Part shown: positions 1 through 64,000 of the stretch, one piece after another | Numbering within the stretch: position 1 is the first letter of the stretch | How the letters are laid out: each line of letters starts with the position of its first letter | Virus record (IMG/VR): IMGVR_UViG_3300032291_002123 | Coordinates: 1 to 64,000 of that record | Source: a virus | Length of the DNA stretch: 64,000 nt | Direction: 5' to 3' (one strand) | The notes under the pieces: model-generated | What the model saw: the letters and a program-made list of their open reading frames with translations, nothing else | Databases searched by the model: none | Told to the model about the DNA's origin: nothing | Made by a program: the position numbers and the translations under genes

Positions 1-3000
1 ACTGAATCGACCTGCCAATCTGCTACTAGTTGTAAGTCAATCTGCTCTGGGAAGGCAGGGTTGTTTGGAACTTGAACTTTAATTGAGTCAATTTTACGAA
101 CAATAACGTCTTTACGTGGCTCAAGCACGCTGTTCAAACGAGTTTTCACAAAGTTGTCGTTAATGACAATAGAGCACCAATCACCAGGATTGTAAGACCC
201 GATAACAGGGTTCAATGAACCATTTACAGAAATCACAAAGTCTCCGACAGGCGGTCTAGATTCTTTTAAGAATCTTTCAGCATACTGATAGTAACCAGTT
301 TCGTCGTCATAGTTGTCTATCGGGTCAACAAACGCCGACTGAGCAGATTGAATGGGCCATTCTCTAGTTTCCTTTTTATCCAGCAAGGGCCAACCATCGG
401 CTAGCAACGACACTTCCGATGCACCAGAATAAGCAACTTCAGTCCCGCTGCCTACTCGGTTATCGTTGCCAACAACAAACATTCGTGTGGCAGAGTTTTC
501 AGCGTTTTCTGACATGCTTACGTTAGAGATGCTGCCTGGGTACTCAAATATCAACTTATCCGCACCGAACGCTTTAGGGTGTGCAACTTGACCTTTTGCT
601 AGTTTTTGGCTGGGCAGGGTTTTCAGGTATTCGGTTAGTGTAGGTGGATAGATTGGCGTAAGAACAAATTTCCTATTGAAAGTTTTAGTGCCATCCAAAT
701 TAGTAACTAGGCTTACATCGATTCGGTAGTCAAACCCCTCTAACGTGTTGCTATACCCCTCTAAAATTTCAGCAACAGTCAATAACTGGCTTCCAAAAAT
801 TGGGGTGGTAGTAGAATTTTTACTGCTATATTTATTGTCAGAAAAAGTCAATCCGCCTATAGAAGAGTTGGCAGGGTACTCGCCGTAAGTTCTATATAAC
901 AACTGAGGCTCTCTAATCGCCATAGGCGCTGGAATTACATACCCATCGGCTACCACGTTGACGGAAGCATAGGACGTTACCGATATCCTGCCAGTTTTTA
1001 TGGCTTTATTTCTAAAATCGCTGGTTTCTTCAGTGGACAATACGATTGAGCCAATATAAGAATCTAATACAGTTCTTTCTCCGTTAGCAAATGCAGAAAC
1101 TCCAGTAACATTTACTACGTCTCCAGATACTATGTTGTGGGCACCATCTCCTCCAAACGCCAACTCATTCAATCCACTGTTAATGTAAAACTGAGGCAGA
1201 GTAGGGGTTCCACTTAGACTTTTAATGACTCCGTTAACTTTTAGGTTGTAACTGAAAGTATTTTGAGTTACTGATGTAATTTTGATTCTTTGAAGGTTTT
1301 GGCTAAAAGCAGAGTATTTCAATCCAATTATTTGAATATATACTTCATCGTTTACTGAGAATCCATGATTTTCTGCAGTTACTGTTGCAACCGTGCCATT
1401 AGAAGACCTAGACAACCCAGTCAATCTAACTGAACCTGGATAATTAGCATTAGGAACTACAACAGCGGTGCCAGGCGTGCCCATAGCACCGCTGAGTAAG
1501 GCAGTGTCTGGCACATTAGCAGTTAAGTTTGGGGGCATAACTTTACGGCTATCAGTTCGATATCTATTGTCTATTAATATGAACGCAGCGTTGCTGCCAA
1601 AAGTTTCGTCGATAAAATAGTCTTTTACTGTCACATAAAAATCATTTAAAAAAGAATAATCTTCTTGCAAACCGCTAACAGTCATTTTGTCGCCAGGGCT
1701 TATAAACGGTCTATCTGACAAATTGTAAGTCTTCGCTGGGAAAAAAGCAGACGGCTTAGGAGATGGAAAAGTTATAGTGCCTGTGGACAAACTATCTGCT
1801 TCAGTGTCTATAAATAAAAAGTAGTTTTGGTCTACCTGTCTTACAGTTATTTCCTTATTGTATCGGGTTAAGTTGGGGACAGTCTGTACAAATCTTAGGT
1901 TGTAAGTCAAGAACCCACTCGCTGGAACGCTCTCATTAGTTACCACTCCCGTCAACGTCACAGAAGGAATTGGCACGTTATTTACGGTGCTTGTTTGACT
2001 CACTACTATTGATGCAGAAGCAGCGGCATCGCCATATATTGCTAAAGGAACGCTGTAGTTACTCTGAGCAACCACTAAGGTGCTAGAAGTACTTTCTAAC
2101 GGAAAGAGGGTCTTTGAACCAGGAATTACGGACGTGTTTACGCCGCCAACCCTAGAGGTGTCGTAAGGATAAAAAGCAAAAGATGACATCGAAGATATAG
2201 TTACCACCGTGTTTGAGTTAGGGGTGATTGGCAAAGGAGAAGATAAATTAATAGAAAGTTTTCCATTGCTACCAGCCCCAGGGGTTGGAGTGTAAGACAT
2301 GGAAGTTGCGGTTCTTGTGAAAGTAGTAGTGGTCGGGCCGCTCACGTTTCCAAAGTCATATATATTAATTGCCGACGAGTTTTTAGCGTTAGACAGCCCA
2401 CAGTAGAAAACTACGTTAGTGCTATTGGGGATACTGCTTACTTTCCAGTTACCATTTAGCCAAGAAGTATCTAAAGTGGCATTGGTGCTGTTATTACTGG
2501 CGCTAACAGTTGCAGCAAAACCAGAAATAGATAAACTAGCCCCGACGTCAATAAGGGGGTCTAAAGTATGAGCAGCAGCAAAAGACAGTCTTACATAGTA
2601 GTTAGAGTAACTAATTGCAGTCACCACTGGGTAAGAGGGTAGAGGTACTGGTGCCAAACTTAGTTTTTTAAGGTTACGGACAACAAAACTATCTCTGCCC
2701 AACTCCGGACATAACACAGAAAAACTATTGGCGTCTACAACAGTGTGGACTTTGTAGTTTCTGTAGATAGCACTAATGTTTTTGCCGCCTGGGACAGTAG
2801 TAAAGTCAGGGTAACTAGCAAAACTAGGACCGCCCTCTATGGCGAAAACCGCTCCTATATCTGACTGAAGTAGACCGTGTGGAGATTCACAAGTCACGAG
2901 CATTCCCTTAGCAGCGCCATTGTAAGATAATTCAGTAATAACAGGGCGAGTAAAATTAGGCGTTATAAATTCTCCAGAGCCAGAAGTAAATCCAGATAGT

Positions 3001-5735
3001 TTTACTGAAGAGCCAGAGCGTATGTTATTTCCTAATTGATTGTCGTCGCAAAAAACTTGCACTAGTTTTTCATTAGGATTCATCCCAAAAGATATATATT
3101 TAATGGAATTTACATTCACTGTGCGTGCTGGCTGGTTCACAATTTGGGGGGCAGATTCTATTTTATAAAAAATATTATTGGCATTGGTGGTCTGAGGTTC
3201 GTATGTTGATAAAATTGCAGATTTGCCAAACTCTACTGACTTAATTATGTATTCTTTTTCGTTTGCCATTTTTAACTCAGTCGTGTATGTAAAAGTATTT
3301 TCGTTCGGGACGTCATCAATTACAATAGTCTCACCACCATTTGACAGGCTCTTATAAGACTCATTATCAAACAAAATTTTAATAGAGTCACCAGGAAACA
3401 AATTATGATTAGGCGAATATATATAGGCTGTATAAGCACCTCCACTTCTAACAGTCGATGCAGATATAACCCTAGCCCTCACTAAAGAGTCTTGTATCTC
3501 TAGGCTGGTTCTAAACCTAGTTACGCTACCTTGCTTGGGTTGATTAACAGCGGCAGTAGGTAAGACAACCGTTTTATTGTCTTTCTTGGTTCTAAGAGAG
3601 TAGGAAAACTTATCTGCATCGTTTACCGCAGTTACTTTATATGTCCCGCCATAAGTTTCTTGGTCTTTGCTGTCAGTGCCAGCAGTAGATAATTCAATTT
3701 TTACAGAGTCACCAACGTTTAAAAGATGCCTACCGTTAGTAGTAATGGTGACAACGTTTGGAGTTTTTCCCTTAGCAGGAGTGTATCTAAGGTTAGTAAT
3801 GGGGAATATTGTCCCCGGTTCCTGAGTCAATGCCCCCCTTAACTCACTTGCTGCAGGGAAGTATTGAATCCAAGTAGTTCCGTTAACCGAAAAAGTAGGA
3901 TTTTCAGTCAAAGTAGTTAATGCTGTAACGTCTGATGGTCCGTCTGCGGTGACCACCCAAAAGTTGCCACTCACTTCTATATCTTTAATAGCCAAGTATG
4001 TGCCGTTTAGGTAATCCCTAGAATCACTCATCCCAGCAATTAAAAAGTTGTCGCCTTCTCTACAACTTACGTTTCTATCGATACCTAAAGTATTGGTTTT
4101 TACAACATAAAATTTTATTACAGTTCCGTATACAGAGTCGGAAACTACTTCATATTGTCTTACAGTGAACGGAGTTCCACCGTCTACTTCAAAAATTCTG
4201 TGATTGCCGTTGTATCTAGGGTAGTCCCAAGATATGTCATCGACACCTTCTACCCTAATTCGGTCATCAATATTAAATCCATGAGAATTTTTGCTAAAAA
4301 TTCTTAAAAATCCTCTTTCTTCTGAACCTTGAACAAAATTTTTGTTTAAGTCAAGAGGATTTAAATTAGTTAGCGGAATATTAAATCTGGGGTCAGTGTA
4401 TTTAGGGTCAGTGTAGGAAATAGTGTTGTCTGTGACCGCAGTAATAAGAAGCGTCTGATTGCCATTGTATTTAAAAGTATTAGTTGAAATATTTTTCTTT
4501 TTAGCAGAATCATAGACAGGCATCATTGCTGGCTTTTTGTCAGCCATAGTTACTTTAATCTTTGTGCCGTATTCAAACTGGTGTGGAGACGCCAACGTCA
4601 TAGTAACTACGCCGTTTATTCTTTGTACCTTGGTGACGTTTTCTCTTAAGAAACTTACCGATTGCCTCATGTATATAGGCGTTCTTTGAATTGTGCTGGC
4701 AACGTCAACAGGAGTAGCAAGACTATTGTCTAGGAAAATAGGGAAGTTTCTATCTCTAACTTGAGTTGGGTTACTTACCACAAACTTGACAGATTTGTTG
4801 GTAGGCAGTTCAGTAACAGTGTGAATTCCATCGAGCATTCGGTCAACGTTAGCCAACTCTATCCTCTGACCAACTACCAAACTGTGAGGCTCGGCGCATT
4901 GGATAGTGGCGACTCCATAAACGCTATTGGTAATAGAAAGTTGCTTAGTAGTAATATCTATCTGCTTAGTGATGCCCGGTTCAATAATTTCGTTTGGAAA
5001 ATCTAAATTAGTGAAGTCATTGAAAACGTTGTCTAGCAAGTCTCTTAGATATCCGTAGGTATCTACTCGAACGTTTACTGAAACGTTGTTGTATACGCCA
5101 GTGCTAGGCACTGGAAGTCTAGGGATATCTACATAAAAACTGTCAAGTTGAGGGTTAAAGTTTGCAGCAGGGGCGCTAGTTGTCTCAAGCACTGGATAAA
5201 AACCAGTGTATTTTCTTTCGTTGTTGGCAACAAAAGTAACTTCGACTTTGTTGGGGTTTCCGAATCCATCGCTAGCAGTGAGCGGAGCCTTTAAGTATGC
5301 GTTCTTTATGACCACCAGAACTGGCGAGGTAGGGGTGTCTTTAAATAAGTCGCAACTGTAGACGTTGCTGTAAGCCTTCCAAATAATTCTGTGGCTTAAG
5401 TAACTCGTAAACTCGGTAGCCGAGACAGAAAGACTTCTGCCAGTGAGGTCATAAGTGCGTCCCCAGATAATTCCGCCCCAAGTCGCCACGTTGTCACGAA
5501 CTACATACAAAGCAGTTCTACCTGGCATGGTTGAATTATATAAATCTAAGTTATTAGTTTGCTCCGAGATTGTGATTTTGCCCTCGAAGGCTCCGGGCTG
5601 CTTTAGTGAACGTTCGTAACTTACGTCTTCAAATGGGATTTCGCCGACAATTTTGTTTGACACGATATCAACCGTGTAGTACTTATACCTAGGTGCAGTA
5701 GCACTAGTTATAGGAACAATATTGCTGTCTGGCAT
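1..5735 (-). CDS. Minor tail / tail hub (Tal-like) protein, >1900 aa, with many inserted beta-repeat modules; 3' end just outside the window
   Basis: Absent from the ORF track because no stop lies inside the window. ATG at 5733-5735 with GAGGA RBS. N-terminus reads MPDSNIVPITSATAPRYKYYTVDIVSNKIVGEIPFEDVSYERSLKQPGAFEG...WGGIIWGRTY, typical of actinophage hub proteins. The same frame reads ...PAFPEQIDLQLVADWQVDS at the left edge. It follows tape measure and Dit. Confidence 0.8.
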   Translation of the reverse strand, partial: MPDSNIVPITSATAPRYKYYTVDIVSNKIVGEIPFEDVSYERSLKQPGAFEGKITISEQTNNLDLYNSTMPGRTALYVVRDNVATWGGIIWGRTYDLTGRSLSVSATEFTSYLSHRIIWKAYSNVYSCDLFKDTPTSPVLVVIKNAYLKAPLTASDGFGNPNKVEVTFVANNERKYTGFYPVLETTSAPAANFNPQLDSFYVDIPRLPVPSTGVYNNVSVNVRVDTYGYLRDLLDNVFNDFTNLDFPNEIIEPGITKQIDITTKQLSITNSVYGVATIQCAEPHSLVVGQRIELANVDRMLDGIHTVTELPTNKSVKFVVSNPTQVRDRNFPIFLDNSLATPVDVASTIQRTPIYMRQSVSFLRENVTKVQRINGVVTMTLASPHQFEYGTKIKVTMADKKPAMMPVYDSAKKKNISTNTFKYNGNQTLLITAVTDNTISYTDPKYTDPRFNIPLTNLNPLDLNKNFVQGSEERGFLRIFSKNSHGFNIDDRIRVEGVDDISWDYPRYNGNHRIFEVDGGTPFTVRQYEVVSDSVYGTVIKFYVVKTNTLGIDRNVSCREGDNFLIAGMSDSRDYLNGTYLAIKDIEVSGNFWVVTADGPSDVTALTTLTENPTFSVNGTTWIQYFPAASELRGALTQEPGTIFPITNLRYTPAKGKTPNVVTITTNGRHLLNVGDSVKIELSTAGTDSKDQETYGGTYKVTAVNDADKFSYSLRTKKDNKTVVLPTAAVNQPKQGSVTRFRTSLEIQDSLVRARVISASTVRSGGAYTAYIYSPNHNLFPGDSIKILFDNESYKSLSNGGETIVIDDVPNENTFTYTTELKMANEKEYIIKSVEFGKSAILSTYEPQTTNANNIFYKIESAPQIVNQPARTVNVNSIKYISFGMNPNEKLVQVFCDDNQLGNNIRSGSSVKLSGFTSGSGEFITPNFTRPVITELSYNGAAKGMLVTCESPHGLLQSDIGAVFAIEGGPSFASYPDFTTVPGGKNISAIYRNYKVHTVVDANSFSVLCPELGRDSFVVRNLKKLSLAPVPLPSYPVVTAISYSNYYVRLSFAAAHTLDPLIDVGASLSISGFAATVSASNNSTNATLDTSWLNGNWKVSSIPNSTNVVFYCGLSNAKNSSAINIYDFGNVSGPTTTTFTRTATSMSYTPTPGAGSNGKLSINLSSPLPITPNSNTVVTISSMSSFAFYPYDTSRVGGVNTSVIPGSKTLFPLESTSSTLVVAQSNYSVPLAIYGDAAASASIVVSQTSTVNNVPIPSVTLTGVVTNESVPASGFLTYNLRFVQTVPNLTRYNKEITVRQVDQNYFLFIDTEADSLSTGTITFPSPKPSAFFPAKTYNLSDRPFISPGDKMTVSGLQEDYSFLNDFYVTVKDYFIDETFGSNAAFILIDNRYRTDSRKVMPPNLTANVPDTALLSGAMGTPGTAVVVPNANYPGSVRLTGLSRSSNGTVATVTAENHGFSVNDEVYIQIIGLKYSAFSQNLQRIKITSVTQNTFSYNLKVNGVIKSLSGTPTLPQFYINSGLNELAFGGDGAHNIVSGDVVNVTGVSAFANGERTVLDSYIGSIVLSTEETSDFRNKAIKTGRISVTSYASVNVVADGYVIPAPMAIREPQLLYRTYGEYPANSSIGGLTFSDNKYSSKNSTTTPIFGSQLLTVAEILEGYSNTLEGFDYRIDVSLVTNLDGTKTFNRKFVLTPIYPPTLTEYLKTLPSQKLAKGQVAHPKAFGADKLIFEYPGSISNVSMSENAENSATRMFVVGNDNRVGSGTEVAYSGASEVSLLADGWPLLDKKETREWPIQSAQSAFVDPIDNYDDETGYYQYAERFLKESRPPVGDFVISVNGSLNPVIGSYNPGDWCSIVINDNFVKTRLNSVLEPRKDVIVRKIDSIKVQVPNNPAFPEQIDLQLVADWQVDS

Positions 5736-5771
5736 TTCATCCTCAGTCCGAGCGTCTTTATACTAACTATT

Positions 5772-7148
5772 CTAACCTATCCAGCCAGAGCGATATTTCA
5801 CCGTCACTGTTGGAGAGCCGCCACTGTTAGTGAAGTTTACGGCGTTGTTACCGGGGTTTAATTTCAACCAATCGACTGTAGTGTTTAGGGAGGCACGAGA
5901 ATTATCTGGAGTTCCTCTGTATAGGACAGTGCCGTTATACGTGTCAATGCTTAATGTGTCAGCGCCAACCAATGCGACGTTTCCAGTTGCTTGGGTAGCG
6001 GAGGAAACCTGCAATGAGACAGTTCCGCCAGCACCGATAGTGGCGTTTGGGTAGGTTTTGGTAAAAGTAAATCTACTGGTGTTTGCGCTTACGGTATTAG
6101 CAGTTACAGTGTAAGCGCCGTCAATCAATGGGTCAAAACAGTCTTTGATATAAATAGTTGCAGCATTAGCCAATCCGTGAGCAGTATTGGTAGTTACAGT
6201 CACAACGTTGCTTACTACCGTGATTCCAGTAATGCTTACTTTAGGGTTGGGGTAACTAAGAGTTGTGTTGGTAGCAGTGCTAATAACTACGTTAGTTTGG
6301 TTGAAACTGGTGACGTTAGTAATAGTTACAGTGTCTCCAGCAAAGAAACCGTGATTTCCAGAGAAGGTCAGGGTAGCAACTCCAGCAGAAGCCTCTCTAT
6401 TAGTGACAGTAGTAGAAGTGTTTGAGTTGCTAAACCCGTTTGCCCTAAGAGTTCTAGTTATCCTAAGAACTTGAGTGGCGTTGTTGGCGCTACTAAATTG
6501 GATAGCAGACGGTGCAGTAGACGCTCCGCTAATGGTAATAACCACGGGAACAGGCACATTACCAGAGTTTGTAACAGTGCTTGAGTAAGCAATGTTTGCA
6601 GTTTGATACCCGTCAACAGGGTCTACGCCATCGTTCCAATAATACTTAAGCGGGTCTCCAGCACGGAGTTGGATAGTGAAATCCATACGTCCACGAGCGT
6701 TGACGTTCTTAACAGAAGGTGAGCCAATTAGTCTCACGAAGGCAGCCTTCTTGTAGTCAGGCTCGTTCACAATTAGCCAGCCGCCAGTCTTTAATAACGG
6801 CGAAATGTATTCAAAAAAAGTATTTCTTGCGGTTGCAGCAACGCTTGCATCTGGAACCAAGATGCTACCGCTAAGAGTTAGAGAACGAGCAATCCAACGT
6901 CCACGAACGTCGTAAGAGCCGTCATCTAATCCACGCTGAATATCTGGAACGTCGGCGTTAGGTAAGTCCCACCAACCTTCAATGTCAGTGCAAACCCAAA
7001 CAACTCCAGTTGCTTCATCAGCAGTGTTAAGAGTTAAGCCGTTGATTTTGACATCAGCCAGCAACTTCATACCCGTTATGTGCGGATACGGCACCTTACG
7101 GAGAGTGTTATTGACAAGTCTGTTTTCTTGTGACTGATTGAGAGTCAT
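5772..7148 (-). CDS. Distal tail protein (Dit-like) with inserted beta-repeat modules
   Basis: Directly after tape measure. Motifs IEGWWDLP, FTIQLRAGDPLKY, VTNSGNVPVPVVITISG, WLKLNPGNN and terminal YRSGW. Confidence 0.8.
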   Translation of the reverse strand: MTLNQSQENRLVNNTLRKVPYPHITGMKLLADVKINGLTLNTADEATGVVWVCTDIEGWWDLPNADVPDIQRGLDDGSYDVRGRWIARSLTLSGSILVPDASVAATARNTFFEYISPLLKTGGWLIVNEPDYKKAAFVRLIGSPSVKNVNARGRMDFTIQLRAGDPLKYYWNDGVDPVDGYQTANIAYSSTVTNSGNVPVPVVITISGASTAPSAIQFSSANNATQVLRITRTLRANGFSNSNTSTTVTNREASAGVATLTFSGNHGFFAGDTVTITNVTSFNQTNVVISTATNTTLSYPNPKVSITGITVVSNVVTVTTNTAHGLANAATIYIKDCFDPLIDGAYTVTANTVSANTSRFTFTKTYPNATIGAGGTVSLQVSSATQATGNVALVGADTLSIDTYNGTVLYRGTPDNSRASLNTTVDWLKLNPGNNAVNFTNSGGSPTVTVKYRSGWIG

Positions 7149-10100
7149 TAGATTCTTCCGCCCATGTTAAGTGCTGAGTTAAGTTTTTGAGCAACCATTG
7201 ACGCTACTTGTCCTTCGTCCATACCGGGAGCGGCGTTTACAGTAATGGAGACGTTGTTACCAGCAGCAGATTGCATGCTTGCGGTGTTTTGAAGTCTGTC
7301 AATAGAACCAGAGTTGATTGCGTCTAGAAGTGGTCGGTATCGGTAAGTAGACGCTGCGTTGATTACATACTCGCCAGCAGATAGCCAAGAGAGGATGTTG
7401 TCCGAGCGAGGTCCTTGCGCTCCAGCAACATTTCCGTTAGCAAACTTAGGTAGCCAACCGCCGTCTTTTTTCGGGGCGGCAAGTCTGTATTTACTCCCTC
7501 GCTTACCGTAGTTAATTTCCTGAAAGCCACCGTCTTTATTTGATTTAGTGGAAATATATAGAGGAAGTTTATTCATGTCATCCGCTAGTTTACTTTGAAG
7601 TTTTTCAGCAGTACCAGTTTGCCACTCAGCGGTAAGAGTTGTAGGCGTAGTCTGAAGTTGTACTGCCATCAAATCTTGGAAGCCAATCCCAAATCGTTCC
7701 ATCAAACTAGCAGGGTCTAGGGAGGCAATTAATGACTCCATGGCTCTTGACATATTAGGGTTTTGTTTTCTAATAGCAGCAATGATTATTTTTCTATCAA
7801 ACTGTGCAGCAACCTGACCAGCAAAATTTCCTCCTTGAAAATTTGCAATTTTTTCTAGGTCAGAACTTACTTCAGCAGCCTGTTCTTTAGTTGCAGATGC
7901 TATAGATGCTGCATACTTAGCGCCACCCTTACCCATACTAAGTAGTTGATTAAACGCCTTTTCACTTAACTTGCCTCTAGCAGCCATAAGATTTTTGGCA
8001 TAATCTGCAGCGGCGTCTGCCTGTTTATTTAGTGCGTCAAAGTAGTAACCGCTACTAAACCCGCTGGTGTCAAAGTCTTTGTAGTAATCTTTCCAAGAAT
8101 CTCCAGCGATGTCGTTATTCTTGGCAACGCTTATTGCCCACTTTTTGACATCTTCTTTGTTTTGTCTGAGAGGACCTTCAAAATCAAAGAAAGTGCCTAT
8201 AGTTTCAGTTAAAGTTTGATTAAATTGGTCTTGCTTAATCTTGGCAATAGCCATCCCCTCAATTGACTCTTTCACAATAAAGTCATATTCTTTTTGAGCG
8301 TTAGCAGAGCCATCTAAGTTGGTTACAGTTACGCCAAGAGATTTAGCGTATTCTTGAACACTCGCTCTTAGAGAATCCATTTCGGTATACGCAATTACAG
8401 TTTCCTCGCCAGTGAATTTTAAATTGTTGGTTAGGTAGTTCAATCCCTTACGAACTCCAGCCAAACCTTGAGTGCTAAATCTTTCGTTTAAGCCAGCGCC
8501 GAAACGTTCGAATGAGCCAGCCATATCTTGAGTTAAACTGCTGTAGGCGTTTAATGAGTTTACCCATCCAAAGCCATCAGCAGCCCTTTTCTGAGCACCA
8601 CCCAACTCTGCCATAGCAGTTTTTAAGTCTGTGACCTCTAATCTAAATGCTGTAAAGTGTTTTCCAGCCCCGCCGTTGCCAAGAATGCTGCTCCAGTTGG
8701 TTTTTTTGGCGTCATTGAATAGGGTTTTAAAAGAAGTTCGGGTATTTTTTGCTAAGCCAACAGTCTCTTTCATGTTTTGGTCAGCGACGCCAGCACTCCA
8801 GTTGGATAGAGCAACGCCGATTGCGGCAAACGCTGCAGCAAGACCCAACGCCCAGCCGATGCCTGGAATAGAAAGCAACGACGCTGTTATTCCTTTAGAA
8901 GCAACCGCAGTCGTAGCCTGAAGACCTGTTACAGCCGTACTTACTCCACCAACCGTAGTAGTAGTGGTAGCCATTGCAATTCCAGCAATCCTGCTTTGTA
9001 TACCTAGACCAACTAATGCCTTGCCAGCAAATCCAGCCGTCGCTGGTATAAATCTCAGCAGTATGAGGAATGGTGTTACGGCATTTTTAATCAACAAACC
9101 TACTATTGCGAATGCAAGAAATTGCACAGCCTTTTGCATTAGCCCAAGCGCAGCCACGAATCCAAAGATAGGTCCTACCGCATCAAGCAGAGGTTTTATA
9201 GTTTCTAAAGCCCTAGCAAATACTCTTAATGATTCGGCGACAGTGTCCAAAAACACAGAAGTTTGATTGTCATCAGCAACTACCTGAAGAATATTGACAA
9301 CTTGGTTTAGTACTCTTGCTAAGGCTGGTGCAGTTCTCACTGCCGCCTTAAGCAAAGAGTCGAAGTCGTTGTTTCCTTGTGCAAGGATATTCCAAAATTC
9401 TTTTACTTCAGGCATAGCACCTAGGTCAGTGAAAATATCAAATACGCCCTTAAAGGCGTTAAGTATTGCAATTGTGTTTTCGGCTGTCGACCTAAAATAA
9501 TTCTGAGCATTGAATGCTCTAATAGAGCCGTCCATTTTTTTGAACTCGCCAGTTGCTTTAACAAAGTAGTTAACAAGTAATTCTCCACCAGAGCCAGGAC
9601 CTGTTGTGTTAGAAATAAACTGCTTAATTCTCAGCCACAGATTGCCAAAAATTTCACCAAATTTAGATGCATATTCGCTAGACCTAGCGAAAAATCTTTG
9701 TATAGCACCGCCGTTATTTACCATGTCTGCGGCAAACTTGTCAGTTTTTCTGTTGAGGAAGTTGGTGAACTTAGTTAGAAGTGGGTCTGTAAGTTTTAGA
9801 TAAGTAAAGAAACCTCTAAGAGCGTTGCCAGCAGTAGTTCCGATGACGCCCAAGTTTTTAGCAATCGAGGAGAAAAACTCGCTCATTCCATTGATGGTGT
9901 CTTTAGTGAAAAAACTTTGACTAAAGTTTTTAGTAGCCTCACCCAAGCCTTTACCAACGTTGGCGATACCGTCTACTAAATTATCAAATGCTCCATTATT
10001 AAATAGAGTCTGCATTTGTTTTTGAAGAACTGGCAAGAAGCCTTTAGCGGCAGCCTCTCGCAACTGCTTCATTCGATATCGGTTTTCTACCAAGAACATG

Positions 10101-10834
10101 GCAAAAACTTTTTGAGACTTAGTTAAATCTGCGAACGGGTCTTTACCGCCAGCACCAGCCTTTTTCTTAGGATTGTTCAGTTCATCCTGAGCATCTTCGG
10201 CTTTATCCTTAGCCTTACGGTAATTAAGTTCTGCTTGCTTGTAGGCTAATTCAGCCTCACGGCGGGCACGGTTATCTGGCGGAAGATTTTGAACACGTGC
10301 AAGTGTTTCTCTTGCTTTTTCTAGTTTTAGGGCAGCACTTTCCTGTGCTAAAGCGGCGTCTTCGGCTGCAAAGGCTAACTCTTCCATCTCCTCACGGAGT
10401 TCTTTAATGCTTTTCTTAGCGCCACCTGCAGAGTTTGCAGCACTACTTACTGCAGCAGATATGCCATTGAAAGCCATTTTTCCAACGCTACTGGCAACTT
10501 TCATAGTCACCATCATGTTAGCCATGACTGTCATAGAAGATGCTGCAGAAGCAGTTACTCCAATAAGACCACCCAACCCACCGGCAAGTGCGCTAACGCT
10601 GCCTAGTAAGGCACCGATAGCCGCTTGAGCAAAGTAACCTTTTCGAGCCAAGGAAGTGAATTGATTGGCGTTAGCCATCATTTCTTGGGTTAATCCGCCA
10701 GAGAAGGCTTTACCTACAGATTTACCTTCGTCAGACGCAACTCCAGATAGACCTTTAAATCCGTCTCTAATATCCTTACGGACGTGAGTAGTTACAGCAC
10801 GAACGAGAATATGTGCTTCACCGACTACTGCCAT
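7148..10834 (-). CDS. Tape measure protein
   Basis: 1228 aa, Ala/Gly-rich and helical, downstream of the chaperone pair. N-terminus MAVVGEAHILVRA; C-terminal FANG..GPRSDNILSWLSAGEYVINA motif. Confidence 0.9.
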   Translation of the reverse strand: MAVVGEAHILVRAVTTHVRKDIRDGFKGLSGVASDEGKSVGKAFSGGLTQEMMANANQFTSLARKGYFAQAAIGALLGSVSALAGGLGGLIGVTASAASSMTVMANMMVTMKVASSVGKMAFNGISAAVSSAANSAGGAKKSIKELREEMEELAFAAEDAALAQESAALKLEKARETLARVQNLPPDNRARREAELAYKQAELNYRKAKDKAEDAQDELNNPKKKAGAGGKDPFADLTKSQKVFAMFLVENRYRMKQLREAAAKGFLPVLQKQMQTLFNNGAFDNLVDGIANVGKGLGEATKNFSQSFFTKDTINGMSEFFSSIAKNLGVIGTTAGNALRGFFTYLKLTDPLLTKFTNFLNRKTDKFAADMVNNGGAIQRFFARSSEYASKFGEIFGNLWLRIKQFISNTTGPGSGGELLVNYFVKATGEFKKMDGSIRAFNAQNYFRSTAENTIAILNAFKGVFDIFTDLGAMPEVKEFWNILAQGNNDFDSLLKAAVRTAPALARVLNQVVNILQVVADDNQTSVFLDTVAESLRVFARALETIKPLLDAVGPIFGFVAALGLMQKAVQFLAFAIVGLLIKNAVTPFLILLRFIPATAGFAGKALVGLGIQSRIAGIAMATTTTTVGGVSTAVTGLQATTAVASKGITASLLSIPGIGWALGLAAAFAAIGVALSNWSAGVADQNMKETVGLAKNTRTSFKTLFNDAKKTNWSSILGNGGAGKHFTAFRLEVTDLKTAMAELGGAQKRAADGFGWVNSLNAYSSLTQDMAGSFERFGAGLNERFSTQGLAGVRKGLNYLTNNLKFTGEETVIAYTEMDSLRASVQEYAKSLGVTVTNLDGSANAQKEYDFIVKESIEGMAIAKIKQDQFNQTLTETIGTFFDFEGPLRQNKEDVKKWAISVAKNNDIAGDSWKDYYKDFDTSGFSSGYYFDALNKQADAAADYAKNLMAARGKLSEKAFNQLLSMGKGGAKYAASIASATKEQAAEVSSDLEKIANFQGGNFAGQVAAQFDRKIIIAAIRKQNPNMSRAMESLIASLDPASLMERFGIGFQDLMAVQLQTTPTTLTAEWQTGTAEKLQSKLADDMNKLPLYISTKSNKDGGFQEINYGKRGSKYRLAAPKKDGGWLPKFANGNVAGAQGPRSDNILSWLSAGEYVINAASTYRYRPLLDAINSGSIDRLQNTASMQSAAGNNVSITVNAAPGMDEGQVASMVAQKLNSALNMGGRI

Positions 10835-10848
10835 AACTACTCACCTCC

Positions 10849-11292
10849 TCAGGCTATTGGGGCGTCCAGAACTCCACCAAATGGGTCAGCAGAGTCTGCT
10901 TCCATTTTGGTAGGCGGAATGTATGACTTAGTCTCACTCTTCACAGAAGGATTAAACGTAACAATTTCTTCGTCTTCGTTGTACGAGCCAAATTCATTGT
11001 TGCTATTTCCATCTTCTGCAAATGATTTGTAGCGATATTCGGTTCCATACAAATCTTCAAAAATGCGCTCTCGTCTAGAGTCAGCCCATTTTCCTTGTTC
11101 AACGGTAGAGAAATTCATAGATTCGTCATAGAAGTAGTGAATGACATCTAACATGTCAGACACCTCCATTTCTCCTAATCTCAATCCGTTAAATAACGCT
11201 TTTCCGTTTACATAGTGCCAAAGGTCAACCGCCCAAATTAGGAGACCTTTGGCTCCTCTTCCGGGCGTCCTGCGTACTCCTCCAATAGCCAC
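10849..11292 (-). CDS. Tail assembly chaperone, downstream (T-like) part; start uncertain
   Basis: Lies between the first chaperone and tape measure, overlapping the former in the -1 frame. Confidence 0.6.
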   Translation of the reverse strand: MAIGGVRRTPGRGAKGLLIWAVDLWHYVNGKALFNGLRLGEMEVSDMLDVIHYFYDESMNFSTVEQGKWADSRRERIFEDLYGTEYRYKSFAEDGNSNNEFGSYNEDEEIVTFNPSVKSETKSYIPPTKMEADSADPFGGVLDAPIA

Positions 11293-11576
11293 GAAGCAAT
11301 TTGGCTTAGGCTTTCAACAGTGACAATTTTGTCTTTGCTGGTTATTAGAGCATCGAAACGCACTGCGCTTTCGTCCTCTAAAACCTTGCCAAAGAATGAA
11401 CTGATAACCTTTGCGGTTTCTGCTCCGTCTTCGCTGGCGCTGCGCTCAATAAACTCTAGGAAAACTTTTCCCTGAAGTCGTGGAAGGCACTTAAACTCCT
11501 CGCCGTGGAGTTTGAATGATAGTGGTTCTACTGCTGCTAAATCAGCACCAGAGCCAAAGTCCTTAAATCTAGGCAT
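11238..11576 (-). CDS. Tail assembly chaperone (G-like)
   Basis: 112 aa, upstream of tape measure; FKLHGEEF...WLLEEYAGRP pattern typical of actinophage chaperones. Confidence 0.75.
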   Translation of the reverse strand: MPRFKDFGSGADLAAVEPLSFKLHGEEFKCLPRLQGKVFLEFIERSASEDGAETAKVISSFFGKVLEDESAVRFDALITSKDKIVTVESLSQIASWLLEEYAGRPEEEPKVS

Positions 11577-11653
11577 CTTGTATTCTTTCTCTTATATGTC
11601 TTAGTTAGGCTAAATAGCCTTAGTCAATTTTACTACAATAAAAATTAGACTAT

Positions 11654-12277
11654 TTACTGGACTCTGCCAACATTTCTAAAATGCTTGAGTTGAGTAGATA
11701 AGTAGTGGTTGGCTCTAGTGCCTGGGTGGTTAACCTTAGGGGTCATCACTTTTCGATAAGAGAACGTGTTTCTACCATATTTGTTAGATTTTACGTTCTT
11801 AAATTTGCCAGTAAAAACTAGCAAGCCGCCATCGTGGGCACGTATTGGGTGAGGTCTAGTTCCTTCGTGGTGGTAGAGTGCATAACTCCGCTGAGAGCCA
11901 ATCCAAATATATTGACCAGTGGCATTACCAGTGTGTCGAGCGTGGATTGACTTAGCCAACGCCCCTGTTCTCTTGCCAACCTTCATCTTTGCACCAGCAA
12001 CAGCCATTGCCGCAGCAGCGTCTAAATGCATCCACAACTCAGAAGGTTTACCTAAGGTAGTTTTACCATTTAGGAAGTTGTGCATCGCTGGCTCGTGGAA
12101 CTTTACATCGGTAACTTTCCAATTAAATTTAACCTTGGTGTGAGTAGTGGTCGTTCTGACCATGCCACCCAAGCCACCGCCGCCACCCCTGCGACCACCA
12201 CGACCACCTCGTCGTGCGCCTCTAGCAATACGTCCAGCACCCCAGACCACCCATGAGTCAGGTAAGCCATATGGCAT
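11654..12277 (-). CDS. Neck/tail-completion protein (HK97 gp10-like) with RGG-rich N-terminus
   Basis: KRTGALAKSI, YALYHHEGT and VNHPGTRANHYL motifs. Confidence 0.7.
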   Translation of the reverse strand: MPYGLPDSWVVWGAGRIARGARRGGRGGRRGGGGGLGGMVRTTTTHTKVKFNWKVTDVKFHEPAMHNFLNGKTTLGKPSELWMHLDAAAAMAVAGAKMKVGKRTGALAKSIHARHTGNATGQYIWIGSQRSYALYHHEGTRPHPIRAHDGGLLVFTGKFKNVKSNKYGRNTFSYRKVMTPKVNHPGTRANHYLSTQLKHFRNVGRVQ

Positions 12278-12278
12278 T

Positions 12279-12785
12279 TTATGGAACCGCCATAGTGATG
12301 TTCATAACGGTTGTTTGAAATCCACCCTCGGGTGCAGAAACGTCTAGCGTGGCGATAACACCTAAGCCGTAGCCAGTGTCGTCCCACATATCAAACTCAC
12401 GAATGGTCTCCATAAGAACCCAAGAGTCAATAGCGCTCATGTGAGAACTCTGTTGGATTTTTTCTGCTGCTGGTGGGCGACCATTTTGACCCACCACAGG
12501 AACTTCTCTAGAAACACTGATTGCAACAGTTGCGCTTCTAGGCACGTTACAACGCTGCGGTTGCGTGGACTCATCGCCAGGCGAACCTAAATACATTTGC
12601 ATAAATGAAACTACAACTTGCTCGCAATCGACGGCAGGTTGCCCAACCATCCAATAACGGCGGTTTGGCAGTGGAACATTATAGGATTGATAAACTGACT
12701 CAATTCTTGACATAATTCCGTCAAGCATATTCTTCAGATGCAAAGCATCTGTAGACATTCCCGTAATGTCCACTGCCGTAGCCAT
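12279..12785 (-). CDS. Putative tail terminator / head-tail joining protein
   Basis: Position in the neck cluster; PAVDCEQVVV and C-terminal PEGGF. Confidence 0.5.
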   Translation of the reverse strand: MATAVDITGMSTDALHLKNMLDGIMSRIESVYQSYNVPLPNRRYWMVGQPAVDCEQVVVSFMQMYLGSPGDESTQPQRCNVPRSATVAISVSREVPVVGQNGRPPAAEKIQQSSHMSAIDSWVLMETIREFDMWDDTGYGLGVIATLDVSAPEGGFQTTVMNITMAVP

Positions 12786-12788
12786 TTA

Positions 12789-12992
12789 TTACTCTGCTTC
12801 CTCAGCAGGGGTCTCAACAACTGGGGCAGCCTCAACAACAGGCTCCACAACTGCCTCAACAACAGGCTCGACAACCTTCTCGACCTTTACAGGCTTTGGG
12901 GCTGCCTTTGGTGCAACTGGCTTTTTTGGTGCTGCTGGCTTAGCCGCACCAATCATGTCTGCTGCAGTGAAGTTGGTTTGTACTTTTGACAT
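12789..12992 (-). CDS. Small Pro/Ala/Glu/Val-rich low-complexity protein
   Basis: Probable start MSKVQTNF at 12992 (GAGGTG RBS upstream); PVVEA repeats. Confidence 0.55.
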   Translation of the reverse strand: MSKVQTNFTAADMIGAAKPAAPKKPVAPKAAPKPVKVEKVVEPVVEAVVEPVVEAAPVVETPAEEAE

Positions 12993-13011
12993 ACCGCACC
13001 TCTTCTTTCTT

Positions 13012-14118
13012 TTAGTTGTATAACTTGATTTGGAGGTTTCCAGATGCAAGTTCCGCTACGCTCTCAACACCATTTATGGTTTTGGTTGCGTATAGCGTCC
13101 AATATCCTGGGTCAATCATCCCAAGAGCATTATAAGCACTATTATACGGCACCGAGAAAGTTACCTTCTCGCTCGCTACGTTTACAGTAATGTCAGTAGA
13201 CGCTAAATCTACAGATTTCACTCCGTCGTAACCGCTTAGGGTTACTACTGGAGACCATCCAACTTCGTCAAAGAAAATGCTTACATCTTCATTAGCAGTT
13301 GAAGAGTCCCAAGCGGCTGGGGTGCTTTTAACTACAGATAAATCGTTTAAGGCACTTACCGTAAGAGGCAAAGCCTTAGGCGTGTATCGGCGAGCACGGG
13401 GCACATCTGGAGAGAATACCTTTGACTTACGACGAGCGCCGTCTGGGTTAGTTGTCTTAATGAACAAGTCAACTGCATACAAACCTGTGCGTAGTTCTTG
13501 AATAAAGTCTTGACTGTCCAAGATGGTATATGAAACACCTTGACGTGACACCGAAGTGATACGTTGTGGGAGAGCACAGTCATCGTCTCCAGCCCAGAGT
13601 TTTGCAAATTCAATGGCTAGAGTTCTGGCTGCCATTCTTCCAACTGCTGGAATAGGCGAGCCATAAGTGTAAGTAACTTCTACGTTACAAGGTGTCCAAG
13701 GGACACCAGCAGTTGCCTGCAAAGTCGAGTGGTCTACTAAGTAATAACTAGATTCTGGAAGCAAGTTTCCAGCACGGTTTCTGACAGCGTGAATCTTAGT
13801 TACGTTTTTGCCACGAAGTTTAATGCGAGACTCTGGGGATAATCCGTCTGCCACCAATTCGGCATAGTTGTCAAAGTCGTTGATTGGGATGTTGTACACC
13901 TCTCCACCAATCAACATACCGCCGTAGTTTCTAGAAGATGCACCTAAACGGTAAGCACGCTTAGCACAGACGTATCGCTCTGTAACAGTGGTGGTGCCTG
14001 TATATTTTCTGCCAGACATACCCCAAAGTAGGTAGGAGGCAGTTTCAGCCGCCTCCTGAGCAAACTCAGTCCCAGCGTAGTCACCTAAATCTGAAGGGTC
14101 TACCCACAAAACAGTCAT
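13012..14118 (-). CDS. Head-to-tail adaptor
   Basis: ASYLLWGMSGRKY, VEVTYTYG and CALPQRITSVSRQGVSY motifs; position after the tail tube gene. Confidence 0.75.
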   Translation of the reverse strand: MTVLWVDPSDLGDYAGTEFAQEAAETASYLLWGMSGRKYTGTTTVTERYVCAKRAYRLGASSRNYGGMLIGGEVYNIPINDFDNYAELVADGLSPESRIKLRGKNVTKIHAVRNRAGNLLPESSYYLVDHSTLQATAGVPWTPCNVEVTYTYGSPIPAVGRMAARTLAIEFAKLWAGDDDCALPQRITSVSRQGVSYTILDSQDFIQELRTGLYAVDLFIKTTNPDGARRKSKVFSPDVPRARRYTPKALPLTVSALNDLSVVKSTPAAWDSSTANEDVSIFFDEVGWSPVVTLSGYDGVKSVDLASTDITVNVASEKVTFSVPYNSAYNALGMIDPGYWTLYATKTINGVESVAELASGNLQIKLYN

Positions 14119-14141
14119 GTCCAGTCTCTCTTGTTAGTGAG

Positions 14142-14183
14142 ACGGGCGACACGATTTGTATCACTACAAGCCGTGCCGCCCGT
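14142..14183 (-). terminator. Stem-loop after major tail protein
   Basis: Imperfect inverted repeat ACGGGCGACACG...CGTGCCGCCCGT. Confidence 0.55.
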
Positions 14184-14196
14184 TTCTATTTGCTTA

Positions 14197-15324
14197 TTAA
14201 GCGGTTGGGTCTTCGTTCGAAGTGATAACACGGTCAACAGCAGTGTCTGCGTTGAAGTCGACGTTACCTGGAACGTTGTAACCAGTTGTGTTGGCGTTAG
14301 GCAACGTGGTTACAGCGGCGTAGGCTGGAGCCTCGGTGACCGAGTTGACAACAGTGATTCGAGCAGTGTTACCGACAGTTGCAGTAACGTTAGCCACAGG
14401 TGCAGTTCCAACGATGGTGTAGGTAGCAGTGTTAGACGATAGGTTAACCGCAGTAACAGTTGCGCTAGCAGCGTTGAAGTCAACACCTAGGTTCTCAACG
14501 CTAAGAACGTCACCAGCAGCAAGAACAGGTGCAGCGCTGAAGGTTACAACTGCGTTGCTTGTGTTAGCAGCAATCGTGGCACCAGAGATGGTGACGGTTG
14601 AAGCGTCAACAACACCAGACTTAGTGAAGTACATCTGGTTGGTGCTGTTGTCAGACCAAGTGTAGAAGCCCTTCAAGCCAGTAGGTGCCCAGTCAGTGCG
14701 TGCATATGAGTATGGACGCTCTGCGGCAGCAGGGAACTCCCAGCGACCATCGACACCTGACTCGAACTGGGTGTTGCCCAAGCCGTAGCCTTCGAAAGTG
14801 GTAGCGAGCATACCGTTCTCAATAACACGGTCACCCGACTGACGCAACTTAGCAAATGGGAATACCCAGTGGAAGTAAGGAAGGGTTGAAGACTTCTTAC
14901 CGTTAGCGATTGCGTGTGACCATGACTCGATGGCTACACCGTAACCAGCAGGGTCGTCGCCAACACCAGGTGATGCCCAACCAACAGACTTGACGTCTGG
15001 GTTAGCAAAGGTTCCTAGGTTCTTGCGAAGTAGCAAACCACCAGAAAGAAGTGCAGTTAGTTCTGGGTCTGGCTCACAGATTGCGAGTTCCATGGTGATA
15101 CGCTTCAAGGTGTCTGGAGACTTGTAGGTCACACAAACAACGCCGTTAGCGTTCTTCTCGGTGATTTCGTCGCCCTCTTCATATTCAGGGGTGAACGAAA
15201 CACGCATAAATGCAGACGTGGTGTATGAATCGCCAGGTCCGTTTAGTAGGTTGCCAGCGGCATCCAAACGGGTGACACGAATTGACACACCCTGGATGCT
15301 TGCAGCATATTCTTGAGTAGCCAT
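14197..15324 (-). CDS. Major tail (tube) protein with C-terminal accessory beta domain
   Basis: IRVTRLDAAG, PEYEEGDEITEKNANG and YFHWVFP motifs typical of actinophage tail tubes. Confidence 0.85.
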   Translation of the reverse strand: MATQEYAASIQGVSIRVTRLDAAGNLLNGPGDSYTTSAFMRVSFTPEYEEGDEITEKNANGVVCVTYKSPDTLKRITMELAICEPDPELTALLSGGLLLRKNLGTFANPDVKSVGWASPGVGDDPAGYGVAIESWSHAIANGKKSSTLPYFHWVFPFAKLRQSGDRVIENGMLATTFEGYGLGNTQFESGVDGRWEFPAAAERPYSYARTDWAPTGLKGFYTWSDNSTNQMYFTKSGVVDASTVTISGATIAANTSNAVVTFSAAPVLAAGDVLSVENLGVDFNAASATVTAVNLSSNTATYTIVGTAPVANVTATVGNTARITVVNSVTEAPAYAAVTTLPNANTTGYNVPGNVDFNADTAVDRVITSNEDPTA

Positions 15325-15342
15325 GTGGCTGTTCTCCTTAGG

Positions 15343-16218
15343 TTAGGCTGTGAGGTCTATTCTCACAGCAAGGTGGATTGATGTATCAAAGTAAACTGCC
15401 GCAGGGCGGATTGCTTTGAGACGCATGTCATTCGCATTACCCGACACATCATATGCTTGCGCTAGATTGTCGTTCACGACATCAACATCGCCCACATAAG
15501 TGCGAACGGTGCCAGTGGCGTAAATCCATTTGTTGGTGGCTGACGCAGTAGCGCCAGTCACGGTGTCTGGTCCATTACCAGAGTAGCCTGAACCAACAAC
15601 AATCGGAGTTCCACCGAATGTTTGTAGGTGGTCTTTTCCTTCGTCGTGGAGAAGCATGTTTGAGTTGCTAGCAAGAAGTGCCGCAACGTCACGGGTTATG
15701 TGGATAACTCCCTGCTCACCGCCGTCAGAAGCCTGACCGATTGAGTGCTCTAGAAGAGCAAGTGCACGACGTGCTGACAATGCAGTGCCGCTGTTTAGCA
15801 CAGTTGCGCTAGCGTCTGAAAGAGCGAGGTTAGAGTGGCTCTCTCCTTTACGGATAGCACCGTCCCAAAGTTCTAACTCTAGAGCGTGCTGGGTGACGCC
15901 TTCAAGTTGGCGCTTAAGACGAGCAATTCGGTCAATACCGTTGAAACCTAGAGTAGAACGATACTCTTCAGCCTCGATAAAGAAAGGCTTAATTTCTGTG
16001 TAATAAGTAGGAGTGCCAGCAACAACAACCTGACCATCAGTAGTGTCAGTGTCATCCCAGTTGGTGGCTGAATATAGAGTGGTCTCCCACTCTTGAGAAA
16101 AGCCACGAACCCACTGGTCTTCATCATTAGAGTTCTCAGGCTTGACTACAGCAAGTAGACCAAAAGCGGAGGGCACAATCTTTGGTGCCTCTACAACGCC
16201 ATTCTTTGGGAAAGCCAT
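15343..16218 (-). CDS. Second capsid protein (putative pentamer/minor capsid)
   Basis: 291 aa, directly after the major capsid gene; ALELELWDG, GVIHI, GTPIVVGSGY and WIYATG motifs. Confidence 0.65.
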   Translation of the reverse strand: MAFPKNGVVEAPKIVPSAFGLLAVVKPENSNDEDQWVRGFSQEWETTLYSATNWDDTDTTDGQVVVAGTPTYYTEIKPFFIEAEEYRSTLGFNGIDRIARLKRQLEGVTQHALELELWDGAIRKGESHSNLALSDASATVLNSGTALSARRALALLEHSIGQASDGGEQGVIHITRDVAALLASNSNMLLHDEGKDHLQTFGGTPIVVGSGYSGNGPDTVTGATASATNKWIYATGTVRTYVGDVDVVNDNLAQAYDVSGNANDMRLKAIRPAAVYFDTSIHLAVRIDLTA

Positions 16219-16245
16219 TTTTTTCCTATCTAAAACTTAGGTGGA

Positions 16246-16273
16246 GGGTGAGGCTTCCGAAGAAGCCCCACCC
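16246..16273 (-). terminator. Stem-loop with C(UUCG)G loop after major capsid gene
   Basis: Minus strand GGGTGGGGCTTC-TTCG-GAAGCCTCACCC. Confidence 0.65.
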
Positions 16274-16289
16274 AACCTGTGGGGAGTTT

Positions 16290-18290
16290 TTACTCCTCGA
16301 TTGCGGCAGCGGTAGCGCCACCAGTGGTGTCACGCAATGCTGCGGCTACACCGTTGATGCTTAGCGATGAAGTGATAGCGAGTGACTCGATACCAACCTT
16401 TGCAACGCTCTCGAAGGTTTCAATGAACATCTTGTAGTCGTTAGTACCAACGAGTGACGAGTCACGGATGATACCAAGGTCAAGAGTTCCACCATCGAGG
16501 AACAAGAAGGTTCCCTCTGAGAACAAGTACCAAGTGATTTGGTCAGGGAACTCTAGGAGTCTCGCTGCCGAACCACCCTGAGCACCAAACGAGTTAAGGT
16601 CAAGTGAAGCAACCATGTCTACGTTTGAGCCAGCAAGGTAGCCTTCGATTTCGCTGCGACCAGCACCTAGGTTTCCGTCGCCAGGCATGTTCAGAGCAAG
16701 GTCTGCTGCCATAGCGTCGTAAATCCAAGCAGGAACGATTGCCTTTAGGCGAGTTCCAGCGTCGATGCGGTGACGTGAACGGTAAGCAACTGATGCCTTA
16801 CGAACCTGTACCAAGAAGTCACGAGCAAAACCAACAAGGCTTGGAGCCTCAGTGGTAGCAACGTGTGCGTTCACAGCGGTTGAGCCAGCAGCAATCTTGC
16901 TGATTACGTTCAACTCTGCCTCACGAGCGTGCTGAACAAGAGCCAACTCGTTGTGACGAGCAATCAACTCTGGGTACGCACGGGTCATTAGGTTACCGAA
17001 CTGTAGTTGCAAAGTAACAGCGTCAGTTGCCACAGTGTTCTCCTGAGCAGCAGTAACAGTCAGGCTGTTCTTAGCGGCTGGAGAAGGAGTGGTTGCTGAG
17101 TCGTTTGCTGCAGTCCATAGACCAACGGCTGCGTCGTAGTCGTAGACAGTTCCGCTGTTGAATGACACCAAGGTAGGAGGAGTTACGAAGCGGATACCGC
17201 CACGGTCTGCCTGGAACTTTGGAAGTGCGTCACGAACTGGACGGTCAGTGGTTGAACCTAGACCGAAGATGTCGTACTTAACCTCGAAAGGCGCTGCGTG
17301 ACCACCAGAAGCAACAAGTGCCTCAGGGCCTGCAACAGCGTTAATCTTTAGTTGGTTCGACTCTGCGTCTGTGGTTAGGGTGCGCTCCTCTGGATACGCA
17401 ACGGTGAGGGATGCAACGATGTGCTGCTCTCCATCTCCTCCGTTTACACGGCGAAGCGAGTGGATACGCTTTTCCATAGCAATTGCTACGTCGCTCATGC
17501 TGTCAATGGTGCTGCCTGCGGTGTAACCTGGGATGTCTGCACCAGCGGTAATTGCTACCTTTGCTGCGGTTTCGACAACTTCAATTACAGGCTGGCGGTC
17601 TGCCGGGGCTTGGAAAGCCTCGTCTGCTGCGGCGGTCACGGGGGCCTGCTCTTCCTGCTCTTCTGGAGCAATAGTAGTTTCTGGTGTTGATTCCTCAACT
17701 GCGAACTCTTCGACAGTTTCGGTTGAGACTTCGTCAGTTGACTCGGTCTCGGCAGATGCTGTGACAACGGTCTCAGCCTCTAGGGTTTCTACTGGGGCTT
17801 CGACAGCCTCAGTCTCGGTTGAGAATTCAGAATTCTCTTCAGTAACAGCAGACGCATCGGTAGACTCGGCAGAATAGACGGTTGAGTCCTTCTTCTTTTC
17901 TTCGTCTTCCATGACCGGCATGGCACCAACTTCATCCATTGGGACATCAGGTGTCTCCATTGGTGACTCCGTTGGCTCATCAGTAGGAATTACTTCCTCT
18001 TCTGGAGCAACTTCGCCGTCGGTTCCCATTCCATCGCCCTCGCCCTTAACACGCATAGCGGCTTCAGCGGCTCGTGCTGCAAGTTCTTCTGCAGCAGCCG
18101 CACGACGCTTAGATTCACCCTTTGCGGTGTCTAACATGTCAGCAAGCGACGTCATAGCGTCAACTGTTTCTGGAGTAGCATCTTGTGCTTCAACCGATTC
18201 AAATTCACTGATGATAGCGGTCTGTAGTTCAGCGAGTTGTTCATCGCTCAACTCAGACAGGTTATCAACCTGAGTTTTAATCTGGTCCAC
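16290..18290 (-). CDS. Major capsid protein with acidic N-terminal scaffold region
   Basis: Likely GTG start at 18290 behind AGGAGG (ORF track starts at 18347). Acidic first third, then ALVASGG, RPVRDALP, DRGGIRF and LDGGTLDLGIIRDSSLVGTNDY. Confidence 0.85.
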   Translation of the reverse strand: MDQIKTQVDNLSELSDEQLAELQTAIISEFESVEAQDATPETVDAMTSLADMLDTAKGESKRRAAAAEELAARAAEAAMRVKGEGDGMGTDGEVAPEEEVIPTDEPTESPMETPDVPMDEVGAMPVMEDEEKKKDSTVYSAESTDASAVTEENSEFSTETEAVEAPVETLEAETVVTASAETESTDEVSTETVEEFAVEESTPETTIAPEEQEEQAPVTAAADEAFQAPADRQPVIEVVETAAKVAITAGADIPGYTAGSTIDSMSDVAIAMEKRIHSLRRVNGGDGEQHIVASLTVAYPEERTLTTDAESNQLKINAVAGPEALVASGGHAAPFEVKYDIFGLGSTTDRPVRDALPKFQADRGGIRFVTPPTLVSFNSGTVYDYDAAVGLWTAANDSATTPSPAAKNSLTVTAAQENTVATDAVTLQLQFGNLMTRAYPELIARHNELALVQHAREAELNVISKIAAGSTAVNAHVATTEAPSLVGFARDFLVQVRKASVAYRSRHRIDAGTRLKAIVPAWIYDAMAADLALNMPGDGNLGAGRSEIEGYLAGSNVDMVASLDLNSFGAQGGSAARLLEFPDQITWYLFSEGTFLFLDGGTLDLGIIRDSSLVGTNDYKMFIETFESVAKVGIESLAITSSLSINGVAAALRDTTGGATAAAIEE

Positions 18291-18427
18291 TGTTCCTCCT
18301 AAGGACAGTTGTATGAGAGTATTTCCCTCATTTGCTTTTCGGTACAAGGCAAAGGGACTGAACGCAACGTGGCGTAAAGGCGCTCCACCTGAACACTATT
18401 CTACAATAGATTTCTATTGTTTATTAT

Positions 18428-21400
18428 TTAGGTAAGCAGTCTTAGGAGTTTTGACATCTGTCCAGATATCTCTCCTTGACTGTAAACGTCGGAACCGTTC
18501 TTAAATGCCCTAAGGCTTTCAGTAGCGATATCGGCGTCTTTCTTACCAATTTTTGCCTCAACCCTAGTAATCATGTCGTCCATGAGACCTTGTAGGGCTG
18601 GGGGTAGGTCAGAGTATCTAACCTTCTCGTTCTGGTTATTGAAACCTAATGGTAGGTTCGAAATCACCTTTCCGAGTTCTCTCGCTGAAGAACGTACGTT
18701 CTCCAATGAAACCTTATTTAATGCACCTTCGTCAAGCCTGTCTAGAATGTCTAGCAAATTAACACCTGCACCAGCAGCCTCTGCGTAGTTACCTATTTCA
18801 TGCAGTCTGTCAACATACTTAGCGTCTTCGACGATGCGCTGTAAACCAGCGGTTCCGAGGTCTCGCTTTAGACGAGCCAAAACTTGTCTAAACTTTCCCT
18901 CTTCATCTCTAGGCTGAGTTTGTGCGGTGTATTTTCCACTAGCATCAGGGACACCACTTTCTACAGTTGTAGGAAGTGGTTCACCCTGCGCTGGCTCGTC
19001 AAGAACTGACGGAGCCTCTTCTTCGATTGGCTTTTCTTCTTTTTCTGGAGTAGCGACTGGTACCTGAACATCTTGCTGTCCGTCAACGAGAATAGGGTTA
19101 CCGTTCTCGTCTTCAGCGACAACTGCAGGTGACTCAGTCGCTAATGCTTTTCCCAGGCGCTCCTGAACTGCCATTGTGCGTGAACGCAGGTCATCTGCGC
19201 TAGCAACAACGGTCTCGGCGTCGAAATCTCCACGCCATTCTTCAGGAACCATGTGACGAACCTTAAGGGCAGAAGCACGCTTGATGATGTGCTTGCGAAC
19301 CTTTGCACGGTCACTTTCCTTCGAGCGACCATAAGACTTAATTGCGTTCTTAAGGTCGTCTACGTTACGGATTGGGTATGAGCCGTCTGGGAGAGCCTCG
19401 CCCTTCTTTGCCAACTCTTCACGAGTGTCTCGTGAGATGTAAGCAAAAGCGTCTACTTCTCCACCCTTTACACGAGCAGAAAGTTCTGCAGCCTTAACTG
19501 ACAACTCAGCCTTACGTTCTACCTTGATAGCAGCGAACTTAGACTTAGCCGAAACAATCTCGTCCATGCGGTCTGAGACTGCTAGGGTTTCTAGTTTCTT
19601 AATGCGTGTTGCTAGTTCGGTCATAGGGTCAGCCTTTAACTTAGCAAGGGTAGATGCACCTGCAGCAACAAGAGCCATGACAGCACCTGATGCAACACGA
19701 GCACGAGCGATTGGGAAGCCAGGAACGTTGACTTGGCAAACAGCAACTAACTCGAGGTTTCCACGGATTGGACGCCAGTCGCCAGAAGGAGCCGATGCAC
19801 GTAGTGCACGAATCTGCTCTGGCTGAGCACCTGGACGTAGCGAACCTGCTACCCAAATGCCGTATGCGTCTTCACCTGCGTGAACGTCTGCGATTGCTGA
19901 AGCGGTGTCGTCATAGTGCTTGACTGCCTCGAAAGCACTTGCCTCTAGAGAAGCGTGACCACCAGCAAGAGTAAGTTGACCAACTGGGACATCTTTACCA
20001 GCATCGGTGCGAACAACACCAGTGTGGAAGTATGAGTAGTTGCTCTTTGAGCGTGGTGGCTTAGTGCCATATGCCATGCCAATGTGGTCTACGTTCCAAG
20101 CAGCGATGTGACCAAAGACTCTACCGTTGTCATCAACAGTGAGAGGGGTAGCCTTACTCAACTTAGGGTTAGCAAACCACTCGGCAGGCGGTGATACAGG
20201 GATAGCGCCAGCGACGAATGCACAAGCCACTAGGCTCTCTGCATCACTAGAGTCGGCGTCATCCGCATAGATTCCGTTTGGAATCATGGTTTCCTCCTGT
20301 TGATTAGTTGGGGTTGCGAGGAAGATTTGACACTCTTGAAATGCTGGCTTAGGCACGATAGTAATTCCCATGATTCGGGCTTTATTAATCGTGATTCTGT
20401 CTTTGCCAACAGTTTTGTTTTCTAGAGAGTCTTCCTCTTCTTCTTTTTCTTTTTTATCTTCGGTAGCCTCAAATTTGTCCATGTCGGCTGAGATACCTCG
20501 AATAAATCCATTTTGAATTAAGCGTTGAACTTCCTTGGCATGCACCCCAGTGTCAAAGACACCAGTCGCATTTCCAATTCCATCCTCGATACGCTCCATT
20601 TGGTCTATGCGACCAACTACTACAGAACCTTGGTGACCGTCTGCAGTTTCAATCTGCCACATAAGCGGTAGTGGCAGTTCACGCATTTCAATAGCGCCTT
20701 TACGGAATTTACGTCCGTCTCCAGACTCGACTCCCTCAGGAATTACTAGTGGAATGCTGAACGTTGCGCCATACTCTCCGCCCATGCTGGCTACTAAGCC
20801 CATGCGCTCCTTGAGTGCATTAGCCTGCGCTCTGAGAGTTGCCATCTCGACAACTTTGCTTGATGAATTTACTACTTCATTGCTGAATACGTTTACGCCA
20901 GACTTGCCTCTTCGACCATAAAGTCTGATGTGCTCTTTGTCGCCAGTCCACAATCCAGTTACTTCCTTGTGGCGTAGAGCACAGTAGCCCTTTGAGCGAG
21001 CGCCAAGATACTTAGTTAAGTAACGAACACAGCGTGTCCAGTCTCCGCCAGTTCCCCAACGAATCTTTGCTGCACCCTTACCCTTAGTCCAGTAGCGACG
21101 GAGTTTCTCAGCGTTGCCACGGTTCTTGTCAATGTTGAAACCGCTAGGTGGGCGAGCACCTGCAACAAGAGCCTCGAACTCTTCGTCAGAGCATTTAGCA
21201 AGTTCCATACAAGCAGTAACGATTTCCTGCTCTGGCTGCCAGTCGCCGTCATAGATGTCATCCTGCTCGACCATAATGTCTTCGATAGGCATAAGCATGT
21301 CTTTGTCGGTGACAACGGTAGGCTTGCCGTAGTTTTCGGTGATTACTTCTTCCATAATGAAACTGTCATTAGAGGTTTCATTACCTGGATTTAGGCGTGA

Positions 21401-23641
21401 GCCAGTGTAAACGCCAGTGGCTTCCTTGTGACGAAGTTGGCAATAACCTTTGGCACGAACTCCCATGTATTTGCCTAAGTAACGGACACAACGCTTCCAG
21501 TCGCCCGGAGTTCCCCAGCGAATCTTGGCAGCGCCCTTGCCCTTAGTCCAATAACGGCGAAGTGACTCGGCATTGCCTCGATTGCGGTCTACACCACCTG
21601 CTGCCAAAAGTGATTCTAAATTGTCCTCAAAATACTGGTTTTCAGCGTATTCCATCAGTTCTTTGGAAGGACCGAACAGAACCATAAGTGCTTGGTCATA
21701 AGTAAATGCAGATGCCTGAATACCGTCTACCTGAAGCAATACTTCATTAAGAACCGACTCGTCTAGTGGCACTACTGGAGGAGGGGTGGCTGACTTAAGG
21801 TCAGCAAGAACCTTAGGCTCACGAATCCACTTCTTTTCCTTGCGAACGTAAGTCATAGGCTCAGGTGAAGTCTTGCTTTCTGGCACGATGCTCACCAATT
21901 CAAGAACTGCACGAGGGTCGTCTGGTGCAACAATTGCTAGATATAGAGGTGGAACATCGCTAGGCGCTGGAGAAGCGGCTTCTTCTTTTTTAGCCTCGGC
22001 TGCTGAAGTGATTGGCTTAGCCCAGTCGTTAGAGCCGTCATAGTCTTGCAACTTCTTATTCTGAGATGCAAGCCAGTCATACATCGGGTGGTTCTTTTTC
22101 TTAGAACCCGAGTCGCTTCCTGCTGACTGACCAGTTTTTCTTGCGTAATCTTTGACCTGCTCGTCAGTAAAATCTTTGAACTGGTTTCGCTGCTGTTGAA
22201 CCCAACCGCTCCAGTTAGAAAGCGCCTGATGTAAATCTTTTGTAGTGATTGCAGGTAAAGTGCCCGGCAACTGAGCGTATGGTCTGCTCACTGGAGTTCT
22301 AGGTTCGCCTAAAATGCCAGAAACATCTAGAGGCTTACCCTTGACAACGCCCGTGTTGTTAGTCATCTCTGACTTAGGGTCAATGCTTCTAGTTTTCTTA
22401 ACGTCTATTCTTCCAGTAGCGCCATTATCAAAATTGATATCTGCTGTTCCGTCAGGATTAATTTTTTGAATAGTTCCCTTGGCACCACCAGCAACTGACA
22501 CACGTCCACCAGCCTCGGCAAACTTTCCAGAAGCATCTCTTGCTTGATTCTCTACGTTTTCTGCACGCTCTGCAGAAGTATATACACCGTCATTAACAGT
22601 GGACTTTAGAGTGACTGAGTTGTCAGGCTGACCCATTGCAGCGGTGACTGCGTAATCAATAAACTCCCAGTCTTCCTCTGCGATTGCATACTCAGCGAGT
22701 TCCGCCTCTTCTGCATCTAGGTCATAGACAGAAACGTTATTGAACGGATTGCTCTGCATACGAGCACAAATAATTACAGCAGACTCAGGGTCAATCTGAA
22801 TGTGCTCTTTAGGAGTGGTGTCATTAGGGTCATCTAACGCCTTGTCATAAGTCCAAGCCGTAGACTCAATGTTTCCTAGGTCGTCCCAAACGCCATCGTC
22901 CCAAACGTAAACGTTGCCGTCTAAGTCAATCTTGTAGACACGGTCAATACCTGAACCATCTAGGCGAACACGAGCCAAGAACTCTGGAGTGGCGCTTTCG
23001 TCCATCTCAATTGACTTCTTAAAGTCACCTAGTTCTGCACCAAAGCCGTAAGAGTAATCTCCTCCAGCCTTTACAGGCTTCTTGTCCTCACGCTCAACGA
23101 TTGCCTTAGCCCAACGCCATCCAGCGTCTCCGCCCCAAAGCGCCCAAGCGATACGTCCGTTGCTAGGGAAGTTGTCTTCGCCTGGCGACCAACCCTTACC
23201 TTTTTTGTCTACCTCGTGGCGAGGGAAATACTTAGCAATGTGGCGAATCTTTTCGATGCCAATCTGACCGCCTTTGGCTAGAGTGCGAGCAGTGTTCAAA
23301 CCTACAGGGGTTCCGCCACGCTTTTCTTCTTTACGCCAGTTAAGTGCTTTTTTGGCTTCCGCTTGTACACCAGTTGGAATAGTGTATAAACGTGCAGAAG
23401 CAATTAAAGAAGATTCTTTTTTATTATTCAAAGCAAATTCAGCAAGGCTGACGATTTCAGGAGAAACTTCTGCTTCTGCCAAGTTCCATTCTTTATCTAG
23501 AACTAGGTCTTGATTACCAAACTCGACTACTAATCCTAGGTTTACGTCAACAACTACGGCGTGAGACTCGTCGGCAAAGACGGCAAGAGAGTCTTGCGAC
23601 CCGACGTATAGCGGTGCGTCGAAATTTAATTCGTTAGCCAT
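18428..23641 (-). CDS. Multidomain capsid maturation protease (two protease-like domains plus accessory domains), 1737 aa
   Basis: Upstream of the major capsid gene. Domain 1: EGVESGDGR..LPLMWQ..GHQGSVVVGRID..GISADMD..TIVPKPAF. Domain 2: GRVFGHIAAW..GGHA..GEDAYGIWVAG..SGDWR..VNVPGFP. Confidence 0.8.
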   Translation of the reverse strand: MANELNFDAPLYVGSQDSLAVFADESHAVVVDVNLGLVVEFGNQDLVLDKEWNLAEAEVSPEIVSLAEFALNNKKESSLIASARLYTIPTGVQAEAKKALNWRKEEKRGGTPVGLNTARTLAKGGQIGIEKIRHIAKYFPRHEVDKKGKGWSPGEDNFPSNGRIAWALWGGDAGWRWAKAIVEREDKKPVKAGGDYSYGFGAELGDFKKSIEMDESATPEFLARVRLDGSGIDRVYKIDLDGNVYVWDDGVWDDLGNIESTAWTYDKALDDPNDTTPKEHIQIDPESAVIICARMQSNPFNNVSVYDLDAEEAELAEYAIAEEDWEFIDYAVTAAMGQPDNSVTLKSTVNDGVYTSAERAENVENQARDASGKFAEAGGRVSVAGGAKGTIQKINPDGTADINFDNGATGRIDVKKTRSIDPKSEMTNNTGVVKGKPLDVSGILGEPRTPVSRPYAQLPGTLPAITTKDLHQALSNWSGWVQQQRNQFKDFTDEQVKDYARKTGQSAGSDSGSKKKNHPMYDWLASQNKKLQDYDGSNDWAKPITSAAEAKKEEAASPAPSDVPPLYLAIVAPDDPRAVLELVSIVPESKTSPEPMTYVRKEKKWIREPKVLADLKSATPPPVVPLDESVLNEVLLQVDGIQASAFTYDQALMVLFGPSKELMEYAENQYFEDNLESLLAAGGVDRNRGNAESLRRYWTKGKGAAKIRWGTPGDWKRCVRYLGKYMGVRAKGYCQLRHKEATGVYTGSRLNPGNETSNDSFIMEEVITENYGKPTVVTDKDMLMPIEDIMVEQDDIYDGDWQPEQEIVTACMELAKCSDEEFEALVAGARPPSGFNIDKNRGNAEKLRRYWTKGKGAAKIRWGTGGDWTRCVRYLTKYLGARSKGYCALRHKEVTGLWTGDKEHIRLYGRRGKSGVNVFSNEVVNSSSKVVEMATLRAQANALKERMGLVASMGGEYGATFSIPLVIPEGVESGDGRKFRKGAIEMRELPLPLMWQIETADGHQGSVVVGRIDQMERIEDGIGNATGVFDTGVHAKEVQRLIQNGFIRGISADMDKFEATEDKKEKEEEEDSLENKTVGKDRITINKARIMGITIVPKPAFQECQIFLATPTNQQEETMIPNGIYADDADSSDAESLVACAFVAGAIPVSPPAEWFANPKLSKATPLTVDDNGRVFGHIAAWNVDHIGMAYGTKPPRSKSNYSYFHTGVVRTDAGKDVPVGQLTLAGGHASLEASAFEAVKHYDDTASAIADVHAGEDAYGIWVAGSLRPGAQPEQIRALRASAPSGDWRPIRGNLELVAVCQVNVPGFPIARARVASGAVMALVAAGASTLAKLKADPMTELATRIKKLETLAVSDRMDEIVSAKSKFAAIKVERKAELSVKAAELSARVKGGEVDAFAYISRDTREELAKKGEALPDGSYPIRNVDDLKNAIKSYGRSKESDRAKVRKHIIKRASALKVRHMVPEEWRGDFDAETVVASADDLRSRTMAVQERLGKALATESPAVVAEDENGNPILVDGQQDVQVPVATPEKEEKPIEEEAPSVLDEPAQGEPLPTTVESGVPDASGKYTAQTQPRDEEGKFRQVLARLKRDLGTAGLQRIVEDAKYVDRLHEIGNYAEAAGAGVNLLDILDRLDEGALNKVSLENVRSSARELGKVISNLPLGFNNQNEKVRYSDLPPALQGLMDDMITRVEAKIGKKDADIATESLRAFKNGSDVYSQGEISGQMSKLLRLLT

Positions 23642-23643
23642 CG

Positions 23644-24318
23644 TTACTCGACGCCTTCCTGCGTTGGTTCAGCGGCATATCTCTTAGCCTCTTCAACTGT
23701 CATAATTCCAGTGTTAGCATCCAAAGTTTGAATCAACTCGTCTGCACTGTTTGGGTCAATCTCAATGGTGTCTAGATTCTGGTAAGAATTAGTGGAGATG
23801 TCTGCCTCAATCCAGTTGGCTTCATCTCTAGCATAGATACCAAAATTACTCATATAAACCAATGAAGTTATACGCTCGTCACCCTCACGATAGTAAACAT
23901 ACATAGCCTCGAAGACGGGAGTGTCGTCTGGGAGTTCTACGCCAAGAATTTTTTCAATCGCTGGCTTAGACTGTTTAATTATAGTCTGATATAGAACAAC
24001 CAATGGGAGAGCAGTTTTGTATTCAGAGAGCCATTCGCCGTCAGACTCAGTTAAATCTCTAATCAGGTAGGCAGTTCCGTCTACAGAAAATTCCACGTCT
24101 CGAGTGAGACCTACGGGGATTAGTTCCTCGGGGTTTACTTCGTAGTAACTAACGCTTCCGCTAGGAAATAAGACATACAATCCAGCAAACTCTGGCTCTC
24201 TGTCATAGTAAGCGCCGATAACTGGCTGATATGTATTTGCAGTTTCAAGAATGCCGACAGTGCCAAAAACAGGGGCAACTGTCTCTGACTTCATGTCAAA
24301 ATCTGGGCGTTGTGGCAT
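23644..24318 (-). CDS. Hypothetical protein (acidic, 224 aa)
   Basis: ORF with GGAG RBS, abutting the protease gene. Confidence 0.7.
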   Translation of the reverse strand: MPQRPDFDMKSETVAPVFGTVGILETANTYQPVIGAYYDREPEFAGLYVLFPSGSVSYYEVNPEELIPVGLTRDVEFSVDGTAYLIRDLTESDGEWLSEYKTALPLVVLYQTIIKQSKPAIEKILGVELPDDTPVFEAMYVYYREGDERITSLVYMSNFGIYARDEANWIEADISTNSYQNLDTIEIDPNSADELIQTLDANTGIMTVEEAKRYAAEPTQEGVE

Positions 24319-24382
24319 TTAATCTCCAACTACAAATATCTATAATCAATAATACAGTAAAAAGATAGTAGTTATAGAACTA

Positions 24383-24616
24383 CTAGACCCAGTCGGACGG
24401 GATATCTAGGTAGTCACCGTCTTGAACAGGGTTGTTCTGTAGTTCCTCGGTGACCTTGTCCCAGTATTCATCAAAAGCATCGCTCTGATTGTATGGAACT
24501 TTAATATATCTAGAGGTAGCCTCTTCTGCCGAGATACCTCGAGAAATCATCACCAACACCTGAGACATAATAGAAGCGTCTAGTGGTTGCTGCTCTGGTT
24601 CATCGTATAGTGCCAT
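24383..24616 (-). CDS. Small acidic protein, candidate immunity/antitoxin
   Basis: 77 aa; second small gene after the 3866-aa protein. Confidence 0.55.
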   Translation of the reverse strand: MALYDEPEQQPLDASIMSQVLVMISRGISAEEATSRYIKVPYNQSDAFDEYWDKVTEELQNNPVQDGDYLDIPSDWV

Positions 24617-24644
24617 AATTACCTATCTTTCCTAAGGCTATTCA

Positions 24645-24869
24645 CTAATCCTCTAAAGCCTTAAATGCTTCAGGGAAAGCCTCTTTAGCGGTAGCCTCGT
24701 CGATTTCATCATCTAGCCAGTCTTCGCCAATTAAATATCTAAAAACCTTATCGGTTTTGTTCCATTTGATTTTGTACCAAGATTCTTCGATTCCCTTACT
24801 AGGGTCAAATCGATAAAGAACTAGCGGCTTTGTGCTGTTATCATTTTCGTAAAGAACAAAATATCTCAT
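24645..24869 (-). CDS. Putative immunity protein for the RelA/SpoT-like C-terminal domain (paralog of 36954..37169)
   Basis: 74 aa; MRYF..YRFD..GIE.SWYK..W..TD.V...EIDE.TAKEAFP.AFK shared with its paralog. Confidence 0.7.
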   Translation of the reverse strand: MRYFVLYENDNSTKPLVLYRFDPSKGIEESWYKIKWNKTDKVFRYLIGEDWLDDEIDEATAKEAFPEAFKALED

Positions 24870-24883
24870 AACTTAATTCTATC

Positions 24884-27800
24884 CTATCCCGCCTCTAATC
24901 GGAATCTTTGTTCGGTAAGTTTTCCAAGTTTTAATAGTTTCCCGTAACCCTCGGGGTCTGGTATTTTTCCAGCAATACCAATCATTTGCTCATAAAGGAG
25001 TTCTTTCCTTTTAAGAAGGTTAGGGTCAATATTATTCTTGTCAATGTTAATTACTCTATATTGCTTCAAAATAGGGTGGAGTTCTGACTTAATCTTTAGA
25101 GATTCTGGGGTATGCATCTGGAACTCAACGGTTACTCCATTTTTAGTCAGTTTCATGTTGATACCTCGATAAGTATTTTTGTAAGAGTTTTTAGGCTCCC
25201 AGAAATTTTTAGGTATTACTTTGTAGCCCATATCTTCGAAACGGTTAATAAGAGCCGAAGTCGCCTCGGTGTACCTAGCATTGTCTACAACCATCGTATA
25301 TCTAATGGCATCAGAAAGTTTTTCTGCTGCCAAATCAAAATTACCATTATATTCATTGACAGCGTCGCCTTCAATTTTTCTAGCCAACGAGTCAGTAGTT
25401 TTTAGGCGGTTAGCCAGAGAAGTCAAGTCTCCCTTAAAGTAATTAGCCAACGTGACCATAGTATTGGTAATTTCTGGCTCTAGTTGCTCGGCTCTGCTAC
25501 GAACTTTTTTAGCAGCCTCTACTGCCTCAGGGCTGTAAGTTTTTTTGATAGGCTCCTCTTTTACTAAAGGTGGAATCTCAATTTTCTTGAAAACATCTTG
25601 ATTAGAGCCATTTGTTCTTCCATTTCTTATTTCATTTGCACGAGCATTAATCTCAGAAATAGGAGCATTGTCTAAAATCATTGACAACAGTTCTCTGTTT
25701 TGAGCAATTGCTTGAGTGGTTAGCCCAGTCTGAGTAGATAGGGTGGCAATTGCGCTTCTAATTTCTAGGACTCTAGGGTCAGAATCTTCCAAGTCAGAGG
25801 CTTCAATTTTATTCTTGCCAGCCTCTCTCAGCCTGATTCTTTCTTCCCTCTGACGCTCTGCTTTCTTTTCTCTGTAGAATTCTTCACCCTTAGCGACTAC
25901 ACCTTCAATTTCTTCTTTGCTGAGTTTAGACAATCCCATAAATGAAGACCATAGAGCAGGTTGGTCATACTTGAGTTCACCGCTCTCATTGGTGTGAGCC
26001 ACGTCAATATATGCGTCTGGCTTAATGACATCGCCAGTTGCCTTATCTACTTCTTTAGGCTGTCTGTAGATTAAGTTCCAAGAATCGAATAGCGAGGCTA
26101 CGTTACCGTCAGGGTTATCTGGGTTCAGTAGGTTAGACAGAGTAAAGTAAATATCGTTCTGAGTAGTGCCTGGAACGTGTCTACCAGTTCGGTCTTTTCT
26201 TAGTTTGGCGCTTCCAATTGCTACTGGCAAGTCAGTAGTCATATACAACCCAACGGTGTCGTAATCTTTCTTCTTAGCCTCTACTAATTTTTTCTCTATA
26301 CTTTTACGTTTACCGTCACCAGTTCCGTCATAGACAATATCCAACCCACGCTGAAGCGCCGCTTGCTGCAACATTTTTGCAAGCATAGAAGACTCTTCGT
26401 GCGAGTTTTCAGCCCACTTCCCATCTTCTTCGCCAGTTCTAAAGATGGCACGTAGCCCTAGAGATTTCTCTACTCGTCTCATCATTTGGCGAGCGTGCAT
26501 TTCCCTTACCTCTGGCAAAAGAATCTTGATAGTATCAGGGTCAATTACTACTGCGCCCGGAGTCAATCCAGCAGGCATAGCCGCTTCTTCTCCAGTAACA
26601 TCGTCAATTTCTCTGACAGGAGGAATGCCATATTTTTTAGCGAGTTCTCCAGGTTTTCCAGTTTTTTTGTCGTATTTGGTAAATCCGCCCTTGCCCGAGG
26701 CAGGTCCTCCACCCAAGAAGAACATCTTCGGCTTTCTACCCTTAGGAGGCTCGATTCCAGCGAGTAGTTTCTCTATAATCTTTTTTTGAGCCTTTACTCT
26801 GTCTTCATCAAATACTAGGTTTCCCTTACCATCTCTCACCATGTGTCCACCAGTAACGGTAGAGGAGAACATAGAGTTGTAAGCCTCATAGTCAAGTTCA
26901 TCTTCTAGAACAGTGCCGTCATCTAAAGTCAGCCTGTAAGTGTTCTTCCCATTTTCTGTTTCTGATGCAAAAAGAAGCCTGTCTTCAGCGTTCTTTAGAA
27001 TTATCTGTTTGATTTCTTCGTCAGAGGCAGTTCTAGGAACTTTAATGTAAGTAGCCTTTTCTTTATCCCCTAAGTCTTTAGGGTCTAACCAATAGGCAAT
27101 TTTTTTACTCTTAAGTATCTTGGTTTTAGATACGTGATAGATAGGTAGAGTTCCATCTGGAACTCCATCTATTGAATTAAACGAGATATTGAAAGAGCCA
27201 TCCTCGAGGACGTTATTTTCTTCAATCATGTTGTCCTGAGCAAGTTGCATAAATTTAGAGGCTGGAGGCTGGTCAACTACCACCCTAGAAACAGAGTCTC
27301 CCAAATCTTCATCCTCTGGATTTTGAGCAGACCGAGGGAATTCAAAATCAGGTTCAGGCTTTGTAGGGTCATCTGAAAGCCAGTTCAGAACCGCAGCCTG
27401 AGCGATATTTCTATCTGAAAATATCTGAGTTGAGTAAGCAGGTAAGTAACTTTGACCTTCTCCGCTCATCCATAGTTGCGTAGAGTATGAGTCGTCTTGA
27501 GAAGCGTATGCCCTAGGCATTTTGGTGATTCTACCGCTTCTGCCAGTGGATGCAGATTTGTAGACCCTAACATTGTTATCTACATCTTCTACTGTAACCC
27601 CTGCGTCCAACACGCTCTGAGGCAGTGGCAAGAACGGCGGTTCGGTAATTACTTCTGGCTGCTCGCCACTGATTGATGCAGGAGAGCCGTCTGCTCGTCT
27701 GAGAATCTCTAGGTGCTTAGCAACGATAGGAGTTCCCTGAGCACGACCATCGAACTTAACAACTAGAACGTCAGAGTATGAGTAAGTTCCACCAGGCTTT

Positions 27801-30800
27801 TGGTTGACTGATAGAGGTCTACGCTTTCTAACGATACCTTCCTTGATAGTTCCGTCTGCGGCATAGTGACGAACACGGTCACCAACACGAACAATGTTCT
27901 CGCCATCTCTAGACATGTAAGGAATTTGGTTCACACCAGGGAAGGCACGGTTAGCCTGAATTCTTTCGATAATGTCATTAATCTGAGAACGGCTAACAAT
28001 GTTCTGGCTTGATAAACGTAGCAACAACGAGCCAGTATCAACCTTGCGGTCAACTAGGTCTGCAACGTAACCAATCAAAGCATCTTTAGTAGCATCTCCA
28101 GTTGCTTTAATTCCAGTGTTACCAATGTATTTGGTGTCCAGTTGTTCTGGTGCAAGACTACGAGGAATTGGTAATCCAGTTCCAGGGTGGATTACCTCAG
28201 CCTGACGATTGTTTCCTTGGTTGAACCAGTTTCTTGGGTTACGACCAAACACACCTTTACCTGAGGTATTTCCCCTAATAAGCGGAGCAATCTGGTTCTT
28301 CAAGTGAGTTGAAGAGTGGGTAGAAACGCTAATCTTGTTTACAGTAGTAGTGCCAATTACTTCTCCAGCGGCATTAATTGGAGTCTCACGAACGTAAGTA
28401 ACAAAGTCTTCATTTGGCTTGCGGTGGACAACAATTTCATACTTGTATGTATCTCCACCAGCAGTGGTGAAATCACGAGAAGAAACTATTAAGTCACCGT
28501 TTTCTAACTCCACATGCTTAGGGTAGGTGTTCTTAATGTCCTGAAGAATTGCAGTGCTTCTAGCAACGTGTTGGTTCTGATAGTCGTTTCTTGCTTCTCT
28601 GTTTTGAGCACCCTCTTCAATATCAGACTGCATTGGACGTGCTTCTTTGCCGTAAGCATAGGTAAGTTCCAAGGTTGTGGTGTCATCACCAGCGTATGTT
28701 CTAAATTTGACTTTTTTAGTTGCATCTACATATGCAACTGTTCTTCTACCATCGCTGCCTACGGAGTTGAATACTACACGACCCTCTTCCCTGAGTCTTC
28801 CATCTTCATTGGTTCCAACTAAAATGTCACCAAACTTCAGGTCTGCAACTAACTTAGAAATAGGATTTGAATCCTCAGGGTGTGCTCCGTAAATAGTGGT
28901 GTCCACGCCATTTTGAATTGCATTGTTTCGTGCATCTTCAATTTCGTTGACAGCATCTGCTGCAGAAGTAGCAGGCTGCGTTCTTTCGGCAAGCATGGCT
29001 TGCATTTCGGAAATCTTATTCCTAATCCAAGGTCCGCTTCTAACGTCCATAGGTCTTCTTGCGAACCCGTCGAGAATTGCATCCCGCTTTTCTCGGTCTT
29101 CTGGGTACAAAGCGTAAGCCAACTCAACAAACTTATTTGTCTCTTCTGTAGTTGCATCTAGGGCAGTGCTTACAGGTTCTTTCTCTAGAGTTTGAAGAGC
29201 CGCAATTCTATTGTCTAACTCTGCAGCGGTTATTTTTCCTGCTTGCTGCTGATTGTAGAATTCTGCAAGATAGGCTTCCTTCATTTTGTCGTCAGTTATC
29301 TTGGCATTTACTAGGTCAAAGAATCTACTTACCTGCTCTTGGCTAGGTCTACTAACCTCATCTGCACGAGAATAGTCGTCTTCAATGCCATAACGGTCAA
29401 GAATAGCCTTACGGCGAGCAATTAGAGCAGTAGCAATACGGCTACGGTCATTAGGGTCTCGAATAATCTCAGAAATAGCATTGATTTTATCTGGAGTCAG
29501 AGGAAGCACGGTTGCTCTGGTGTATTGCTTCATCTGGTCATCAGTTAAGCCTTCAAGAATACGCTTACGTCCGTTGTAACCAGGTAGCCAGTGCCAACCA
29601 TTTGGGTTAAGGAAGAAGTCGAGCGAAAAGTTGACACCTTCTCCTTCAAATGAGCCGTCACGAATAGCAGCATCCATCAAAGCCTTTTGCTCTGGGGTGG
29701 CGGTGCGTAGCCACTTATCACGCCCGCCTGCGAGACGGCGTTCACGCCCGTCAGGGCCTTTAGGACCTTGGTCTGGGATTGGGTCCCACATCAGGGCACC
29801 GCCACCGTCAATACGAACGATGTTGCCGTTCTCGTCGATTACGGTGTTGGTTGAGTTGAACGGCCCGTCAATGTGGTCAAGCAAGATGTCAGCAGGTAAT
29901 CCGTGACGAACAGCCTCAAGAATCGGGTTCTTAGGGTCGCTATCCCAGTGGAGTGCTCGGTCATAAGTGGTTCCATCAGTTGCTGCAGGGATAAACTCTG
30001 TGACAACAAATTCTTGTCTGAGACCAGCAAAGCCAAGGTCTCTGGTTCCACGCTGAGGCTTAGACGCTCTAACGCCCATTGCACGGTAGAAGGCTTGGGC
30101 AGCAATTTCTTGGTCTTTTGCTCTCCAACCCCAACTATCGTCTTCGCTAATATCAAAACTCTTAACTACATACTTCTTACCAGTAGCAGGGTCTTGCATC
30201 AAAAATGGTGCATTAACTCCACCGCTAATTTCGCCAGGCAATGAAATAAAAGAGTCCAAGTCAATCTCGGTGTTTGCGTGAGCAATAATAGATGACACTG
30301 ATTCTGGAGTCATCAATCCAACTTGGTTTAGAGCGGCTTCGTCAACTGGTTGACGTAGGCTGGTAACACGCTTCTTCACTAACTCGTTAGTGTCTACACC
30401 TTGGTACTGTAGAGCATCACGGATTGCAAGAATATCTGTGGTTTGCACATAACTTGTGTCGTTGAACCTAAGTTGAACTGAAAGTCTACGGTTGTTCAAA
30501 GCATCAACAAATCCGTCTTCTAGAGCCTTGCCGTCAAAGTTATTTGCAATATATGCAGCACTGCTTGCTCCGCCATCTAAACGTTTTTGTGTAGCATCAA
30601 CGGAGTTGGGGTTATAAGTTCCGCCTAATACGTTGTCTTGTCCGTCATCTAAGTCGAACACTTCATTGTTAGACAGAAGCGGGAATCTTGGTATCCCGTT
30701 ATTATTTCTAAATTGATTAGGTTTTCTAACGCTATTTACTACTTGTGCTACTGTGTCGTAACTGCTATCTTCCATGCCACGAAGTTCTGCTTCAGGCAAT

Positions 30801-33800
30801 CCTCGAGTTACCCTATTAGAAGTCAATCCCTCTTGAGCAAGTAGTTTGTCCATCTCAGCAATTAAGTCTGCTTTAGGGTTAGGCATTGCCTTTACTGCGT
30901 CAGCATTTGCCGTTCCACCGTTAATACCGTCTACGGTTGGAACAATCCACTTATTGTATTCTTTTGTTCCAATTTGACTGATAAGCGCTTGAACAATGGT
31001 TTTAGGCGCAAGGTATCCGATTTCTGGCTTGCCGTATTTTCTACCAAAATTCAGTTCAGCAAAATTTTCAGTCACAGGTTGCTTGTTGCTGCTAAGCGCA
31101 TTAACAAGAGAGTTTTTAAGTTCGTCTTCGCTAAACCTACGAGCCAAAATTTGGGAATCGTACTGCCAGCCATCAGGCTCGTCTTTGCCAAACAATTCTT
31201 TATAGTTAGTGAATTTAACAATAGGGACATTAAATTCAGTGTCGTCATTAATTAGTTCGGTGTTTTTACCAATAAGATTTAGCGGCTTTTCAGGCAGAGA
31301 AGTGTCACCGTAAGGGCTTCTCTTAACGGTCTTAAAAGAATCCTTAGCAAAAGGCTTAGGACGCTCTATACGATTGTCTACGTTATCTAGTTGTTCCTTG
31401 TTATTTTCTAACAAAGTAATAAGTTCGTCCCTAAAACTAATAACGTTTTCGTAAGTCTCGATGTTCCTTCTGCGGAAATAATCACCGATGTTAGGGTTTG
31501 CAGTTACCTGAGCGTCATACTTATCTTTAAAATCAGCAAGTTGACTTCTCTGCTCTTTAATAGCATTGATTACATCATCCGCTGACCTGCCGTCTTTGTA
31601 TGACATGTCAGTAATCATTCTTCTAAGAGAGTGAGAGTCTATTTCTCCCGCTTTTTTCTCAACGAAGTTTTTCATAAATGCAGGGTAATCTTCGCCAGCA
31701 ACAGGATTGTCGCCTCTTGTATAGTCGTTTCTGACTCTTTCCATTAATCCGTTAAAACCTTCGTCTACGGTGTAAAGAGGTCCTGTCATATCGCCAGAGC
31801 CAGTTCTATACCCAGTAGGGTCTAGTGGCAAGTCAAATCTCTCCAAACTTCTTTGGGTGCCGCCAAGTTTAAAAATTCTGTCTGATTTGAACCAGCCGTT
31901 ATCACGCATGACATCATAGATTGGAGCCTTCATCATCCAAAGAACTTTTTCCGCTTGACTTTTGTTGTGACGGTCAGGGTCTGCTGGGTCAATTCCCTTA
32001 GAGTTATTAGCGCCCATACCAGTTAAGGTACCGCTGTGGGCAAAGTGGCGACCAGACTTTTCTACAGCCAAACGTGCAAACGTAATGCTTGCTCCACCGA
32101 TACCGTCTTGTTGGTAACGAGGGTAGGTTTTCAACATGCCTGGAGTTACTGAATACTTAAAGTCAGCACCTCGGGCTGCTTCACCAGTCCAGTTAACGGA
32201 TACGTAACCTGCGTTAGCACCGATGCTTCCGTCTTTTTTAATAGTTTTTGTATAAGCAGTGCTGCCATCCCATTTCATAAAGTAGACTTTTCCACTCTTA
32301 GAAACGTATAAGCCTTCCATACTGACAACTTTTTCTTCGCCATTTTCGGCATCTCTGTTGTTAGCCGATGTGAGGATAGAATCCTCAAAAACTACAAAGT
32401 TACTAATGCGGTCTGCTTCTCCAGAGCCAAACCTATAGTCTTCTCCCCTAGCCTCTGAGTTGGCTACTAATTTTTGGATAGTTTTAGTGGTAGCAAAAGC
32501 CATGTTGTAGTTGAACTCGTAAGCACTAGTGTTGCCACCTTGCGCTGCAGACTTCAAGTTTTTCAGTGCGTTATTTCTAGCGGTTACTAGGCTTCTCAGA
32601 ATCGTTTTCTGAGAGTCGCTCAACTTACTGCGGTCAATAGTTCTGGTGTTTAGTTGGATATCTGCTAGTCGGTCACCAGCAATTGTTGCCGACATGTCTG
32701 GTTGGTTTTGCTCCAACTTTTCAAAGTTCATTGGTGCAGTTCTGACTAGTTCGCCTAGTCTGCTATTAAACGGGAACAGTGGATTCTCGTTAATTTCTAC
32801 TTCATGCCACTCTTCGTCTCTAGCCATTTGCGCCCAGATGTTGTCATACAAGGTTTTAAGAGCGGTTGTGTATTCTTCTGGAGTCTGAGCAAGTTCTGCT
32901 CTGTTATAGAAATAATCTATTTTGTCTGCGGTGAAAAACTCGGTAATGTCTTCGTCAGCGAGCATCTCATCGACCAGTTGCCTAAATTTCTGCAGGTGGG
33001 TGTCTTGGCTTGGGTTGTCGCCTAAGTCTTCGTCTCCGCCTTCAGGAGTAGAATCCATACGCTGAACTGACTCTGACTCTAAAGCGCTCGGCGCTGTTTT
33101 CTTAGCCTTGTTCTTCTTTACAACGTTGGCGATAGAGTCAACAAGTTGTGCAATGTCCCCGACCTCAAACTTGAGGTTTTCGTTCTTTAGGTAGCCGTTG
33201 ATTAGAGAGTTGGCAACCTGCTGCAAAGTGTCTACAGTCTGAGCAGTGCTGGTTGAGTTGGTTAGGTTAGAAATTACTTGGCTAACGTTAATTACGTTGT
33301 CTTTGTCTTTAGACAAAGTAGGAGACTTAAGCATGGCATCGCCTAGGTCGTCAACGTCTAGAGCAAAACTCTCTGTGCTTTCAATGCGAGGAGTGCCAGA
33401 ATCTGGATTAACGTTAGTGCTTAATGACTTACCAGCAGTTCTTCCATACCAATAAAGGTCTATGGCTGCTTCACTAGCCTCACTGCTTGAAGCAATTCCA
33501 AACACTCTATCCCTGCCACCAGAGTGATAGAAGTCGCTGTAGTCCATTCCTAGGTTAGAAAGTTTTTCTAGAGCAGAAGAAGTCTCTCCCTGAGCGAGAA
33601 GCCTATCGATTTCTGCGAAACGTTTTGCAAACTTACGTTGCTGCTTAGGGACACCATTAGCGCCGTTTATCAATAGTTCACGAGATGCTCTTACAAAATT
33701 CTTAGCGTCTTGATTTACATCCCCTGTTGCTGGAACGTTAATTAGTGCGTCAGAACTAGGAAGGATTTGTCCTAATTCTTTACCTCTATCCATTCGCTCA

Positions 33801-36484
33801 GAATAGACAGATGAAGGAATGACGCCATCGACTTTTAGTCGGTCTGCTGACCACTCATCTGGGATATTAGAGATTCCCTCAGTTCTGCGACCAACTCGGC
33901 TTTCTCCGCCAAGGTCTTCGTCTCCCAGTCGTCCGACAGAATCAACTCTGTCACGACTCTGTCTTGCGAGTTCACGTTGTTTTCTTGCTCTGCCACGGTC
34001 TCCAGTACCTCCTGTGTCGATGTATTGCTTGTTGCTTAGTTTAAATATACCTTGCTGGTTACGGTCTTGTCCAGCGGTTTCTGCTTCGGCTTGGTTAGCC
34101 TCAGGGAAAAGTTCGATAACGTCGAGAGTTACCTCGTTGTTGTCCTTGTCGTGCCAAGTGCCGAGTTTAAAGCCGTCACGGAACTTAGCCTTGTTGTCGT
34201 CTAGATACTTAGCAAGCGCCAAGTTACCTAGTTTTTCGTCAAAGAAAACTGTGTCTATAACTTCTTCGTTGTCTCCCTGTAAGGCTACAGAGATACCCTT
34301 ACGAGGCTGCTTCAAGGTCATAGGGTCTAGAGTTGCACCGCTTTTACGACCTGTAATCTTCTGAATGCTGTCTGCTTTACCAACTACTTTAGGTTTAGCA
34401 GCCTTGCCTTCGCCTTTATTTTTGAAGTGCTCTAGAAGAGAGTTAGCAAGGCGGTCATAAAGGTCAGCCTTGTCTACTTCACCGTTAGCGCCAGCCTCTT
34501 CAATGAGGTCAGACATATACATAGCGGTGTCACGTGCTTGCAGAATGTTTTCGTCTTCAGAGCCAGCGTTGTTGATGTCAATGCCAGAGTCTTCTAGTTT
34601 CTTAAGAACGCCATCTAAACCAGACTGCTCTGCCTCTAGACGAGCCTTTTCTGCTGGCTTCTTCTTGTTTACTTTGTCTATGTTACGCAGTGCAGTTGCA
34701 GCAGAAGTAATTCTGTTAGAAGCACCACGCTCTTCTGGGGATAGGAAGTTTTTGCGCTGTGACTCTTCGGCAAGAATCTTGTCTTGAGAATACTTAGGAG
34801 ACTTGTCTAGAAGAGGCTGAATGTCTGCGCTAGAAGCACCAGAATCAATTGCCTTTGCAATCTCGCCATCGGTGTCATAAACAGCCAAGTTTGACTTGGC
34901 GCTATCAATCAGACGCTCATTGTTATCAGCAATAATGTTCGGTGCTATTTCCTCGAACTGCTCTAGGCTATCTACTTGGTTGTTTGCGCCGTTGCCAATA
35001 ACAATTAGCCCTCTGCCTTGCGGCTTTGCGTAGAAAGAGTTTCCGTCAAGGATACCGATGGTTTCGTTTTCTTTGCCAACGACTGGATACCAAGCCATCT
35101 TGTCGTCGCTGCTAGGTGTGAACGTGCCCTCTAGAAGCGATTGAGCGACTGACTCATAAGCGGCAAACTTAGTGCTGAAGTTGTCAACTTCGTCAATCTT
35201 TGCCAACTCAGCGTCGACGTTCTTCTTAAGTTCAGCATCAGGGTTATCTCCGAATAGCGACTCTGCTAGTTCTGGATTTGCTTCGGTAATGGTGTCTTGG
35301 AAATTTTTACGGCGACGGTCATAGAAGTCGTCTTTAGGTGCTGGAGAACCTAGGTCTTCGTCAGCAGGTGTTTCTGAAGATTTCTTAGTTAATGAGTCTA
35401 GGTTGCGCTTGTATTGTTCGTAAGCGGCATTACCCTCTTTGCTTAAGTCGTTGCCGCCATTAATGCTTTCTTGGACGTCAATTCCGACTGGAGTTTCGAA
35501 GTCCCTTACGATTTCTTCGTACTCTTCTTCGCCTCTTTGAGTAATTTTCTTGTCAATCGTAATCATCACTGTGCCGAGGTCTGGCTCGTGAGTTACTGCA
35601 ACTACCTTGCCACCATTGTGCGCCAAATCTGGGTCTGACTCAGTGTCTCTGTTGTCTATTAAAACATCTCCGACAACTACATCTTTTGCTAATTTCTGTG
35701 CGGCATAGGCTACCTGAGGCTCTCTAGGTGCAGGTGCTTCTTCGGCTTCCTGCTCCTGAGGGAAAAACCTTTCTCTAAGTTTCTTAATTGACTCACTTTC
35801 CTTAGCCATATCCTCCGGTGTTGGACGACCACGTCCATCGATGTACCTAGGGTTGTTCGTCCACCAGTCATCTCGTATGTATTTAGACAAGTCAACATTT
35901 TGCTTTTGCATCTCTTCTAGGTCAGCCTCGTCAATCTGGGCAATGACTTTTTTGCTTTCGTAAGCAGGTGCATCTAGACGAGCCTTAACCTGAACGTCTT
36001 TTTCTTCGGCAGTTACAGGGTTGTCAATGACGTCTTGGTCTTCAGGAGTTAGGTCAGTTCGAACAAGGTCAGCAAACTTAGGGATGCCGTCGCTAGGAAC
36101 TAATCCCTTAACCTTGTTTCCGTTGACGTCGATGTTCTTAGAAACTAGGTAGTTCTCGTCTAGGGTGGCAGCAACCTGCTCGATTGACTCGCTAGGGAAT
36201 TCGTAGACGCCAGTACCTAGGATTGGGTCGTTGTTGACGTAAAAACGTCCATAACCCTCACGGTCAGAGTTTCCAAGGAACTTACCAACAGTAGAAGCAA
36301 TTTGACCTAGTTTGTCTAAGAAACTGAGTTTAGAGTCTCTACCCATCTCGACCCAGCGACCAAGACGGTCACGCAACTGACTCTTAACACGGAGGCTACG
36401 AGCGAGAGAAGAGTTGCCGCCAACGGCTACTAGAGACTTTAGTGGTGGAAGGTTGGAGTCTTTGCCCTGAGGGTCAACAGCCAT
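24884..36484 (-). CDS. Giant multidomain (polyvalent) head-region protein, 3866 aa: GNAT-like, HipA/PI3K-like kinase, zeta-like P-loop kinase, C-terminal RelA/SpoT-like domain
   Basis: GNAT-like YQQDGIG..HSGTLTGMG (~32.1 kb); kinase GGVN..KKYVVK..EIAAQAFY..N..IVRIDGGGAL (~29.8-30.2 kb); zeta-like FFLGGGPASGKG..IDPDTIK..HEESS..IVYDGTG (~26.1-26.75 kb); RelA/SpoT-like RLKTTDSLARK..DAIRYT..YRGIN..EFQMHT. Confidence 0.8.
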   Translation of the reverse strand: MAVDPQGKDSNLPPLKSLVAVGGNSSLARSLRVKSQLRDRLGRWVEMGRDSKLSFLDKLGQIASTVGKFLGNSDREGYGRFYVNNDPILGTGVYEFPSESIEQVAATLDENYLVSKNIDVNGNKVKGLVPSDGIPKFADLVRTDLTPEDQDVIDNPVTAEEKDVQVKARLDAPAYESKKVIAQIDEADLEEMQKQNVDLSKYIRDDWWTNNPRYIDGRGRPTPEDMAKESESIKKLRERFFPQEQEAEEAPAPREPQVAYAAQKLAKDVVVGDVLIDNRDTESDPDLAHNGGKVVAVTHEPDLGTVMITIDKKITQRGEEEYEEIVRDFETPVGIDVQESINGGNDLSKEGNAAYEQYKRNLDSLTKKSSETPADEDLGSPAPKDDFYDRRRKNFQDTITEANPELAESLFGDNPDAELKKNVDAELAKIDEVDNFSTKFAAYESVAQSLLEGTFTPSSDDKMAWYPVVGKENETIGILDGNSFYAKPQGRGLIVIGNGANNQVDSLEQFEEIAPNIIADNNERLIDSAKSNLAVYDTDGEIAKAIDSGASSADIQPLLDKSPKYSQDKILAEESQRKNFLSPEERGASNRITSAATALRNIDKVNKKKPAEKARLEAEQSGLDGVLKKLEDSGIDINNAGSEDENILQARDTAMYMSDLIEEAGANGEVDKADLYDRLANSLLEHFKNKGEGKAAKPKVVGKADSIQKITGRKSGATLDPMTLKQPRKGISVALQGDNEEVIDTVFFDEKLGNLALAKYLDDNKAKFRDGFKLGTWHDKDNNEVTLDVIELFPEANQAEAETAGQDRNQQGIFKLSNKQYIDTGGTGDRGRARKQRELARQSRDRVDSVGRLGDEDLGGESRVGRRTEGISNIPDEWSADRLKVDGVIPSSVYSERMDRGKELGQILPSSDALINVPATGDVNQDAKNFVRASRELLINGANGVPKQQRKFAKRFAEIDRLLAQGETSSALEKLSNLGMDYSDFYHSGGRDRVFGIASSSEASEAAIDLYWYGRTAGKSLSTNVNPDSGTPRIESTESFALDVDDLGDAMLKSPTLSKDKDNVINVSQVISNLTNSTSTAQTVDTLQQVANSLINGYLKNENLKFEVGDIAQLVDSIANVVKKNKAKKTAPSALESESVQRMDSTPEGGDEDLGDNPSQDTHLQKFRQLVDEMLADEDITEFFTADKIDYFYNRAELAQTPEEYTTALKTLYDNIWAQMARDEEWHEVEINENPLFPFNSRLGELVRTAPMNFEKLEQNQPDMSATIAGDRLADIQLNTRTIDRSKLSDSQKTILRSLVTARNNALKNLKSAAQGGNTSAYEFNYNMAFATTKTIQKLVANSEARGEDYRFGSGEADRISNFVVFEDSILTSANNRDAENGEEKVVSMEGLYVSKSGKVYFMKWDGSTAYTKTIKKDGSIGANAGYVSVNWTGEAARGADFKYSVTPGMLKTYPRYQQDGIGGASITFARLAVEKSGRHFAHSGTLTGMGANNSKGIDPADPDRHNKSQAEKVLWMMKAPIYDVMRDNGWFKSDRIFKLGGTQRSLERFDLPLDPTGYRTGSGDMTGPLYTVDEGFNGLMERVRNDYTRGDNPVAGEDYPAFMKNFVEKKAGEIDSHSLRRMITDMSYKDGRSADDVINAIKEQRSQLADFKDKYDAQVTANPNIGDYFRRRNIETYENVISFRDELITLLENNKEQLDNVDNRIERPKPFAKDSFKTVKRSPYGDTSLPEKPLNLIGKNTELINDDTEFNVPIVKFTNYKELFGKDEPDGWQYDSQILARRFSEDELKNSLVNALSSNKQPVTENFAELNFGRKYGKPEIGYLAPKTIVQALISQIGTKEYNKWIVPTVDGINGGTANADAVKAMPNPKADLIAEMDKLLAQEGLTSNRVTRGLPEAELRGMEDSSYDTVAQVVNSVRKPNQFRNNNGIPRFPLLSNNEVFDLDDGQDNVLGGTYNPNSVDATQKRLDGGASSAAYIANNFDGKALEDGFVDALNNRRLSVQLRFNDTSYVQTTDILAIRDALQYQGVDTNELVKKRVTSLRQPVDEAALNQVGLMTPESVSSIIAHANTEIDLDSFISLPGEISGGVNAPFLMQDPATGKKYVVKSFDISEDDSWGWRAKDQEIAAQAFYRAMGVRASKPQRGTRDLGFAGLRQEFVVTEFIPAATDGTTYDRALHWDSDPKNPILEAVRHGLPADILLDHIDGPFNSTNTVIDENGNIVRIDGGGALMWDPIPDQGPKGPDGRERRLAGGRDKWLRTATPEQKALMDAAIRDGSFEGEGVNFSLDFFLNPNGWHWLPGYNGRKRILEGLTDDQMKQYTRATVLPLTPDKINAISEIIRDPNDRSRIATALIARRKAILDRYGIEDDYSRADEVSRPSQEQVSRFFDLVNAKITDDKMKEAYLAEFYNQQQAGKITAAELDNRIAALQTLEKEPVSTALDATTEETNKFVELAYALYPEDREKRDAILDGFARRPMDVRSGPWIRNKISEMQAMLAERTQPATSAADAVNEIEDARNNAIQNGVDTTIYGAHPEDSNPISKLVADLKFGDILVGTNEDGRLREEGRVVFNSVGSDGRRTVAYVDATKKVKFRTYAGDDTTTLELTYAYGKEARPMQSDIEEGAQNREARNDYQNQHVARSTAILQDIKNTYPKHVELENGDLIVSSRDFTTAGGDTYKYEIVVHRKPNEDFVTYVRETPINAAGEVIGTTTVNKISVSTHSSTHLKNQIAPLIRGNTSGKGVFGRNPRNWFNQGNNRQAEVIHPGTGLPIPRSLAPEQLDTKYIGNTGIKATGDATKDALIGYVADLVDRKVDTGSLLLRLSSQNIVSRSQINDIIERIQANRAFPGVNQIPYMSRDGENIVRVGDRVRHYAADGTIKEGIVRKRRPLSVNQKPGGTYSYSDVLVVKFDGRAQGTPIVAKHLEILRRADGSPASISGEQPEVITEPPFLPLPQSVLDAGVTVEDVDNNVRVYKSASTGRSGRITKMPRAYASQDDSYSTQLWMSGEGQSYLPAYSTQIFSDRNIAQAAVLNWLSDDPTKPEPDFEFPRSAQNPEDEDLGDSVSRVVVDQPPASKFMQLAQDNMIEENNVLEDGSFNISFNSIDGVPDGTLPIYHVSKTKILKSKKIAYWLDPKDLGDKEKATYIKVPRTASDEEIKQIILKNAEDRLLFASETENGKNTYRLTLDDGTVLEDELDYEAYNSMFSSTVTGGHMVRDGKGNLVFDEDRVKAQKKIIEKLLAGIEPPKGRKPKMFFLGGGPASGKGGFTKYDKKTGKPGELAKKYGIPPVREIDDVTGEEAAMPAGLTPGAVVIDPDTIKILLPEVREMHARQMMRRVEKSLGLRAIFRTGEEDGKWAENSHEESSMLAKMLQQAALQRGLDIVYDGTGDGKRKSIEKKLVEAKKKDYDTVGLYMTTDLPVAIGSAKLRKDRTGRHVPGTTQNDIYFTLSNLLNPDNPDGNVASLFDSWNLIYRQPKEVDKATGDVIKPDAYIDVAHTNESGELKYDQPALWSSFMGLSKLSKEEIEGVVAKGEEFYREKKAERQREERIRLREAGKNKIEASDLEDSDPRVLEIRSAIATLSTQTGLTTQAIAQNRELLSMILDNAPISEINARANEIRNGRTNGSNQDVFKKIEIPPLVKEEPIKKTYSPEAVEAAKKVRSRAEQLEPEITNTMVTLANYFKGDLTSLANRLKTTDSLARKIEGDAVNEYNGNFDLAAEKLSDAIRYTMVVDNARYTEATSALINRFEDMGYKVIPKNFWEPKNSYKNTYRGINMKLTKNGVTVEFQMHTPESLKIKSELHPILKQYRVINIDKNNIDPNLLKRKELLYEQMIGIAGKIPDPEGYGKLLKLGKLTEQRFRLEAG

Positions 36485-36555
36485 GAAATTAACTCCTGGT
36501 TAGTTAAACTGCGTAGTTGTATAACCTAAAGTATAGCAATCAAATAGTGTGCTTA

Positions 36556-36954
36556 TTATTCAACAGCGCCATCCGGCAAAGTTGTGTAGCGACTAATGTC
36601 AGGGTAATTGCCTTCATACTTAAAAGGTGCATAATTATTATACACCTCTCCGATGGCTAGCATTACAGACACAGGGTCATTAATGTCTTTTGGATAGCGA
36701 CCAAAGTGCGAGAACTGAATGTATTTATCTTCTTCTGGCACTCCGTCGCCCAAGTCATTAACGTTTGGGTTTAAGAACCACCTGACATTGAAGTCATTAA
36801 TTTTTCCTTCACCGTCAATCTGGTAATACTCAATCACCTGTGAGTTATTTAAGGTGACAGTCCATCGGCTTTTTTCTAGGCTGCCGTCTTTAACTGCGGC
36901 ATCGTATTTCTTTTGGTCATCTCGAAGTTTCTTTTCAAATTCTTTGTCGTCCAT
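36556..36954 (-). CDS. Hypothetical acidic protein, candidate immunity protein
   Basis: 132 aa; translationally coupled to the preceding small gene. Confidence 0.6.
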   Translation of the reverse strand: MDDKEFEKKLRDDQKKYDAAVKDGSLEKSRWTVTLNNSQVIEYYQIDGEGKINDFNVRWFLNPNVNDLGDGVPEEDKYIQFSHFGRYPKDINDPVSVMLAIGEVYNNYAPFKYEGNYPDISRYTTLPDGAVE

Positions 36955-37169
36955 TATTTTGAATCCTTAAATGCTTGGGGAAACGCTTCTTTGGCGGTTT
37001 TCTCGTCTACTTCCTCAAGCCAGCCGTCACCTAGGACTAAAAACTTAGATACGGTGTCGGTATCACTCCAGCGAGTTTTATACCAAGACTGCTCTATACC
37101 AGATTTTAGGTCAAAACGGTAGACATTGATTGGAATGCCGCCCGAATTGGTCGAAAAGAAATATCTCAT
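36954..37169 (-). CDS. Putative immunity protein for the RelA/SpoT-like domain (paralog of 24645..24869)
   Basis: 71 aa, immediately after the 2976-aa ORF; clear paralog of 24645..24869. Confidence 0.7.
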   Translation of the reverse strand: MRYFFSTNSGGIPINVYRFDLKSGIEQSWYKTRWSDTDTVSKFLVLGDGWLEEVDEKTAKEAFPQAFKDSK

Positions 37170-37178
37170 GTTTTTATC

Positions 37179-40100
37179 CTACAACTCAAACTGTTGTTGC
37201 ACAAGGGTTCCGATGTTCAATAATTCATCATAGTTATCTGGGTTTGGAATCTGAGAGGCAATACCAATCATTTTTTCCCAAAAAAGCATTTTTGCGTCTA
37301 ATTTATCTAGGTCTTGACCTTTTTCGGTGTCAATTTTTCTATATTCTTCGTAGATTTCGTGTAGTTGGTCTACCTTAATTTGTAGTGATTCAGGGGTATG
37401 CATTTGGAACTCAACGGTTACGCCATTCTTGGTGAGTTTCATGTTGATGCCTTGATAGGGGTCTCCACCCTCCCAGAAGTTCTTAACCCTAACTTCATAG
37501 CCCATCTGCTCAAATCGAGCAATTACTCTACGAACTGAGTCTGTGTACCTAGAGCCATCTACCGTCATGGTATAGCGAATGGAGTCAGACACCTTTTCTG
37601 CTGACTGGTCTATGTCGCCTTCGAAATCTTTGTTAGCGTCATCCTTGATTTTACGAGCCAACGAGTCTGTGCTCTTTAGACGCTGGTCTAACTGGTCTAA
37701 GTCACCGTCAAGAGTTTCAGCCAAAGTGGTCATAATCTTGGTAACTTCAGGTTCCATCTGCTCGGCAAGTTTTCTTACCTTCTTAGCAGCCTCTACTGCT
37801 TTGGGGTCACGGTCTTTTTCAAGCGGTGGCTCTTCAGCAAGAGGCGGAATTTCAATCTTCTTTTTAGTGGCAGTTCTATAAGTTCCTAGGTCTTCATCTT
37901 TATTTTCGCCTTGAGACTGAACTCTATCGGTTTCTGTTGAAGGGTCGACTACAATTATAGCCGAGGTATTGTAGATAACGTAATCTCCAGAAAATCTACT
38001 CCATCCTTCACCTGAAACAGCCCCGTTGCCGTCTGCTGCAAAAACTACAAATGGGGCGTCTGAGTCATACATATACTTATCCCCGTATCTATCAGCAACT
38101 TCCCTTCTCAAGGCGGTTCTATCTTTGTAACTTCTTAGTAGTTCATTAGGGACGAGCATTTCCATAACTGAATAACCTTCCGAACTTGCAAACTGAGATG
38201 CTCTGCTATAGTTTGTAGAAACGTAAGTTCCAGGACCGATAACGCCATTTCCAATAAACGGCTTACCGTCAACTAACTCTTGAGAAGCATTATTGGGAGC
38301 ACCCCTAAAAATTCTTGTCAGCCCCAGTTGAGCAGCGCTATTCCAAAGTTCTCTAAATTCATCTTTTGTTACGCCTATTGCTGGTTTATCCCACCCTTGA
38401 GCCTCGATAACTTCTTTCATTTTTCTAAAATCTGTCTTATATCCATTGTTTTTTGGATTGTCTTCTTCTTGCCCCCTATTCATAGGATATGAACCTAAGT
38501 CAATCTTCTTTCCGATTTTTGCTCTTTGGACGGCTTCATCAGCAACGGCATTTAAATCTTTAGGAGTAGGTGAGCCTAAGTCCTCGTCAGTGGGGGTCTG
38601 TGAAGATTGAACCTTGCCAGCAAATTTTTCTCCGTCATCAGTTAGGTTCGAACTGTGGTAAATAGGCATTCCAGCATTTGTTCTAGCAAACTCTAGAATC
38701 GCTGTAGCGAGACCCCTACGTTGGAAATCTTCGTCAACTTCAATCATGTTAATAGTAGAGAAAGGCTTGAATTCATCAAAATTAGGGTCGTCTAAAGAAC
38801 TACCGCCTATGGCATCGGGCCACCAGCGTCTTGAACCGTCAGGTAGGGTCTCTGAGGGAGGCTCTGCATAAGTGACTAATGCTACAGGATTTATGTCTAC
38901 TTCTCCATTAGGTTCATACGGGTACGCTAGCACTTTGCCATATCGTAGTTCTTCTCCACGCTGATTAATACTCCATCTATCGTCTCTAACTAACTGGAAT
39001 CGATTACCGTCGGCGTCAGTGTATTCGCCAGTTTCGGTGATATTTTTGCGTTTACCTTCTTCCGAGATTTCAGTTTCTAGGTTGTTATCAGACTTAACAC
39101 GCTTTCTAATTCTTTTTTGGGGAGTTAGGTCTGCGTCCTTGTCTTGGAATACAAGAGTAAATTCTTCGCCTAGGTCTTCTTCCATAACTTGGCTAGAAGA
39201 TTGGACAGCGTCTGCGAAGCGAGACCCAGATGGAGTTCTGGTTGCGTCGTGATAGATAGGCATGCCAGCGTTGGTTCGGGCAAACTCCATCATTGCAGTA
39301 GCAATACCTTCACGCTGTAGGGAGTCGTCTACTTCAACCCAGTCGACGGTAGTGAACGGCTTGGTGTTATCAATTCTCACATTTTCTGAAGAGCCACCGA
39401 CCTCGGTTTCATCCCACCTTAGTTTTTCTCTAGAGTTATCGTCGACTATGTAATAAGACTTTGCTTCAGAGTAGTAGAACGAGCCAATGGGCCAAGGGTC
39501 AACTTCCGTTGGCTCGATGAAAGAACCTGCGCCTGTGTCGTAAGCACCTTCGGCAGGTAGATATGCCTCTACGCTTCCTCTGCTTAAATACTCTCTGCCT
39601 TCATTGTCGATGTCCCACTGGTCATGGCGAGACAGGATAATCTTTTTGCCATCCTTGGTAACGTATTCACCAGTCTCGGTGACGGTTCTAACCTTAGGGA
39701 ACTCTTTGTTGGCAAACTGACCGCTTAGGTCTAGTTCTCTAACGCTGCTTTTTAGGTCATTGTTAGATTTAATGCGACTCTTAATTTCTTCTTGAGCGAG
39801 TCTTTTTTCCTCAGGTATCTTGCTTGTCACCCTTTCGAACAGAGCCTGAGAAGGAGAGACTCTGTCACGGACATCGCCGAGGTCTTCATCGAGAACTTGA
39901 GCAGGAGATTGGACTCCTGCAGCAAACTCCCTACCATCTTCGCTTAAGTGCTTGCTGTGGTAGATAGGGAAGTCAGTGTCGCTGCGAGCCGCTTCTAGCA
40001 TTGCAGTTGCTAGCCCACGGCGTCTGAACTCATATCTTACTAAAATGCCAGAAATTGTGTAGTAAGGCTTGTCTTCATCCACTTGGCTTATGTTGACGTC

Positions 40101-43100
40101 TGCAACTGCGTTCCAAGCACCGTAGCCAACTGGATACATGCTGTAGTCCATGTCACCAACAAGTAAGAGAGTCTCTTTGCCCCTAGCCATGACGTTGTGC
40201 TCTGCCACCATATAGATATTTTTCTCTATTGCCTCTGCTTGTCTCATTGCTGGGCGTGTGTGACTTATGATGTACTCGTTGCCTTGGGGGTCTGTATAAT
40301 CAAAATCTTGTCGTATATGTTCTACGCCATCAATGACTAATTTTCTAGGCTCTGCGGCAGACTTAGTTAGGCGTTGCTTAACGCTTCTGTATTCCGCTGG
40401 AACGTCACTTCTAGAAGGTGCGCCTAGGTCTTCCTCTACTACCTGAGCACTAGATTGGACGGAGTTAGCAAACTGTCTACCGTCATCGCTTAGTATCGGG
40501 CTGTGATAAACAGGTGCGTCTAGTGATTCTCTGGCAGCCTCAAGCATTGCGGTTGCTAAACCTTTGCGCCGCTGTGCTGCATTTACGTAAATTGATGAAA
40601 TACTATTAAAGGGCTTGTTTTTGTCAAACGGGGCGTAGTTCCCAGCCTCGTCTGGCGGAATGTATACAATTCCTCTTGGGTCAGTTCCTGCATCCCACTG
40701 GCTAAGCAGCATGCCGCCCACGTAATTTCCCTCAGAATCTTGTATATTGACAAGCGGGTCGAAATAATACTCTGCTAAATCAGGTGAAACTGGCTCTTTT
40801 TCTGTAACTTTGGTTTGAGACACTATAACAGTAAACTTTTCTCCATCTTCTGAAGTGTAATCAAAAGTCTTAAGAGTCTCGCTTTGAGTGCTAGTTGGGT
40901 AATTTGTTTTAGTAGTCTTCTCATCGGCTTTTTTAAGTCTAGAAAGAACACTTCTAGATTTCTCGGAGTCTGGAATTCTAGAACTAGTGCCTAAGTCTTC
41001 ATCCACGGTAGCGGCAGTAGATTGAACCGCTTCAGCAAATCCTCTACCCCTGTCGGTTATGACGGCGCTGTGGTAGATGGGGTAAGGTGCAGTTTGACGT
41101 GCAGCCTCAAGCATGGCGGTGGCTATACCCTGCCTTCTAAATTCTTCACCGACGTTAACTCCAGTGATGGTGTAGAAAGGCTTATCTAAATCGGCTTGTT
41201 CTAGGTTTATATCCGATATAAGCGAGAGAAGTTGAGACCTAGATTCTCCAGAGACATTTCGTAGCCTGTAGGTCATAGTGGCAACGCCACCATTTTCATT
41301 TTTTGCCGTTACTGACTGAGCGCCAGTGTACTCATTGGCATCGCCAAAGTTTGAGATGTTGCTAGTTACAGTGTATTTTTGTCCTTCAGGAGCCTCGTAA
41401 TCAAAATTGTATTGACTGCGAGAAGGCACGCCCTTAGGTGCGACAATTTTATTTTCAGATGTTCTCTTTAGCCTGCTTCTAACTTCAGCAGATTTTGCGG
41501 AAACGTTAGTGTCGGCTGATACTCCCAAGTCTTCTTCTAATACTTGACTACTAGATTGAACGGCGTTAGCAAACGCTTCACCGACGCCATCGTTACCTAA
41601 GTACTTGCTGTGGTAGACAGGTATGTTAGTAGATTGTCTAACAGCCTCTAGCGCCGCTGTAGCCAAGCCTTTACGTCTTTTGTCTGGAGCAACAAATACT
41701 GAAGATATAACGTAAAAAGGTTTTTTGGTGTTTACACTGTCAGCATCTGAATCTCTCACAAAAACCCTAGGGTCTGTCGCCCCAGCAGGGATTATCGACA
41801 TTTGCATTCCACCAGCACGTTCGCCATTTGAATCATAGATTTTGATATGAGGCGGAATGTACATTGTGTTGCCAAATCTAACTTTTGCTCGATTAAGGCT
41901 AAATTTAATTTGGAACTTTTCCCCGTCTTCTGCCTCGTACTCAAACTCGTGGCTTACACCAATGTGGGTAGTCCCAAACCTTGCTTTCCAATACCTAGCG
42001 CCGCTACTACGACTTTTAGAGATATCTATTCTTTTTAGTCGTTTAAGAACTTCTTCATTCTTGGTGATGGCTTCTTTGTCAGATTTAGCATTTAGGTCAG
42101 ACTTAAAGAAAGCGTCAATAGGTTTGATTTTGTCCAACAATCCAGACAATCTGTAGCGCAGCGCATCTACTTGACGTCTGGCAGCCTCGGCAACCTGAGG
42201 GTTTTTAATTCCGTTAGCAATCTCGGCTGCTCTGTTTACAGAGTCTGCTGCTTTTTTCAGCGTATCGTCGTCTAGTTTTTGTTGCTCTAGGTCAGCCTCG
42301 GCTGCGTCTACATATGTTCCTAGGTCTTCTTGCAGAATCGGCGGTGGAGATAAGAATTCTTCTGTGGTGCCAGTGGATGCAGAGTCAGTCTTGTCTTTGT
42401 CCTTAGCAGCCTTAACCAGCATTCCCATAGTGAAGGCATCGCTGTTAGCACCGATGAGCATATCTTCGGCTGATAGTTCACCATTTTCATAAGCCTCTAC
42501 AACTTTTGAATTGTTGATGTATAGAACATCGTGGCGAGCCGACAAAATACGCTCTGTTCCAACAGTAAATACTTCATAGGCAGAGTCTGAATTTAGTTCT
42601 AAGTTCAAGCCGTCTTGACGGTCATAGAAATATACTCTTCCCGTGTATCTCTCCCTAAACATGTCATAAAAAGCGACTTCATCGCTGTTCGGGTGAGTGT
42701 TTCTGCCAAGCGTGGAATATGACTCTAGAGAAATAGCGTTTCGGTCTTGACTGTCGTCCATGGCGTTAGGTCTAGAGCCGTCAGGGTTTTTAGGGAGAAT
42801 CTGAGAGAACAAGAATCCCCACTCCATACTCTTTAGTTCTGGGTAAGCCTGCTCAAATAGGTGACCTAATTCGTGCACGCCAACTGAACCGCCGAGTGGA
42901 ATATCTGAATCGTGTGCATGCGTGCTTAGTGTTAGTTCGGTGCCGTCTCTATAGCCACCTCTGCCGTCAGGAGACCAGTCAACAGGCAGCATGCCACCCC
43001 AGAATTTTCCAGAATTCTTTACGTAGTCAGCCATTTTTTCTACTACTGCAGCAGGATAACTTCTCAAAGCCCACTTAATTGATTCTTTGGCTAAATCTAC

Positions 43101-46100
43101 GGAGTCAGACATTTTAGGGTCTGGCATAGTCCTTCTTCTAATGCCATCAAACGAGATGAACTCGCTGCCGTCACCCTCGTACATAGGAATATCTAGGTCT
43201 TTAAAGAGTTGCTGGTATTCTTCCCTTGAAACTACACCTAATCTGTCAGATGCCTTAACGTAATTCTTTTTAATGTTTCTCAGTTCGATGCGACGTTTAT
43301 ACATGTCGACAACTTCTTGAACGTTGTTTTCGAGAGCGTACCACTCTAACGCCTGTTTTTTGTCGCCATTTGGTTTCTCAACGATTTTGACCCACTCGCT
43401 GTCAATTTTTCCTTGAATCCAATCTTCTTTACTGCGTTCTAATGCTTTTTGAAGAGCGAGGTTTTTTTGTTTAGGGTCTACAATATCCCTAATATCCTTA
43501 CCTTCTGAGGCAACACGTATAAACATGGATTCCAGAAAGTCTTTTCTTTCTTCATACTGTTTCTCAGCCAAGGTGCGAGCGTAATCCCTAGTCTTTTGCT
43601 GTAGACGTTTTTCTTCTTCATTTCCAGAAACAACGCTAGCAAGTTTCTCAAAAATGTCGTCGCCAAACTCGTTTCTCATACGCTGAGAGATTCTTGCTCT
43701 GGCAGCAGCAGTTAGCGCCTGAGAGTTCTCGATAAAGGCGTCCATCTCGTCTAGAACTTGGTCGTCTGGACGCTGCTTCAATTTGAATGAGTCTGGGCTA
43801 TTTGGAAGGAACTCGGCAAGACGCTTCATCTTTACCATGATGCGAGTGCCTAAACTCTGTTCGTTGGCATCTTTGTTTACAACTTCTGGAGAAAATAGGA
43901 AACTCGGAACAGAAGCATCCATCTCTAGAGCCATCTGCGCTAGAGTCTTATCCTCTTCTGTGGTTTGTAGGTCGATGCCAACCTTGGCAAGAGTCTCTTT
44001 TACTTCTGGAGAGTTAGGAGTGCCTAGGTCTTCTGGAAGAGTAGCCTTAGGGTCTCCACTGTAGAGCATCTGACCTTGACGCTCTTCACGCAGTTCTAAT
44101 TCAGTCTTAGGGCGGTCAGAGCGAGAGTCGTTTTCTTCGGTCATCCACTCTGCAGCATTTTCAATTGCTTGCTCTGGGTTGTCGTAAGTTCTACGGCTTG
44201 CAGGGTCGAACGAGTCTTGAGATTTCTTGTCGTTGTAAACCTCGCTGACCCATCTGCCTTGAGCGTTCTGTATAACCGTGCTGCGTAACGCTTCGTCAGA
44301 ACTTGGCTCAGTGGCGTAAGAGCCGTCTTCTTGCTTAATGAAATCTTCAGGAGTAATTACATCGTCGTCGTGGACGTGCTCTAAACCTAATCTGTTCTTA
44401 AAGTCTCTAGCCTTTTTGTCTCTAGGGTTAGGCTGACGTGGAGAAGTGGTTTCGTTGTTCTCGGCAATAGCCTGAACGTCTTCCCAGTCTTGTGCGTAGC
44501 CGATAACTTCAGGCTTAATGTTCTTGTCTTCCCAAGGTGCAACTTGGCGAGTAATTTCAAAGATTGGCTGGTCGTCTTCAATTTCGGTTGAGCCACTGCG
44601 GAAGCCGTTAACTATAGCGCCGTTCTTAACGTTTGCTTCCATGCGCTGCTGCACTTCCTTGTGCTGCGCTGGCTGATAGCGTCTTACAGTGAAGCCGCCC
44701 AAATCCTTAGCGTTGTTCTTTGTCCTATAAGTCGAGTAAGGCAATCCCTTCTCGGGGTCTGCAGGAGTAACTGCGTCAAATGTGTTCTTAGGGAATTCTC
44801 CTTGAGGAACGTCTCCCCACATACGTCTCTGAACGCTTCCAGCACGCTTCTGGTCGTTCTTTCGGTCATAGCGTGATACGCCTGCCTGAACATCTCCCCA
44901 AGACTGGTAGTAGCCGATTGACTCATTTCCACTCTCGGTGAATCTACCTCGAGGTTGGCTTAGAGGATTAGTCATAACCTCATAAACAGGATACTTAGGG
45001 TCGAGAGCGCCGTTCTCACCTAAGCCTTTTACTTCTGCGCCATACTGCTCTTTGTGACGTTCTAAATCTGGCAACGCTGCGCCAGCCTCGTGCTTAATCG
45101 CATAGTAGCCGTCAGCAGAAACGAATCCGTTTCCACCAGCAACCCAGCCAGATGGTGCGTCAATTTTTTGTAGCGTGTTTACATCTAATGCGTAGTCTCT
45201 TGCATAATCTGCTGAAGCCTTACCCTTGAGAGAAAGCATCTTTCCAAGTTTGCCGCCGATGTATGCCTTAACGCCTTCAACATTTGTGGCAGGAATTCTG
45301 AAGATTCCAGTTCCTAGAGTTGGGTGGTCAAATACTTCAACGTCAAAGGTATTAGTTTTAGGGTCTGAGCCGACAAACTTACCAACAACAGAATCGATGA
45401 AGCCTTTTAGTCCTCTGGTAAAGAACCTTGCTCCACCACCCATCCAAGCGAAGCGACCTCTACGGTCTCTACGCTGGAGTTTCGCCCGTGCCGAACGTGC
45501 TAAAAAAGAGTTCTCTCCTGAAAACGGGTTACTTGCAGCGATAATCGCAAGCACCACTTCTCTAGGCACGTCCTGTGCATCAGCAGACTCTAAGCGAGCG
45601 ATAGAAAACTGACGCTCTACGGTATCTGGCACGGTTAGATACGCTGAAGCGACGACAGGTCTATACTCCTCACTAATTCTTGAGTCTGCTGCAAACCACT
45701 CACTTCTCTTCTCAATCTTCTCGAGTAGAGATGCATACTCGGTAGAAGTTGATAGAGGGTGACCGATAGGTAGTAGGTCGGTGTTGTTTTGAGAAATCTT
45801 AGATGGAGTTCCAGTGGTAGCCATGTTTATGTAATCTGAAACTTCACGCAAGGCGGTGAACGCTCTTGCTTGAGCATCTTGTGACATGATGCTTCTACTT
45901 AGTGAACGCTGTGCAACCGTCATAGCCTCGATTGGCATAACCTTACGAGCGTCTAGGACGTTCTCGTTGGCAGATGCAACCATAGCCTTGATGGTCTCCG
46001 AAAAACTTAACTCGCTTGACGGTTCGTCAGAAGGGAGTTCGTTAACGGCAGCAACGTCCAGAGCGTCAATCAACTGATTGACTGGGTTCTCTTCGTTACT

Positions 46101-46109
46101 AGGGTACAT
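37179..46109 (-). CDS. Giant multidomain (polyvalent) head-region protein, 2976 aa: zincin, six GNAT repeats, ART-like, C-terminal RelA/SpoT-like domain
   Basis: HELGH at 42861-42875; six (R/Q)RxG(L/I)ATAxxE..R....P(V/I)YH modules; ART-like IFRG..GNGVIGPGTYVST..YVIYN; RelA/SpoT-like RLKSTDSLARK..DSIRYT..YQGIN..EFQMHT. Confidence 0.8.
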   Translation of the reverse strand: MYPSNEENPVNQLIDALDVAAVNELPSDEPSSELSFSETIKAMVASANENVLDARKVMPIEAMTVAQRSLSRSIMSQDAQARAFTALREVSDYINMATTGTPSKISQNNTDLLPIGHPLSTSTEYASLLEKIEKRSEWFAADSRISEEYRPVVASAYLTVPDTVERQFSIARLESADAQDVPREVVLAIIAASNPFSGENSFLARSARAKLQRRDRRGRFAWMGGGARFFTRGLKGFIDSVVGKFVGSDPKTNTFDVEVFDHPTLGTGIFRIPATNVEGVKAYIGGKLGKMLSLKGKASADYARDYALDVNTLQKIDAPSGWVAGGNGFVSADGYYAIKHEAGAALPDLERHKEQYGAEVKGLGENGALDPKYPVYEVMTNPLSQPRGRFTESGNESIGYYQSWGDVQAGVSRYDRKNDQKRAGSVQRRMWGDVPQGEFPKNTFDAVTPADPEKGLPYSTYRTKNNAKDLGGFTVRRYQPAQHKEVQQRMEANVKNGAIVNGFRSGSTEIEDDQPIFEITRQVAPWEDKNIKPEVIGYAQDWEDVQAIAENNETTSPRQPNPRDKKARDFKNRLGLEHVHDDDVITPEDFIKQEDGSYATEPSSDEALRSTVIQNAQGRWVSEVYNDKKSQDSFDPASRRTYDNPEQAIENAAEWMTEENDSRSDRPKTELELREERQGQMLYSGDPKATLPEDLGTPNSPEVKETLAKVGIDLQTTEEDKTLAQMALEMDASVPSFLFSPEVVNKDANEQSLGTRIMVKMKRLAEFLPNSPDSFKLKQRPDDQVLDEMDAFIENSQALTAAARARISQRMRNEFGDDIFEKLASVVSGNEEEKRLQQKTRDYARTLAEKQYEERKDFLESMFIRVASEGKDIRDIVDPKQKNLALQKALERSKEDWIQGKIDSEWVKIVEKPNGDKKQALEWYALENNVQEVVDMYKRRIELRNIKKNYVKASDRLGVVSREEYQQLFKDLDIPMYEGDGSEFISFDGIRRRTMPDPKMSDSVDLAKESIKWALRSYPAAVVEKMADYVKNSGKFWGGMLPVDWSPDGRGGYRDGTELTLSTHAHDSDIPLGGSVGVHELGHLFEQAYPELKSMEWGFLFSQILPKNPDGSRPNAMDDSQDRNAISLESYSTLGRNTHPNSDEVAFYDMFRERYTGRVYFYDRQDGLNLELNSDSAYEVFTVGTERILSARHDVLYINNSKVVEAYENGELSAEDMLIGANSDAFTMGMLVKAAKDKDKTDSASTGTTEEFLSPPPILQEDLGTYVDAAEADLEQQKLDDDTLKKAADSVNRAAEIANGIKNPQVAEAARRQVDALRYRLSGLLDKIKPIDAFFKSDLNAKSDKEAITKNEEVLKRLKRIDISKSRSSGARYWKARFGTTHIGVSHEFEYEAEDGEKFQIKFSLNRAKVRFGNTMYIPPHIKIYDSNGERAGGMQMSIIPAGATDPRVFVRDSDADSVNTKKPFYVISSVFVAPDKRRKGLATAALEAVRQSTNIPVYHSKYLGNDGVGEAFANAVQSSSQVLEEDLGVSADTNVSAKSAEVRSRLKRTSENKIVAPKGVPSRSQYNFDYEAPEGQKYTVTSNISNFGDANEYTGAQSVTAKNENGGVATMTYRLRNVSGESRSQLLSLISDINLEQADLDKPFYTITGVNVGEEFRRQGIATAMLEAARQTAPYPIYHSAVITDRGRGFAEAVQSTAATVDEDLGTSSRIPDSEKSRSVLSRLKKADEKTTKTNYPTSTQSETLKTFDYTSEDGEKFTVIVSQTKVTEKEPVSPDLAEYYFDPLVNIQDSEGNYVGGMLLSQWDAGTDPRGIVYIPPDEAGNYAPFDKNKPFNSISSIYVNAAQRRKGLATAMLEAARESLDAPVYHSPILSDDGRQFANSVQSSAQVVEEDLGAPSRSDVPAEYRSVKQRLTKSAAEPRKLVIDGVEHIRQDFDYTDPQGNEYIISHTRPAMRQAEAIEKNIYMVAEHNVMARGKETLLLVGDMDYSMYPVGYGAWNAVADVNISQVDEDKPYYTISGILVRYEFRRRGLATAMLEAARSDTDFPIYHSKHLSEDGREFAAGVQSPAQVLDEDLGDVRDRVSPSQALFERVTSKIPEEKRLAQEEIKSRIKSNNDLKSSVRELDLSGQFANKEFPKVRTVTETGEYVTKDGKKIILSRHDQWDIDNEGREYLSRGSVEAYLPAEGAYDTGAGSFIEPTEVDPWPIGSFYYSEAKSYYIVDDNSREKLRWDETEVGGSSENVRIDNTKPFTTVDWVEVDDSLQREGIATAMMEFARTNAGMPIYHDATRTPSGSRFADAVQSSSQVMEEDLGEEFTLVFQDKDADLTPQKRIRKRVKSDNNLETEISEEGKRKNITETGEYTDADGNRFQLVRDDRWSINQRGEELRYGKVLAYPYEPNGEVDINPVALVTYAEPPSETLPDGSRRWWPDAIGGSSLDDPNFDEFKPFSTINMIEVDEDFQRRGLATAILEFARTNAGMPIYHSSNLTDDGEKFAGKVQSSQTPTDEDLGSPTPKDLNAVADEAVQRAKIGKKIDLGSYPMNRGQEEDNPKNNGYKTDFRKMKEVIEAQGWDKPAIGVTKDEFRELWNSAAQLGLTRIFRGAPNNASQELVDGKPFIGNGVIGPGTYVSTNYSRASQFASSEGYSVMEMLVPNELLRSYKDRTALRREVADRYGDKYMYDSDAPFVVFAADGNGAVSGEGWSRFSGDYVIYNTSAIIVVDPSTETDRVQSQGENKDEDLGTYRTATKKKIEIPPLAEEPPLEKDRDPKAVEAAKKVRKLAEQMEPEVTKIMTTLAETLDGDLDQLDQRLKSTDSLARKIKDDANKDFEGDIDQSAEKVSDSIRYTMTVDGSRYTDSVRRVIARFEQMGYEVRVKNFWEGGDPYQGINMKLTKNGVTVEFQMHTPESLQIKVDQLHEIYEEYRKIDTEKGQDLDKLDAKMLFWEKMIGIASQIPNPDNYDELLNIGTLVQQQFEL

Positions 46110-46127
46110 TTTGTATCCTTCTGATTT

Positions 46128-46634
46128 CTAGAATTGAATAACTTGAACTTGTGTTGCGTCTGCACCAACGATGGTGCCAAGTTGCCATAGCCACTTGTCA
46201 TGCATGTCGATGCGCTCTGCAAGGAAGTTTATGATTCCCTGCTGGTTTAGAGCATTTGCGATTTCAAACGCCTCGAGCAGTGAGTCACGAAGAGTTTGGT
46301 TAATTCCGTGAAGAACTAAGGACATGGCAACAGGGTCGCCACCAGTTGGGCGAACCTCGATGCAAGAAAGACTTACGAAGTCTTGCAAGGTGAAAGGTGC
46401 GTCGTATCCGAGTTTACGAATGTGCTCAGCAAGTGGGTCAACTGCACTGTCTGCATCTTCGTAAAGTTTTTGGAAGAACTTGTGATACTGACTAAATTCA
46501 ATGCCACGAACGTTCCAATGAAAACCTTGAGCGGTGAACTTGTAGGCAGTGGTGTCTGCAAGAAGGCAAGACAACTTATGGACTAGTTCTTGCTTGCCAA
46601 CGCTAGCGCTGAGTTCGATTTCGATGTTTTCCAT
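46128..46634 (-). CDS. dps: Dps / ferritin-like DNA protection protein
   Basis: Dps ferroxidase signature FHWNVRG..YHKFFQKLYE..DPLAEHIRKLG..HDKWLWQL. Confidence 0.9.
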   Translation of the reverse strand: MENIEIELSASVGKQELVHKLSCLLADTTAYKFTAQGFHWNVRGIEFSQYHKFFQKLYEDADSAVDPLAEHIRKLGYDAPFTLQDFVSLSCIEVRPTGGDPVAMSLVLHGINQTLRDSLLEAFEIANALNQQGIINFLAERIDMHDKWLWQLGTIVGADATQVQVIQF

Positions 46635-46643
46635 TTATATCTC

Positions 46644-48458
46644 CTAGATTTCTATCTTCGGTTCAGCAAGCAATCCTGCTGGTGCTTCGTCGCCTGTAGG
46701 TGCTGCAGGTTGCGGTGCTTCTGCTGGTGCAGGAGTAGGCGCTGCTTCTGGGGTAGGTGCAGGTTCGGCTGGCGGTGCTTGTTCTGGTGCAGCAGGTGGT
46801 GCTTCACCCTGAAGCATTTGCTCCATACCTGGCGGCATAGGTGCAGGGTTACCAGCCTGTGATGCCTCACGAACCTTGTCCATAACGTCTGGTGCAACAA
46901 CACCAAGCATTGCCTCTGTAAGTTCAGGTGTGATGACACCCTTGTTGATTAGAAGACGTAATGCAACTTCAGTTGGAGACGGAGCCTCTGCCTCTGAGAA
47001 ACCGTGGGTTCTACGCCAAGTCTCGAGGCTAACTGCCATCTTGTCGAAACCAGAGTCTGCATCTTGAGCACGGTCATTGCGAGTAGCAACAGCAGTAGGG
47101 TCAAACCAAACAACGATGCGGTTGACGTCGTTCTCTGAGAAACCGTTAGCAAGTAGATACGGACGTAGATACATAACAGTAAGAGCGTCAGCAATAAGCA
47201 ACATCAGTGGTTCAATGTGTGCTTTGTAAAGGCTCTCGTCGATTTGTAGAGCATTTGAATACTTAACGTTAGCCAAACCAGTAACGATGTCCTTAGGGAC
47301 GTCTAAGCCTTGGAGGATGCGCTCAAGCACACGGTCAGAACGCTCGGCAAGCATTGGGTCGAATGAACGCTCGAACTTAAACTGCTTAATCTTGTCGCCC
47401 AGTTCAGCAGGACCTCTAATGATAAGTGGGACTACGGCTGAGGCGCTGTCCTCGTCCTTAATCGGCGTGGTCATAGCGTCGATGAGTTGGTCTTCGAACT
47501 CGTCTTCGACTTCCTCTGGAGTTGGGTCGGTGTAGATGCCGTCTTGGTCATCGTAAGGGTAGTCAGGGTCTGGAGAAGCAGAAACGCTAAGTCCATCTGG
47601 CAAGTAAAGAGCACCTGCGTTTAGACGACTCTTAGCGGTGGCACGGAAAGTGCGGTTAAGCAAAAGAAGTTCAGAGCAAAGGTCAAGGATTCCACGTAGT
47701 GATGAATCCGCCTCTTCAGAGAAACGTGGGTGTGCTTTCCAAATACGTCCAACGAACGCACCCTTAGGAATTGGGATAACGCCTGGCTTACCTGCTGATG
47801 CTGCAGCAACCTTCAACTCTCGACGTGGAGTGATTAGGTAGTTGCCCTTACCATCTGTGGTCAACTCGTCAATAGAACGGATATCCCAAGACTCAGGCGC
47901 ACCCGTTCCCGGACGTGCAGGAATCTGGCTTAGGTAGCACTCGCCAGCAACCTGCAAGTTAAGTGCAGCATCTCGTAGCAAACCAGCCTGACCGCCGTAT
48001 GCGCTGTCGAGACGTGCGAGTGCACGCTCTGAAGCAGAAACCAAACGCTCGTCATAGTTTTCGACGTTGCGAATAGGTGACGGAGTTTCAGATGGGTTTT
48101 CAACTACTGCTGCATAAAGACGCACTCTTGAGACAACGGCAGCAACAAGGTTGAAAGCGTATTTGATTTCACCAATTGCGTCGTAATACTCCCACGCTTC
48201 CGTCTGCCACATGCTAGAGCCAGCACTACGACGTTGCCTAAACATATCTGCTTCATTGCGGTCACCAAGTTTGATTTGGGTAGCAGCAGCAGTAAGTGGA
48301 CGTGGTGTCGAGTAAACCGCTGGCTGTGCAGAGTTTGGGTTCTGATTTAGGAATACGGGTGGAATGTATTGTGTCTGAGGTGCGACAGGAGCCGACGCTC
48401 TTATACCCTGTTGTGGTCTTTTAGGGTTAGAGGCAGGTTCTTTACTAAAGATGCCCAA
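46644..48458 (-). CDS. Portal protein
   Basis: WQTEAWEYYDAIGEIKY, LQVAGECYL, RIWKAHPR..ADS and SRLNAG motifs; Pro-rich C-tail; position before the head genes. Confidence 0.85.
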   Translation of the reverse strand: MGIFSKEPASNPKRPQQGIRASAPVAPQTQYIPPVFLNQNPNSAQPAVYSTPRPLTAAATQIKLGDRNEADMFRQRRSAGSSMWQTEAWEYYDAIGEIKYAFNLVAAVVSRVRLYAAVVENPSETPSPIRNVENYDERLVSASERALARLDSAYGGQAGLLRDAALNLQVAGECYLSQIPARPGTGAPESWDIRSIDELTTDGKGNYLITPRRELKVAAASAGKPGVIPIPKGAFVGRIWKAHPRFSEEADSSLRGILDLCSELLLLNRTFRATAKSRLNAGALYLPDGLSVSASPDPDYPYDDQDGIYTDPTPEEVEDEFEDQLIDAMTTPIKDEDSASAVVPLIIRGPAELGDKIKQFKFERSFDPMLAERSDRVLERILQGLDVPKDIVTGLANVKYSNALQIDESLYKAHIEPLMLLIADALTVMYLRPYLLANGFSENDVNRIVVWFDPTAVATRNDRAQDADSGFDKMAVSLETWRRTHGFSEAEAPSPTEVALRLLINKGVITPELTEAMLGVVAPDVMDKVREASQAGNPAPMPPGMEQMLQGEAPPAAPEQAPPAEPAPTPEAAPTPAPAEAPQPAAPTGDEAPAGLLAEPKIEI

Positions 48459-48487
48459 AATGGCTCTCCGTTCCTGTCGAATTATCG

Positions 48488-48841
48488 CTAGTGGTCATAG
48501 CGAGACGTAATTATGCCAGCAACTGCGGATAATGCGAAAGGTAGGGCAACGACCACAGTTGCTGTTGGAACTATTGTATAGCAAATCGTGAGTAGTGATG
48601 CTACCCAAACGCTCATGCACCAGTTGCAAGTGAACAAATAACCTAATTTTGTGAGCGGAGAATAGCGCTTCCAAAGTCGTTGACGTAGGTCGTCAAAGAT
48701 AACGTCGGTGGTAAGCAAACGTGAAAATCTGAACGTTGCTAAGGAGAGAATAATTAGTTGAATGAAGGGTTCGTTAAGCACTTGGGTCTTTCGTAGAGGA
48801 TAGAGTGCGGTATGGATTCCAACTTCTGAGGCGAGAGCCAC
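48488..48841 (-). CDS. Small membrane protein, DUF1360-like (start may be further downstream)
   Basis: FRFSRLLTTDVIF..LGYLFTCNWCMSVW plus hydrophobic segments. Confidence 0.65.
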   Translation of the reverse strand: MALASEVGIHTALYPLRKTQVLNEPFIQLIILSLATFRFSRLLTTDVIFDDLRQRLWKRYSPLTKLGYLFTCNWCMSVWVASLLTICYTIVPTATVVVALPFALSAVAGIITSRYDH

Positions 48842-49160
48842 ATCCGCAGTTGGTGTCTTTCTTGAAGGCTAGCATCTTTCCAGAAGAGGTCTTCACCTTG
48901 GAGTCTTCTTCCTGCTTTGGGTTCTTAATGAACTCTTGGATGCTCTCTTGGAAAACTATCTGTGCGCCATCAGGAGAGTCGGTGGCAATTACAACCATAG
49001 GAACGTCGACGTCATTGGTTATAACGATAACTCGAGCCGTTTGGATGTAGAAAGCGCCGTCTTGCTGAGGGTGGGATTGTAAGAGTTCGAGATTGCCGTC
49101 TTTGAAGGATGCAGGGGCGACGGAAACGTGGCAAGGAAAGATGTCGGATTGGATTTTCAT
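48774..49160 (-). CDS. Hypothetical protein with CGCG motif
   Basis: 128 aa ending NCGCGSRLRSW. Confidence 0.6.
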   Translation of the reverse strand: MKIQSDIFPCHVSVAPASFKDGNLELLQSHPQQDGAFYIQTARVIVITNDVDVPMVVIATDSPDGAQIVFQESIQEFIKNPKQEEDSKVKTSSGKMLAFKKDTNCGCGSRLRSWNPYRTLSSTKDPSA

Positions 49161-49162
49161 GT

Positions 49163-49666
49163 TTATTTTCCTAGACGTCGAGCGATTGCACGGTTAGTAA
49201 CGTTTGACGCTCTAGCAATCTCCGAAATGGTTACGTTTTCATTATACAGGCTTTGAATTAGGAGGTTGAACTCGACGTTGGCTAATGCAGGTAGGGACGT
49301 CGACGCCATCCCACTACGGAATAGACGTGCTTCTTGGCTTAGAGTGGCTAGTTTCTTCTGGACGTCGACGGGAATGCCTGGCGAAAGCGGAGTCTTGCGC
49401 TGGTAACCCTTAGGCGGTGGAGTGTCGTCACCCCAAGGAGTTGGAACTGGATTTTGAGTGACGTTCGTCTGAGAAGCCGTTTTCACCCAATACTGAATGG
49501 TTGAACGTCCGAAAGGCGGTGAGAACGCTGCTCCGATTGCTTGTAAAGTCCAACCGACGTCGTAAAGTTGCTTCGCACGATACTTGAGTTGGCGTTGCGT
49601 AAGGGTGCCGAGCAACTCAACTTCCTGCGGGGGGAGTTTCTGGTCACGGGCATACTGTCTGGACAT
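49163..49666 (-). CDS. Double HTH DNA-binding protein (paralog of 52707..53255)
   Basis: GWTLQAIG..GRSTIQYW and VTISEIARASNVTNRAIARRL. Confidence 0.7.
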   Translation of the reverse strand: MSRQYARDQKLPPQEVELLGTLTQRQLKYRAKQLYDVGWTLQAIGAAFSPPFGRSTIQYWVKTASQTNVTQNPVPTPWGDDTPPPKGYQRKTPLSPGIPVDVQKKLATLSQEARLFRSGMASTSLPALANVEFNLLIQSLYNENVTISEIARASNVTNRAIARRLGK

Positions 49667-50221
49667 AATGTATTACTTTAGCACGAAAGTTCGAATGGTA
49701 TTTCTTTGGAAAAATTTTTGGGGGATTCTTATGCTACAGAGGGCGTTACGGTTTCGTTATAATAACTTTTTACTGACGGCAAAAATGATACATTAACGTA
49801 TTTTGGATTTGTTGCGTGAGAGGGCAGCGGTTATATTTCGACGCTCCCAGAAACGTTTCCGGAAACCATTTGATTGGTCAAAGGTCGAATTGTTTGGATG
49901 CGAATGACATTTGATTGATGTCGAGTTGCGATGGTGAAGTCAGGTTGTCAATGTTGCTATGTCATAAAAATGGATGACAACCTGTTCAGGTCGGGAATCG
50001 GCAATCGGCTACTTTCGCTTTGATTGTATCAATCAACAATCATTAGGAAGCAAACGATTATTTGTATTCTTGATGAGAGTGAATCTATGACATAAGAATT
50101 GACATAACTAATAAGCACTAAACAAAAGCAAAAGCAATTCGGCAATCAGAGAGATTTACTTTGATGCTAGTGAATTACAAAAGCCATAGGGGTCTTAGAT
50201 GATTGGCATCACTAACAAAGT

Positions 50222-50251
50222 TGATGAGTGTGATGAGTGATGAGTGATGAG
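50222..50251 (+). repeat. TGATGAG x4 short direct repeat in non-coding segment
   Basis: Copies at 50222, 50231, 50238 and 50245; one more at 50071. Confidence 0.8.
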
Positions 50252-50358
50252 TAGAACTATTACATAAGGATAGAGATAGGTCATCCGCATCTGAGGTCAT
50301 CAATCACATAATGATTTTTATTTGTTAGGTGATAGAAGTCGGGTAAGGTAATCCTTAC

Positions 50359-50387
50359 TTGACATCAAACATAGATGCCCATAACCT
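50359..50387 (+). promoter_or_regulatory. Sigma70/SigA-type promoter for the phosphatase
   Basis: TTGACA-N17-TAACCT. Confidence 0.65.
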
Positions 50388-50429
50388 TGATACTGACACC
50401 ATAAACAAAATCAAAAGGATGAAGCACTA

Positions 50430-50966
50430 ATGAATGACAATGACGGCGCACAATCGGCAAGCGATACCAGAGAATCATTTGCGGCAATAGACCGCAGAAC
50501 TTATCCGAAGTATACGCCCGTATGGTCAGAGATTCTGCCAGGCTTATGGCAAGGCGGCACATTAGATTCTGATAAGCACAATCAATACGCCGTACCGCTA
50601 ATCTCAAAGAGAGAGTTCGATTCGGTATTTACTTTGTATGCTCACGCCAATCCTGTTGATTGGTTTGTGAAAGAGTTTCGATTTGGGTTTATGGATAGCG
50701 ATGATACTGAGTTTGACACGGCACTACTAAAAAGAGTTGTTGCTCTTGCTCACGGCGATTGGAAGCGTGGCGAGAAAGTTCTCATTAGATGTCAAGCAGG
50801 TCTCAACCGCTCAGGCATAATCACCGCACTAGTTCTTATTCGTGATGGTCATTCTCCGAGCGAAGCAATTACTCTAATGAGAGCGAAGCGGAACGATTGG
50901 GTTCTATTCAATCCACACTTTGAGAAGTGGATTCTCAAACAATCACCGCAAGAGTGGCAAGACTAG
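50430..50966 (+). CDS. Dual-specificity (Cys-based CX5R) phosphatase
   Basis: SEILPGLWQGG; P-loop VLIRCQAGLNRS; AITLMRAKR..NPHF. The only convincing plus-strand gene. Confidence 0.85.
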   Translation: MNDNDGAQSASDTRESFAAIDRRTYPKYTPVWSEILPGLWQGGTLDSDKHNQYAVPLISKREFDSVFTLYAHANPVDWFVKEFRFGFMDSDDTEFDTALLKRVVALAHGDWKRGEKVLIRCQAGLNRSGIITALVLIRDGHSPSEAITLMRAKRNDWVLFNPHFEKWILKQSPQEWQD

Positions 50967-52351
50967 CGAAGTCTAAACAAACTCGAACGAGGGTCAGCAA
51001 GTTTCTTACTACCCATCGAGCGAGCAGTAATCTTTCCGCCAACGAACCCGGCAGGTGGCTTGATTAGTAAAGCCGTAAGAGCGTGAACAAGCGCATCAAC
51101 TCGGTCAGGTGATTTGCCCTCACCCGGAATCCAAGAATACATTTGTGATTCGAGGTCTACGAGGTAGCCAACGTGATGAACACGCCCTTGCTCATAAGCA
51201 AGAGTTACGGGTTCGGCTCTCAGCGCTTTGCCGTATTTGCTATGAACCTCTAACACTTTGATGGTCGGGTCAATCGCATTGATGGCATTGCGAACTAGCG
51301 CACCTCCTTGGTTCACCTCGGCGATAACCGGGCAACCCCATTTGCGAGCCATAGCCACAACTTTGTTAGCCCAGACCTCAGGCGAACCTAACACCGAAGC
51401 ATCCTCCAACACCCAAGCATTACGCTTATACAAGTCTCGCTCACCCGTCGATGAAACAACTACGATGCCACATTCATCACGAGGGTTCTCCGCAACTGAT
51501 GGGTCTACACCGATACAACGAAGTGGGGTGTTAGGTGGGTAAGTAGATTGTCTGTGCTTCTCGATGAGTTCCTCTGTCCATAGCGCACCCTCGACAGCAT
51601 CAAGCATCTCTCCATAAAGTTCTTGCTGTGCCAATCGAGTTCCAGCATAGACACCTGTAATCGCATCAATGTATGAGTTCGAGAGGTTGCCCGAGTTATC
51701 CATAGTCGAGCCACGAGTAATCACTACTCTGCCAGACTTAGCCTCCTCGATAAGTTTGTAAAGCAACGGCACACGCTTAGGTGTGGTGGTCACTAAGATT
51801 TGTGGGTTAGAGCCTAGACGAGTTCCAACTCGCAAGTTGTCGAACGCTGTCATACCGGCAGCATCAGGTGTCTGTCTCCAAGCAGCAATCTCATCGCCCC
51901 AAGCGTGAGTGAACTGAGGACCACGAAGTGAGTCAGGTTCATCCGCAGTAAAGCAAGTTGCTGTATTGCCATTGGGCCAAGTCAATCGTCGCTTAGATGG
52001 TTCGTAGAGTGGTCGCTCACTAGGTGGCGAGACATTCATAATCCCAGACTCACCCTCGACGATAACATCTCGCACATCCGCCGCAGTTCTAGCAACAAGA
52101 GCGAAACGCCTTTGCCCCGTGGTCGTGTATTTCGCTTGGTCTCGCACCCATTCGGCTGCCAGCCTAGTCTTACCGAATCCACGCCCAGCCATTACTAGCC
52201 AGATGTTCCAATCGCCCTCGGGTGTTTGCTGTTCAGGTCTACCCCAGACACTCCAATCCCATAGCAACGAGTCGGCATCCATACCAGATAAAGCCAACGC
52301 TCTTTCGTCGTCAGGCAGTTCAGCGAGAAGTTCCATAATACTTTTAGACAT
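50963..52351 (-). CDS. terL: Terminase large subunit
   Basis: Walker A AGRGFGKT, Walker B AWGDE, coupling motif TTTP, nuclease GVDP..DECG..EVNQGG..SPDRVDAL. Confidence 0.95.
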   Translation of the reverse strand: MSKSIMELLAELPDDERALALSGMDADSLLWDWSVWGRPEQQTPEGDWNIWLVMAGRGFGKTRLAAEWVRDQAKYTTTGQRRFALVARTAADVRDVIVEGESGIMNVSPPSERPLYEPSKRRLTWPNGNTATCFTADEPDSLRGPQFTHAWGDEIAAWRQTPDAAGMTAFDNLRVGTRLGSNPQILVTTTPKRVPLLYKLIEEAKSGRVVITRGSTMDNSGNLSNSYIDAITGVYAGTRLAQQELYGEMLDAVEGALWTEELIEKHRQSTYPPNTPLRCIGVDPSVAENPRDECGIVVVSSTGERDLYKRNAWVLEDASVLGSPEVWANKVVAMARKWGCPVIAEVNQGGALVRNAINAIDPTIKVLEVHSKYGKALRAEPVTLAYEQGRVHHVGYLVDLESQMYSWIPGEGKSPDRVDALVHALTALLIKPPAGFVGGKITARSMGSKKLADPRSSLFRLR

Positions 52352-52363
52352 AGGTCTATTGTA

Positions 52364-52630
52364 TTACTGATTCTCCCTAAGCATTAGAGTCAAACCGAGC
52401 GCAGTTAGTTCAACGCTCACCGCAATCAACGCCTCAATCCGAGCGTTCATCCTCGCTATGTATGGCGGTGGTTTTGGGTGTCCATCATTTAGCGAGTCTT
52501 GGGTTTGGCTTATCAACTTACTGAACAGCGCACAATACATCTCGCAATGAACCGAGTGGGTAATCTCACCCCATTCGATTTCGCTGTTGTATTTTTCGTA
52601 TAGGTCTTTTGTCATTTTATTCATAATCAA
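52364..52630 (-). CDS. Hypothetical protein
   Basis: 88-aa ORF downstream of a promoter motif. Confidence 0.55.
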   Translation of the reverse strand: MIMNKMTKDLYEKYNSEIEWGEITHSVHCEMYCALFSKLISQTQDSLNDGHPKPPPYIARMNARIEALIAVSVELTALGLTLMLRENQ

Positions 52631-52653
52631 AATGTATCACGCACCTCTGACAT
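52631..52653 (-). promoter_or_regulatory. ATGTCAG-N10-TACATT promoter
   Basis: Member of the repeated promoter class. Confidence 0.55.
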
Positions 52654-52662
52654 TCTGAGATA

Positions 52663-52696
52663 AAGAAAGACCCCAACCGAAGTCGAGGTCTTTCTT
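52663..52696. terminator. Intrinsic terminator-like hairpin
   Basis: AAGAAAGACC...GGTCTTTCTT. Confidence 0.65.
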
Positions 52697-52706
52697 GGTT
52701 GTCCGA

Positions 52707-53255
52707 TTAGGCAACTCGGTTCTTGCTGTTGATTGGTTTGTATACCTTAGAGGTAGCGTTAGGCGCAGGTTTGTATCCATAGCGAGCAAGTCGGAATCGA
52801 ATTGCCCCGTGAGATACGCCTAGTCGCTTTGCCAATCGGTAGAGCGTAACTCCATCTATGCTGTGCGCTTGGTTCAGCAAGCGAGTGTATTCCTCTGCCT
52901 CAGCACGATACCTAGGCGAGTGAGAGCGAACCTGTTGCGCTAGCGGTTGTAGTTCGAGCAGACGAGTTAGAATCTCGTCAGACGGCTCAACATACTCACG
53001 CTTGATTTTCTCAGGGTGGAATGGTGGTGTCGGAATGATGTAGTCGTCTCCTAGTTCAAGACCGGGAGATTTCATTTCGATAATCTGTCGGATACGCTCA
53101 CGAGAGATACCGCAAGCATTTGCGATTGATTGAAGTGTCCAACCCATCGCTCTCAACTTGCGAACATACTCGTTGCGCTCGTCTCCGTCTTTGATTGTAA
53201 GAATCTTTGCTCTTACCTCAGGCGGTAGAGTGATTTGTCTTTTCATTTGGTTCAT
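52707..53255 (-). CDS. Double HTH DNA-binding protein (paralog of 49163..49666)
   Basis: GWTLQSIANACGISRERIRQI and GVTLYRLAKRLGVSHGAIRFRL. Confidence 0.75.
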   Translation of the reverse strand: MNQMKRQITLPPEVRAKILTIKDGDERNEYVRKLRAMGWTLQSIANACGISRERIRQIIEMKSPGLELGDDYIIPTPPFHPEKIKREYVEPSDEILTRLLELQPLAQQVRSHSPRYRAEAEEYTRLLNQAHSIDGVTLYRLAKRLGVSHGAIRFRLARYGYKPAPNATSKVYKPINSKNRVA

Positions 53256-53331
53256 TTGTCTGTCCTTATGTTGTTGTTTCTAGTTTAGATGGTTTGTTCA
53301 GTTCGTCAAGAGTTGTATGCTCTTGGCTAAC

Positions 53332-53700
53332 TTAGTCAATAATCAATTTCACCTTGTCATCTCCATCAAAGACGGCAAGTAAGGTTGCTTCATCAACCAC
53401 GCCCGTGATTTGTAATCCGTTTTTCTCTTGGAATAACATAATGTCGCTCTTAGTAGCATCACCGAACCAGCCCTCTTTGTCTTTGAGAGCAAGTGTGAAG
53501 CCCAACTCGGCAAGTCTCTGCTGTAAGTAGTAGACACTCACCGAACGCTTAGAGATTGGGTTCTTGAATACAATCGCAGATAGGCGAACCTCAGCGATGT
53601 CGTCAAGTTTTATCCCAGCCTCAACCAATTTCCGCTCTTGGTGAGCATAAACTTGGTCTAAGGATACGGGAATAGGCACTTTGTATCGCTTTTCGGTCAT
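53332..53700 (-). CDS. Peptidoglycan-binding domain protein
   Basis: VYYLQQRLAELGF..GWFGDAT...FQEKNGLQITGVVDEATL, a PG_binding_1 pattern. Confidence 0.75.
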   Translation of the reverse strand: MTEKRYKVPIPVSLDQVYAHQERKLVEAGIKLDDIAEVRLSAIVFKNPISKRSVSVYYLQQRLAELGFTLALKDKEGWFGDATKSDIMLFQEKNGLQITGVVDEATLLAVFDGDDKVKLIID

Positions 53701-53870
53701 TCAGACCTCTGTGCGAGGATTGATGCCACGATAGCCCCAGAAGCAAGGGAAATCACTAAATTAGTGGCTCCGGGAGCCAAAATAGCCACAAAAATAGCCA
53801 AAATCGTCAAAAATACAGCAAAAATGGCACTCCAAACCACATTTTTCAGCAAAAATCGCAGTTTATTCAT
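53697..53870 (-). CDS. Small membrane protein (57 aa, below ORF-track cutoff)
   Basis: MNKLRFLLKNVVWSAIFAVFLTILAIFVAILAPGATNLVISLASGAIVASILAQRSE; AGGAG RBS; ATGA overlap with the next gene. Confidence 0.6.
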   Translation of the reverse strand: MNKLRFLLKNVVWSAIFAVFLTILAIFVAILAPGATNLVISLASGAIVASILAQRSE

Positions 53871-53912
53871 CTTTTTTCTCCTTTTTAGAGGTCGGCAGCA
53901 CTACCCCAAGCA

Positions 53913-53935
53913 AAGGGCCGCTGTTTTTCCACGCA
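53913..53935 (+). repeat. Bipartite motif AAGGG-N7-TTTTCCACGCA, copy 1
   Basis: aaggg ccgctgt ttttccacgca. Confidence 0.85.
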
Positions 53936-54038
53936 TTTTGTTTCTTTATTATGATTTTCTGTATAACATAATACAAACCTCCATAAATAGCAAGCAATCC
54001 GAGCAGAGATAGCACGATAATTAGTTCCATTTGAGTTC

Positions 54039-55034
54039 CTAACTCCTAACCAATGTATTCGAGTAGATGTCTTTGACAACATTTGCCCAGATTCTAGGCG
54101 TGTGGGTCTCGGCTTGGTATCCGCCAGCCCCGCCAATCAACACTCGCCCCTTACAATGCTTGTTAGCAAGGTCAGCGACAACACTTGAAGCATAGCGGTA
54201 GCCATCGTAGGTGTATTTCAAGCCCCAGCCCTCGCCCTCGTGTCCATCTGCCCCTGTTGCGAGCAGAATTACATCAGGCTCATACTCGTCAATCTTTTCG
54301 GCAATCAGGTCAATAGCCCAAGCCAACGCCTCGTCGCCCTCTCCTCGCTGTAAGTTGAAGTTATACCAATGCTTGTCAGGGTCAGAGTATTCGTAGTTGC
54401 CTAGGTCATCCATCCCTCGCAACCAAGTGTCTGAGTGAACAGGGTAGACTCCGTGTCCGTGAATCGAGAAGGTGGGTATGTCCGTATCCTCTAAGAGATT
54501 CTGAACGCCGTCGCCAGCGTTTACATCCCAATCGATGTAGGCAACTTTCAAGCCAGCCTTACGAAACTCTTTCGCAGCCCAAGCGAAGTCATTGAATACA
54601 CAGAAGCCCTCAGACCAGCCGTATTGTGCGTGGTGTTTAGCACCCTGTGGATTGAAGCCAACCTGAGTTTCGCCAGCAATCATTTTCTCAACAAGGCGAG
54701 CAGTTCCAGCGAACATCTGAAAGGCGGTGTTGCCCATCTCTGTGCGCTTTCCATCCCAATCGTGAGACACTCCCTTATCAATTACCTCGCTCACGAACTT
54801 AGGGTCGTGGATAGTCTCCAACGCCTCCCTATCGCCATCACGGATTTCGGGTTCGATAATCTCCACATTATCCGCACCAAGTTCCTCGGTAATGTATTGG
54901 GTAGCCAACTTAGCCCTAATCGGTTTCGTAGGGTGCGAGCCATCGCCAGAGCCTAACTGCCATTTGAGGTAGTCGTCGCTGTAAGCGATTGTTAGTTTAT
55001 TTGGGTATGTCAATCTGTCCTTTTTTTCTTTCAT
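54039..55034 (-). CDS. Zn-dependent HDAC/AcuC-family deacetylase
   Basis: HPTKPIR, GAKHHA..SEGFCVFND, YIDWDVNAGDG, SIHG, GADGH and GAGGY motifs. Confidence 0.9.
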   Translation of the reverse strand: MKEKKDRLTYPNKLTIAYSDDYLKWQLGSGDGSHPTKPIRAKLATQYITEELGADNVEIIEPEIRDGDREALETIHDPKFVSEVIDKGVSHDWDGKRTEMGNTAFQMFAGTARLVEKMIAGETQVGFNPQGAKHHAQYGWSEGFCVFNDFAWAAKEFRKAGLKVAYIDWDVNAGDGVQNLLEDTDIPTFSIHGHGVYPVHSDTWLRGMDDLGNYEYSDPDKHWYNFNLQRGEGDEALAWAIDLIAEKIDEYEPDVILLATGADGHEGEGWGLKYTYDGYRYASSVVADLANKHCKGRVLIGGAGGYQAETHTPRIWANVVKDIYSNTLVRS

Positions 55035-55043
55035 CGTGTTTCT

Positions 55044-55072
55044 AAGTTATCAAATAAACTAGAAAAAGTCAA
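55044..55072 (-). promoter_or_regulatory. SigA-type promoter for the deacetylase
   Basis: TTGACT-N17-TAACTT. Confidence 0.65.
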
Positions 55073-55076
55073 GTTT

Positions 55077-55099
55077 TGCGTGGAAAATCCTTGACCCTT
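55077..55099 (-). repeat. Bipartite motif copy 2
   Basis: Plus strand tgcgtggaaaa tccttga ccctt. Confidence 0.85.
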
Positions 55100-55305
55100 T
55101 GTAATAAGCCTTATGTAATAACTTAGTCTCCGAGGTGTTCGTGCCTATCGTGCTTGTTCAGCCAATCGGTAAGCCAGAATAAGCCAGCCAGCATTATGAC
55201 GATAGAGCCAATAACAGCACCAAAAATTAGTAGAGTTTCCATAGCCATAATCTAGCATAAAAGAAACCCCCTGACATAAGTCAAGGGGTCGTGTCTTTTT
55301 AGGGT

Positions 55306-55551
55306 CTAGCCCTCCACAGAAGCCTCATAGAAAGGCGGAAGTGGTTGAGTTGATGCCAGAGCCTTGCCGAACTTTTCTATCGCCAAGCAGGTGTCAGCAA
55401 TCCAAGTGTCGTAAAGCACCTTGTCCACACCTGAGTGGGCTTCGTTCTTTTTTGCTTTCAACTCGGTAAGCGAGAACAAAAGAACGCTTTTCATAAATTG
55501 TAGTTCTTGGGTCTCGAACTCTACTGAGGTTGAGGTTTTTGTTTCTGTCAT
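55306..55551 (-). CDS. Hypothetical protein
   Basis: 81-aa ORF with GGAG RBS. Confidence 0.6.
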   Translation of the reverse strand: MTETKTSTSVEFETQELQFMKSVLLFSLTELKAKKNEAHSGVDKVLYDTWIADTCLAIEKFGKALASTQPLPPFYEASVEG

Positions 55552-55565
55552 TTCTTTCTCCGTTT

Positions 55566-55994
55566 CTAGTTGTTTTTGTTGTTTAGGTAGTTGATGTAGC
55601 CGTCGCTGTTGATTTCTGCCTGATACTCGTCGGCATACACCCTCGGGTTAGTTTCTACTCTTGGGTAAGCACAGGTAGAGCAAAGGTCGTAGTCGATGTC
55701 AATCCCAACTCCGCAAACGCACTTGCGCTCCTCCAACTCCTCGGGTTCGGGTTCGATGTCTCGGGTATCGCCCTCGTCGATAATCGGGTTAGCCAATCGC
55801 TCTCGCTCATACTCCTCACCCTGAGCAACTCCAACCTCGTAGCCCGTGTCATAGGCGAGGTCGAAAATCATACGGGTGTTGTAGAGGTGTAGGTATGGTT
55901 CGGTCTTGTTATACCAATCCCAGAACGCAGCCTCTCGCACTCGTGCTTTTCGGGTGCTTACATCTAGGAAAGCGTTTACTTCGTCTTGTGTCAT
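55566..55994 (-). CDS. Hypothetical protein with CxCG..CxxC zinc finger
   Basis: KCVCGV..LCSTCA; AAAGGA RBS. Confidence 0.65.
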   Translation of the reverse strand: MTQDEVNAFLDVSTRKARVREAAFWDWYNKTEPYLHLYNTRMIFDLAYDTGYEVGVAQGEEYERERLANPIIDEGDTRDIEPEPEELEERKCVCGVGIDIDYDLCSTCAYPRVETNPRVYADEYQAEINSDGYINYLNNKNN

Positions 55995-56015
55995 TTTTGT
56001 CCTTTCTACAATACT

Positions 56016-56044
56016 AGGTTAGTCCGTGTCGAAGTGTTTGTCAA
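56016..56044 (-). promoter_or_regulatory. SigA-type promoter
   Basis: TTGACA-N17-TAACCT. Confidence 0.65.
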
Positions 56045-56252
56045 GTTCACTCGCCAAATAATTTACGGCAATCGCAAGAATTAGGAAACACCCACCGATT
56101 AGCAGATTTGAGAATACAAGAGCATAACCAAAAGTTCCGCTAAACAGGATTGCCAGAGCAACTCCTCGAAGTAGGATTACCAATCCCTCCCGATTGTTCT
56201 TGCTCACTTGTTCCTCTGCGGTCTGCTCTTGGCGATTTGATTTATAGCCCAA
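56019..56252 (-). CDS. Small membrane protein (start uncertain)
   Basis: Two hydrophobic segments. Confidence 0.5.
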   Translation of the reverse strand: MGYKSNRQEQTAEEQVSKNNREGLVILLRGVALAILFSGTFGYALVFSNLLIGGCFLILAIAVNYLASELDKHFDTD

Positions 56253-56348
56253 GCAAAAGCCAACGCCCCAGATACAATCAGCCCAATAGCAGCCACTAAA
56301 AGTAGTTCTCTCATTTTGTCCTTTCGTCGTTTCTATGTTAGCACATTA

Positions 56349-56615
56349 TCACAGATAAGGCAACATACCAAGCCGTCTCGACAATTCTGCCTCACATTGC
56401 GTTGAGAGGTCGCCAAAGACCTCCTCAGCGTTCGGGATAGTTCCTGACCTGTCTAGGTAAGTAATCCCAGCGATAAGGCTCACGAGAGTGTTTACCGAGA
56501 ACTCAATCTCATTGTCAAAGTCTAAAAATCCAGCGGTGAAGTTGTCGTTCACTCGATTGACAAAGGCGACGATTTCGTCGTCTGTCATTTCGGTAATGCT
56601 TTTTTCGGCAGCCAT
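56349..56615 (-). CDS. Hypothetical protein
   Basis: 88-aa ORF with RBS. Confidence 0.6.
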   Translation of the reverse strand: MAAEKSITEMTDDEIVAFVNRVNDNFTAGFLDFDNEIEFSVNTLVSLIAGITYLDRSGTIPNAEEVFGDLSTQCEAELSRRLGMLPYL

Positions 56616-56654
56616 AGTAAGCCTTTCTTTGTTTATTATTTTAGCAGATTATTC

Positions 56655-56677
56655 TGCGTGGAAAATCCCCTACCCTT
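56655..56677 (-). repeat. Bipartite motif copy 3
   Basis: Plus strand tgcgtggaaaa tccccta ccctt. Confidence 0.85.
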
Positions 56678-56726
56678 TACGACAGAGCCGAACTCTCGCT
56701 CGGCTTGTCGGTGGGTGGGTGTATCC

Positions 56727-56945
56727 TTACCCGAAAAGATTTTTCCAGCAGGGTGGGCAATACCCTGATTGGAAACGCTCACGCTGGTCGGCGGTGAGAT
56801 TAGGGAAAGCGTTTTGTATCAACGCCCCCTGATTGTAATCGAACAGGTTCTTGGAACTGACCTCAACCTGAATAGTTCCCTCACACTTAGGGCAAGGCTT
56901 AGAGGTTGCGAGATACTCGCCCTCTTTGATTTTCTCGAACTTCAT
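56727..56945 (-). CDS. Small zinc-ribbon protein
   Basis: CPKC...IQNAFPNL..RE..SGYCPPCW. Confidence 0.65.
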   Translation of the reverse strand: MKFEKIKEGEYLATSKPCPKCEGTIQVEVSSKNLFDYNQGALIQNAFPNLTADQRERFQSGYCPPCWKNLFG

Positions 56946-57107
56946 TTTGCTCTCCTTTTTATTTTCTAACTAAACACGAACTCGGTAAACTCGCCAAGCG
57001 AGATTTCGCCACGGATAAGTTGCCATAGCAAAAGTGTCTGCCTCTTTTTTCGTAGCGAACTGATAAGGCTGAACACCTTGACCACGAACCTCAATAACCC
57101 AAATCAT

Positions 57108-57596
57108 TTACACCAACTCCTGTTCATCTTGTAAAACCACAAGCGAGACCACGCCTCGCTCTTTGATTGGGTAGAACCCATACTGACCACGAGCAAAGTG
57201 GTAGTAGACATTAGCCAACTTGTAGCCCTTGCTCTCGTAGAACTTTTGCTGTTTGCCGTAAGAATTAGCAACCGAAACATTGACCCACGATACAGAACCA
57301 TCTGGGTTGTTTACTCGCCACACCTTGCCATACTTGCCGTCTACAATTTTTGCGTCTACGACATTACCCTCCAAGTCGAGCAAAGCGTTTTCGTAATCAA
57401 CGCCGTGATTGCGAGCCAAGCGAGCCTCACGGATGTGTTCACGATACATACCCTCGTGATAAAAAGCGTAGCCGTCGTTATCCAAAATACGCTGTTTGTC
57501 TAACTCAACAGCGTGAGCGTTCTGCTCACACTCGACAGCGTGAGCCTCCCACTCTTGTGGCGAAACTCCCTCACGATACCAAATCGAAACTGACAT
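57108..57596 (-). CDS. Hypothetical protein
   Basis: 162 aa with AGGAG RBS; VDAKIVDGKYGKVW. Confidence 0.7.
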   Translation of the reverse strand: MSVSIWYREGVSPQEWEAHAVECEQNAHAVELDKQRILDNDGYAFYHEGMYREHIREARLARNHGVDYENALLDLEGNVVDAKIVDGKYGKVWRVNNPDGSVSWVNVSVANSYGKQQKFYESKGYKLANVYYHFARGQYGFYPIKERGVVSLVVLQDEQELV

Positions 57597-57616
57597 TTGT
57601 ATCTCCTTTCACTAAA

Positions 57617-57646
57617 ATAGTATCAAAGACTACTGACATTTGTCAA
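57617..57646 (-). promoter_or_regulatory. Promoter with ATGTCAG element
   Basis: TTGACA-A-ATGTCAG-N10-TACTAT. Confidence 0.7.
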
Positions 57647-57648
57647 GT

Positions 57649-58098
57649 CTAAAAGCCATTGTTTTTCGCACAGACAGGGCCGATACCCTCGGCAACGCTC
57701 TTAGGGTCTGTCAGGAAAATACCGCAGACACAGCACATACCTGTTTCCATACCAAAAGCCTTAGCCTGTTCCAGCGACATTTTGTGTTCTGGTTTTAGGC
57801 GATAGATAGCCCCAGCCTCATACTCGAAACCGCCCTCTAATGCGTTCAGTTTCTTAGCGTAAAGACGGCTACTCATTTTGCTCGGGTGAACTCGGTAGAT
57901 GTCGCCGTTCGGCATACGATACATACCAACCTCGCCGACAATTCCAGCAGCCCGAGGTGCTTTTAGTAGCGAACCGATTAGGTCGCTAGCGTCTTTCGAG
58001 GTGAGAACCTCAAAGTTGATTTCCTCGCCATTGTAGACACGCTCGGTTAGGAGTTTCTCGATGAACTCCACCTGTCGAACTGATACCTTGTTAGCCAT
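57649..58098 (-). CDS. DUF6011-like zinc-finger protein
   Basis: CCVCGIFLTDPKSVAEGIGPVCA. Confidence 0.7.
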   Translation of the reverse strand: MANKVSVRQVEFIEKLLTERVYNGEEINFEVLTSKDASDLIGSLLKAPRAAGIVGEVGMYRMPNGDIYRVHPSKMSSRLYAKKLNALEGGFEYEAGAIYRLKPEHKMSLEQAKAFGMETGMCCVCGIFLTDPKSVAEGIGPVCAKNNGF

Positions 58099-58125
58099 TT
58101 GCTATCCTCTCTCTCTTACAACTAA

Positions 58126-58155
58126 AAGATAGCACACCCCCCTGACATTTGTCAA
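58126..58155 (-). promoter_or_regulatory. Promoter with ATGTCAG element
   Basis: TTGACA-A-ATGTCAG-N10-TATCTT. Confidence 0.7.
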
Positions 58156-58218
58156 TTCCTATTAGGCGTGTCGCTTATGTAATTATTTTGCCAGGCGGTT
58201 GCTAGGCTGCCTCGCTCA

Positions 58219-58241
58219 AAGGGTGGGGCTTTTTCCACGCA
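58219..58241 (+). repeat. Bipartite motif copy 4
   Basis: aaggg tggggct ttttccacgca. Confidence 0.85.
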
Positions 58242-58280
58242 AAACCAGCCAAAAATAAAAGATAGTTAGCGTAAGTAATA

Positions 58281-58315
58281 AAAAAAGAACCTTGCCTCTC
58301 GGCAAAGTTCTTTTT
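58281..58315. terminator. Bidirectional intrinsic terminator
   Basis: AAAAAAGAACCTTGCC-TCTC-GGCAAAGTTCTTTTT. Confidence 0.7.
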
Positions 58316-58328
58316 CGTGTGGTTCGGT

Positions 58329-58616
58329 TTACTCCTGCGAAAGTCGCTCGTTCATTAGAGCCAAGACCTGTCGGCTGTGAGCCAGCACTTCGGTAAGCCT
58401 CTCGACCTCGCTGTGTATTTTTAGGTCAATCACCTTTTGGGATAACTTGACCAATCCCTCCATAATTTTTATCTGCTCTGCCATAGCCCATACGATAGCC
58501 TCTCGTGGTGCGTTGGCGATTGTGGTTTCCCACTCCTCAATCGAGGTTAGTTGTTTTGACATAACTTCCTTTGGTTGTTTCGGCAAGGGGGAGATGTTCT
58601 CAATCCCCCGAGCCAA
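58329..58616 (-). CDS. Hypothetical coiled-coil protein (likely start MSKQL at 58562)
   Basis: ORF with AAGGA RBS before MSKQL. Confidence 0.55.
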   Translation of the reverse strand: MARGIENISPLPKQPKEVMSKQLTSIEEWETTIANAPREAIVWAMAEQIKIMEGLVKLSQKVIDLKIHSEVERLTEVLAHSRQVLALMNERLSQE

Positions 58617-58622
58617 GTTTTT

Positions 58623-58832
58623 TTATTTAGCGTTTGCCCAAGCAATCGCTTTGTTGATTAGAGGTAGGCAAGCCATAAAGACCAGCCAAGAGAAATACAT
58701 CACGAGCAGGTTATCCCACACGCCAGCACTTCCCGGTTCCGCACCCAGAGCCATTAGCAATAGGTTTAGAACGACATAAGCCAGAAAAATTACAGGAAAG
58801 AAAATCGTTCCTCGAACTAATCGCTTTATCAT
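58623..58832 (-). CDS. Small membrane protein
   Basis: Two hydrophobic segments; AAAGGA RBS. Confidence 0.65.
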   Translation of the reverse strand: MIKRLVRGTIFFPVIFLAYVVLNLLLMALGAEPGSAGVWDNLLVMYFSWLVFMACLPLINKAIAWANAK

Positions 58833-58853
58833 TTTTGTCCTTTCGACATTTCT

Positions 58854-58882
58854 AAGGTATCAAACCACTCGGCTTTTGTCAA
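58854..58882 (-). promoter_or_regulatory. SigA-type promoter
   Basis: TTGACA-N17-TACCTT. Confidence 0.65.
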
Positions 58883-59163
58883 GCGTTGTAGTAAGACCAA
58901 TTTCGGTGGATTTCCTCTTGCTCGTATTCACGAATACATCTCGCACAATGTTGCTCGTCGTCTTTCGTGCTGAAAGCAATTTCCTCACCGCAGTTCGCAC
59001 AGCCCATTTCGGTAGGCGTAGGTTCGTGAGGTGCGTTTCCGTCTGCCTCCTCACAGATTGTTTCGTCGCCCCACACCTTGTCGCTAATCCAAATGCTCGG
59101 CGATACTTCTGTGATTACCTCTCCACAATGTAGGCACTCGTTTTTCTTGGTCATAGTTATCAT
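58879..59163 (-). CDS. Cys-rich zinc-finger protein
   Basis: CLHC, CANC and CARC motifs. Confidence 0.6.
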   Translation of the reverse strand: MITMTKKNECLHCGEVITEVSPSIWISDKVWGDETICEEADGNAPHEPTPTEMGCANCGEEIAFSTKDDEQHCARCIREYEQEEIHRNWSYYNA

Positions 59164-59184
59164 CTCCTAATTTCTAAGGTAGCA

Positions 59185-59472
59185 CTACCTACTGACATAC
59201 TCGGTTTCCAATACTTCTGTTAGTAGTCGGTCATAGTCGTATTCACCCAAACGGAAACCAGCCTCGACAATAATCTCTGCCAACTTCACGCCCAAGCCAT
59301 CTGCGACAGATTGGATTACTTCGCTCGACATCTCTTTTACGCCACGCTCTACTTCGCTTAGGTAGCCGATAGAGACATTTGATTTGGCGGATAGTTGTCT
59401 TAGTGTCCAGCCTCTCTGCGTTCGTAGGTCTCGAACTACATCACCTACGGCAACTCGCAACATCACGACCAA
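59185..59472 (-). CDS. XRE-family HTH regulator, ClgR-like
   Basis: LRVAVGDVVRDLRTQRGWTLRQLS..SNVSIGYLSEVERGVKEMSSE closely follows the actinobacterial ClgR pattern. Confidence 0.75.
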   Translation of the reverse strand: MVVMLRVAVGDVVRDLRTQRGWTLRQLSAKSNVSIGYLSEVERGVKEMSSEVIQSVADGLGVKLAEIIVEAGFRLGEYDYDRLLTEVLETEYVSR

Positions 59473-59870
59473 ACACCAGCCAAATACTTTTCGGCGGCTA
59501 GGTTTGCCTTTTCAGCAAAATCGATTGCCACATCTAGTTCGTGAAAAGGTTCGCTGAACCACTCGGTATCTGTTTCGTGTAGAACTACGAACCAAGAATT
59601 ATTTACCCAACAAAAAACTTCCTCGTCTTTGCCAGACCAATCGCTAAGTTCCTTGTCGGTCTTGATACCGAACTCCTCTAACTTATCGGTGTAGCGGATT
59701 ACTTCGTCGTGTCCATTTTTATTCACAGCGTTGATACGCATTTCACCCTCACGATAAACCGCAAAAGGATTGTCCTCGCTTGACCACACCAATTCAGTTC
59801 CAACTTCGTTGGTGTAGAACGCACTATCCTGTCGCTTTGGGTCAGTTCCGTATTTCGTCAGTTTTGTCAT
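59463..59870 (-). CDS. Hypothetical protein
   Basis: 135 aa with AGGAG RBS. Confidence 0.7.
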   Translation of the reverse strand: MTKLTKYGTDPKRQDSAFYTNEVGTELVWSSEDNPFAVYREGEMRINAVNKNGHDEVIRYTDKLEEFGIKTDKELSDWSGKDEEVFCWVNNSWFVVLHETDTEWFSEPFHELDVAIDFAEKANLAAEKYLAGVWS

Positions 59871-59884
59871 TTTGTTTTTTCTCC

Positions 59885-60169
59885 TTATAGATAGAACTTG
59901 TCGTCAAACTTTTGCGAGGATAAAAGTCGAAACTCCACTAACTTTTTTCCATTTAGTTTTGACCGAACGATTTTTTTCTCTGCGTGTTTCTGCGTGTTGG
60001 CGATAAGCGATACTTGTCGTATTCGTGGAACGCCGATGATTTCGTAGGTGTAGAGGTTAGCCACTATTGATACCCCTCTCGGTGAAAATCTCCAAGTGAT
60101 AGTTCTCCAAGAGGATTGACGCAGGGGCTTGGTTAGAGCCAGCAACGCTGTATCCACTCGGCAACTCAA
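59885..60169 (-). CDS. Hypothetical basic protein (real start probably near 60064)
   Basis: Upstream part overlaps the next ORF. Confidence 0.45.
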   Translation of the reverse strand: MSCRVDTALLALTKPLRQSSWRTITWRFSPRGVSIVANLYTYEIIGVPRIRQVSLIANTQKHAEKKIVRSKLNGKKLVEFRLLSSQKFDDKFYL

Positions 60170-60335
60170 TCAACGCCTCTGGGTTGCCAGCGATAGTTTC
60201 CTCAACTGCTTTTAGGCAAGCAGGGTAGAGAACCTCGTTGATTGGCTCATAGAAATTGGTTGATAGGTGTAGCGAGATTTTCTTGTCTAATGGCAAATCG
60301 CTAGTTGCTATGCCTATGGCATTTATCAATCCCAT
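60057..60335 (-). CDS. Hypothetical protein
   Basis: 92 aa with AAAGGA RBS. Confidence 0.65.
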   Translation of the reverse strand: MGLINAIGIATSDLPLDKKISLHLSTNFYEPINEVLYPACLKAVEETIAGNPEALIELPSGYSVAGSNQAPASILLENYHLEIFTERGINSG

Positions 60336-60383
60336 AATTGTCCTTTCGTCTTTTTCATCTCTTACCTAATTAGGTTATCAGGT

Positions 60384-60602
60384 TTATTGCTCTGTGTCAA
60401 TCTCGGTAGAGTTCGGCACTTGTCCTACAAAGGTCAGCATAGGACCTGCGTAGGTTGGGTCGTTCACGAGGTTCGAGAAATACGACACGAGTTCCTTAGA
60501 ACTCTCTGCCACAAACTTGACGGCACTCGCCTCGTCTGTGATTGTGCCAGACTTCTCGACCTCGAATACGAACTCGACATTTACTTTGTAAGTTTCAGCC
60601 AT
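60384..60602 (-). CDS. Hypothetical protein
   Basis: 72 aa with AGGA RBS. Confidence 0.6.
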   Translation of the reverse strand: MAETYKVNVEFVFEVEKSGTITDEASAVKFVAESSKELVSYFSNLVNDPTYAGPMLTFVGQVPNSTEIDTEQ

Positions 60603-60645
60603 TTTATTTCCTGCTTTCAGTTGGTTCTATTTTACACCAACTGCC

Positions 60646-61128
60646 TTATGTGATTAGTGAGTTTAGGTGAATACGAGCATCAAGGTAGATGTCCTCGTTT
60701 TCTCCTTCTCCAACGCTCTCCCACTCCTCGCTTTCCTTGTTCCAAACATCAGCACTACCAAACAAAGCCTCTGCTCTGTCGTCGTCTAGGAAAGTAATAG
60801 TTGGCTTGCCGTTGTTCATCTCTACCGCAACCACGAAATAAACCTGCTTGGTGTCTGGGAAATCCATACCAAACAGACTTTCGAGGCTGTCGTATTGGTC
60901 AAGATTTTCATCAAGCCACTCCTCGAACTCCTTGGTGTATTCGGTATCGGTGATTAGCCAATTACCATCATTGTAAGAATTATCCTTGCTCAATTCCAGC
61001 CATTGTTTAGTTCCTCGCCAGAGGAACGCAACACTTCGCTTTTGATTGTCGGCGTAGTCCTCAACGCTTTTGATTTCTACATCTGGGATAAATGCGTTGT
61101 TGGGTGTTGCGTAAATGTCGTATGTCAT
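60646..61128 (-). CDS. Hypothetical acidic protein
   Basis: 160 aa, coupled to the upstream ORF. Confidence 0.65.
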   Translation of the reverse strand: MTYDIYATPNNAFIPDVEIKSVEDYADNQKRSVAFLWRGTKQWLELSKDNSYNDGNWLITDTEYTKEFEEWLDENLDQYDSLESLFGMDFPDTKQVYFVVAVEMNNGKPTITFLDDDRAEALFGSADVWNKESEEWESVGEGENEDIYLDARIHLNSLIT

Positions 61129-61322
61129 CAGTACTCCTTCTGTTCGATTGTTTCCGTGCCACCAAGAAACTCGAAGTCGTCTTGGTCGTGTTTTAGTAGA
61201 ACCATACCGAAATCGGCTAGGTCAGCATTTCCAAAGAAAATGTGGAAGTGATTGAGAGCAACTCGTGGGTCGTCTGCCTCAACTTCATACTGCTCTGTTT
61301 TTGTAATTACAAATGTCGCCAT
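61128..61322 (-). CDS. Hypothetical protein
   Basis: 64 aa with AAAGGA RBS. Confidence 0.6.
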   Translation of the reverse strand: MATFVITKTEQYEVEADDPRVALNHFHIFFGNADLADFGMVLLKHDQDDFEFLGGTETIEQKEY

Positions 61323-61351
61323 TGTTATCGTGTCCTTTCCTTGACATTTCT

Positions 61352-61380
61352 AGGTTAGCAAATTATGTGCGATAAGTCAA
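61352..61380 (-). promoter_or_regulatory. SigA-type promoter
   Basis: TTGACT-N17-TAACCT. Confidence 0.65.
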
Positions 61381-61382
61381 TC

Positions 61383-61655
61383 TTATTTACGGCGTGGTCT
61401 GCCACGACCAGCCTTGATGTTTCGGCAGATTATCTCGGCTCGTGGTGCGAACCACTTGTCGAGTTCCTCTGGGTCAAAGAGAATAACATTGTTAGTAGTT
61501 CGAGCGACTTCCTTTGGTCTGGTAGTCGAGTTCTCGTCATAGTTCACAAAGTAGAGAACTCTCGCAGCACTAATGTCGTATTTCTTGGCGAGGTCTTTGT
61601 AAGACCAGAGTTGCTTTCCATCTAGGAAATAAGTAATTCGTTTTTCGAGTTTCAT
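61383..61655 (-). CDS. Putative DNA-binding protein (HTH/excisionase-like) with C-terminal AT-hook
   Basis: Start MKLEKR after AAAGGA; WSYKDLAKKYDIS..LFDPEELDKWF; GRGRPRRK. Confidence 0.6.
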   Translation of the reverse strand: MKLEKRITYFLDGKQLWSYKDLAKKYDISAARVLYFVNYDENSTTRPKEVARTTNNVILFDPEELDKWFAPRAEIICRNIKAGRGRPRRK

Positions 61656-61677
61656 TTGTATCCTTTCTACATTACAG

Positions 61678-61707
61678 AGTATGCCACACACCCCTGACAT
61701 TTGTCAA
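61678..61707 (-). promoter_or_regulatory. Promoter with ATGTCAG element
   Basis: TTGACA-A-ATGTCAG-N10-CATACT. Confidence 0.7.
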
Positions 61708-61712
61708 ACTCA

Positions 61713-61735
61713 AAGGGTAGCGAGTTTTCCACGCA
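61713..61735 (+). repeat. Bipartite motif copy 5
   Basis: aaggg tagcgag ttttccacgca, followed by a partial TCCACGCA. Confidence 0.85.
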
Positions 61736-61760
61736 AATCCACGCAAAAAAAATAAAGCAT

Positions 61761-61789
61761 AAAAAAGCACCCCGACTTTCGTCGGGGTG
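61761..61789 (-). terminator. Intrinsic terminator
   Basis: CACCCCGAC-TTTC-GTCGGGGTG with a U-tract on the minus strand. Confidence 0.75.
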
Positions 61790-61803
61790 GGAAGCGACTT
61801 ATC

Positions 61804-62127
61804 TCACTTTACGAGAGAAATAAAGTCGTAAGGGTTCTCATACGAAGCGGCTTCAAACGCTTCTGGGAACGCACTTTTCAGCACATCACGCTTCAAATCG
61901 ACACGGCTTCTGCGCTCAATCTTGAACGCTGGAACACCGCCGACATTAGCGAACTCCGCTTTTCCAATCGCAGAACGGAGAACCTGTTCAGCAACAGCCT
62001 TGCGAGCCTTTGCTTCCTTTTCCGCATTTGCGGCTTCGGCAAAGTCAGCAATCGCCTTGCGAACTTCGGGGTTGAACCCAACTTCAACCGAACTTCCTGG
62101 AACAAAAGCAACTAATACTTTCGACAT
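61804..62127 (-). CDS. Hypothetical protein (likely start MSKVLV)
   Basis: AAAGGAG RBS before MSKVLV; the longer ORF call overlaps a promoter. Confidence 0.6.
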   Translation of the reverse strand: MSKVLVAFVPGSSVEVGFNPEVRKAIADFAEAANAEKEAKARKAVAEQVLRSAIGKAEFANVGGVPAFKIERRSRVDLKRDVLKSAFPEAFEAASYENPYDFISLVK

Positions 62128-62164
62128 CTTTATCAACTCCTTTCCGTGGGACCCCCACATTTTT

Positions 62165-62194
62165 ATTATGTCATAGACCCCTGACATTAGTCAA
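62165..62194 (-). promoter_or_regulatory. Promoter with ATGTCAG element
   Basis: TTGACT-A-ATGTCAG-N10-CATAAT. Confidence 0.7.
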
Positions 62195-62344
62195 GTCTAT
62201 CGCTCGTTGTCTTTTGCGACAGCGATTTGGATTTCGATTAGGGCTTCCTCGGCGTTTATCTCTCGTGCTTCAAATCGGTCAAGGATTGCCACAAACTCGG
62301 CAGCAAGTAGTTCGTTCATTTTTCATCACCTCTCTTACAAAGAA

Positions 62345-62367
62345 AGTATCGCACCACCCCCTGACAT
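62345..62367 (-). promoter_or_regulatory. ATGTCAG-N10-GATACT promoter with poor -35
   Basis: Same spacing as the other copies. Confidence 0.55.
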
Positions 62368-62380
62368 AAACAATTTTTAG

Positions 62381-62403
62381 AAGGGTAAGGGATTTTCCAC
62401 GCA
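62381..62403 (+). repeat. Bipartite motif copy 6
   Basis: aaggg taaggga ttttccacgca. Confidence 0.85.
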
Positions 62404-62412
62404 AATCCAGGC

Positions 62413-62442
62413 AAAAAAGAAACCCCGTGCTTTCACACGGGG
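62413..62442 (-). terminator. Intrinsic terminator after NlpC/P60 gene
   Basis: CCCCGTG-N6-CACGGGG with a U-tract on the minus strand. Confidence 0.7.
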
Positions 62443-62455
62443 CTTCCTTTTGTGG

Positions 62456-63061
62456 CTAGTTCGTCTGTTCTATCAGCCGAACAAATGTTGCGGTGCTGTG
62501 TCGAAACGACGGGTCATCGAGCGAGATTATGGAAGTGCTTGTGCCTTTCCTAAATCCTGCGTGTATGACCTTGTTATCTCCAATGTAGATAGACGAGTGA
62601 TAGTAGGACTTCGACCCTTTGTAGCCGAATACCACTATGTCGCCAATCGCCGGGGTTCTCACCTTTGTTCCCGAATTGCCTTGCTTATTGGCTGAGTGTT
62701 CCACAGGAACTCCCAACTGCCCATAAGCCCAATAGACCATACCCGAGCAATCCCAGCCCTGCGGTGTGTGTCCTGAAAATACATACCAAGTCTTTCCAAC
62801 TCGGCTTTTCAGTTGTTTCACCACAGACAGAACTCTTTCGGTATTGTCTGCTAGTCGCTCTGCTCTCCGCACTTCCAACTCCAACAATGTCTGTGGGTGT
62901 TTTGGTTTGTCAAACAGATTGGCTAGATTTACTTGCTTATGAGCAACAGGAGTTTCCATACTCCTTGTCGCTCTGTCGCTTGCGCTCGCATTTTCTCCAT
63001 ACGGAAAACTTCCCGTAGTCATAGAGATAATGACAAGTCCTATTGCTAGCAACCATTTCAT
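62456..63061 (-). CDS. Secreted NlpC/P60 cell-wall peptidase
   Basis: Signal peptide MKWLLAIGLVII; YVFSG..GWDCSG..GDIVVF..HSSIYIG..VIHA. Confidence 0.9.
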   Translation of the reverse strand: MKWLLAIGLVIISMTTGSFPYGENASASDRATRSMETPVAHKQVNLANLFDKPKHPQTLLELEVRRAERLADNTERVLSVVKQLKSRVGKTWYVFSGHTPQGWDCSGMVYWAYGQLGVPVEHSANKQGNSGTKVRTPAIGDIVVFGYKGSKSYYHSSIYIGDNKVIHAGFRKGTSTSIISLDDPSFRHSTATFVRLIEQTN

Positions 63062-63213
63062 AGTCAGCCTACCTTTCCTTGCGTTAGTACTTGGCTGTGT
63101 TTTGTCTTGGTTCTCCCAAATCGGTATTCAGTTGTGTTCCAATTCTACACCCAAAACGACTTGACAAACAAGATAGTATGTGAAAGATTGTCGTCCTGGA
63201 ACATTGGCTAAAT

Positions 63214-63236
63214 TGCGTGGAAAATAAAGCACCCTT
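63214..63236 (-). repeat. Bipartite motif copy 7
   Basis: Plus strand tgcgtggaaaa taaagca ccctt. Confidence 0.85.
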
Positions 63237-63245
63237 GTAAAAATC

Positions 63246-63268
63246 ACCCCCGAGCGTGTGTCGGGGGT
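63246..63268 (-). terminator. Terminator-like hairpin
   Basis: ACCCCCGA-N7-TCGGGGGT. Confidence 0.6.
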
Positions 63269-63273
63269 TGGGG

Positions 63274-63471
63274 TTATACTTCTTTTTCTTTTTTGATTTT
63301 TTCGATTGTCTTTTCCAATCCGTGTTTCTCAATCTCACGGAGAACATAATCAACTCCGTCGTTCCAACCCTGACAAAACATTTCATAGTTCTTTTGTCGT
63401 ACTGGGTCTGCGTATAGCGGTATGGTTTTCTTTTCGCTCACTTGTCTATTCCTTTCACTTTTAGTATCCAA
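63274..63471 (-). CDS. Hypothetical protein (start uncertain)
   Basis: Short ORF in the minus-strand operon. Confidence 0.5.
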   Translation of the reverse strand: MDTKSERNRQVSEKKTIPLYADPVRQKNYEMFCQGWNDGVDYVLREIEKHGLEKTIEKIKKEKEV

Positions 63472-63659
63472 TCAAGCACTTCGCCAAAGAAATACCTTTG
63501 GGGGCTTGGTATCGGTAATGGCTTTGGAAAGCCGGGGTCGTCTTTGTATTTCAGTAGAAAACTCGGCGACACTTTTACGGCGTAGAACTTCCTTGTGTAA
63601 TGAGCAATCAAGTTCAGGCTCATAAGAGTTCCACGCCACTCGTCGTTTGGTTTTTCCAT
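63438..63659 (-). CDS. Hypothetical protein, possibly AlpA/excisionase-like
   Basis: DPGFPKP..RYFFGEVLDWI; AGGAG RBS. Confidence 0.5.
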   Translation of the reverse strand: MEKPNDEWRGTLMSLNLIAHYTRKFYAVKVSPSFLLKYKDDPGFPKPLPIPSPQRYFFGEVLDWILKVKGIDK

Positions 63660-63680
63660 TGGAAACCAACTCCTAACTAA

Positions 63681-63842
63681 CTACTGAAAACGAACTTTAT
63701 TTACGAACTGCTTTGCGAAAGCAACGAACTTCTTGACCAACTTCTCGCCGAACTCGTAAACCTTGTCGCCGGGAGATTTGTAGAAACCAACTTCTGCTTG
63801 TTCAGCAGCCAAGAACTCAGCACCAGAGCGATAAACACCCAT
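63681..63842 (-). CDS. Small hypothetical protein (53 aa, below ORF-track cutoff)
   Basis: MGVYRSGAEFLAAEQAEVGFYKSPGDKVYEFGEKLVKKFVAFAKQFVNKVRFQ; AAAGGTGG RBS; promoter upstream. Confidence 0.55.
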   Translation of the reverse strand: MGVYRSGAEFLAAEQAEVGFYKSPGDKVYEFGEKLVKKFVAFAKQFVNKVRFQ

Positions 63843-63872
63843 AACCAATCACCACCTTTCCCTTACATACAA

Positions 63873-63902
63873 AGTATGACATAGACCTACGACATTTGTC
63901 AA
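63873..63902 (-). promoter_or_regulatory. Promoter with variant ATGTCGT element
   Basis: TTGACA-A-ATGTCGT-N10-CATACT. Confidence 0.7.
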
Positions 63903-63942
63903 GTCCTGAGCAAACTATTTTTCCGTGTCGTTTCGGCGCTCG

Positions 63943-63965
63943 CTTATACCACCACCCCCTGACAT
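63943..63965 (-). promoter_or_regulatory. ATGTCAG-N10-TATAAG promoter-like element
   Basis: Same spacing; no canonical -35. Confidence 0.5.
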
Positions 63966-64000
63966 CAACTAATCTGTCGCATAAGAAATAACCCCACTAA

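Follow-up and report, generated by a model that had tools for sequence, protein, structure and literature searches.

Among the closest described systems are the Apk2/IapK/Aph1 loci of temperate phages, in which Apk2 is carried by a MuF polymorphic toxin whose MuF domain spans some 300 aa (S. pneumoniae, M. haemolytica, P. multocida and B. caccae; PMC12226406, PMC10083569) and in which IapK is reported to neutralise the toxin (PMC12226406). Tas1 (Apk1) and Tis1 form a type VI secretion effector pair in Pseudomonas aeruginosa (PDB 6ox6), and SaEAS (PDB 8vx3; PMC12691689) is a small alarmone synthetase that Streptomyces albidoflavus exports. Head-packaged polyvalent proteins with RelA/SpoT, GNAT, ART and peptidase domains have been described in phages and conjugative elements, and their processing and injection are predicted (Iyer et al., 2017; PMC5512222).

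The locus compared here with these systems lies in a window of 64,000 nucleotides (positions 1 to 64,000 of IMG/VR record IMGVR_UViG_3300032291_002123), which represents the structural arm of an uncultured siphovirus-type phage whose host is probably a freshwater actinobacterium. The record is 102 kb long and 76% complete, and no integrase or resolvase was found within it. Two giant ORFs (Table 1) are flanked by genes for the large terminase, portal, head maturation protease, major head protein and tail, and the pair sits in the head module, with the portal gene on one side and the protease/capsid genes on the other. Each terminates in a toxin domain that is followed by a small gene, and the whole record contains exactly two copies of the toxin and two of the small gene.

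Table 1. Features of the two toxin cassettes, their carriers and neighbouring ORFs (window coordinates)
Feature	Position	Strand	Description
77-aa ORF	24383-24616	(-)	next after imm1
imm1	24645-24869	(-)	74 aa; ATG 14 nt past toxin 1 stop
TAGAAT	24876-24881	(-)	-12..-7 of imm1 ATG; candidate -10 box
Toxin domain 1	24884-25588	(-)	C-terminus of giant 1; paralogue of toxin domain 2
Giant polyvalent protein 1	24884-36484	(-)	3866 aa ORF; shared N-terminal domain, 4 EDLG motifs, Zeta-toxin-type P-loop kinase domain (residues 3310-3450), C-terminal toxin domain
132-aa ORF	36556-36954	(-)	coupled to imm2 through overlapping TAATG
imm2	36954-37169	(-)	71 aa; ATG 9 nt past toxin 2 stop
TAGGAT	37176-37181	(-)	-12..-7 of imm2 ATG; candidate -10 box for leaderless transcript
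Toxin domain 2	37179-37883	(-)	from just past last EDLG (residue ~2743) to stop codon of giant 2
Giant polyvalent protein 2	37179-46109	(-)	2976 aa ORF; N-terminal domain common with giant 1, HELGH motif, 6 tandem GNAT units, further module, C-terminal toxin domain

By their domain content, the giants are polyvalent proteins, that is, strings of effector enzymes including six GNATs and a Zeta-type kinase. Their N-terminal 87 aa are 40% identical; Pfam matches were obtained to Zeta_toxin in giant 1 (E 5.2e-13) and to GNAT families in giant 2 (E 1.9e-24 to 4.6e-06), and a MuF domain was detected in neither. The motif EDLG occurs 13 times, nine of them in giant 2, and is confined to the two giants (approximately 0.2 expected by our own residue-frequency estimate). 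Close relatives keep the motif, which we read as a conserved linker between effector modules, and no EDLG separates the Zeta-like module of giant 1 from its toxin. The position in the head module, together with the analogy to described polyvalent proteins, suggests that the giants may be packaged in the virion.

As an earlier note on this DNA had proposed, both giants end in a homologous domain that starts with KKIEIPPL and contains RLK.TDSLARKI, D.IRYTM, KNFWE and Y.GINMKLTKNGVTVEFQMHTPESL. The two domains, each of roughly 235 aa, share 57% identity over 232 aa (BLASTP, E 1e-91), and the similarity of the cassettes at the DNA level is real, if moderate (toxin region: 68% across 488 nt; small genes: 74% across 73 nt). 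Pfam RelA_SpoT gave no match at E values up to 1, and toxin domain 1 matched the C-terminal part of the PHROG profiles phrog_2859 (E 7.6e-37) and phrog_7625, annotated as "head morphogenesis" (E 1.1e-22). In Foldseek, an AF2 model of toxin domain 2 (pLDDT 92.5) was closest to SaEAS 8vx3 (E 2e-11, TM 0.69-0.82), followed by Tas1 (6ox6_A, E 2e-8) and then by RelP, FaRel2, RelQ and RelSeq, with CapRel lower still; phmmer against the PDB returned SaEAS at E 4.5e-11 and Tas1 at E 0.027. MuF-Apk2 proteins of Pasteurella, Mannheimia and S. pneumoniae showed 29-34% identity to the toxin (tblastn, best E 2e-18), and the motifs syn1 R/K/S/R/K, D..RYT, Y.G.N, E.Q.HT and H..Y...R are invariant in both window copies and in three characterised Apk2tox domains. 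These comparisons with Tas1 and Apk2, which the earlier note had named as a check, establish the homology, the fold and the intact motifs, and the sequence, fold and motif tests support the assignment of both domains to the RelA/SpoT-fold nucleotide 3′-pyrophosphokinases of the Apk1(Tas1)/Apk2/SaEAS clade, predicted to be catalytically intact.

The small genes, lying within 15 bp of the toxins as had been stated, are paralogous (52% identity, E 5e-25) and match iapK in size and position. Their family, which comprises 88 clusters, was aligned by hhalign with a profile of seven IapK sequences at 86.5% probability and E 4.5e-6, the similarity being local (22-34 columns), and with the family HMM four of the seven real IapK sequences outscored 99.9% of 2058 shuffles. 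Foldseek gave nothing for the immunity model; in a structural comparison of the imm2 AF2 model (pLDDT 93.9) with 48,161 chains, Tis1 (6ox6_B) ranked second with a Z of 3.9, a range in which chance arrangements occur. Adjacency to the toxin is strict: in 78 of the 80 IMG/VR loci that encode a toxin homologue, the start of the family domain falls between -21 and +66 nt relative to the toxin stop, and the other two have less than 70 nt of sequence left downstream, so that it holds in 78 of 78 testable loci. The sequence, fold and gene-neighbourhood tests thus support the identification of the small proteins as immunity proteins of the IapK/Tis1 type, cognate to the neighbouring toxins, and the pairing of Tas1/Apk2-type toxins with small immunity proteins that had been suggested is borne out.

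The 132-aa ORF stands in the place that aph1 takes in Apk2 loci, yet it does not encode an HD hydrolase; it had no Pfam or PHROG match, and no Aph1 or HD_4 match was found anywhere in the record. The 77-aa ORF, which had no family match, accompanies imm1 into bacterial chromosomes. On freshwater Microbacteriaceae-like chromosomal contigs, orphan copies of imm1 and this next gene show about 80-84% aa identity (82-84% for imm1; 80-82% for the 77-aa ORF to the L087 and L089 copies), and in the 172-aa ORF P0234 the two are fused. Because it is carried along with imm1 and fused to it there, the 77-aa ORF is probably a functional partner of imm1 and possibly a second immunity protein. The same contigs carry an HD_4 gene with an Aph1-like N-terminal HD region, followed after 3 nt by a second member of the immunity family; the orphan copies and this HD_4 pair flank a UG17 defence reverse transcriptase, and no phage head genes lie alongside. 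A likely host lineage keeps stray antidote-gene copies inside an anti-phage defence island, and the presence of orphan immunity genes around the UG17 reverse transcriptase in Microbacteriaceae-like chromosomes is new here.

Taken as a whole, the explanation that we hold with good confidence is that of head-module polyvalent giants bearing Apk-type toxins with IapK/Tis1-like immunity. We infer the packaging, cleavage, product, binding and timing as follows. The giants would be incorporated in the head, cleaved at the EDLG linkers and delivered together with the DNA; in the cell, the toxin would move pyrophosphate from ATP onto the 3′-OH of ATP or ADP, most likely yielding (p)ppApp, and the drained adenylate pool would shut down host metabolism or defences. 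The 71-74 aa inhibitor would block the acceptor site of the toxin through direct binding and guard the producing cell during late synthesis of the toxins; were it also transcribed from a leaderless promoter of its own, it could turn the injected toxin off again. As counterpoints, ATP depletion would also harm the replicating phage, and SaEAS, the nearest solved structure, is bifunctional despite the same signature residues (PMC12691689).

The product of the toxins might instead be (p)ppGpp or, as with SaEAS, (p)ppGpp together with (p)ppApp; the host would then undergo a forced stringent response, not ATP depletion. SaEAS is the best match in both sequence and structure and is promiscuous despite RYT, GxN and xH, the alarmone synthetases VpEAS and AaEAS make (p)ppGpp (PMC12691689), and swaps of the syn motifs left the specificity of Apk2 unchanged, which indicates that the motifs are not the determinant (PMC12226406). 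The earlier note had held that D.IRYT, Y.GIN and E.Q.HT fit (p)ppApp-synthetase toxins better than housekeeping (p)ppGpp synthetases; these variants do fit the Apk/SaEAS clade, but the signature alone does not fix the product, because SaEAS makes both. A product other than (p)ppApp alone is nevertheless unlikely, if by no means negligible, in that the phage-borne relatives assayed in vitro (Apk2tox of S. pneumoniae and M. haemolytica) made (p)ppApp only (PMC12226406) and the host orphan immunity genes adjoin the Aph1-like HD_4 gene. It is most improbable that the toxins block translation without an alarmone as tRNA 3′-pyrophosphokinases like CapRel, FaRel2 and PhRel2: the fold is common to all toxSAS enzymes and FaRel2 and CapRel are among the Foldseek matches, but these two trail SaEAS and Tas1 by a wide margin (E 5e-4 to 7e-3 and TM below 0.45, against E 2e-11 and TM 0.7-0.8), and the sequence relatives of the toxins are Apk2 toxins, not CapRel.

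For the small proteins, a role as assembly chaperones or packaging adaptors of the toxin-bearing giants would agree with roughly 60-kb relatives in which an XkdF-type prohead protease, itself an assembly protein, carries the family domain as a fusion; it is very unlikely in view of their homology to the neutraliser IapK, their Tis1-like fold and the chromosomal copies that stand beside an alarmone-hydrolase-like gene away from head genes. How the inhibitors are expressed is more evenly balanced. As had been noted, TAGAAT and TAGGAT each end exactly 6 nt ahead of the ATG, and leaderless expression is plausible because such hexamers are enriched at -12..-7 in this genome: TANNNT occurs there in 9 of 113 gene starts, compared with 1.2% of all ATGs (P 1.4e-5), and seven of the nine lack a Shine-Dalgarno site, so that the phage appears to use leaderless starts. 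For imm1, moreover, the nearest AGGA has shifted to a poor distance (approximately 11 nt), yet a new TAGAAT stands at the right place. The claim of leaderless-style expression is weakened for imm2, where AGGA within TAGGAT equally forms a Shine-Dalgarno site 7 nt upstream and the TAG of the hexamer is just the codon that ends giant 2. The prospect that the long late transcript alone serves for translation of both genes, through AGGA and translational coupling, with incidental hexamers and no promoter of their own, falls only slightly short of even: the gaps to the toxins are just 9 and 14 nt, a sigma-70 scan detected no two-hexamer site at either hexamer, and the paralogy of the genes means that the common hexamer position does not represent two independent events.

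Judged from its sequence, the locus is not a strict Apk2 system: a MuF domain was found in neither giant and an Aph1 hydrolase nowhere in the record, and its carriers are giant polyvalent proteins with 13 EDLG motifs. Like Apk2/IapK loci, it places a homologous toxin with all syn motifs in the head module just past the portal gene, with a roughly 70-aa inhibitor gene of detectable IapK similarity directly downstream; unlike them, it has carriers of three to four thousand residues, two diverged cassettes in one genome, a host that is probably an actinobacterium and, in the available 76% of the genome, no temperate sign. The resemblance to Tas1/Tis1 lies in the toxin fold and, weakly, in the immunity model, whereas sequence identity is just 16-19% and delivery here would be by a phage head, not by PAAR/T6SS. 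SaEAS shares the RYT, GxN and xH residues but is Sec-exported, lacks an immunity gene and makes adenosine and guanosine alarmones (PMC12691689). The polyvalent proteins of phages and conjugative elements are the same kind of giants, encoded amid late or head genes and combining many effectors (GNAT, RelA/SpoT, kinases, peptidase-like motifs) in a single polypeptide (Iyer et al., 2017; PMC5512222), a text in which the term "immunity protein" does not occur; compared with them, each giant here has a dedicated immunity gene after it and its modules are set apart by a fixed EDLG linker.

Two giant proteins, encoded between the portal gene and the protease and major head protein genes, each end in a toxin domain and are each followed at once by a small gene. 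The best-supported reading is that they are head-associated polyvalent proteins, each with an Apk-type pyrophosphokinase toxin, and that each toxin would be neutralised by its own predicted inhibitor resembling IapK, the immunity protein of the Apk2 toxins, or Tis1, that of the type VI secretion toxin Tas1. From terminase to tail, the genes of the cassette region lie on the minus strand (see the table). The last ~232 residues of giants 1 and 2 are 57% identical in protein comparison (E 1e-91), begin alike with KKIEIPPL and contain all of the motifs quoted in the earlier note, which had correctly recognised the two C-termini as homologous. Elsewhere the giants are alike only in the N-terminal ~87 residues (40% identical) and in one linker. 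The small genes, imm1 and imm2, begin 14 and 9 nt behind the respective toxin stop codons, within the 15 bp previously described, and their paralogous products share 52% identity (E 5e-25). The similarity in DNA, which had been called clear, is real but moderate, with 68% identity across 488 nt of the toxin regions and 74% across 73 nt of the small genes. Exactly two copies of the toxin and two of the small gene are present in the whole record, a linear 102,065-bp sequence with a CheckV completeness of 76%, of which the window is the first 64 kb. Two further genes of this stretch may be mentioned: the ferritin/Dps-like gene occupies an unusual location for such a gene, between the portal gene and giant 2, and the sole sizeable plus-strand gene (50430-50966), which adjoins terL, matches a PHROG dual-specificity phosphatase (E 3.3e-14).

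Coordinates of the cassette region (positions in the window) and of related loci in other contigs
Feature	Position	Strand	Remarks
Large terminase (terL)	50963-52351	-	first in the gene order listed
Portal	46644-48458	-	
Ferritin/Dps-like gene	46128-46634	-	Pfam Ferritin, E 3.5e-14
Giant 2, 2976 aa	37179-46109	-	
imm2, 71 aa	36954-37169	-	
132-aa gene	36556-36954	-	
Giant 1, 3866 aa	24884-36484	-	
imm1, 74 aa	24645-24869	-	
77-aa gene	24383-24616	-	
224-aa gene	23644-24318	-	
1737-aa protein	18428-23641	-	with prohead-protease-like region
Major head protein	16290-18347	-	followed by tail genes
Immunity-protease fusions	L051:6738-7469; L027:6684-7679		examples among viral loci L006-L085
Island with orphan imm1, UG17 reverse transcriptase and HD_4 gene	L087:3869-10753		also in L086, L088 and L089; no toxin gene

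An AlphaFold2 model of the toxin domain, for which 30 homologues served as input, reached a mean pLDDT of 92.5. A Foldseek search with this model retrieved SaEAS (E 2e-11, TM 0.69-0.82) and Tas1 (E 2e-8), below which stood RelP, FaRel2, RelQ and RelSeq, with SpoT and CapRel lower; the matches at E < ~1e-3 were alarmone synthetases or toxic enzymes of that type (toxSAS). In a phmmer search of PDB sequences, the domain matched 8vx3 (E 4.5e-11) and Tas1 (6ox6, E 0.027), the former, deposited as SaSAS, being SaEAS, an alarmone synthetase that Streptomyces albidoflavus exports (PMC12691689). With the toxin domain as query, tblastn matched 131 of 50,697 phage records; at the top, with 29-34% identity and E values down to 2e-18, stood Apk2 toxins annotated as “head morphogenesis” (MuF) proteins, from phages of Pasteurella, Mannheimia and Streptococcus pneumoniae. 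No match to the cassette was obtained by blastn in the 50,697 phage records, a search for related loci among viral contigs with the single toxin domain found nothing, and Pfam returned only noise for the toxin domains, with no RelA_SpoT match, but the tests of greater sensitivity all agree on the assignment.

The residues R71, K73, S77, R80, K81, D103 and R106, as well as Y146, G148, N150, E161, Q163, H165, T166, H178 and R185, are invariant among both copies and three characterised Apk2tox domains. Both copies keep the invariant residues of syn1-syn5, including the catalytic Asp of syn2 and Glu of syn4. The toxin domain has the RelA/SpoT-homologue (RSH) synthetase fold with the syn1-syn5 motifs, and both copies are homologous to Apk2tox and carry the RYT / GxN / xH signature, which has been assigned to adenosine-type enzymes (PMC12226406). 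The comparison with Tas1 and Apk2 that the earlier note had proposed thus upholds its core reading of an Apk-type toxin with a small immunity protein, on which sequence, fold, motifs and neighbourhood agree. With regard to the product, exchange of the signature residues in Apk2 did not convert it to a guanosine enzyme (PMC12226406), and SaEAS, the nearest relative of solved structure, which carries the same signature residues in alignment with the toxin, makes both (p)ppApp and (p)ppGpp (PMC12691689). Therefore, the enzyme class of the toxin domains is settled, whereas (p)ppApp is only their probable product.

The strongest evidence for the role of the small proteins is their adjacency to the toxin. 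Among 80 IMG/VR loci with a toxin homologue of 41-48% identity, the immunity-family domain starts from -21 to +66 nt relative to the toxin stop in 78, which are all of the testable loci; in the other two, the sequence ends less than 70 nt past the toxin stop. Known Apk2 loci consist of the MuF-Apk2 gene and iapK (68-72 aa), followed in the Streptococcus, Mannheimia and Pasteurella examples by aph1, which encodes an HD-domain (p)ppApp hydrolase, and the small genes of the window match iapK in size and position. Pairwise BLASTP of the imm proteins against IapK was not significant. A profile search of 1.84 billion representatives gathered an immunity family of 88 clusters, most of them proteins of ~70 aa that follow the pattern MRYF...YRF...W...W...G...EV.E..A...FP.AF, and sequence homology to IapK was found with this family: hhalign gave a probability of 62.9% with a three-sequence IapK profile and 86.5% (E 4.5e-6) with a seven-sequence profile, which left out Ralstonia phage matches of too different a layout, the match being limited to the C-terminal 22-34 columns. 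Seven real IapK sequences received 4.7-16.6 bits from the family HMM, and four of them lay above the 99.9th percentile of 2058 shuffles. For the IapK of S. pneumoniae, which has been studied by experiment, the score was 14.5 bits, and a single shuffle got as high. The AlphaFold2 model of imm2 (71 aa) has a pLDDT of 93.9 and found no match in the PDB by Foldseek. In an exhaustive VIA-align search, Tis1 (6ox6_B) ranked second of 48,161 chains with a Z of 3.9 (rmsd 3.6 Å, 57 residues); this score alone is weak, and the informative part of the modelled likeness would be the rank of that chain. Neither the small proteins nor the 77-aa and 132-aa ORFs had a match in Pfam, PHROGs or the Atlas, and a search for related loci with the alignment of close immunity sequences (A1) gave no hits in either viral or genome contigs.

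The giants are not simply Apk2 proteins: a MuF domain and Aph1, two other features of that system, were not detected here. Neither giant matched Phage_Mu_F or another head-morphogenesis family of Pfam, and a PHROG scan of giant 1 upstream of the toxin (eight segments) and of residues 1-1264 of giant 2 gave no MuF-type family; no N-terminal MuF domain was found. No match to Aph1 or HD_4 was found in the 102-kb record, which is 76% complete. The 132-aa ORF, which stands at the position equivalent to aph1, was considered as Aph1 and rejected, as it is unrelated and has no HD motif or match. Instead, the giants fit the class of polyvalent proteins, giant phage proteins that contain RelA/SpoT, GNAT, ART, kinase and metallopeptidase domains, are encoded among the late genes, and are predicted to be processed and injected (Iyer et al. 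2017; PMC5512222). Proteins of this class have 2-15 effector domains in one polypeptide and are encoded among phage late or packaging genes; here giant 1 has a Pfam Zeta_toxin kinase domain and the RSH domain, and giant 2 has the RSH domain and Pfam GNAT matches at several positions (six units by eye). A HELGH motif, a candidate for the embedded zincin-like processing metallopeptidase of such proteins, was seen by eye in giant 2, in a segment with no Pfam or PHROG peptidase match, and the ART and protein-kinase readings of modules were likewise made only by eye; PDB sequence searches with the ART-like module, the 600-aa middle of giant 1 and the Zeta-containing segment gave nothing useful. No tyrosine integrase, serine recombinase or resolvase was found in the 102-kb linear record (76% complete), but with a quarter of the genome missing this does not establish the lytic lifestyle suggested previously.

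In the ~58-60 kb relatives that carry this toxin family, the immunity domain forms the N-terminus of a ~250-aa protein that otherwise consists of a prohead serine protease of the XkdF type (Pfam Peptidase_S78_2, E 4e-11 to 4e-13). This fusion suggests that toxin and inhibitor go into the prohead together and that maturation then destroys the inhibitor, and its occurrence in dozens of relatives hints at a way to load a toxin in inhibited form and arm it later. The 60-kb relatives have a carrier domain that matches the 1737-aa protein encoded near the giants, and not the giants themselves. Besides its prohead-protease-like region, the 1737-aa protein contains stretches homologous to the relatives’ N-terminal toxin carrier (phrog_2859 positions 164-267), which indicates that carrier and toxin are on separate polypeptides in this phage.

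A candidate protease processing site is the tetrapeptide EDLG, which occurs 13 times in the two giants and is absent from the other ORFs of at least 60 aa in the 102 kb; roughly 0.2 occurrences would be expected by chance, as estimated from typical residue frequencies. It lies at module boundaries, usually within a longer VQS..Q-type context that ends in EEDLG or DEDLG (24884-46109, minus strand), and is kept in close relatives. In giant 2 the last EDLG lies eight residues ahead of KKIEIPPL, and a cut at this point would release a toxin of 234 aa; that of giant 1 would stay joined to the Zeta-like module.

The proposal that the immunity genes are expressed in a leaderless style from their own -10-like boxes is plausible. 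The hexamers TAGAAT (imm1) and TAGGAT (imm2) end 6 nt before the respective ATG, but a simple sigma-70 scan of both junctions found no two-hexamer promoter, and at imm2 an AGGA lies at Shine-Dalgarno distance, 7 nt before the ATG, inside TAGGAT. At imm1 the AGGA lies ~11 nt from the ATG, while TAGAAT occupies the -10 position. Among 113 genes called greedily over the whole record, nine have TANNNT at exactly -12 to -7, compared with 1.2% of all ATGs (binomial P 1.4e-5), and seven of these nine, including terL, have no Shine-Dalgarno site; examples lie upstream of window positions 52351 (terL) and 62187. Such a pattern is the appearance of leaderless transcription in actinobacteria. The phage probably makes use of leaderless transcripts, in the manner of actinobacteria; a host from that group is independently indicated by the bacterial contigs described below. 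Given the TANNNT enrichment and the slipped AGGA of imm1 with TAGAAT at -10, the case for leaderless expression of the imm genes is about evenly balanced, and a leaderless start does not exclude additional translation from a long late transcript.

Immunity-family genes also occur, without any toxin gene, in four metagenomic contigs (L086-L089) that are bacterial chromosome. The genes ilvC and sbcD/sbcC flank the island, and the ilvC fragment has up to 92% protein identity to freshwater Micrococcales/Microbacteriaceae metagenome-assembled genomes and 89% to that of a Rhodoluna. Beside ilvC are copies of imm1 (82-84% aa identity) and of the 77-aa gene (80-82%); over 500 bp, the DNA of the two together shares 80% identity with window positions 24377-24873. 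In L086 and L087 the two genes are fused in frame to form one 172-aa ORF (L087:10235-10753). Its movement in company with imm1 and the fusion of the two in these contigs make the 77-aa gene a likely functional partner of imm1; perhaps it acts as antidote to the Zeta-type kinase module in giant 1. Beyond the fused ORF in L087 follow three unknown ORFs, a reverse transcriptase with an end-to-end match to the defence family RT_UG17 (E 1e-103), a DHFR-like gene and an HD_4 gene resembling Aph1 (45% over 55 aa, E 3e-8), 3 nt after which lies a second immunity-family member, 43% identical to imm2. Chimeric assembly as the source of the orphan cassette was rejected: the four contigs, from at least three strains, are 84-96% mutually identical, have a common arrangement and also vary in island content, and this combination of 4-16% DNA divergence with differing content shows the arrangement to be a feature of a bacterial lineage. 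It is absent from all 80 reference ilvC loci.

The duplication of the cassette with divergence, together with orphan antidotes in the defence island of the probable host, suggests that phage and host are engaged in an arms race over a toxin that the virion delivers. In such an arms race, a freshwater Microbacteriaceae-like host lineage would keep the orphan imm1, the HD_4 gene and the second IapK-like gene in a defence island beside the UG17 reverse transcriptase, and a host with one captured antidote would still be poisoned by the other toxin, the cassettes having diverged to 52-57% identity. That bacteria capture phage antidote genes as defence, with the two diverged phage cassettes as the counter-move, is nevertheless offered tentatively and is rather unlikely on balance. 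To our knowledge, studies of (p)ppApp synthetase toxins from phages have been confined to MuF fusions in prophages; here an Apk-type toxin-immunity pair, present twice, ends giant multi-effector head proteins in a phage without sign of lysogeny, and the antidote genes in the defence island of the likely host make the purpose of virion-delivered toxins directly testable. Literature searches turned up no report of orphan IapK-type immunity directed at phage toxins. If the arms-race reading were true, the captured phage antidotes would be a parallel to the orphan immunity clusters of type VI secretion.

Follow-up and report, generated by a model that had tools for sequence, protein, structure and literature searches.

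What is the role of a short peptide motif that recurs along two giant proteins whose genes lie among the head genes of a phage? The proteins come from an uncultured freshwater actinobacterial phage, of which a stretch of 64,000 nucleotides (the window) was analysed; coordinates are window positions, and the genes, domains and joints described here lie on the minus strand. Protein A (37179-46109, 2976 aa) and protein B (24884-36484, 3866 aa) were taken from the open reading frame list. A sequence-only reading had noticed nine copies of EDLG in A and four in B, and counting by residue position reproduced both numbers. The motif divides A into ten segments (A1-A10), with the acetyltransferases assigned through Pfam GNAT families, and B into five (376, 480, 296, 1907 and 807 aa).

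An EDLG element recurs at the module joints

In A, EDLG is found at residues 693 (44022-44033, between A1 and A2), 1261 (42318-42329, between the zincin and the first GNAT), 1526 (41523-41534), 1704 (40989-41000), 1893 (40422-40433), 2075 (39876-39887), 2311 (39168-39179), 2509 (38574-38585, between the sixth GNAT and the ART-like segment) and 2739 (37884-37895, between the ART-like and RelA/SpoT-like segments). The joints from 1526 to 2311 were placed by the EDLG count, the segment map and homologue comparison, and the last two by the count and homologue comparison. In B the motif stands at residues 376 (35348-35359), 856 (33908-33919), 1152 (33020-33031) and 3059 (27299-27310). The positions in the sequence-only reading are the low ends of these 12-nt motifs, for example of 44022-44033.

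From composition, 0.22 copies are expected in the two proteins (0.085 + 0.137) versus 13 observed, in line with the earlier estimate of less than one chance hit, and in 500 composition shuffles of A and B no 4-mer exceeded five copies. No EDLG was found in the six frames of the window outside A and B, which bears out the statement that no other open reading frame carries it. The whole 102-kb genome holds a single further copy, at 78063 on the plus strand, outside all open frames of at least 300 aa.

D or E directly precedes EDLG at 11 of 13 sites, as had been described. What the sequence-only reading lacked is a Ser at position -7, present at 12 of 13 sites, which makes EDLG the end of a longer element of about 13 residues with two anchors, [VM]-[QD]-S-x6-EDLG. 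The synonymous codons do vary, for all four residues (GAA/GAG, GAC/GAT, CTA/TTG/TTA/CTC/CTT and GGC/GGA/GGT), and the DNA flanking the joints is 63-73% identical over 33-52 nt around the 12-nt core. EDLG is nevertheless kept in six of six GNAT paralogues that share only 29-52% pairwise identity (BLAST), each of which terminates in VQS-x6-EDLG. This invariance, with codons and joint DNA varying, points to selection at the protein level.

The linkers are acidic, with many polar residues, and motifs number one fewer than modules, the last module having no trailing motif. Structure prediction of segments, proposed with the sequence-only reading, placed the joints at the ends of A1 and A2 in linkers of pLDDT <50 beside folded domains (A1 residues 680-693; A2 residues 1-4, 21-86 and 548-568), so that two joints (A1|A2 and A2|A3) fall in low-confidence linkers of the models. 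These features support the view that EDLG is a selected separator flanking unrelated modules.

Modules of the two giants

Protein A consists of an N-terminal region, a zincin, six GNATs, an ART-like segment and a RelA/SpoT-like segment, and the claim of one enzyme per segment is roughly right for this protein. Protein B does not follow such a rule: one of its segments is 1907 aa long, and its last combines a Zeta-toxin-like with a RelA/SpoT-like module.

The zincin-like metallopeptidase part of A2 (42381-43181, aa 977-1243) carries HELGH at residues 1079-1083 (42861-42875), and H386, E387, H390 and E393 (HExxH..E) are invariant across five homologues. Its best structural matches were the anthrax LF catalytic domain, Pro-Pro endopeptidases and the BoNT light chain, at modest scores (Z 6.1-6.9, below 8). 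The model suggests that A2 holds a fold of the sequence-specific endopeptidase type. The zincin does not belong to MPTase-PolyVal.

Segments A3-A8 (38583-42326) match Pfam PF00583 and related GNAT families. Segment A9 (37893-38582) is ART-like as a lead only: its Atlas feature score against the ART-PolyVal (PF18760) cluster was 0.90, with 170 features in common, and a Pfam search gave no match. The C-terminal A10 (37182-37892) resembles RelA/SpoT-type small alarmone synthetases (PDB 8vx3, 'SaSAS', E 1.2e-9) and shares 57% identity with the C-terminus of B, where the corresponding module occupies aa 3633-3863 (24896-25588). In B5 this module is preceded by a Zeta-toxin-like P-loop kinase domain (26135-26557, aa 3310-3450) that exceeds the cut-off of PF06414 (E 5e-13 to 8e-15).

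In each giant the last module is toxin-like, and a small ORF follows directly, of 71 aa after A (36954-37169) and of 74 aa after B (24645-24869); the two ORFs are paralogues with 52% identity. By its position, the 71-aa protein is a candidate for conferring immunity to the RelA/SpoT-like module. Near their N-termini A and B share a small beta-barrel, domain X (A: 45258-45518, aa 198-284; B: 36161-36421, aa 22-108), with 40% similarity. The structure model of A has strands at 226-280, and the structural matches are Tudor/SH3-like (about 60 aa, prob 0.97-0.99). Domain X was found within the first 310 residues of nearly all giant ORFs searched in relatives. A and B are multi-enzyme polyvalent proteins sensu Iyer et al. 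2017.

Joints are kept in relatives while motifs change

Homologues of A range from 1636 to 5208 aa. In L006 (60% identity over 1750 aa) the orthologous joints carry EDLG, EGDLG or EDDLG, and P0002 and P0003 have six and five EDLG copies. Joint A693 is kept in all three, whereas at joint A1261 L006 has EGDLG and the motif is lost in P0002 and P0003, leaving degenerate PDLY and DDFY.

In more distant lineages EDLG is replaced. In the L112/P0009 lineage [DE][DE]LP occurs 11-13 times versus 0.5 expected. The B ortholog of L112 (3540 aa, about 40% identity, 3273 aligned columns) has a counterpart for each of the four joints: EELP roughly at the place of residue 376, 'DS-x6-ESLP' for 856, EELP for 1152 and 'PRS...DELP' for 3059. 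The L012/P0004 lineage carries [DE]x[FI]P in 6-9 copies (about 2 expected). Pro, the final motif residue in these sister lineages, is awkward beside the scissile bond for many proteases. Four further relatives have GFxQx[PAS]G (23 copies in one, 16+3 in another), GPSPK[EQK]E (6+12) and PSQNRE (5+6). GFxQxPG, GPSPKxE and PSQNRE are unrelated to EDLG, and for each of them chance predicts about 0.01 copies at most. Relatives also show tandem double sites 9-22 aa apart. Many other relatives examined, including Pumpernickel and DSL-LC01, are without a sharp motif.

Where modules differ between homologues, the gain or loss falls exactly at a joint. P0002 lacks both A4 and A9, and there a GNAT meets the RelA/SpoT-like module via a single EDLG. 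Free-standing homologues equal the modules in size: an A9 homologue (P0060) has 258 aa, and A10 has 3005 homologues, at most 300 aa long in 37 of the 147 new matches listed. In G003 ArdC-N and MPTase lie together in one bounded segment, as in free ArdC. Homologues with a common N-terminal region carry varied payloads (GNAT, ArdC, UvrD, RNase T, NUDIX, Toprim, ART, DRAT).

The expectation that EDLG would be conserved among homologues was therefore borne out for the nearest only (EDLG or ExDLG), while more distant relatives have other motifs at the same joints. Across the clade the motif is a lineage-specific, variable code, which we read as stronger functional evidence than simple conservation.

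Gene context and candidate proteases

The gene order is portal, ferritin-like gene, giant A, giant B, a protease-bearing protein and capsid, confirming the reported location between portal and protease. The giants lie between portal and protease/capsid in all relatives examined, among them Microbacterium phage Pumpernickel, which is cultured, and Actinomycetia phage DSL-LC01, which was assembled from a metagenome. The portal protein (46644-48458; phrog_776, E 6.5e-104) is 72% identical to that of DSL-LC01. The major capsid protein (16290-18347, phrog_777) has an N-terminal scaffold-like region that, with its junction to the HK97-fold part, is kept across lineages in a five-lineage alignment. 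Protein C (18428-23641, 1737 aa) carries the prohead protease, which is S78-like and matches PHROG head maturation protease families. Its protease region (about aa 1000-1110, window about 20321-20638) matches Pfam Peptidase_S78 weakly (E 0.004, below cut-off), and the protein is 58-60% identical among lineages.

In five whole contigs each motif was restricted to the giant genes in the portal-to-head-protease interval. Position-weight scans of other ORFs in the four further relatives gave no similar motif, and not even a weakened one was found in capsid, portal or protein C of all five genomes, so the usual argument for a head protease is absent. Moreover, conservation of protein C and capsid across lineages fits poorly with one head protease reading wholly different motifs. 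The lineages with GFxQxPG, GPSPKxE and PSQNRE lack the A2-type zincin and have MPTase-PolyVal instead; thus no single embedded protease family fits all.

Discussion

We consider it about an even chance that the motifs are lineage-specific proteolytic processing sites, with cleavage putative. A and B would be made together with the head proteins and enter the procapsid via the conserved N-terminal region, including domain X. The EDLG element, in full [VM]-[QD]-S-x6-[DE]-E-D-L-G, would be a site-specific processing signal between autonomous modules, and cutting there would release about 15 separate proteins from two chains: the zincin, six GNATs, the ART-like, Zeta-toxin-like and RelA/SpoT-like enzymes and several of unknown function. 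Once ejected together with the DNA, the freed enzymes may act in the next host, while the signal would co-evolve with its protease lineage by lineage. A tentative candidate is the prohead serine protease of protein C, acting within the procapsid, as happens in T4 and phiKZ; equally tentative is the A2 zincin module, acting in the capsid or post-ejection as Iyer et al. proposed, and some other protease is doubtful. What we infer comprises packaging, cleavage, the scissile bond, the identity of the protease and ejection.

It is possible, if rather unlikely, that the giants stay uncut and the motif is a docking or handling tag, bound repeatedly by a phage partner (capsid interior, scaffold, packaging chaperone, domain X or ejection channel) that would condense, anchor or thread the chain. 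According to PMC5512222, the virion RNA polymerase of N4 (3500 aa) passes through packaging and ejection without being cut. Lineage-specific motifs limited to the giants suit co-evolution with any binding partner, a two-anchored element (Ser -7 and EDLG) of this length is more typical of docking than of a minimal cut site, and the Tudor/SH3-like barrel found in nearly all giants searched is of a peptide-binding fold type; the motif is also missing from proteins that a head protease should cut. A separator-type count, however, in which no motif precedes the first module or follows the last, would leave the terminal module untagged, tandem double sites appear redundant, and the conservation of capsid and protein C across lineages is too high for either to be an obvious co-evolving partner. 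Nor would docking account for the match between bounded segments and whole free-standing proteins.

Improbable, in our view, is that the motif marks borders of module exchange, kept mainly since recombinants joined at this linker fold correctly, with any cleavage secondary. Gain and loss at the joints, diverse payloads behind a common N-terminal region and an end module with a small ORF resembling a toxin-immunity pair would suit it, but the joint DNA is too short and dissimilar to guide homologous recombination, and codons vary. It also leaves unexplained the concerted rewriting of all copies in whole lineages, for which a trans-acting reader would be needed. That the motif has no function, as an inherited linker spread by GNAT-plus-linker duplication with the other copies arising by chance or from acidic low complexity, is very improbable and, judged on sequence, close to refuted. 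Six of 13 copies do lie in paralogous GNAT units and the linkers are acidic and polar-rich, yet seven flank non-homologous modules outside the array (P(X>=7 | 0.22) = 4e-9), so that GNAT duplication alone is insufficient, as had been argued. Against it also stand complete retention of EDLG in the divergent paralogues, conserved joint positions in orthologues at about 40-60% identity and parallel punctuation by unrelated motifs in other lineages.

Conserved pre-toxin motifs, VENN in CdiA and DPxGL in Rhs, mark exchangeable toxin domains in polymorphic toxins, and a motif at cassette borders would resemble these. A docking tag would resemble capsid-targeting sequences and the cargo-loading peptides of encapsulins, which bind an HK97-fold shell. 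Processing sites would have a precedent in T4, whose head protease cuts at a consensus motif in proteins that are packaged and ejected. The same is found in SPN3US and phiKZ (PMC10052503). No paper was found that describes the separator-motif pattern seen here, and the available part of PMC5512222 describes no separator tag (no occurrence of 'linker', no site motif); it does already predict processing of polyvalent proteins into separate enzymes by embedded peptidases. In T4, phiKZ and SPN3US the head proteins themselves carry the protease consensus, whereas here the motif is absent from capsid, portal and protein C.

Genomic setting of the giant proteins

The window is contained in a 102-kb viral contig (completeness estimate 76%) on which terminase, portal, capsid and tail genes were found. 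Its portal shares 72% identity with that of DSL-LC01, a metagenome-assembled Actinomycetia phage, and 55-63% with portals of Microbacterium phages of about 190 kb. Relatives of the portal number at least 594, and related sequenced actinophages include those of Microbacterium, Arthrobacter and Gordonia. On the minus strand, the order is large terminase (50963-52351), portal (46644-48458), a ferritin/Dps-like protein (46128-46634; Pfam Ferritin, E 3.5e-14), giant protein A (2976 aa, 37179-46109), two small ORFs, giant protein B (3866 aa, 24884-36484), three small ORFs, protein C, a 1737-aa protein that carries the prohead protease (18428-23641), the major capsid protein (16290-18347) and tail genes. 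The location of the giant genes between portal and protease/capsid, which the sequence-only reading had pointed out, was also read in four whole relatives, in the cultured phage Pumpernickel and in DSL-LC01.

In the four whole relatives (G001-G004), the domain homologous to the ferritin/Dps-like ORF forms the N-terminal half of a 371-387-aa protein encoded at this place. A DLLPxxHP motif in the C-terminal half of the latter recurs in the N-terminal region of A, where D111, L112, L113, P114 and P118 are invariant and H117 is nearly so.

A peptide repeated at the module borders

EDLG is present at all of the 13 sites reported before, nine in A and four in B, where composition predicts 0.22 occurrences, and it was found in no other frame of the 64-kb window. 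One further copy in the whole genome lies outside every open frame of at least 300 aa. In 500 composition shuffles, no 4-mer exceeded five copies. Synonymous codon use is indeed varied, and the DNA around the joints, as we call the EDLG sites between two segments, is only 63-73% alike; the conservation is therefore at the protein level. EDLG forms the end of a longer element with the consensus [VM]-[QD]-S-x6-[DE]-EDLG, in which serine occupies position -7 in 12 of the 13 copies and the residue preceding EDLG is D or E in 11, while the residues downstream are variable.

Structure models cover the first two segments, A1 and A2, and hence joints A693 and A1261. Residues 680-693 of A1, which follow a confident domain, have pLDDT values below 50, as do residues 1-4, 21-86 and 548-568 of A2. 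Thus both sides of joint A693 and the upstream side of joint A1261 are predicted to be flexible, and to this extent the earlier placement of EDLG in flexible linkers is borne out.

A second conserved element, S-x-K-S-x-x-V-x-S-R-L-K-[KR], was observed 10-25 residues past EDLG in several GNAT modules of this phage and of two relatives (P0003 and L012). In the window it falls at 41400-41520, 40870-40990 and 40300-40420 (minus strand), the first 40 aa after joints A1526, A1704 and A1893; if the joints are cut, it would be near the new N-terminus.

Modules of A and B

Cutting at EDLG yields ten segments in A (A1-A10) and five in B (B1-B5). A rule of one enzyme per segment, as proposed for A, held there but not for B, since B5 combines a Zeta-toxin domain (above the Pfam cut-off) with a RelA/SpoT-like module and B4, at 1907 aa, contains no recognised family. 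Pfam searches with single segments gave no match for A1, A9, B1, B2, B3 or B4.

A1 (693 aa) is conserved in every relative. An Atlas search with it gave no usable match, and Foldseek with its model returned from the PDB only Tudor/SH3-like barrel matches of about 60 aa and no protease fold, and nothing named among viral models.

A2 contains HELGH at residues 1079-1083 of A, and H386, E387, H390 and E393 of A2 are invariant in five homologues. Its model has strands at 348-369 and a helix at 381-395, so that, as in zincins, the HExxH lies on a helix that follows a small beta-sheet. Foldseek against the PDB found nothing at E<=0.001 (thermolysin and collagenase appeared at E 0.5-2 only), and VIA-align was needed to obtain zincin matches. 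The best of these, all zincins, were the catalytic domain of anthrax lethal factor (Z 6.9), the Pro-Pro endopeptidases PPEP-3 and PPEP-2 (Z 6.5 and 6.2) and a botulinum light chain (Z 6.1), values that are modest. We rejected an assignment of A2 to MPTase-PolyVal, as hhalign of the two families gave a probability of 13% over the HExxH helix only. A single-protein scan of viral contigs for A2 relatives found none.

A3-A8 are six GNAT paralogues, 29-52% identical, whose alignments stop exactly at the motif. For A9, a language model gave a lead, and a lead only, to ART-PolyVal. A10 shares 57% identity with the C-terminus of B, and both are predicted from sequence to be RelA/SpoT-like modules; they resemble a small alarmone synthetase (PDB 8vx3, 'SaSAS'), with E 1.2e-9 for A (aa 2785-2934) and 6.3e-8 for B. 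These modules (37182-37892 and 24896-25588, minus strand) also match the last ~200 positions of the NCBIfam XopAD/skwp type III effector model (E 6e-26 and 4e-23). These matches fall far short of the cut-off for the whole protein and reflect a common domain only.

Each RelA/SpoT-like end is directly followed by a small ORF on the same strand, of 71 aa after A (36954-37169) and 74 aa after B (24645-24869). The two are 52% identical and gave no family match. They look like the second halves of duplicated toxin-immunity pairs, and we consider them candidate immunity proteins for the RelA/SpoT-like modules.

The peptide at the joints differs between lineages

L006, a phage whose portal is 91% identical, yielded a fragment that matches A at 60% identity over 1750 aa and whose four orthologous joints read EDLG, EGDLG, EDDLG and EDDLG. 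Two full-length homologues from other assemblies, P0002 and P0003 (A1 86-87% identical), have six and five EDLG copies, respectively, and in both the joint between A2 and A3 is degenerate. P0002 has neither A4 nor A9, and its last GNAT is connected to the RelA/SpoT-like module via a single EDLG, so modules have been gained or lost exactly at the joints.

In sister lineages (A1 46-50% identical), a related peptide is found at the same joints. The group of L012 and P0004 has [DE]x[FI]P in 6-9 copies, compared to about two expected, and that of L112 and P0009 has [DE][DE]LP in 11-13 copies, compared to 0.5 expected, again with [VI]-[QK]-[SN] about seven residues upstream. The L112 orthologue of B is ~40% identical and has counterparts at four out of four joints, and its equivalent of B4 is likewise uninterrupted.

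The more distant relatives G001-G004, read as whole contigs, have portals that are 69-73% and A1 regions that are 31-35% identical. G001 has GFxQx[PAS]G in 23 copies in one 4801-aa protein and G002 has the same motif in 16+3 copies; in G003 it is GPSPK[EQK]E (6+12 copies in giants of 3542 and 6148 aa) and in G004 PSQNRE (5+6 copies in giants of 3239 and 6023 aa). Each of these motifs is expected ~0.01 times or less. Their copies are confined to the giants encoded between portal and protein C, and nothing similar came up when all other ORFs were scanned with position weights. Double sites 9-22 residues apart occur in the giants of relatives. In G003, ArdC-N and MPTase are kept together in one bounded segment, as they are in free ArdC. 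The second giants of G003 and G004 are each one open frame and unusually long among phage proteins. In G002 (contig 25427-40764), the sequence of the G001 giant (contig 38639-53041) is split into two open frames with a 22-nt overlap; a frameshift, faulty assembly or a programmed shift may account for this.

No sharp motif was found in many other relatives, including Pumpernickel and DSL-LC01. Conservation across the clade is limited to the N-terminal region of the giants. In almost all giant ORFs that were searched, a domain of ~90 aa (A 198-284, B 22-108) falls within the first 310 residues; its model is a small beta-barrel and has Tudor/SH3-like matches. The payloads of the homologues are diverse and include GNAT, ArdC, UvrD, RNase T, NUDIX, Toprim, ART, DRAT and PI3/4-kinase families.

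Candidate proteases

The zincin embedded in A is one candidate reader of the motif. A2 has a fold like that of sequence-specific endopeptidases, and zincins of this type are common to the EDLG, EDLP and ExFP lineages, while the GFxQxPG, GPSPKxE and PSQNRE lineages have MPTase-PolyVal instead. Phylogeny confounds this correlation of zincin type with motif. B itself lacks a zincin, and any cut in it would have to be made in trans. Complex prediction of the zincin part (aa 280-547 of A2, with Zn) and a 41-aa linker alignment scored 0.03 against a mark of 0.32, which is no evidence either way.

The head protease is the other candidate, and several observations argue against it. Neither EDLG nor a near-motif was found in capsid, portal or protein C, and the motifs of G001-G004 are likewise absent from their head proteins. 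Protein C is 58-60% identical among lineages whose motifs are unrelated, and the scaffold-like N-terminus of the capsid protein is conserved across lineages. We also looked for a lineage-specific motif at the junction of the capsid scaffold and HK97 parts and found none. As read from the alignment, the conserved N-terminal ~90 aa of the major capsid protein look like a fused scaffold/delta domain; next comes a long acidic linker, rich in Glu, Pro and Thr and variable in length, and then a conserved 'F[QE]APADRQPV...ITAGADIPGY', which opens the region matching the major head protein family.

Near the C-terminus of protein C (aa ~1590-1600), all five lineages share a conserved VLARLK-x-[DN]LG-[TV]-[AS]G, as does Pumpernickel gp84 with the reading KEDLG. 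This sequence resembles both the linker motif and the SRLKK element after some joints of A and does not vary with the lineage code. Its LARLK-x-DLG part, an exact EDLG in Pumpernickel gp84, was considered as a shared site and rejected, because it is kept in all lineages whatever the linker motif. A 224-aa ORF between B and protein C (23644-24318, minus strand) was rejected as a dedicated protease, since Pfam, PHROGs and NCBIfam gave no match for it and G001-G004 lack a counterpart.

A Glu-specific cut is conceivable from the motifs themselves, because Glu precedes D-L-G and ends both GPSPKxE and PSQNRE. More speculatively, a cut after Glu or Gln within each motif would unify several of them.

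Interpretation of the motif

The peptide is strongly selected and sits in the flexible linker at each border between autonomous units, with one copy per border and none after the last unit. In each lineage it is rewritten in concert, and so it needs a trans-acting reader. The simplest reading is that a site-specific protease recognises the lineage-specific peptide at the joints and would split the giants into their modules; we rate this at about even chances. It matches two precedents, the head-protease processing in T4, phiKZ and SPN3US and the embedded peptidases predicted, in outline, for polyvalent proteins (PMC5512222). Alternatively, the peptide might be a docking or handling tag on chains that stay uncleaved, which we think unlikely. 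If the motif is a binding tag and not a cut site, it would still be a new packaging signal.

The peptide might also mark cassette junctions, as VENN or DPxGL do in polymorphic toxins. The gain and loss of modules at the joints would suit such a role, and the rewriting of the peptide in concert, which calls for a reader, makes it quite improbable in our view. A functionless linker that was simply inherited is nearly excluded.

Under the protease reading, chains of up to ~6100 aa would be loaded into the capsid and processed at a 'cleavage code' that is private to each lineage and evolves together with a dedicated protease, and this code would let effector cassettes swap freely between joints. 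That tailed phages of this large freshwater actinophage clade run a true polyprotein strategy with such a code is a possibility that we put forward tentatively and on balance doubt.

Polyvalent proteins are regarded as the weapons that a phage delivers first, and for the question how a chain of 3000-6000 residues becomes many working enzymes there has so far been only a general proposal of peptidase processing. A sharp, lineage-specific separator makes this question testable, with mutation of the motif to alanines as a handle. It would predict exact mature products and account for how a working system can tolerate the shuffling of effector cassettes. If the polyprotein reading is true, the mature injected proteome could be read from sequence alone, and co-variation with the motif would be a handle to find the reading protease. 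The giants also offer candidate anti-defence or host-takeover enzymes of abundant freshwater actinobacterial phages, namely six diverged GNATs, an ART-like module, a Zeta-like kinase, two RelA/SpoT-like modules with their candidate immunity genes and the 1907-aa unit.

Comparison with known systems

The architecture of the giants is that of polyvalent proteins, described in phages and conjugative elements by Iyer, Burroughs, Anand, de Souza and Aravind in 2017, who proposed that embedded peptidases release the domains and drew an operational analogy to RNA-virus polyproteins with embedded proteases (PMC5512222). Both the class and the idea of processing are already published. Shared features are giant single chains of many unrelated conflict-type enzyme domains, encoded by phages next to virion genes, with zincin peptidase, ART, GNAT and nucleotide-modifying modules here and ArdC-N, MPTase-PolyVal, UvrD, RNase T, NUDIX and Toprim in homologues. 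Polyvalent proteins combine 2 to 15 unrelated domains per chain and come from phages, plasmids or conjugative elements; A, from a phage, has a zincin fold, six GNATs, an ART-like lead and a RelA/SpoT-like module, and B has Zeta toxin-like, RelA/SpoT-like and other domains. As to hallmark domains, neither PF18818 nor PF08401 was found in A or B, A9 has the ART-PolyVal lead, and homologues of the N-terminal region carry ArdC-N and MPTase-PolyVal. In contrast to the giants, where a sharp peptide at the module borders is rewritten per lineage, the accessible part of the published account has no cleavage or separator motif, and it reports over-representation in Firmicutes, Proteobacteria, Bacteroidetes and others (PMC5512222). 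The present clade is actinophage-like, and its zincin here is not of the MPTase-PolyVal family. Our literature search turned up neither a conserved separator between modules nor its rewriting by lineage. The support for a putative transfer of the candidate payload into the host with the DNA is the position of the genes in the head module.

The T4 head protease gp21 processes IPI-III and Alt at L/I-x-E sites. The head proteases phiKZ gp175 and SPN3US gp245 process packaged and ejected head proteins, among which SPN3US gp53 has multiple sites (PMC10052503). In these phages, proteins encoded with head genes are packaged and, before they are ejected, processed by the head protease at a short consensus; the giants are likewise encoded with head genes. 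There, however, the consensus is also found on capsid, portal, scaffold and the protease itself, and mostly serves removal of an N-terminal propeptide, whereas the motif here is only on the giants, separates whole enzymes and differs completely between phages with protease proteins that are ~58-60% identical.

MuF/SPP1 gp7 toxins and toxSAS share with the giants a gene that follows the portal gene. MuF-type toxins have a variable C-terminal toxin with an immunity gene behind it; the giants have a RelA/SpoT-like C-terminus and, downstream, the paralogous 71- and 74-aa ORFs as candidate immunity genes. The C-terminal RelA/SpoT-like module matches C-terminal parts of the PHROG families 'head morphogenesis' and 'minor head protein', matches that cover the C-terminal toxin part only. 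MuF (PF04233) was not found in A or B, and A1 and B1 gave no Pfam match at E<=1. Moreover, the giants have ten and five modules compared to one toxin, and MuF toxins are not known to have separators inside them. Encapsulin cargo-loading peptides, which bind the inside of an HK97-fold shell, are short peptides at the terminus of the cargo, whereas the motifs here are internal and never terminal.

The strict motif at which PPEPs cut recurs in the linkers of substrates whose genes lie nearby. PPEP-3 and PPEP-2 of this group (PPEP-1/2/3, family M34) are among the best structural matches of the A2 zincin part, although with modest Z and no sequence-level match, and the motif here is not Pro-Pro. 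RNA-virus polyproteins have no homology to the giants, which belong to a DNA phage, would be cut only putatively and probably yield accessory effectors rather than a replication core. What the two have in common is one chain with many enzymes and short specific sites between them, with sites and protease that, in the giants, would co-evolve by lineage as they do in RNA viruses.

Follow-up and report, generated by a model that had tools for sequence, protein, structure and literature searches.

A restriction-site-free island in an uncultured lake actinophage and the order in which its genome may meet the host

Why should a set of short words, mostly textbook Type II or IIS restriction targets, be frequent in one part of a phage genome and vanish abruptly from the next? 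The question is raised by the 64,000-nucleotide stretch analysed here (the window), taken from a 102-kb contig, in which the change falls near position 49,860. A sequence-only reading had taken the DNA to the right of this position for an arm of the genome that is probably injected first.

The source is an uncultured lake phage infecting Actinobacteria and not a crAss-like phage. A crAss-like identity, suggested by the giant proteins and PHROG numbers, was rejected because the portal gene is closest to those of actinophages by tblastn (72% identity to DSL-LC01, 63% to Pumpernickel). The structural module is colinear with that of Pumpernickel. The stretch from 1 to 5.7 kb, whose ORF-free look had suggested tRNAs or another genetic code, is really occupied by a giant tail gene that runs off the contig, of which it holds the 3' part.

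Extent and content of the island

Expected motif numbers for the window were set by the rates left of 49,860. Right of this border the window contains no TGCA (63 expected), CATG (26), TTAA (67), GAAGA/TCTTC (∼66) or ATAT (41), and the sole ACGT, against 61 expected, lies at 51,171. The counts thus agree with the step that had been noticed by eye, namely the disappearance of TGCA, CATG, TTAA and GAAGA/TCTTC and a single remaining ACGT. The further remark that TCGA, CTAG and GTAC persist beyond the border applies to the first two; GTAC is scarce genome-wide (67 seen versus 287 expected). The final sites before the border are ACGT at 49,853, ATAT at 49,833, TTAA at 49,793, TCTTC at 49,354, TGCA at 49,286 and CATG at 49,158, and the left step is therefore ∼100–700 bp wide.

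Motif counts and a longest-gap scan place the island between 49,860 and about 75,500–76,700 (∼26 kb). On the assembled map it is thus an internal block that stops short of the contig end, and not an arm. Over its whole length TTAA, ATAT, CATG and GAAGA/TCTTC are absent and ACGT occurs once, with ∼460 sites expected over these five motifs. Further purged motifs are CTNNAG, GTNAC, GANTC, TCNGA, ACNGT, CASTG, GACGC, TCCAGA, CTGAAG and others. For TGCA, CTNNAG, GTNAC, GANTC, ACNGT and CASTG, the purge covers nested sub-ranges, so that sub-blocks carry differing motif sets and the pattern is nested, with no simple gradient. In all, the purge of the island takes in about fifteen independent motif families that are frequent in the remaining genome, which retains hundreds of these sites. 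A control test on three other blocks of 25.6 kb gave no purged k-mer, against 73 for the island. Avoidance of GATC, AGCT, CGCG and GGCC is genome-wide, GATC and AGCT being at zero across the whole genome.

The features of the window that bear on the island are:

46,644–48,458, minus strand: portal gene, a non-purged reference outside the island (phrog_776, E 6e-104)
49,667–50,429, no strand: non-coding region of 760 bp at the sharp border, with many short direct and inverted repeats
49,781–49,867, minus strand: promoter-like element of the portal operon, GGAAAC ... CGTTAAGGTATCATTTTT, conserved in 13 relatives
49,860–64,000, no strand: window portion of the restriction-site-free island (motif counts, longest-gap scan, k-mer controls)
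50,430–50,966, plus strand: dual-specificity phosphatase-like gene, in the island (PF00782, phrog_10650)
50,963–52,351, minus strand: large terminase subunit (terL), a late gene yet purged (PHROG terminase matches)
52,707–53,255, minus strand: double-HTH protein, with homologues in Pumpernickel (gp49) and Zooman
53,332–53,700, minus strand: small peptidoglycan-binding-like protein, with a homologue within the Zooman terminal repeat
53,925–63,234, both orientations: range of the 11-mer box TTTTCCACGCA, 7 of 14 copies
54,039–55,034, minus strand: histone-deacetylase-family protein, in the island (PF00850, E 3e-44)
55,210–55,284, minus strand: putative early promoter, TTGAC-N3-TGTCAGGGG-N-TAnnnT (sequence motif)
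59,185–59,472, minus strand: Cro/CI-type HTH regulator, in the island (PF01381)
62,456–63,061, minus strand: NlpC/P60 peptidase, in the island (PF00877)

The island stops exactly at the upstream edge of the 87-bp portal-operon element, which is also found at the island border in a relative (G001). Among the large genes of the structural module, which is not purged, the portal gene comes first. The window has further putative early promoters, starting at 57,646, 58,155, 61,707 and 62,194. All eight putative TTGACA-type host promoters of this class lie within the island, on the minus strand, from 75,233 to 55,284; as predicted from motif matches, these host-RNAP promoters would be close to the leading end, with every one pointing inward. 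The 11-mer is similarly confined, its 14 contig copies all falling within the island between 53,925 and 76,020. Most island ORFs match no family. Among the 29 that were scanned (nearly every one of at least 88 residues), PHROG and Pfam searches found no known anti-restriction or Ocr-like (DNA mimic) gene and no homologue of T5 A1, A2 or dmp.

Selection on DNA according to position

The selection behind the purge works at the DNA level. The motifs are depleted on both strands relative to the Markov expectation of the segment itself, and the depletion is achieved via synonymous codon choice. For Glu followed by Asp or Glu, the codons inside the island are GAG 41 times and GAA never, compared with 43 GAG and 196 GAA outside, so the GAG usage reported for Glu-Glu and Glu-Asp is confirmed. 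GAAGA and TCTTC are both purged, as are palindromes, and the purge includes the plus-strand gene at 50,430–50,966 and non-coding DNA. Since both strands are affected and the synonymous switch depends on context, the target is double-stranded DNA.

The sequence-only reading had also pointed to terL as lacking the avoided motifs. Motif counts against orthologues show a purged terL only in genomes that place the gene inside the island; the purge thus tracks position, not gene. Looking for the step in relatives, as that reading had proposed, revealed an island in 10 of 10 large genomes, always at the same syntenic place: it starts just past the endolysin gene and runs toward the terL/portal operon. 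Purged-motif sets are lineage-specific and the borders stay at the same landmarks. Across the portal-operon promoter at 33 loci, 51 motif depletions lie on the island side versus 2 on the structural side, and the polarity of the border is never reversed among the loci compared. No island was seen in some relatives, such as L060, L064 and DSL-LC01.

Order of exposure and its alternatives

We consider it likely that the island is the phage DNA exposed to host restriction first, as are the first-step-transfer DNA of T5 and the leading region of T7. The island would be the leading, immediate-early segment, meeting host enzymes before the phage protects itself, and host RNA polymerase would read its strong sigma-A-type promoters immediately. 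The remaining genome would be safe only after early products act, either entering later or becoming shielded. Restriction enzymes circulating among the hosts would select against every target in this segment only; since only the island would be exposed before protection, targets would be removed there, by context-dependent synonymous codons. Apart from the geometry of an arm, the earlier proposal of a first-exposed region therefore stands, early exposure being best supported by the position effect, the recurrence, the one-sidedness, the colinearity with terminal repeats and the T5/BF23 precedent. Its suggestion that a 'polyprotein payload' may provide the shield is pure conjecture.

The island probably coincides, for the most part, with a long terminal repeat collapsed in assembly. 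Cultured relatives have exact terminal repeats of 19,963, 17,079, 19,868, 7,752 and 1,702 bp, and the experimentally defined repeats of Pumpernickel (20 kb) and Zooman (17 kb) are colinear with the island. Genes at 78.0, 76.9, 70.0, 53.7 and 53.2 kb of this contig are colinear with genes of these two repeats, within which gp49 of Pumpernickel and its Zooman counterpart sit. The gp1-like and endolysin genes open the Pumpernickel and Zooman repeats, yet here they sit just outside the island and carry sites. Metagenomic assemblies are collapsed circles, and the ends of one (G003) overlap by 126 bp. The 'direct terminal repeats' of G001 and G002 (119 and 108 bp) were rejected as physical ends, as they are circular-assembly overlaps inside genes. 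A search for an un-collapsed repeat found no contig with two copies of the gp1-like gene, and contig ends are not enriched near island borders, their distances being scattered and fitting short-contig statistics. The known repeats of the cultured relatives hold no 4-mer island comparable to the purge seen here, nor are hexamer palindromes missing from them in excess. In a post hoc count, MCATTC occurs once in the Pumpernickel repeat, with 22 expected. We infer the entry order, the terminal repeat in this phage and an early protective function.

The regional purge would be accounted for equally well if the whole genome entered together, its bulk protected by modification or by DNA-binding proteins that are packaged or co-injected, and the island left bare, whether because it is needed free for immediate transcription or because a new terminal-repeat copy escapes modification at packaging. 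A packaged-type DNA-binding protein gene (phrog_3636) adjoins the portal gene, giant polyvalent proteins are encoded beside it, and a methyltransferase-like gene and a deoxyribosyltransferase/dNMP kinase outside the island are candidate modification genes. We nevertheless think such uneven protection unlikely. We know of no case of such regional modification or coating, about fifteen specificities are beyond the reach of one or two methyltransferases, and hemi-modified DNA normally withstands restriction. The position of the sharp borders, one at a promoter and the other past a gene, also suits a unit of transcription or entry better.

Actinophages are pervasively mosaic, and the island could be a hypervariable accessory region, repeatedly imported from wholly purged related phages, so that the pattern reflects ancestry. 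The differing motif sets of the sub-blocks fit such a history, as do the low motif counts on both sides of the border in L011 and L020/L021 and the first 50 kb of DSL-LC01, which are without any ATAT or TTAA. Import is, however, hard to reconcile with the occurrence of the island at one place in all ten large genomes, the 51-to-2 asymmetry of depletion, a conserved terL that is purged in place in some genomes and unpurged in others, and borders fixed to the same landmarks in lineages with differing motif sets. Mosaicism covers the sub-blocks but not why solely this region is purged, and we regard import as quite unlikely.

A purge in answer to the phage's own host-DNA-degrading nucleases, or to an RNA-level nuclease acting on early transcripts, is in our view very unlikely. 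The genome-wide zero counts of GATC and AGCT are equally compatible with a phage nuclease, and we know of no enzyme for ATAT or CTNNAG. However, if a phage nuclease were the cause, sites would have to be missing throughout the genome and not from one region; the strands are purged equally, including the plus-strand gene and non-coding DNA, and the motifs are mostly textbook Type II/IIS sites. Finally, the 49.86-kb junction could hardly be a chimeric assembly of two co-occurring strains: the conserved 87-bp element might let an assembler switch strains there, and the viral contig collection holds no match to the exact junction sequence and so no second contig with it, but the same junction architecture recurs in independent assemblies from many samples, its polarity is never reversed and the gene order agrees with cultured relatives.

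If early exposure of the island is the right reading, the purge would be a sequence-only readout of first-entering DNA. For uncultured phages, the sequence would then suffice to predict how the genome is injected and which segment leads. The island would likewise keep a record of the restriction specificities, ATAT and CTNNAG among them, that are pooled in uncultured freshwater Actinobacteria, and these could then be listed from the phages. The other 80% of the genome would need general protection against about fifteen Type II specificities, encoded among the island genes without known function or provided by injected giant proteins; the ∼40 small genes would be candidates for a broad anti-restriction function covering ∼100 kb of site-rich DNA. 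More tentatively, the ∼135-kb lake actinophage clade as a whole, and perhaps soil relatives with 17–20 kb repeats too, may deliver the genome in stages and need a general anti-restriction mechanism.

Comparison with known systems

The concept of restriction acting on part of a phage genome is established for T5, with a recent demonstration in T7-like phages; we found no description of it for actinophages or at this scale. T5 and BF23 resist restriction unless a site falls in the first-step-transfer terminal repeat (PMC10644984). In these tequintaviruses the first-step-transfer (pre-early) DNA lies in a ∼10-kb terminal repeat, and the island resembles it in having the size of a terminal repeat, in its small early or host-takeover genes and host-type promoters (putative here), in a long repeat-rich non-coding region at one border and in that sites are missing from the segment and carried by the remaining genome. 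The exact repeats of 1.7–20 kb in cultured relatives are a further likeness. Unlike T5, the host is actinobacterial, the block spans 15–32 kb (about 20% of the genome), about fifteen motifs of 4–6 bp are purged to zero where T5 lacks a few 6-bp sites, the scanned island ORFs include no A1, A2 or dmp homologue, and the relatives' repeat opens with two genes that here fall outside the purge.

In T7-like phages the leading region decides restriction sensitivity, for instance that of Murciavirus to Type I R-M (PMC12455610). The likeness would be that restriction selection is concentrated on first-entering DNA, entry order here being deduced from the pattern. The putative early host-RNAP promoters face inward, consistent with transcription-coupled entry, and the island is variable and full of genes without known function. 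It differs in that the scanned ORFs contain no Ocr homologue, in its extent of tens of kb with many Type II motifs rather than a single Type I motif, and in that the relatives are siphoviruses with long repeats, unlike podoviruses with 160-bp repeats.

Conjugative plasmids have a leading region depleted in restriction targets (cited in PMC12455610); there the first-entering DNA is target-depleted, as would be the case here, and the plasmid region encodes early anti-defence functions. They are another kind of element, however, and enter single-stranded. The island also has features of the genome-wide palindrome avoidance of phages, in which short palindromes fall below Markov expectation through synonymous changes, and this phage avoids four palindromes in that way. 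In contrast to such avoidance, the about fifteen island motifs are strictly compartmental, with borders 0.1–1 kb wide. The island would be an unusually clean genomic signature of restriction pressing on just part of a phage genome.

A block purged of restriction sites

The sequence-only reading had described a sharp loss of motifs right of ~49.86 kb, and the step is real: motif counts in 2-kb bins collapse there. To the left, TGCA, CATG, TTAA, ACGT, ATAT and GAAGA/TCTTC are present at 2–24 per 2-kb bin. From 49.86 kb to the window end a single ACGT is left (TGCA, CATG, TTAA, ATAT and GAAGA/TCTTC, 0 each), against 25–67 sites per motif expected from the left-hand rates for this 14.1 kb. On the whole source contig (G000; IMG/VR, 102,065 bp, linear, CheckV completeness 76%), of which the window is bases 1–64,000, the purged zone is an island, with sites returning further right.

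Sites flanking the island (final site before the step; first post-island site)
ACGT: 49,853; 75,711
ATAT: 49,833; 76,765
TTAA: 49,793; 76,156
TCTTC: 49,354; 75,497
GAAGA: first post-island site 75,677
TGCA: 49,286; 69,504
CATG: 49,158; 75,752

Between 49,861 and 75,490, five motifs have 1 site where ~460 are expected (118 + 65 + 55 + 103 + 120); the island's own Markov model predicts 50–73 sites per 4-mer. As a control, four 25.6-kb blocks were compared for k-mers expected 15 times or more but reduced to 10% or less, giving 73 purged k-mers in the island and 0 in the other three blocks. Further motifs were obtained from a longest-gap scan of all 4–5-mers and gapped palindromes, plus targeted counts.

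Further purged motifs (site-free range; sites expected)
CTNNAG: 49,734–68,946; 112
GTNAC: 52,846–75,698; 85
GANTC: 54,497–68,867; 59
ACNGT: 49,748–65,159; 55
ACSGT: up to 76,069; 56
CASTG: 47,205–66,224; 33
TCNGA: 55,129–64,246; 30

Depletion is also strong for GACGC, GAGTC, GTCAAC, CTGAAG, TCCAGA, GAGCAC, CGTCC and AAATTC. Most purged motifs are classical Type II/IIS targets (MseI, NlaIII, MaeII, HpyCH4V, MboII, MaeIII, HinfI, Hpy188I, HpyCH4III, TspRI, HgaI, PleI and AcuI). No enzyme for ATAT or CTNNAG is known to us, and their purge may be a sign of enzymes not yet described from lake Actinobacteria. The purge of these two is as complete as for classical sites (G000 49,734–68,946; also the related genomes G002, G003 and G004).

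Other motifs are avoided across all of G000: GATC 0, AGCT 0, CGCG 1, GGCC 15, GTAC 67 against 287 expected, and TGCGCA, GGCGCC and GAGCCC 0 each. GATC and AGCT have normal frequency in G004, even within its island, and G002 has 0 ACGT and 0 GCGC genome-wide. Thus, the genome-wide and island-only sets are separate and lineage-specific.

Since the non-island genome holds hundreds of the same sites near expected frequency, those sites must be harmless, whereas island sites must be lethal. The simplest cause would be exposure of island DNA before protection, as in T5/BF23. The region had been read as probably first-injected; beyond the step, which is confirmed, that reading is partly supported overall. 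Simultaneous entry with uneven shielding or modification would be an unlikely alternative cause of such a difference between sites.

Islands in related genomes

A crAss-like identity was rejected by a portal search, in which the closest records were actinophages. Portal identity is 72% with Actinomycetia phage DSL-LC01, which was assembled from a lake metagenome, and 63% with Pumpernickel, a Microbacterium phage; the others are large siphoviruses of Microbacterium, Arthrobacter and Gordonia. Gene order in the structural module (terminase, portal, giant proteins, capsid, tail) matches that of Pumpernickel. Window positions 1–5,700 on the minus strand, apparently ORF-free, belong to a giant minor tail protein gene, of which they form the 3′ part. 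The gene is Pumpernickel gp97-like and extends past the contig end, and its frame has two stops only, both TAG.

The sequence-only reading had proposed the same test in relatives, and an island of 15–32 kb was found in all nine further large genomes compared (G001–G004, G006–G010; 77–137 kb), with its start 0.1–2 kb beyond a conserved endolysin gene, from where it extends toward terL and portal. The avoided motifs are TTAA, TGCA, ATAT, ACGT, CATG, GTAC, GANTC and CTNNAG in G004, G007 and G008; ATAT, AATT and GTAC in G002, G006 and G009; and ACGT, TGCA, CGTCC and GAGGA in G001 and G010. The inner border, on the portal side, falls at the portal-operon promoter in G000, G001 and G003, near it in G010, and earlier and staggered in the remaining large genomes; G003 has neighbouring sub-islands with distinct motif sets. 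The island is missing from some relatives (L060, L064 and DSL-LC01); DSL-LC01 has 0 ATAT and 0 TTAA over its first 50 kb.

Among 80 loci from a portal-based search, 33 were usable for comparing the two sides of this promoter. Side-specific depletion of 4-bp palindromes was seen in 51 motif-locus cases on the island side and 2 on the structural side, the effect appearing in 19 of the 33 loci. Local selection is favoured by the recurrence of islands whose landmarks stay fixed while their motif sets change. An island in 10/10 genomes and the 51:2 asymmetry make pure mosaic ancestry unlikely. For the nested sub-ranges, the best explanation is cassette mosaic exchange among relatives facing different enzyme sets.

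Selection at the DNA level

Palindromes and asymmetric motifs in both orientations are lost across both gene orientations and non-coding DNA: the selection target is the DNA. Codon choice in the island varies with the adjacent codon. The noted switch to GAG-GA holds, with Glu before Asp/Glu encoded by GAG 41 times and GAA 0 times (43 versus 196 outside), while GAA makes up 43% of all island Glu codons. For His before a G-initial codon, CAC versus CAT is 39 versus 0 in the island and 65 versus 22 outside; xTT-AAx junctions number 0 and 188, and xAC-GTx junctions 1 and 149, respectively. The terL protein is 78–87% identical among five genomes, and its gene lacks TTAA, ATAT, CATG and TGCA when located within the island (G000 and G003) but carries them when located beyond it (G002 and G004). 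Thus, what the purge tracks is location rather than the identity of a gene or its expression class.

A purge driven by something besides restriction enzymes is unlikely, as it hits both strands and non-coding DNA and classical restriction sites make up most of the motifs. The recurrence in relatives, at fixed landmarks with changing motif sets, also speaks against both a single import event and a chimeric contig; chimeric assembly is very unlikely.

Terminal repeats, island genes and DNA entry

Candidate terminal repeats of 119 bp (G001) and 108 bp (G002) proved to be assembly overlaps within genes, so the metagenomic genomes are collapsed circles. The deposited records of cultured relatives are linear and end in exact direct repeats.

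Exact terminal repeats
Pumpernickel: 19,963 bp
Zooman: 17,079 bp
Mimi: 19,868 bp
Phendrix: 7,752 bp
Sixama: 1,702 bp

The Pumpernickel and Zooman repeats start with a gp1-like gene and endolysin and end after a double-HTH gene (gp49). G000 has homologues in the same order (gp1 78.0, gp5 76.9, gp13 70.0, gp49 53.2 kb), and its 53.3–53.7 kb matches a Zooman repeat gene. By these colinear homologues, the repeat-equivalent region (52.7–78.0 kb) and the island (49.86–76.7 kb) overlap by ~90%. Two offsets are seen: in 10/10 genomes the purge stops just short of the gp1-like and endolysin pair, and the G000 purge extends through terL to the portal promoter. In the 19,963-bp repeat of Pumpernickel (NC_073468), MCATTC/GAATGK occurs once against 22 expected and returns at 22.2 kb; for this post-hoc motif, the deficit is a weak hint of a cultured relative purging its own repeat.

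The island has ~45 ORFs, mainly small and nearly all without family; terL, HTH proteins and an NlpC/P60 peptidase are exceptions, together with the first three features below. No known anti-restriction genes were found.

Genes at the island (L102, a later stretch of the contig)
50,430–50,966, plus strand: dual-specificity phosphatase
54,039–55,034, minus strand: histone-deacetylase-family protein
contig 70,987–74,136 (L102:6987–10136), minus strand: MoxR-type AAA ATPase and 667-aa VWA-like partner
contig 75,545–75,775 (L102:11545–11775), minus strand: conserved ORF of ~75 residues (MRHIE...)

Pumpernickel, Zooman, Phendrix and Sixama have their homologues of the MoxR-type/VWA pair at other genome positions, not within the terminal repeat. 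The MRHIE... ORF has its own −10-like box and stands at or near the outer border in G000–G003; in G000 it keeps sites, and the purge starts directly beyond it.

The island is a regulatory unit. All 8 members of one predicted promoter class, TTGACAAATGTCAGGGG-N7-8-TAnnnT, fall within it; in the sequences inspected, each is followed after 40–60 nt by a ribosome-binding site and ATG.

Predicted early promoters (starts, all minus strand)
55,284; 57,646; 58,155; 61,707; 62,194; 65,222; 65,448; 75,233

Their common strand implies transcription from the endolysin-side border toward terL/portal. The predicted −35 and −10 boxes look like host sigma-A sites, and TGTCAGGGG sits between consensus TTGACA and the −10 box at 55,284, 57,646, 58,155, 61,707 and 62,194. 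The 11-mer TTTTCCACGCA has 14 contig copies in both orientations, all intergenic and within 53,925–76,020 (7 at 53,925–63,234, 7 more up to 76,020), usually with AAGGG ~8 nt ahead; this form of it is not conserved among relatives. The sharp inner border falls at the upstream edge of a separate conserved element (49,781–49,867), the probable portal operon promoter; 13 relatives share this element, and in G001 too it is found at the island border.

If the island is exposed before protection, the data fit both entry polarities. The endolysin-border end might enter first, with host RNA polymerase reading inward in T7 fashion, which would account for an outer border that is sharp and constant and an inner one that varies; or the opposite terminal-repeat end might enter first, with transfer halting before endolysin in T5 fashion. 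A literature search found no description of such islands in actinophages or at comparable scale; the underlying principle is already known. Restriction of Types I–III is effective against T5/BF23 only with a site in the first-step-transfer terminal repeat (PMC10644984), and the sensitivity of T7-like phages is set by the leading region (PMC12455610).
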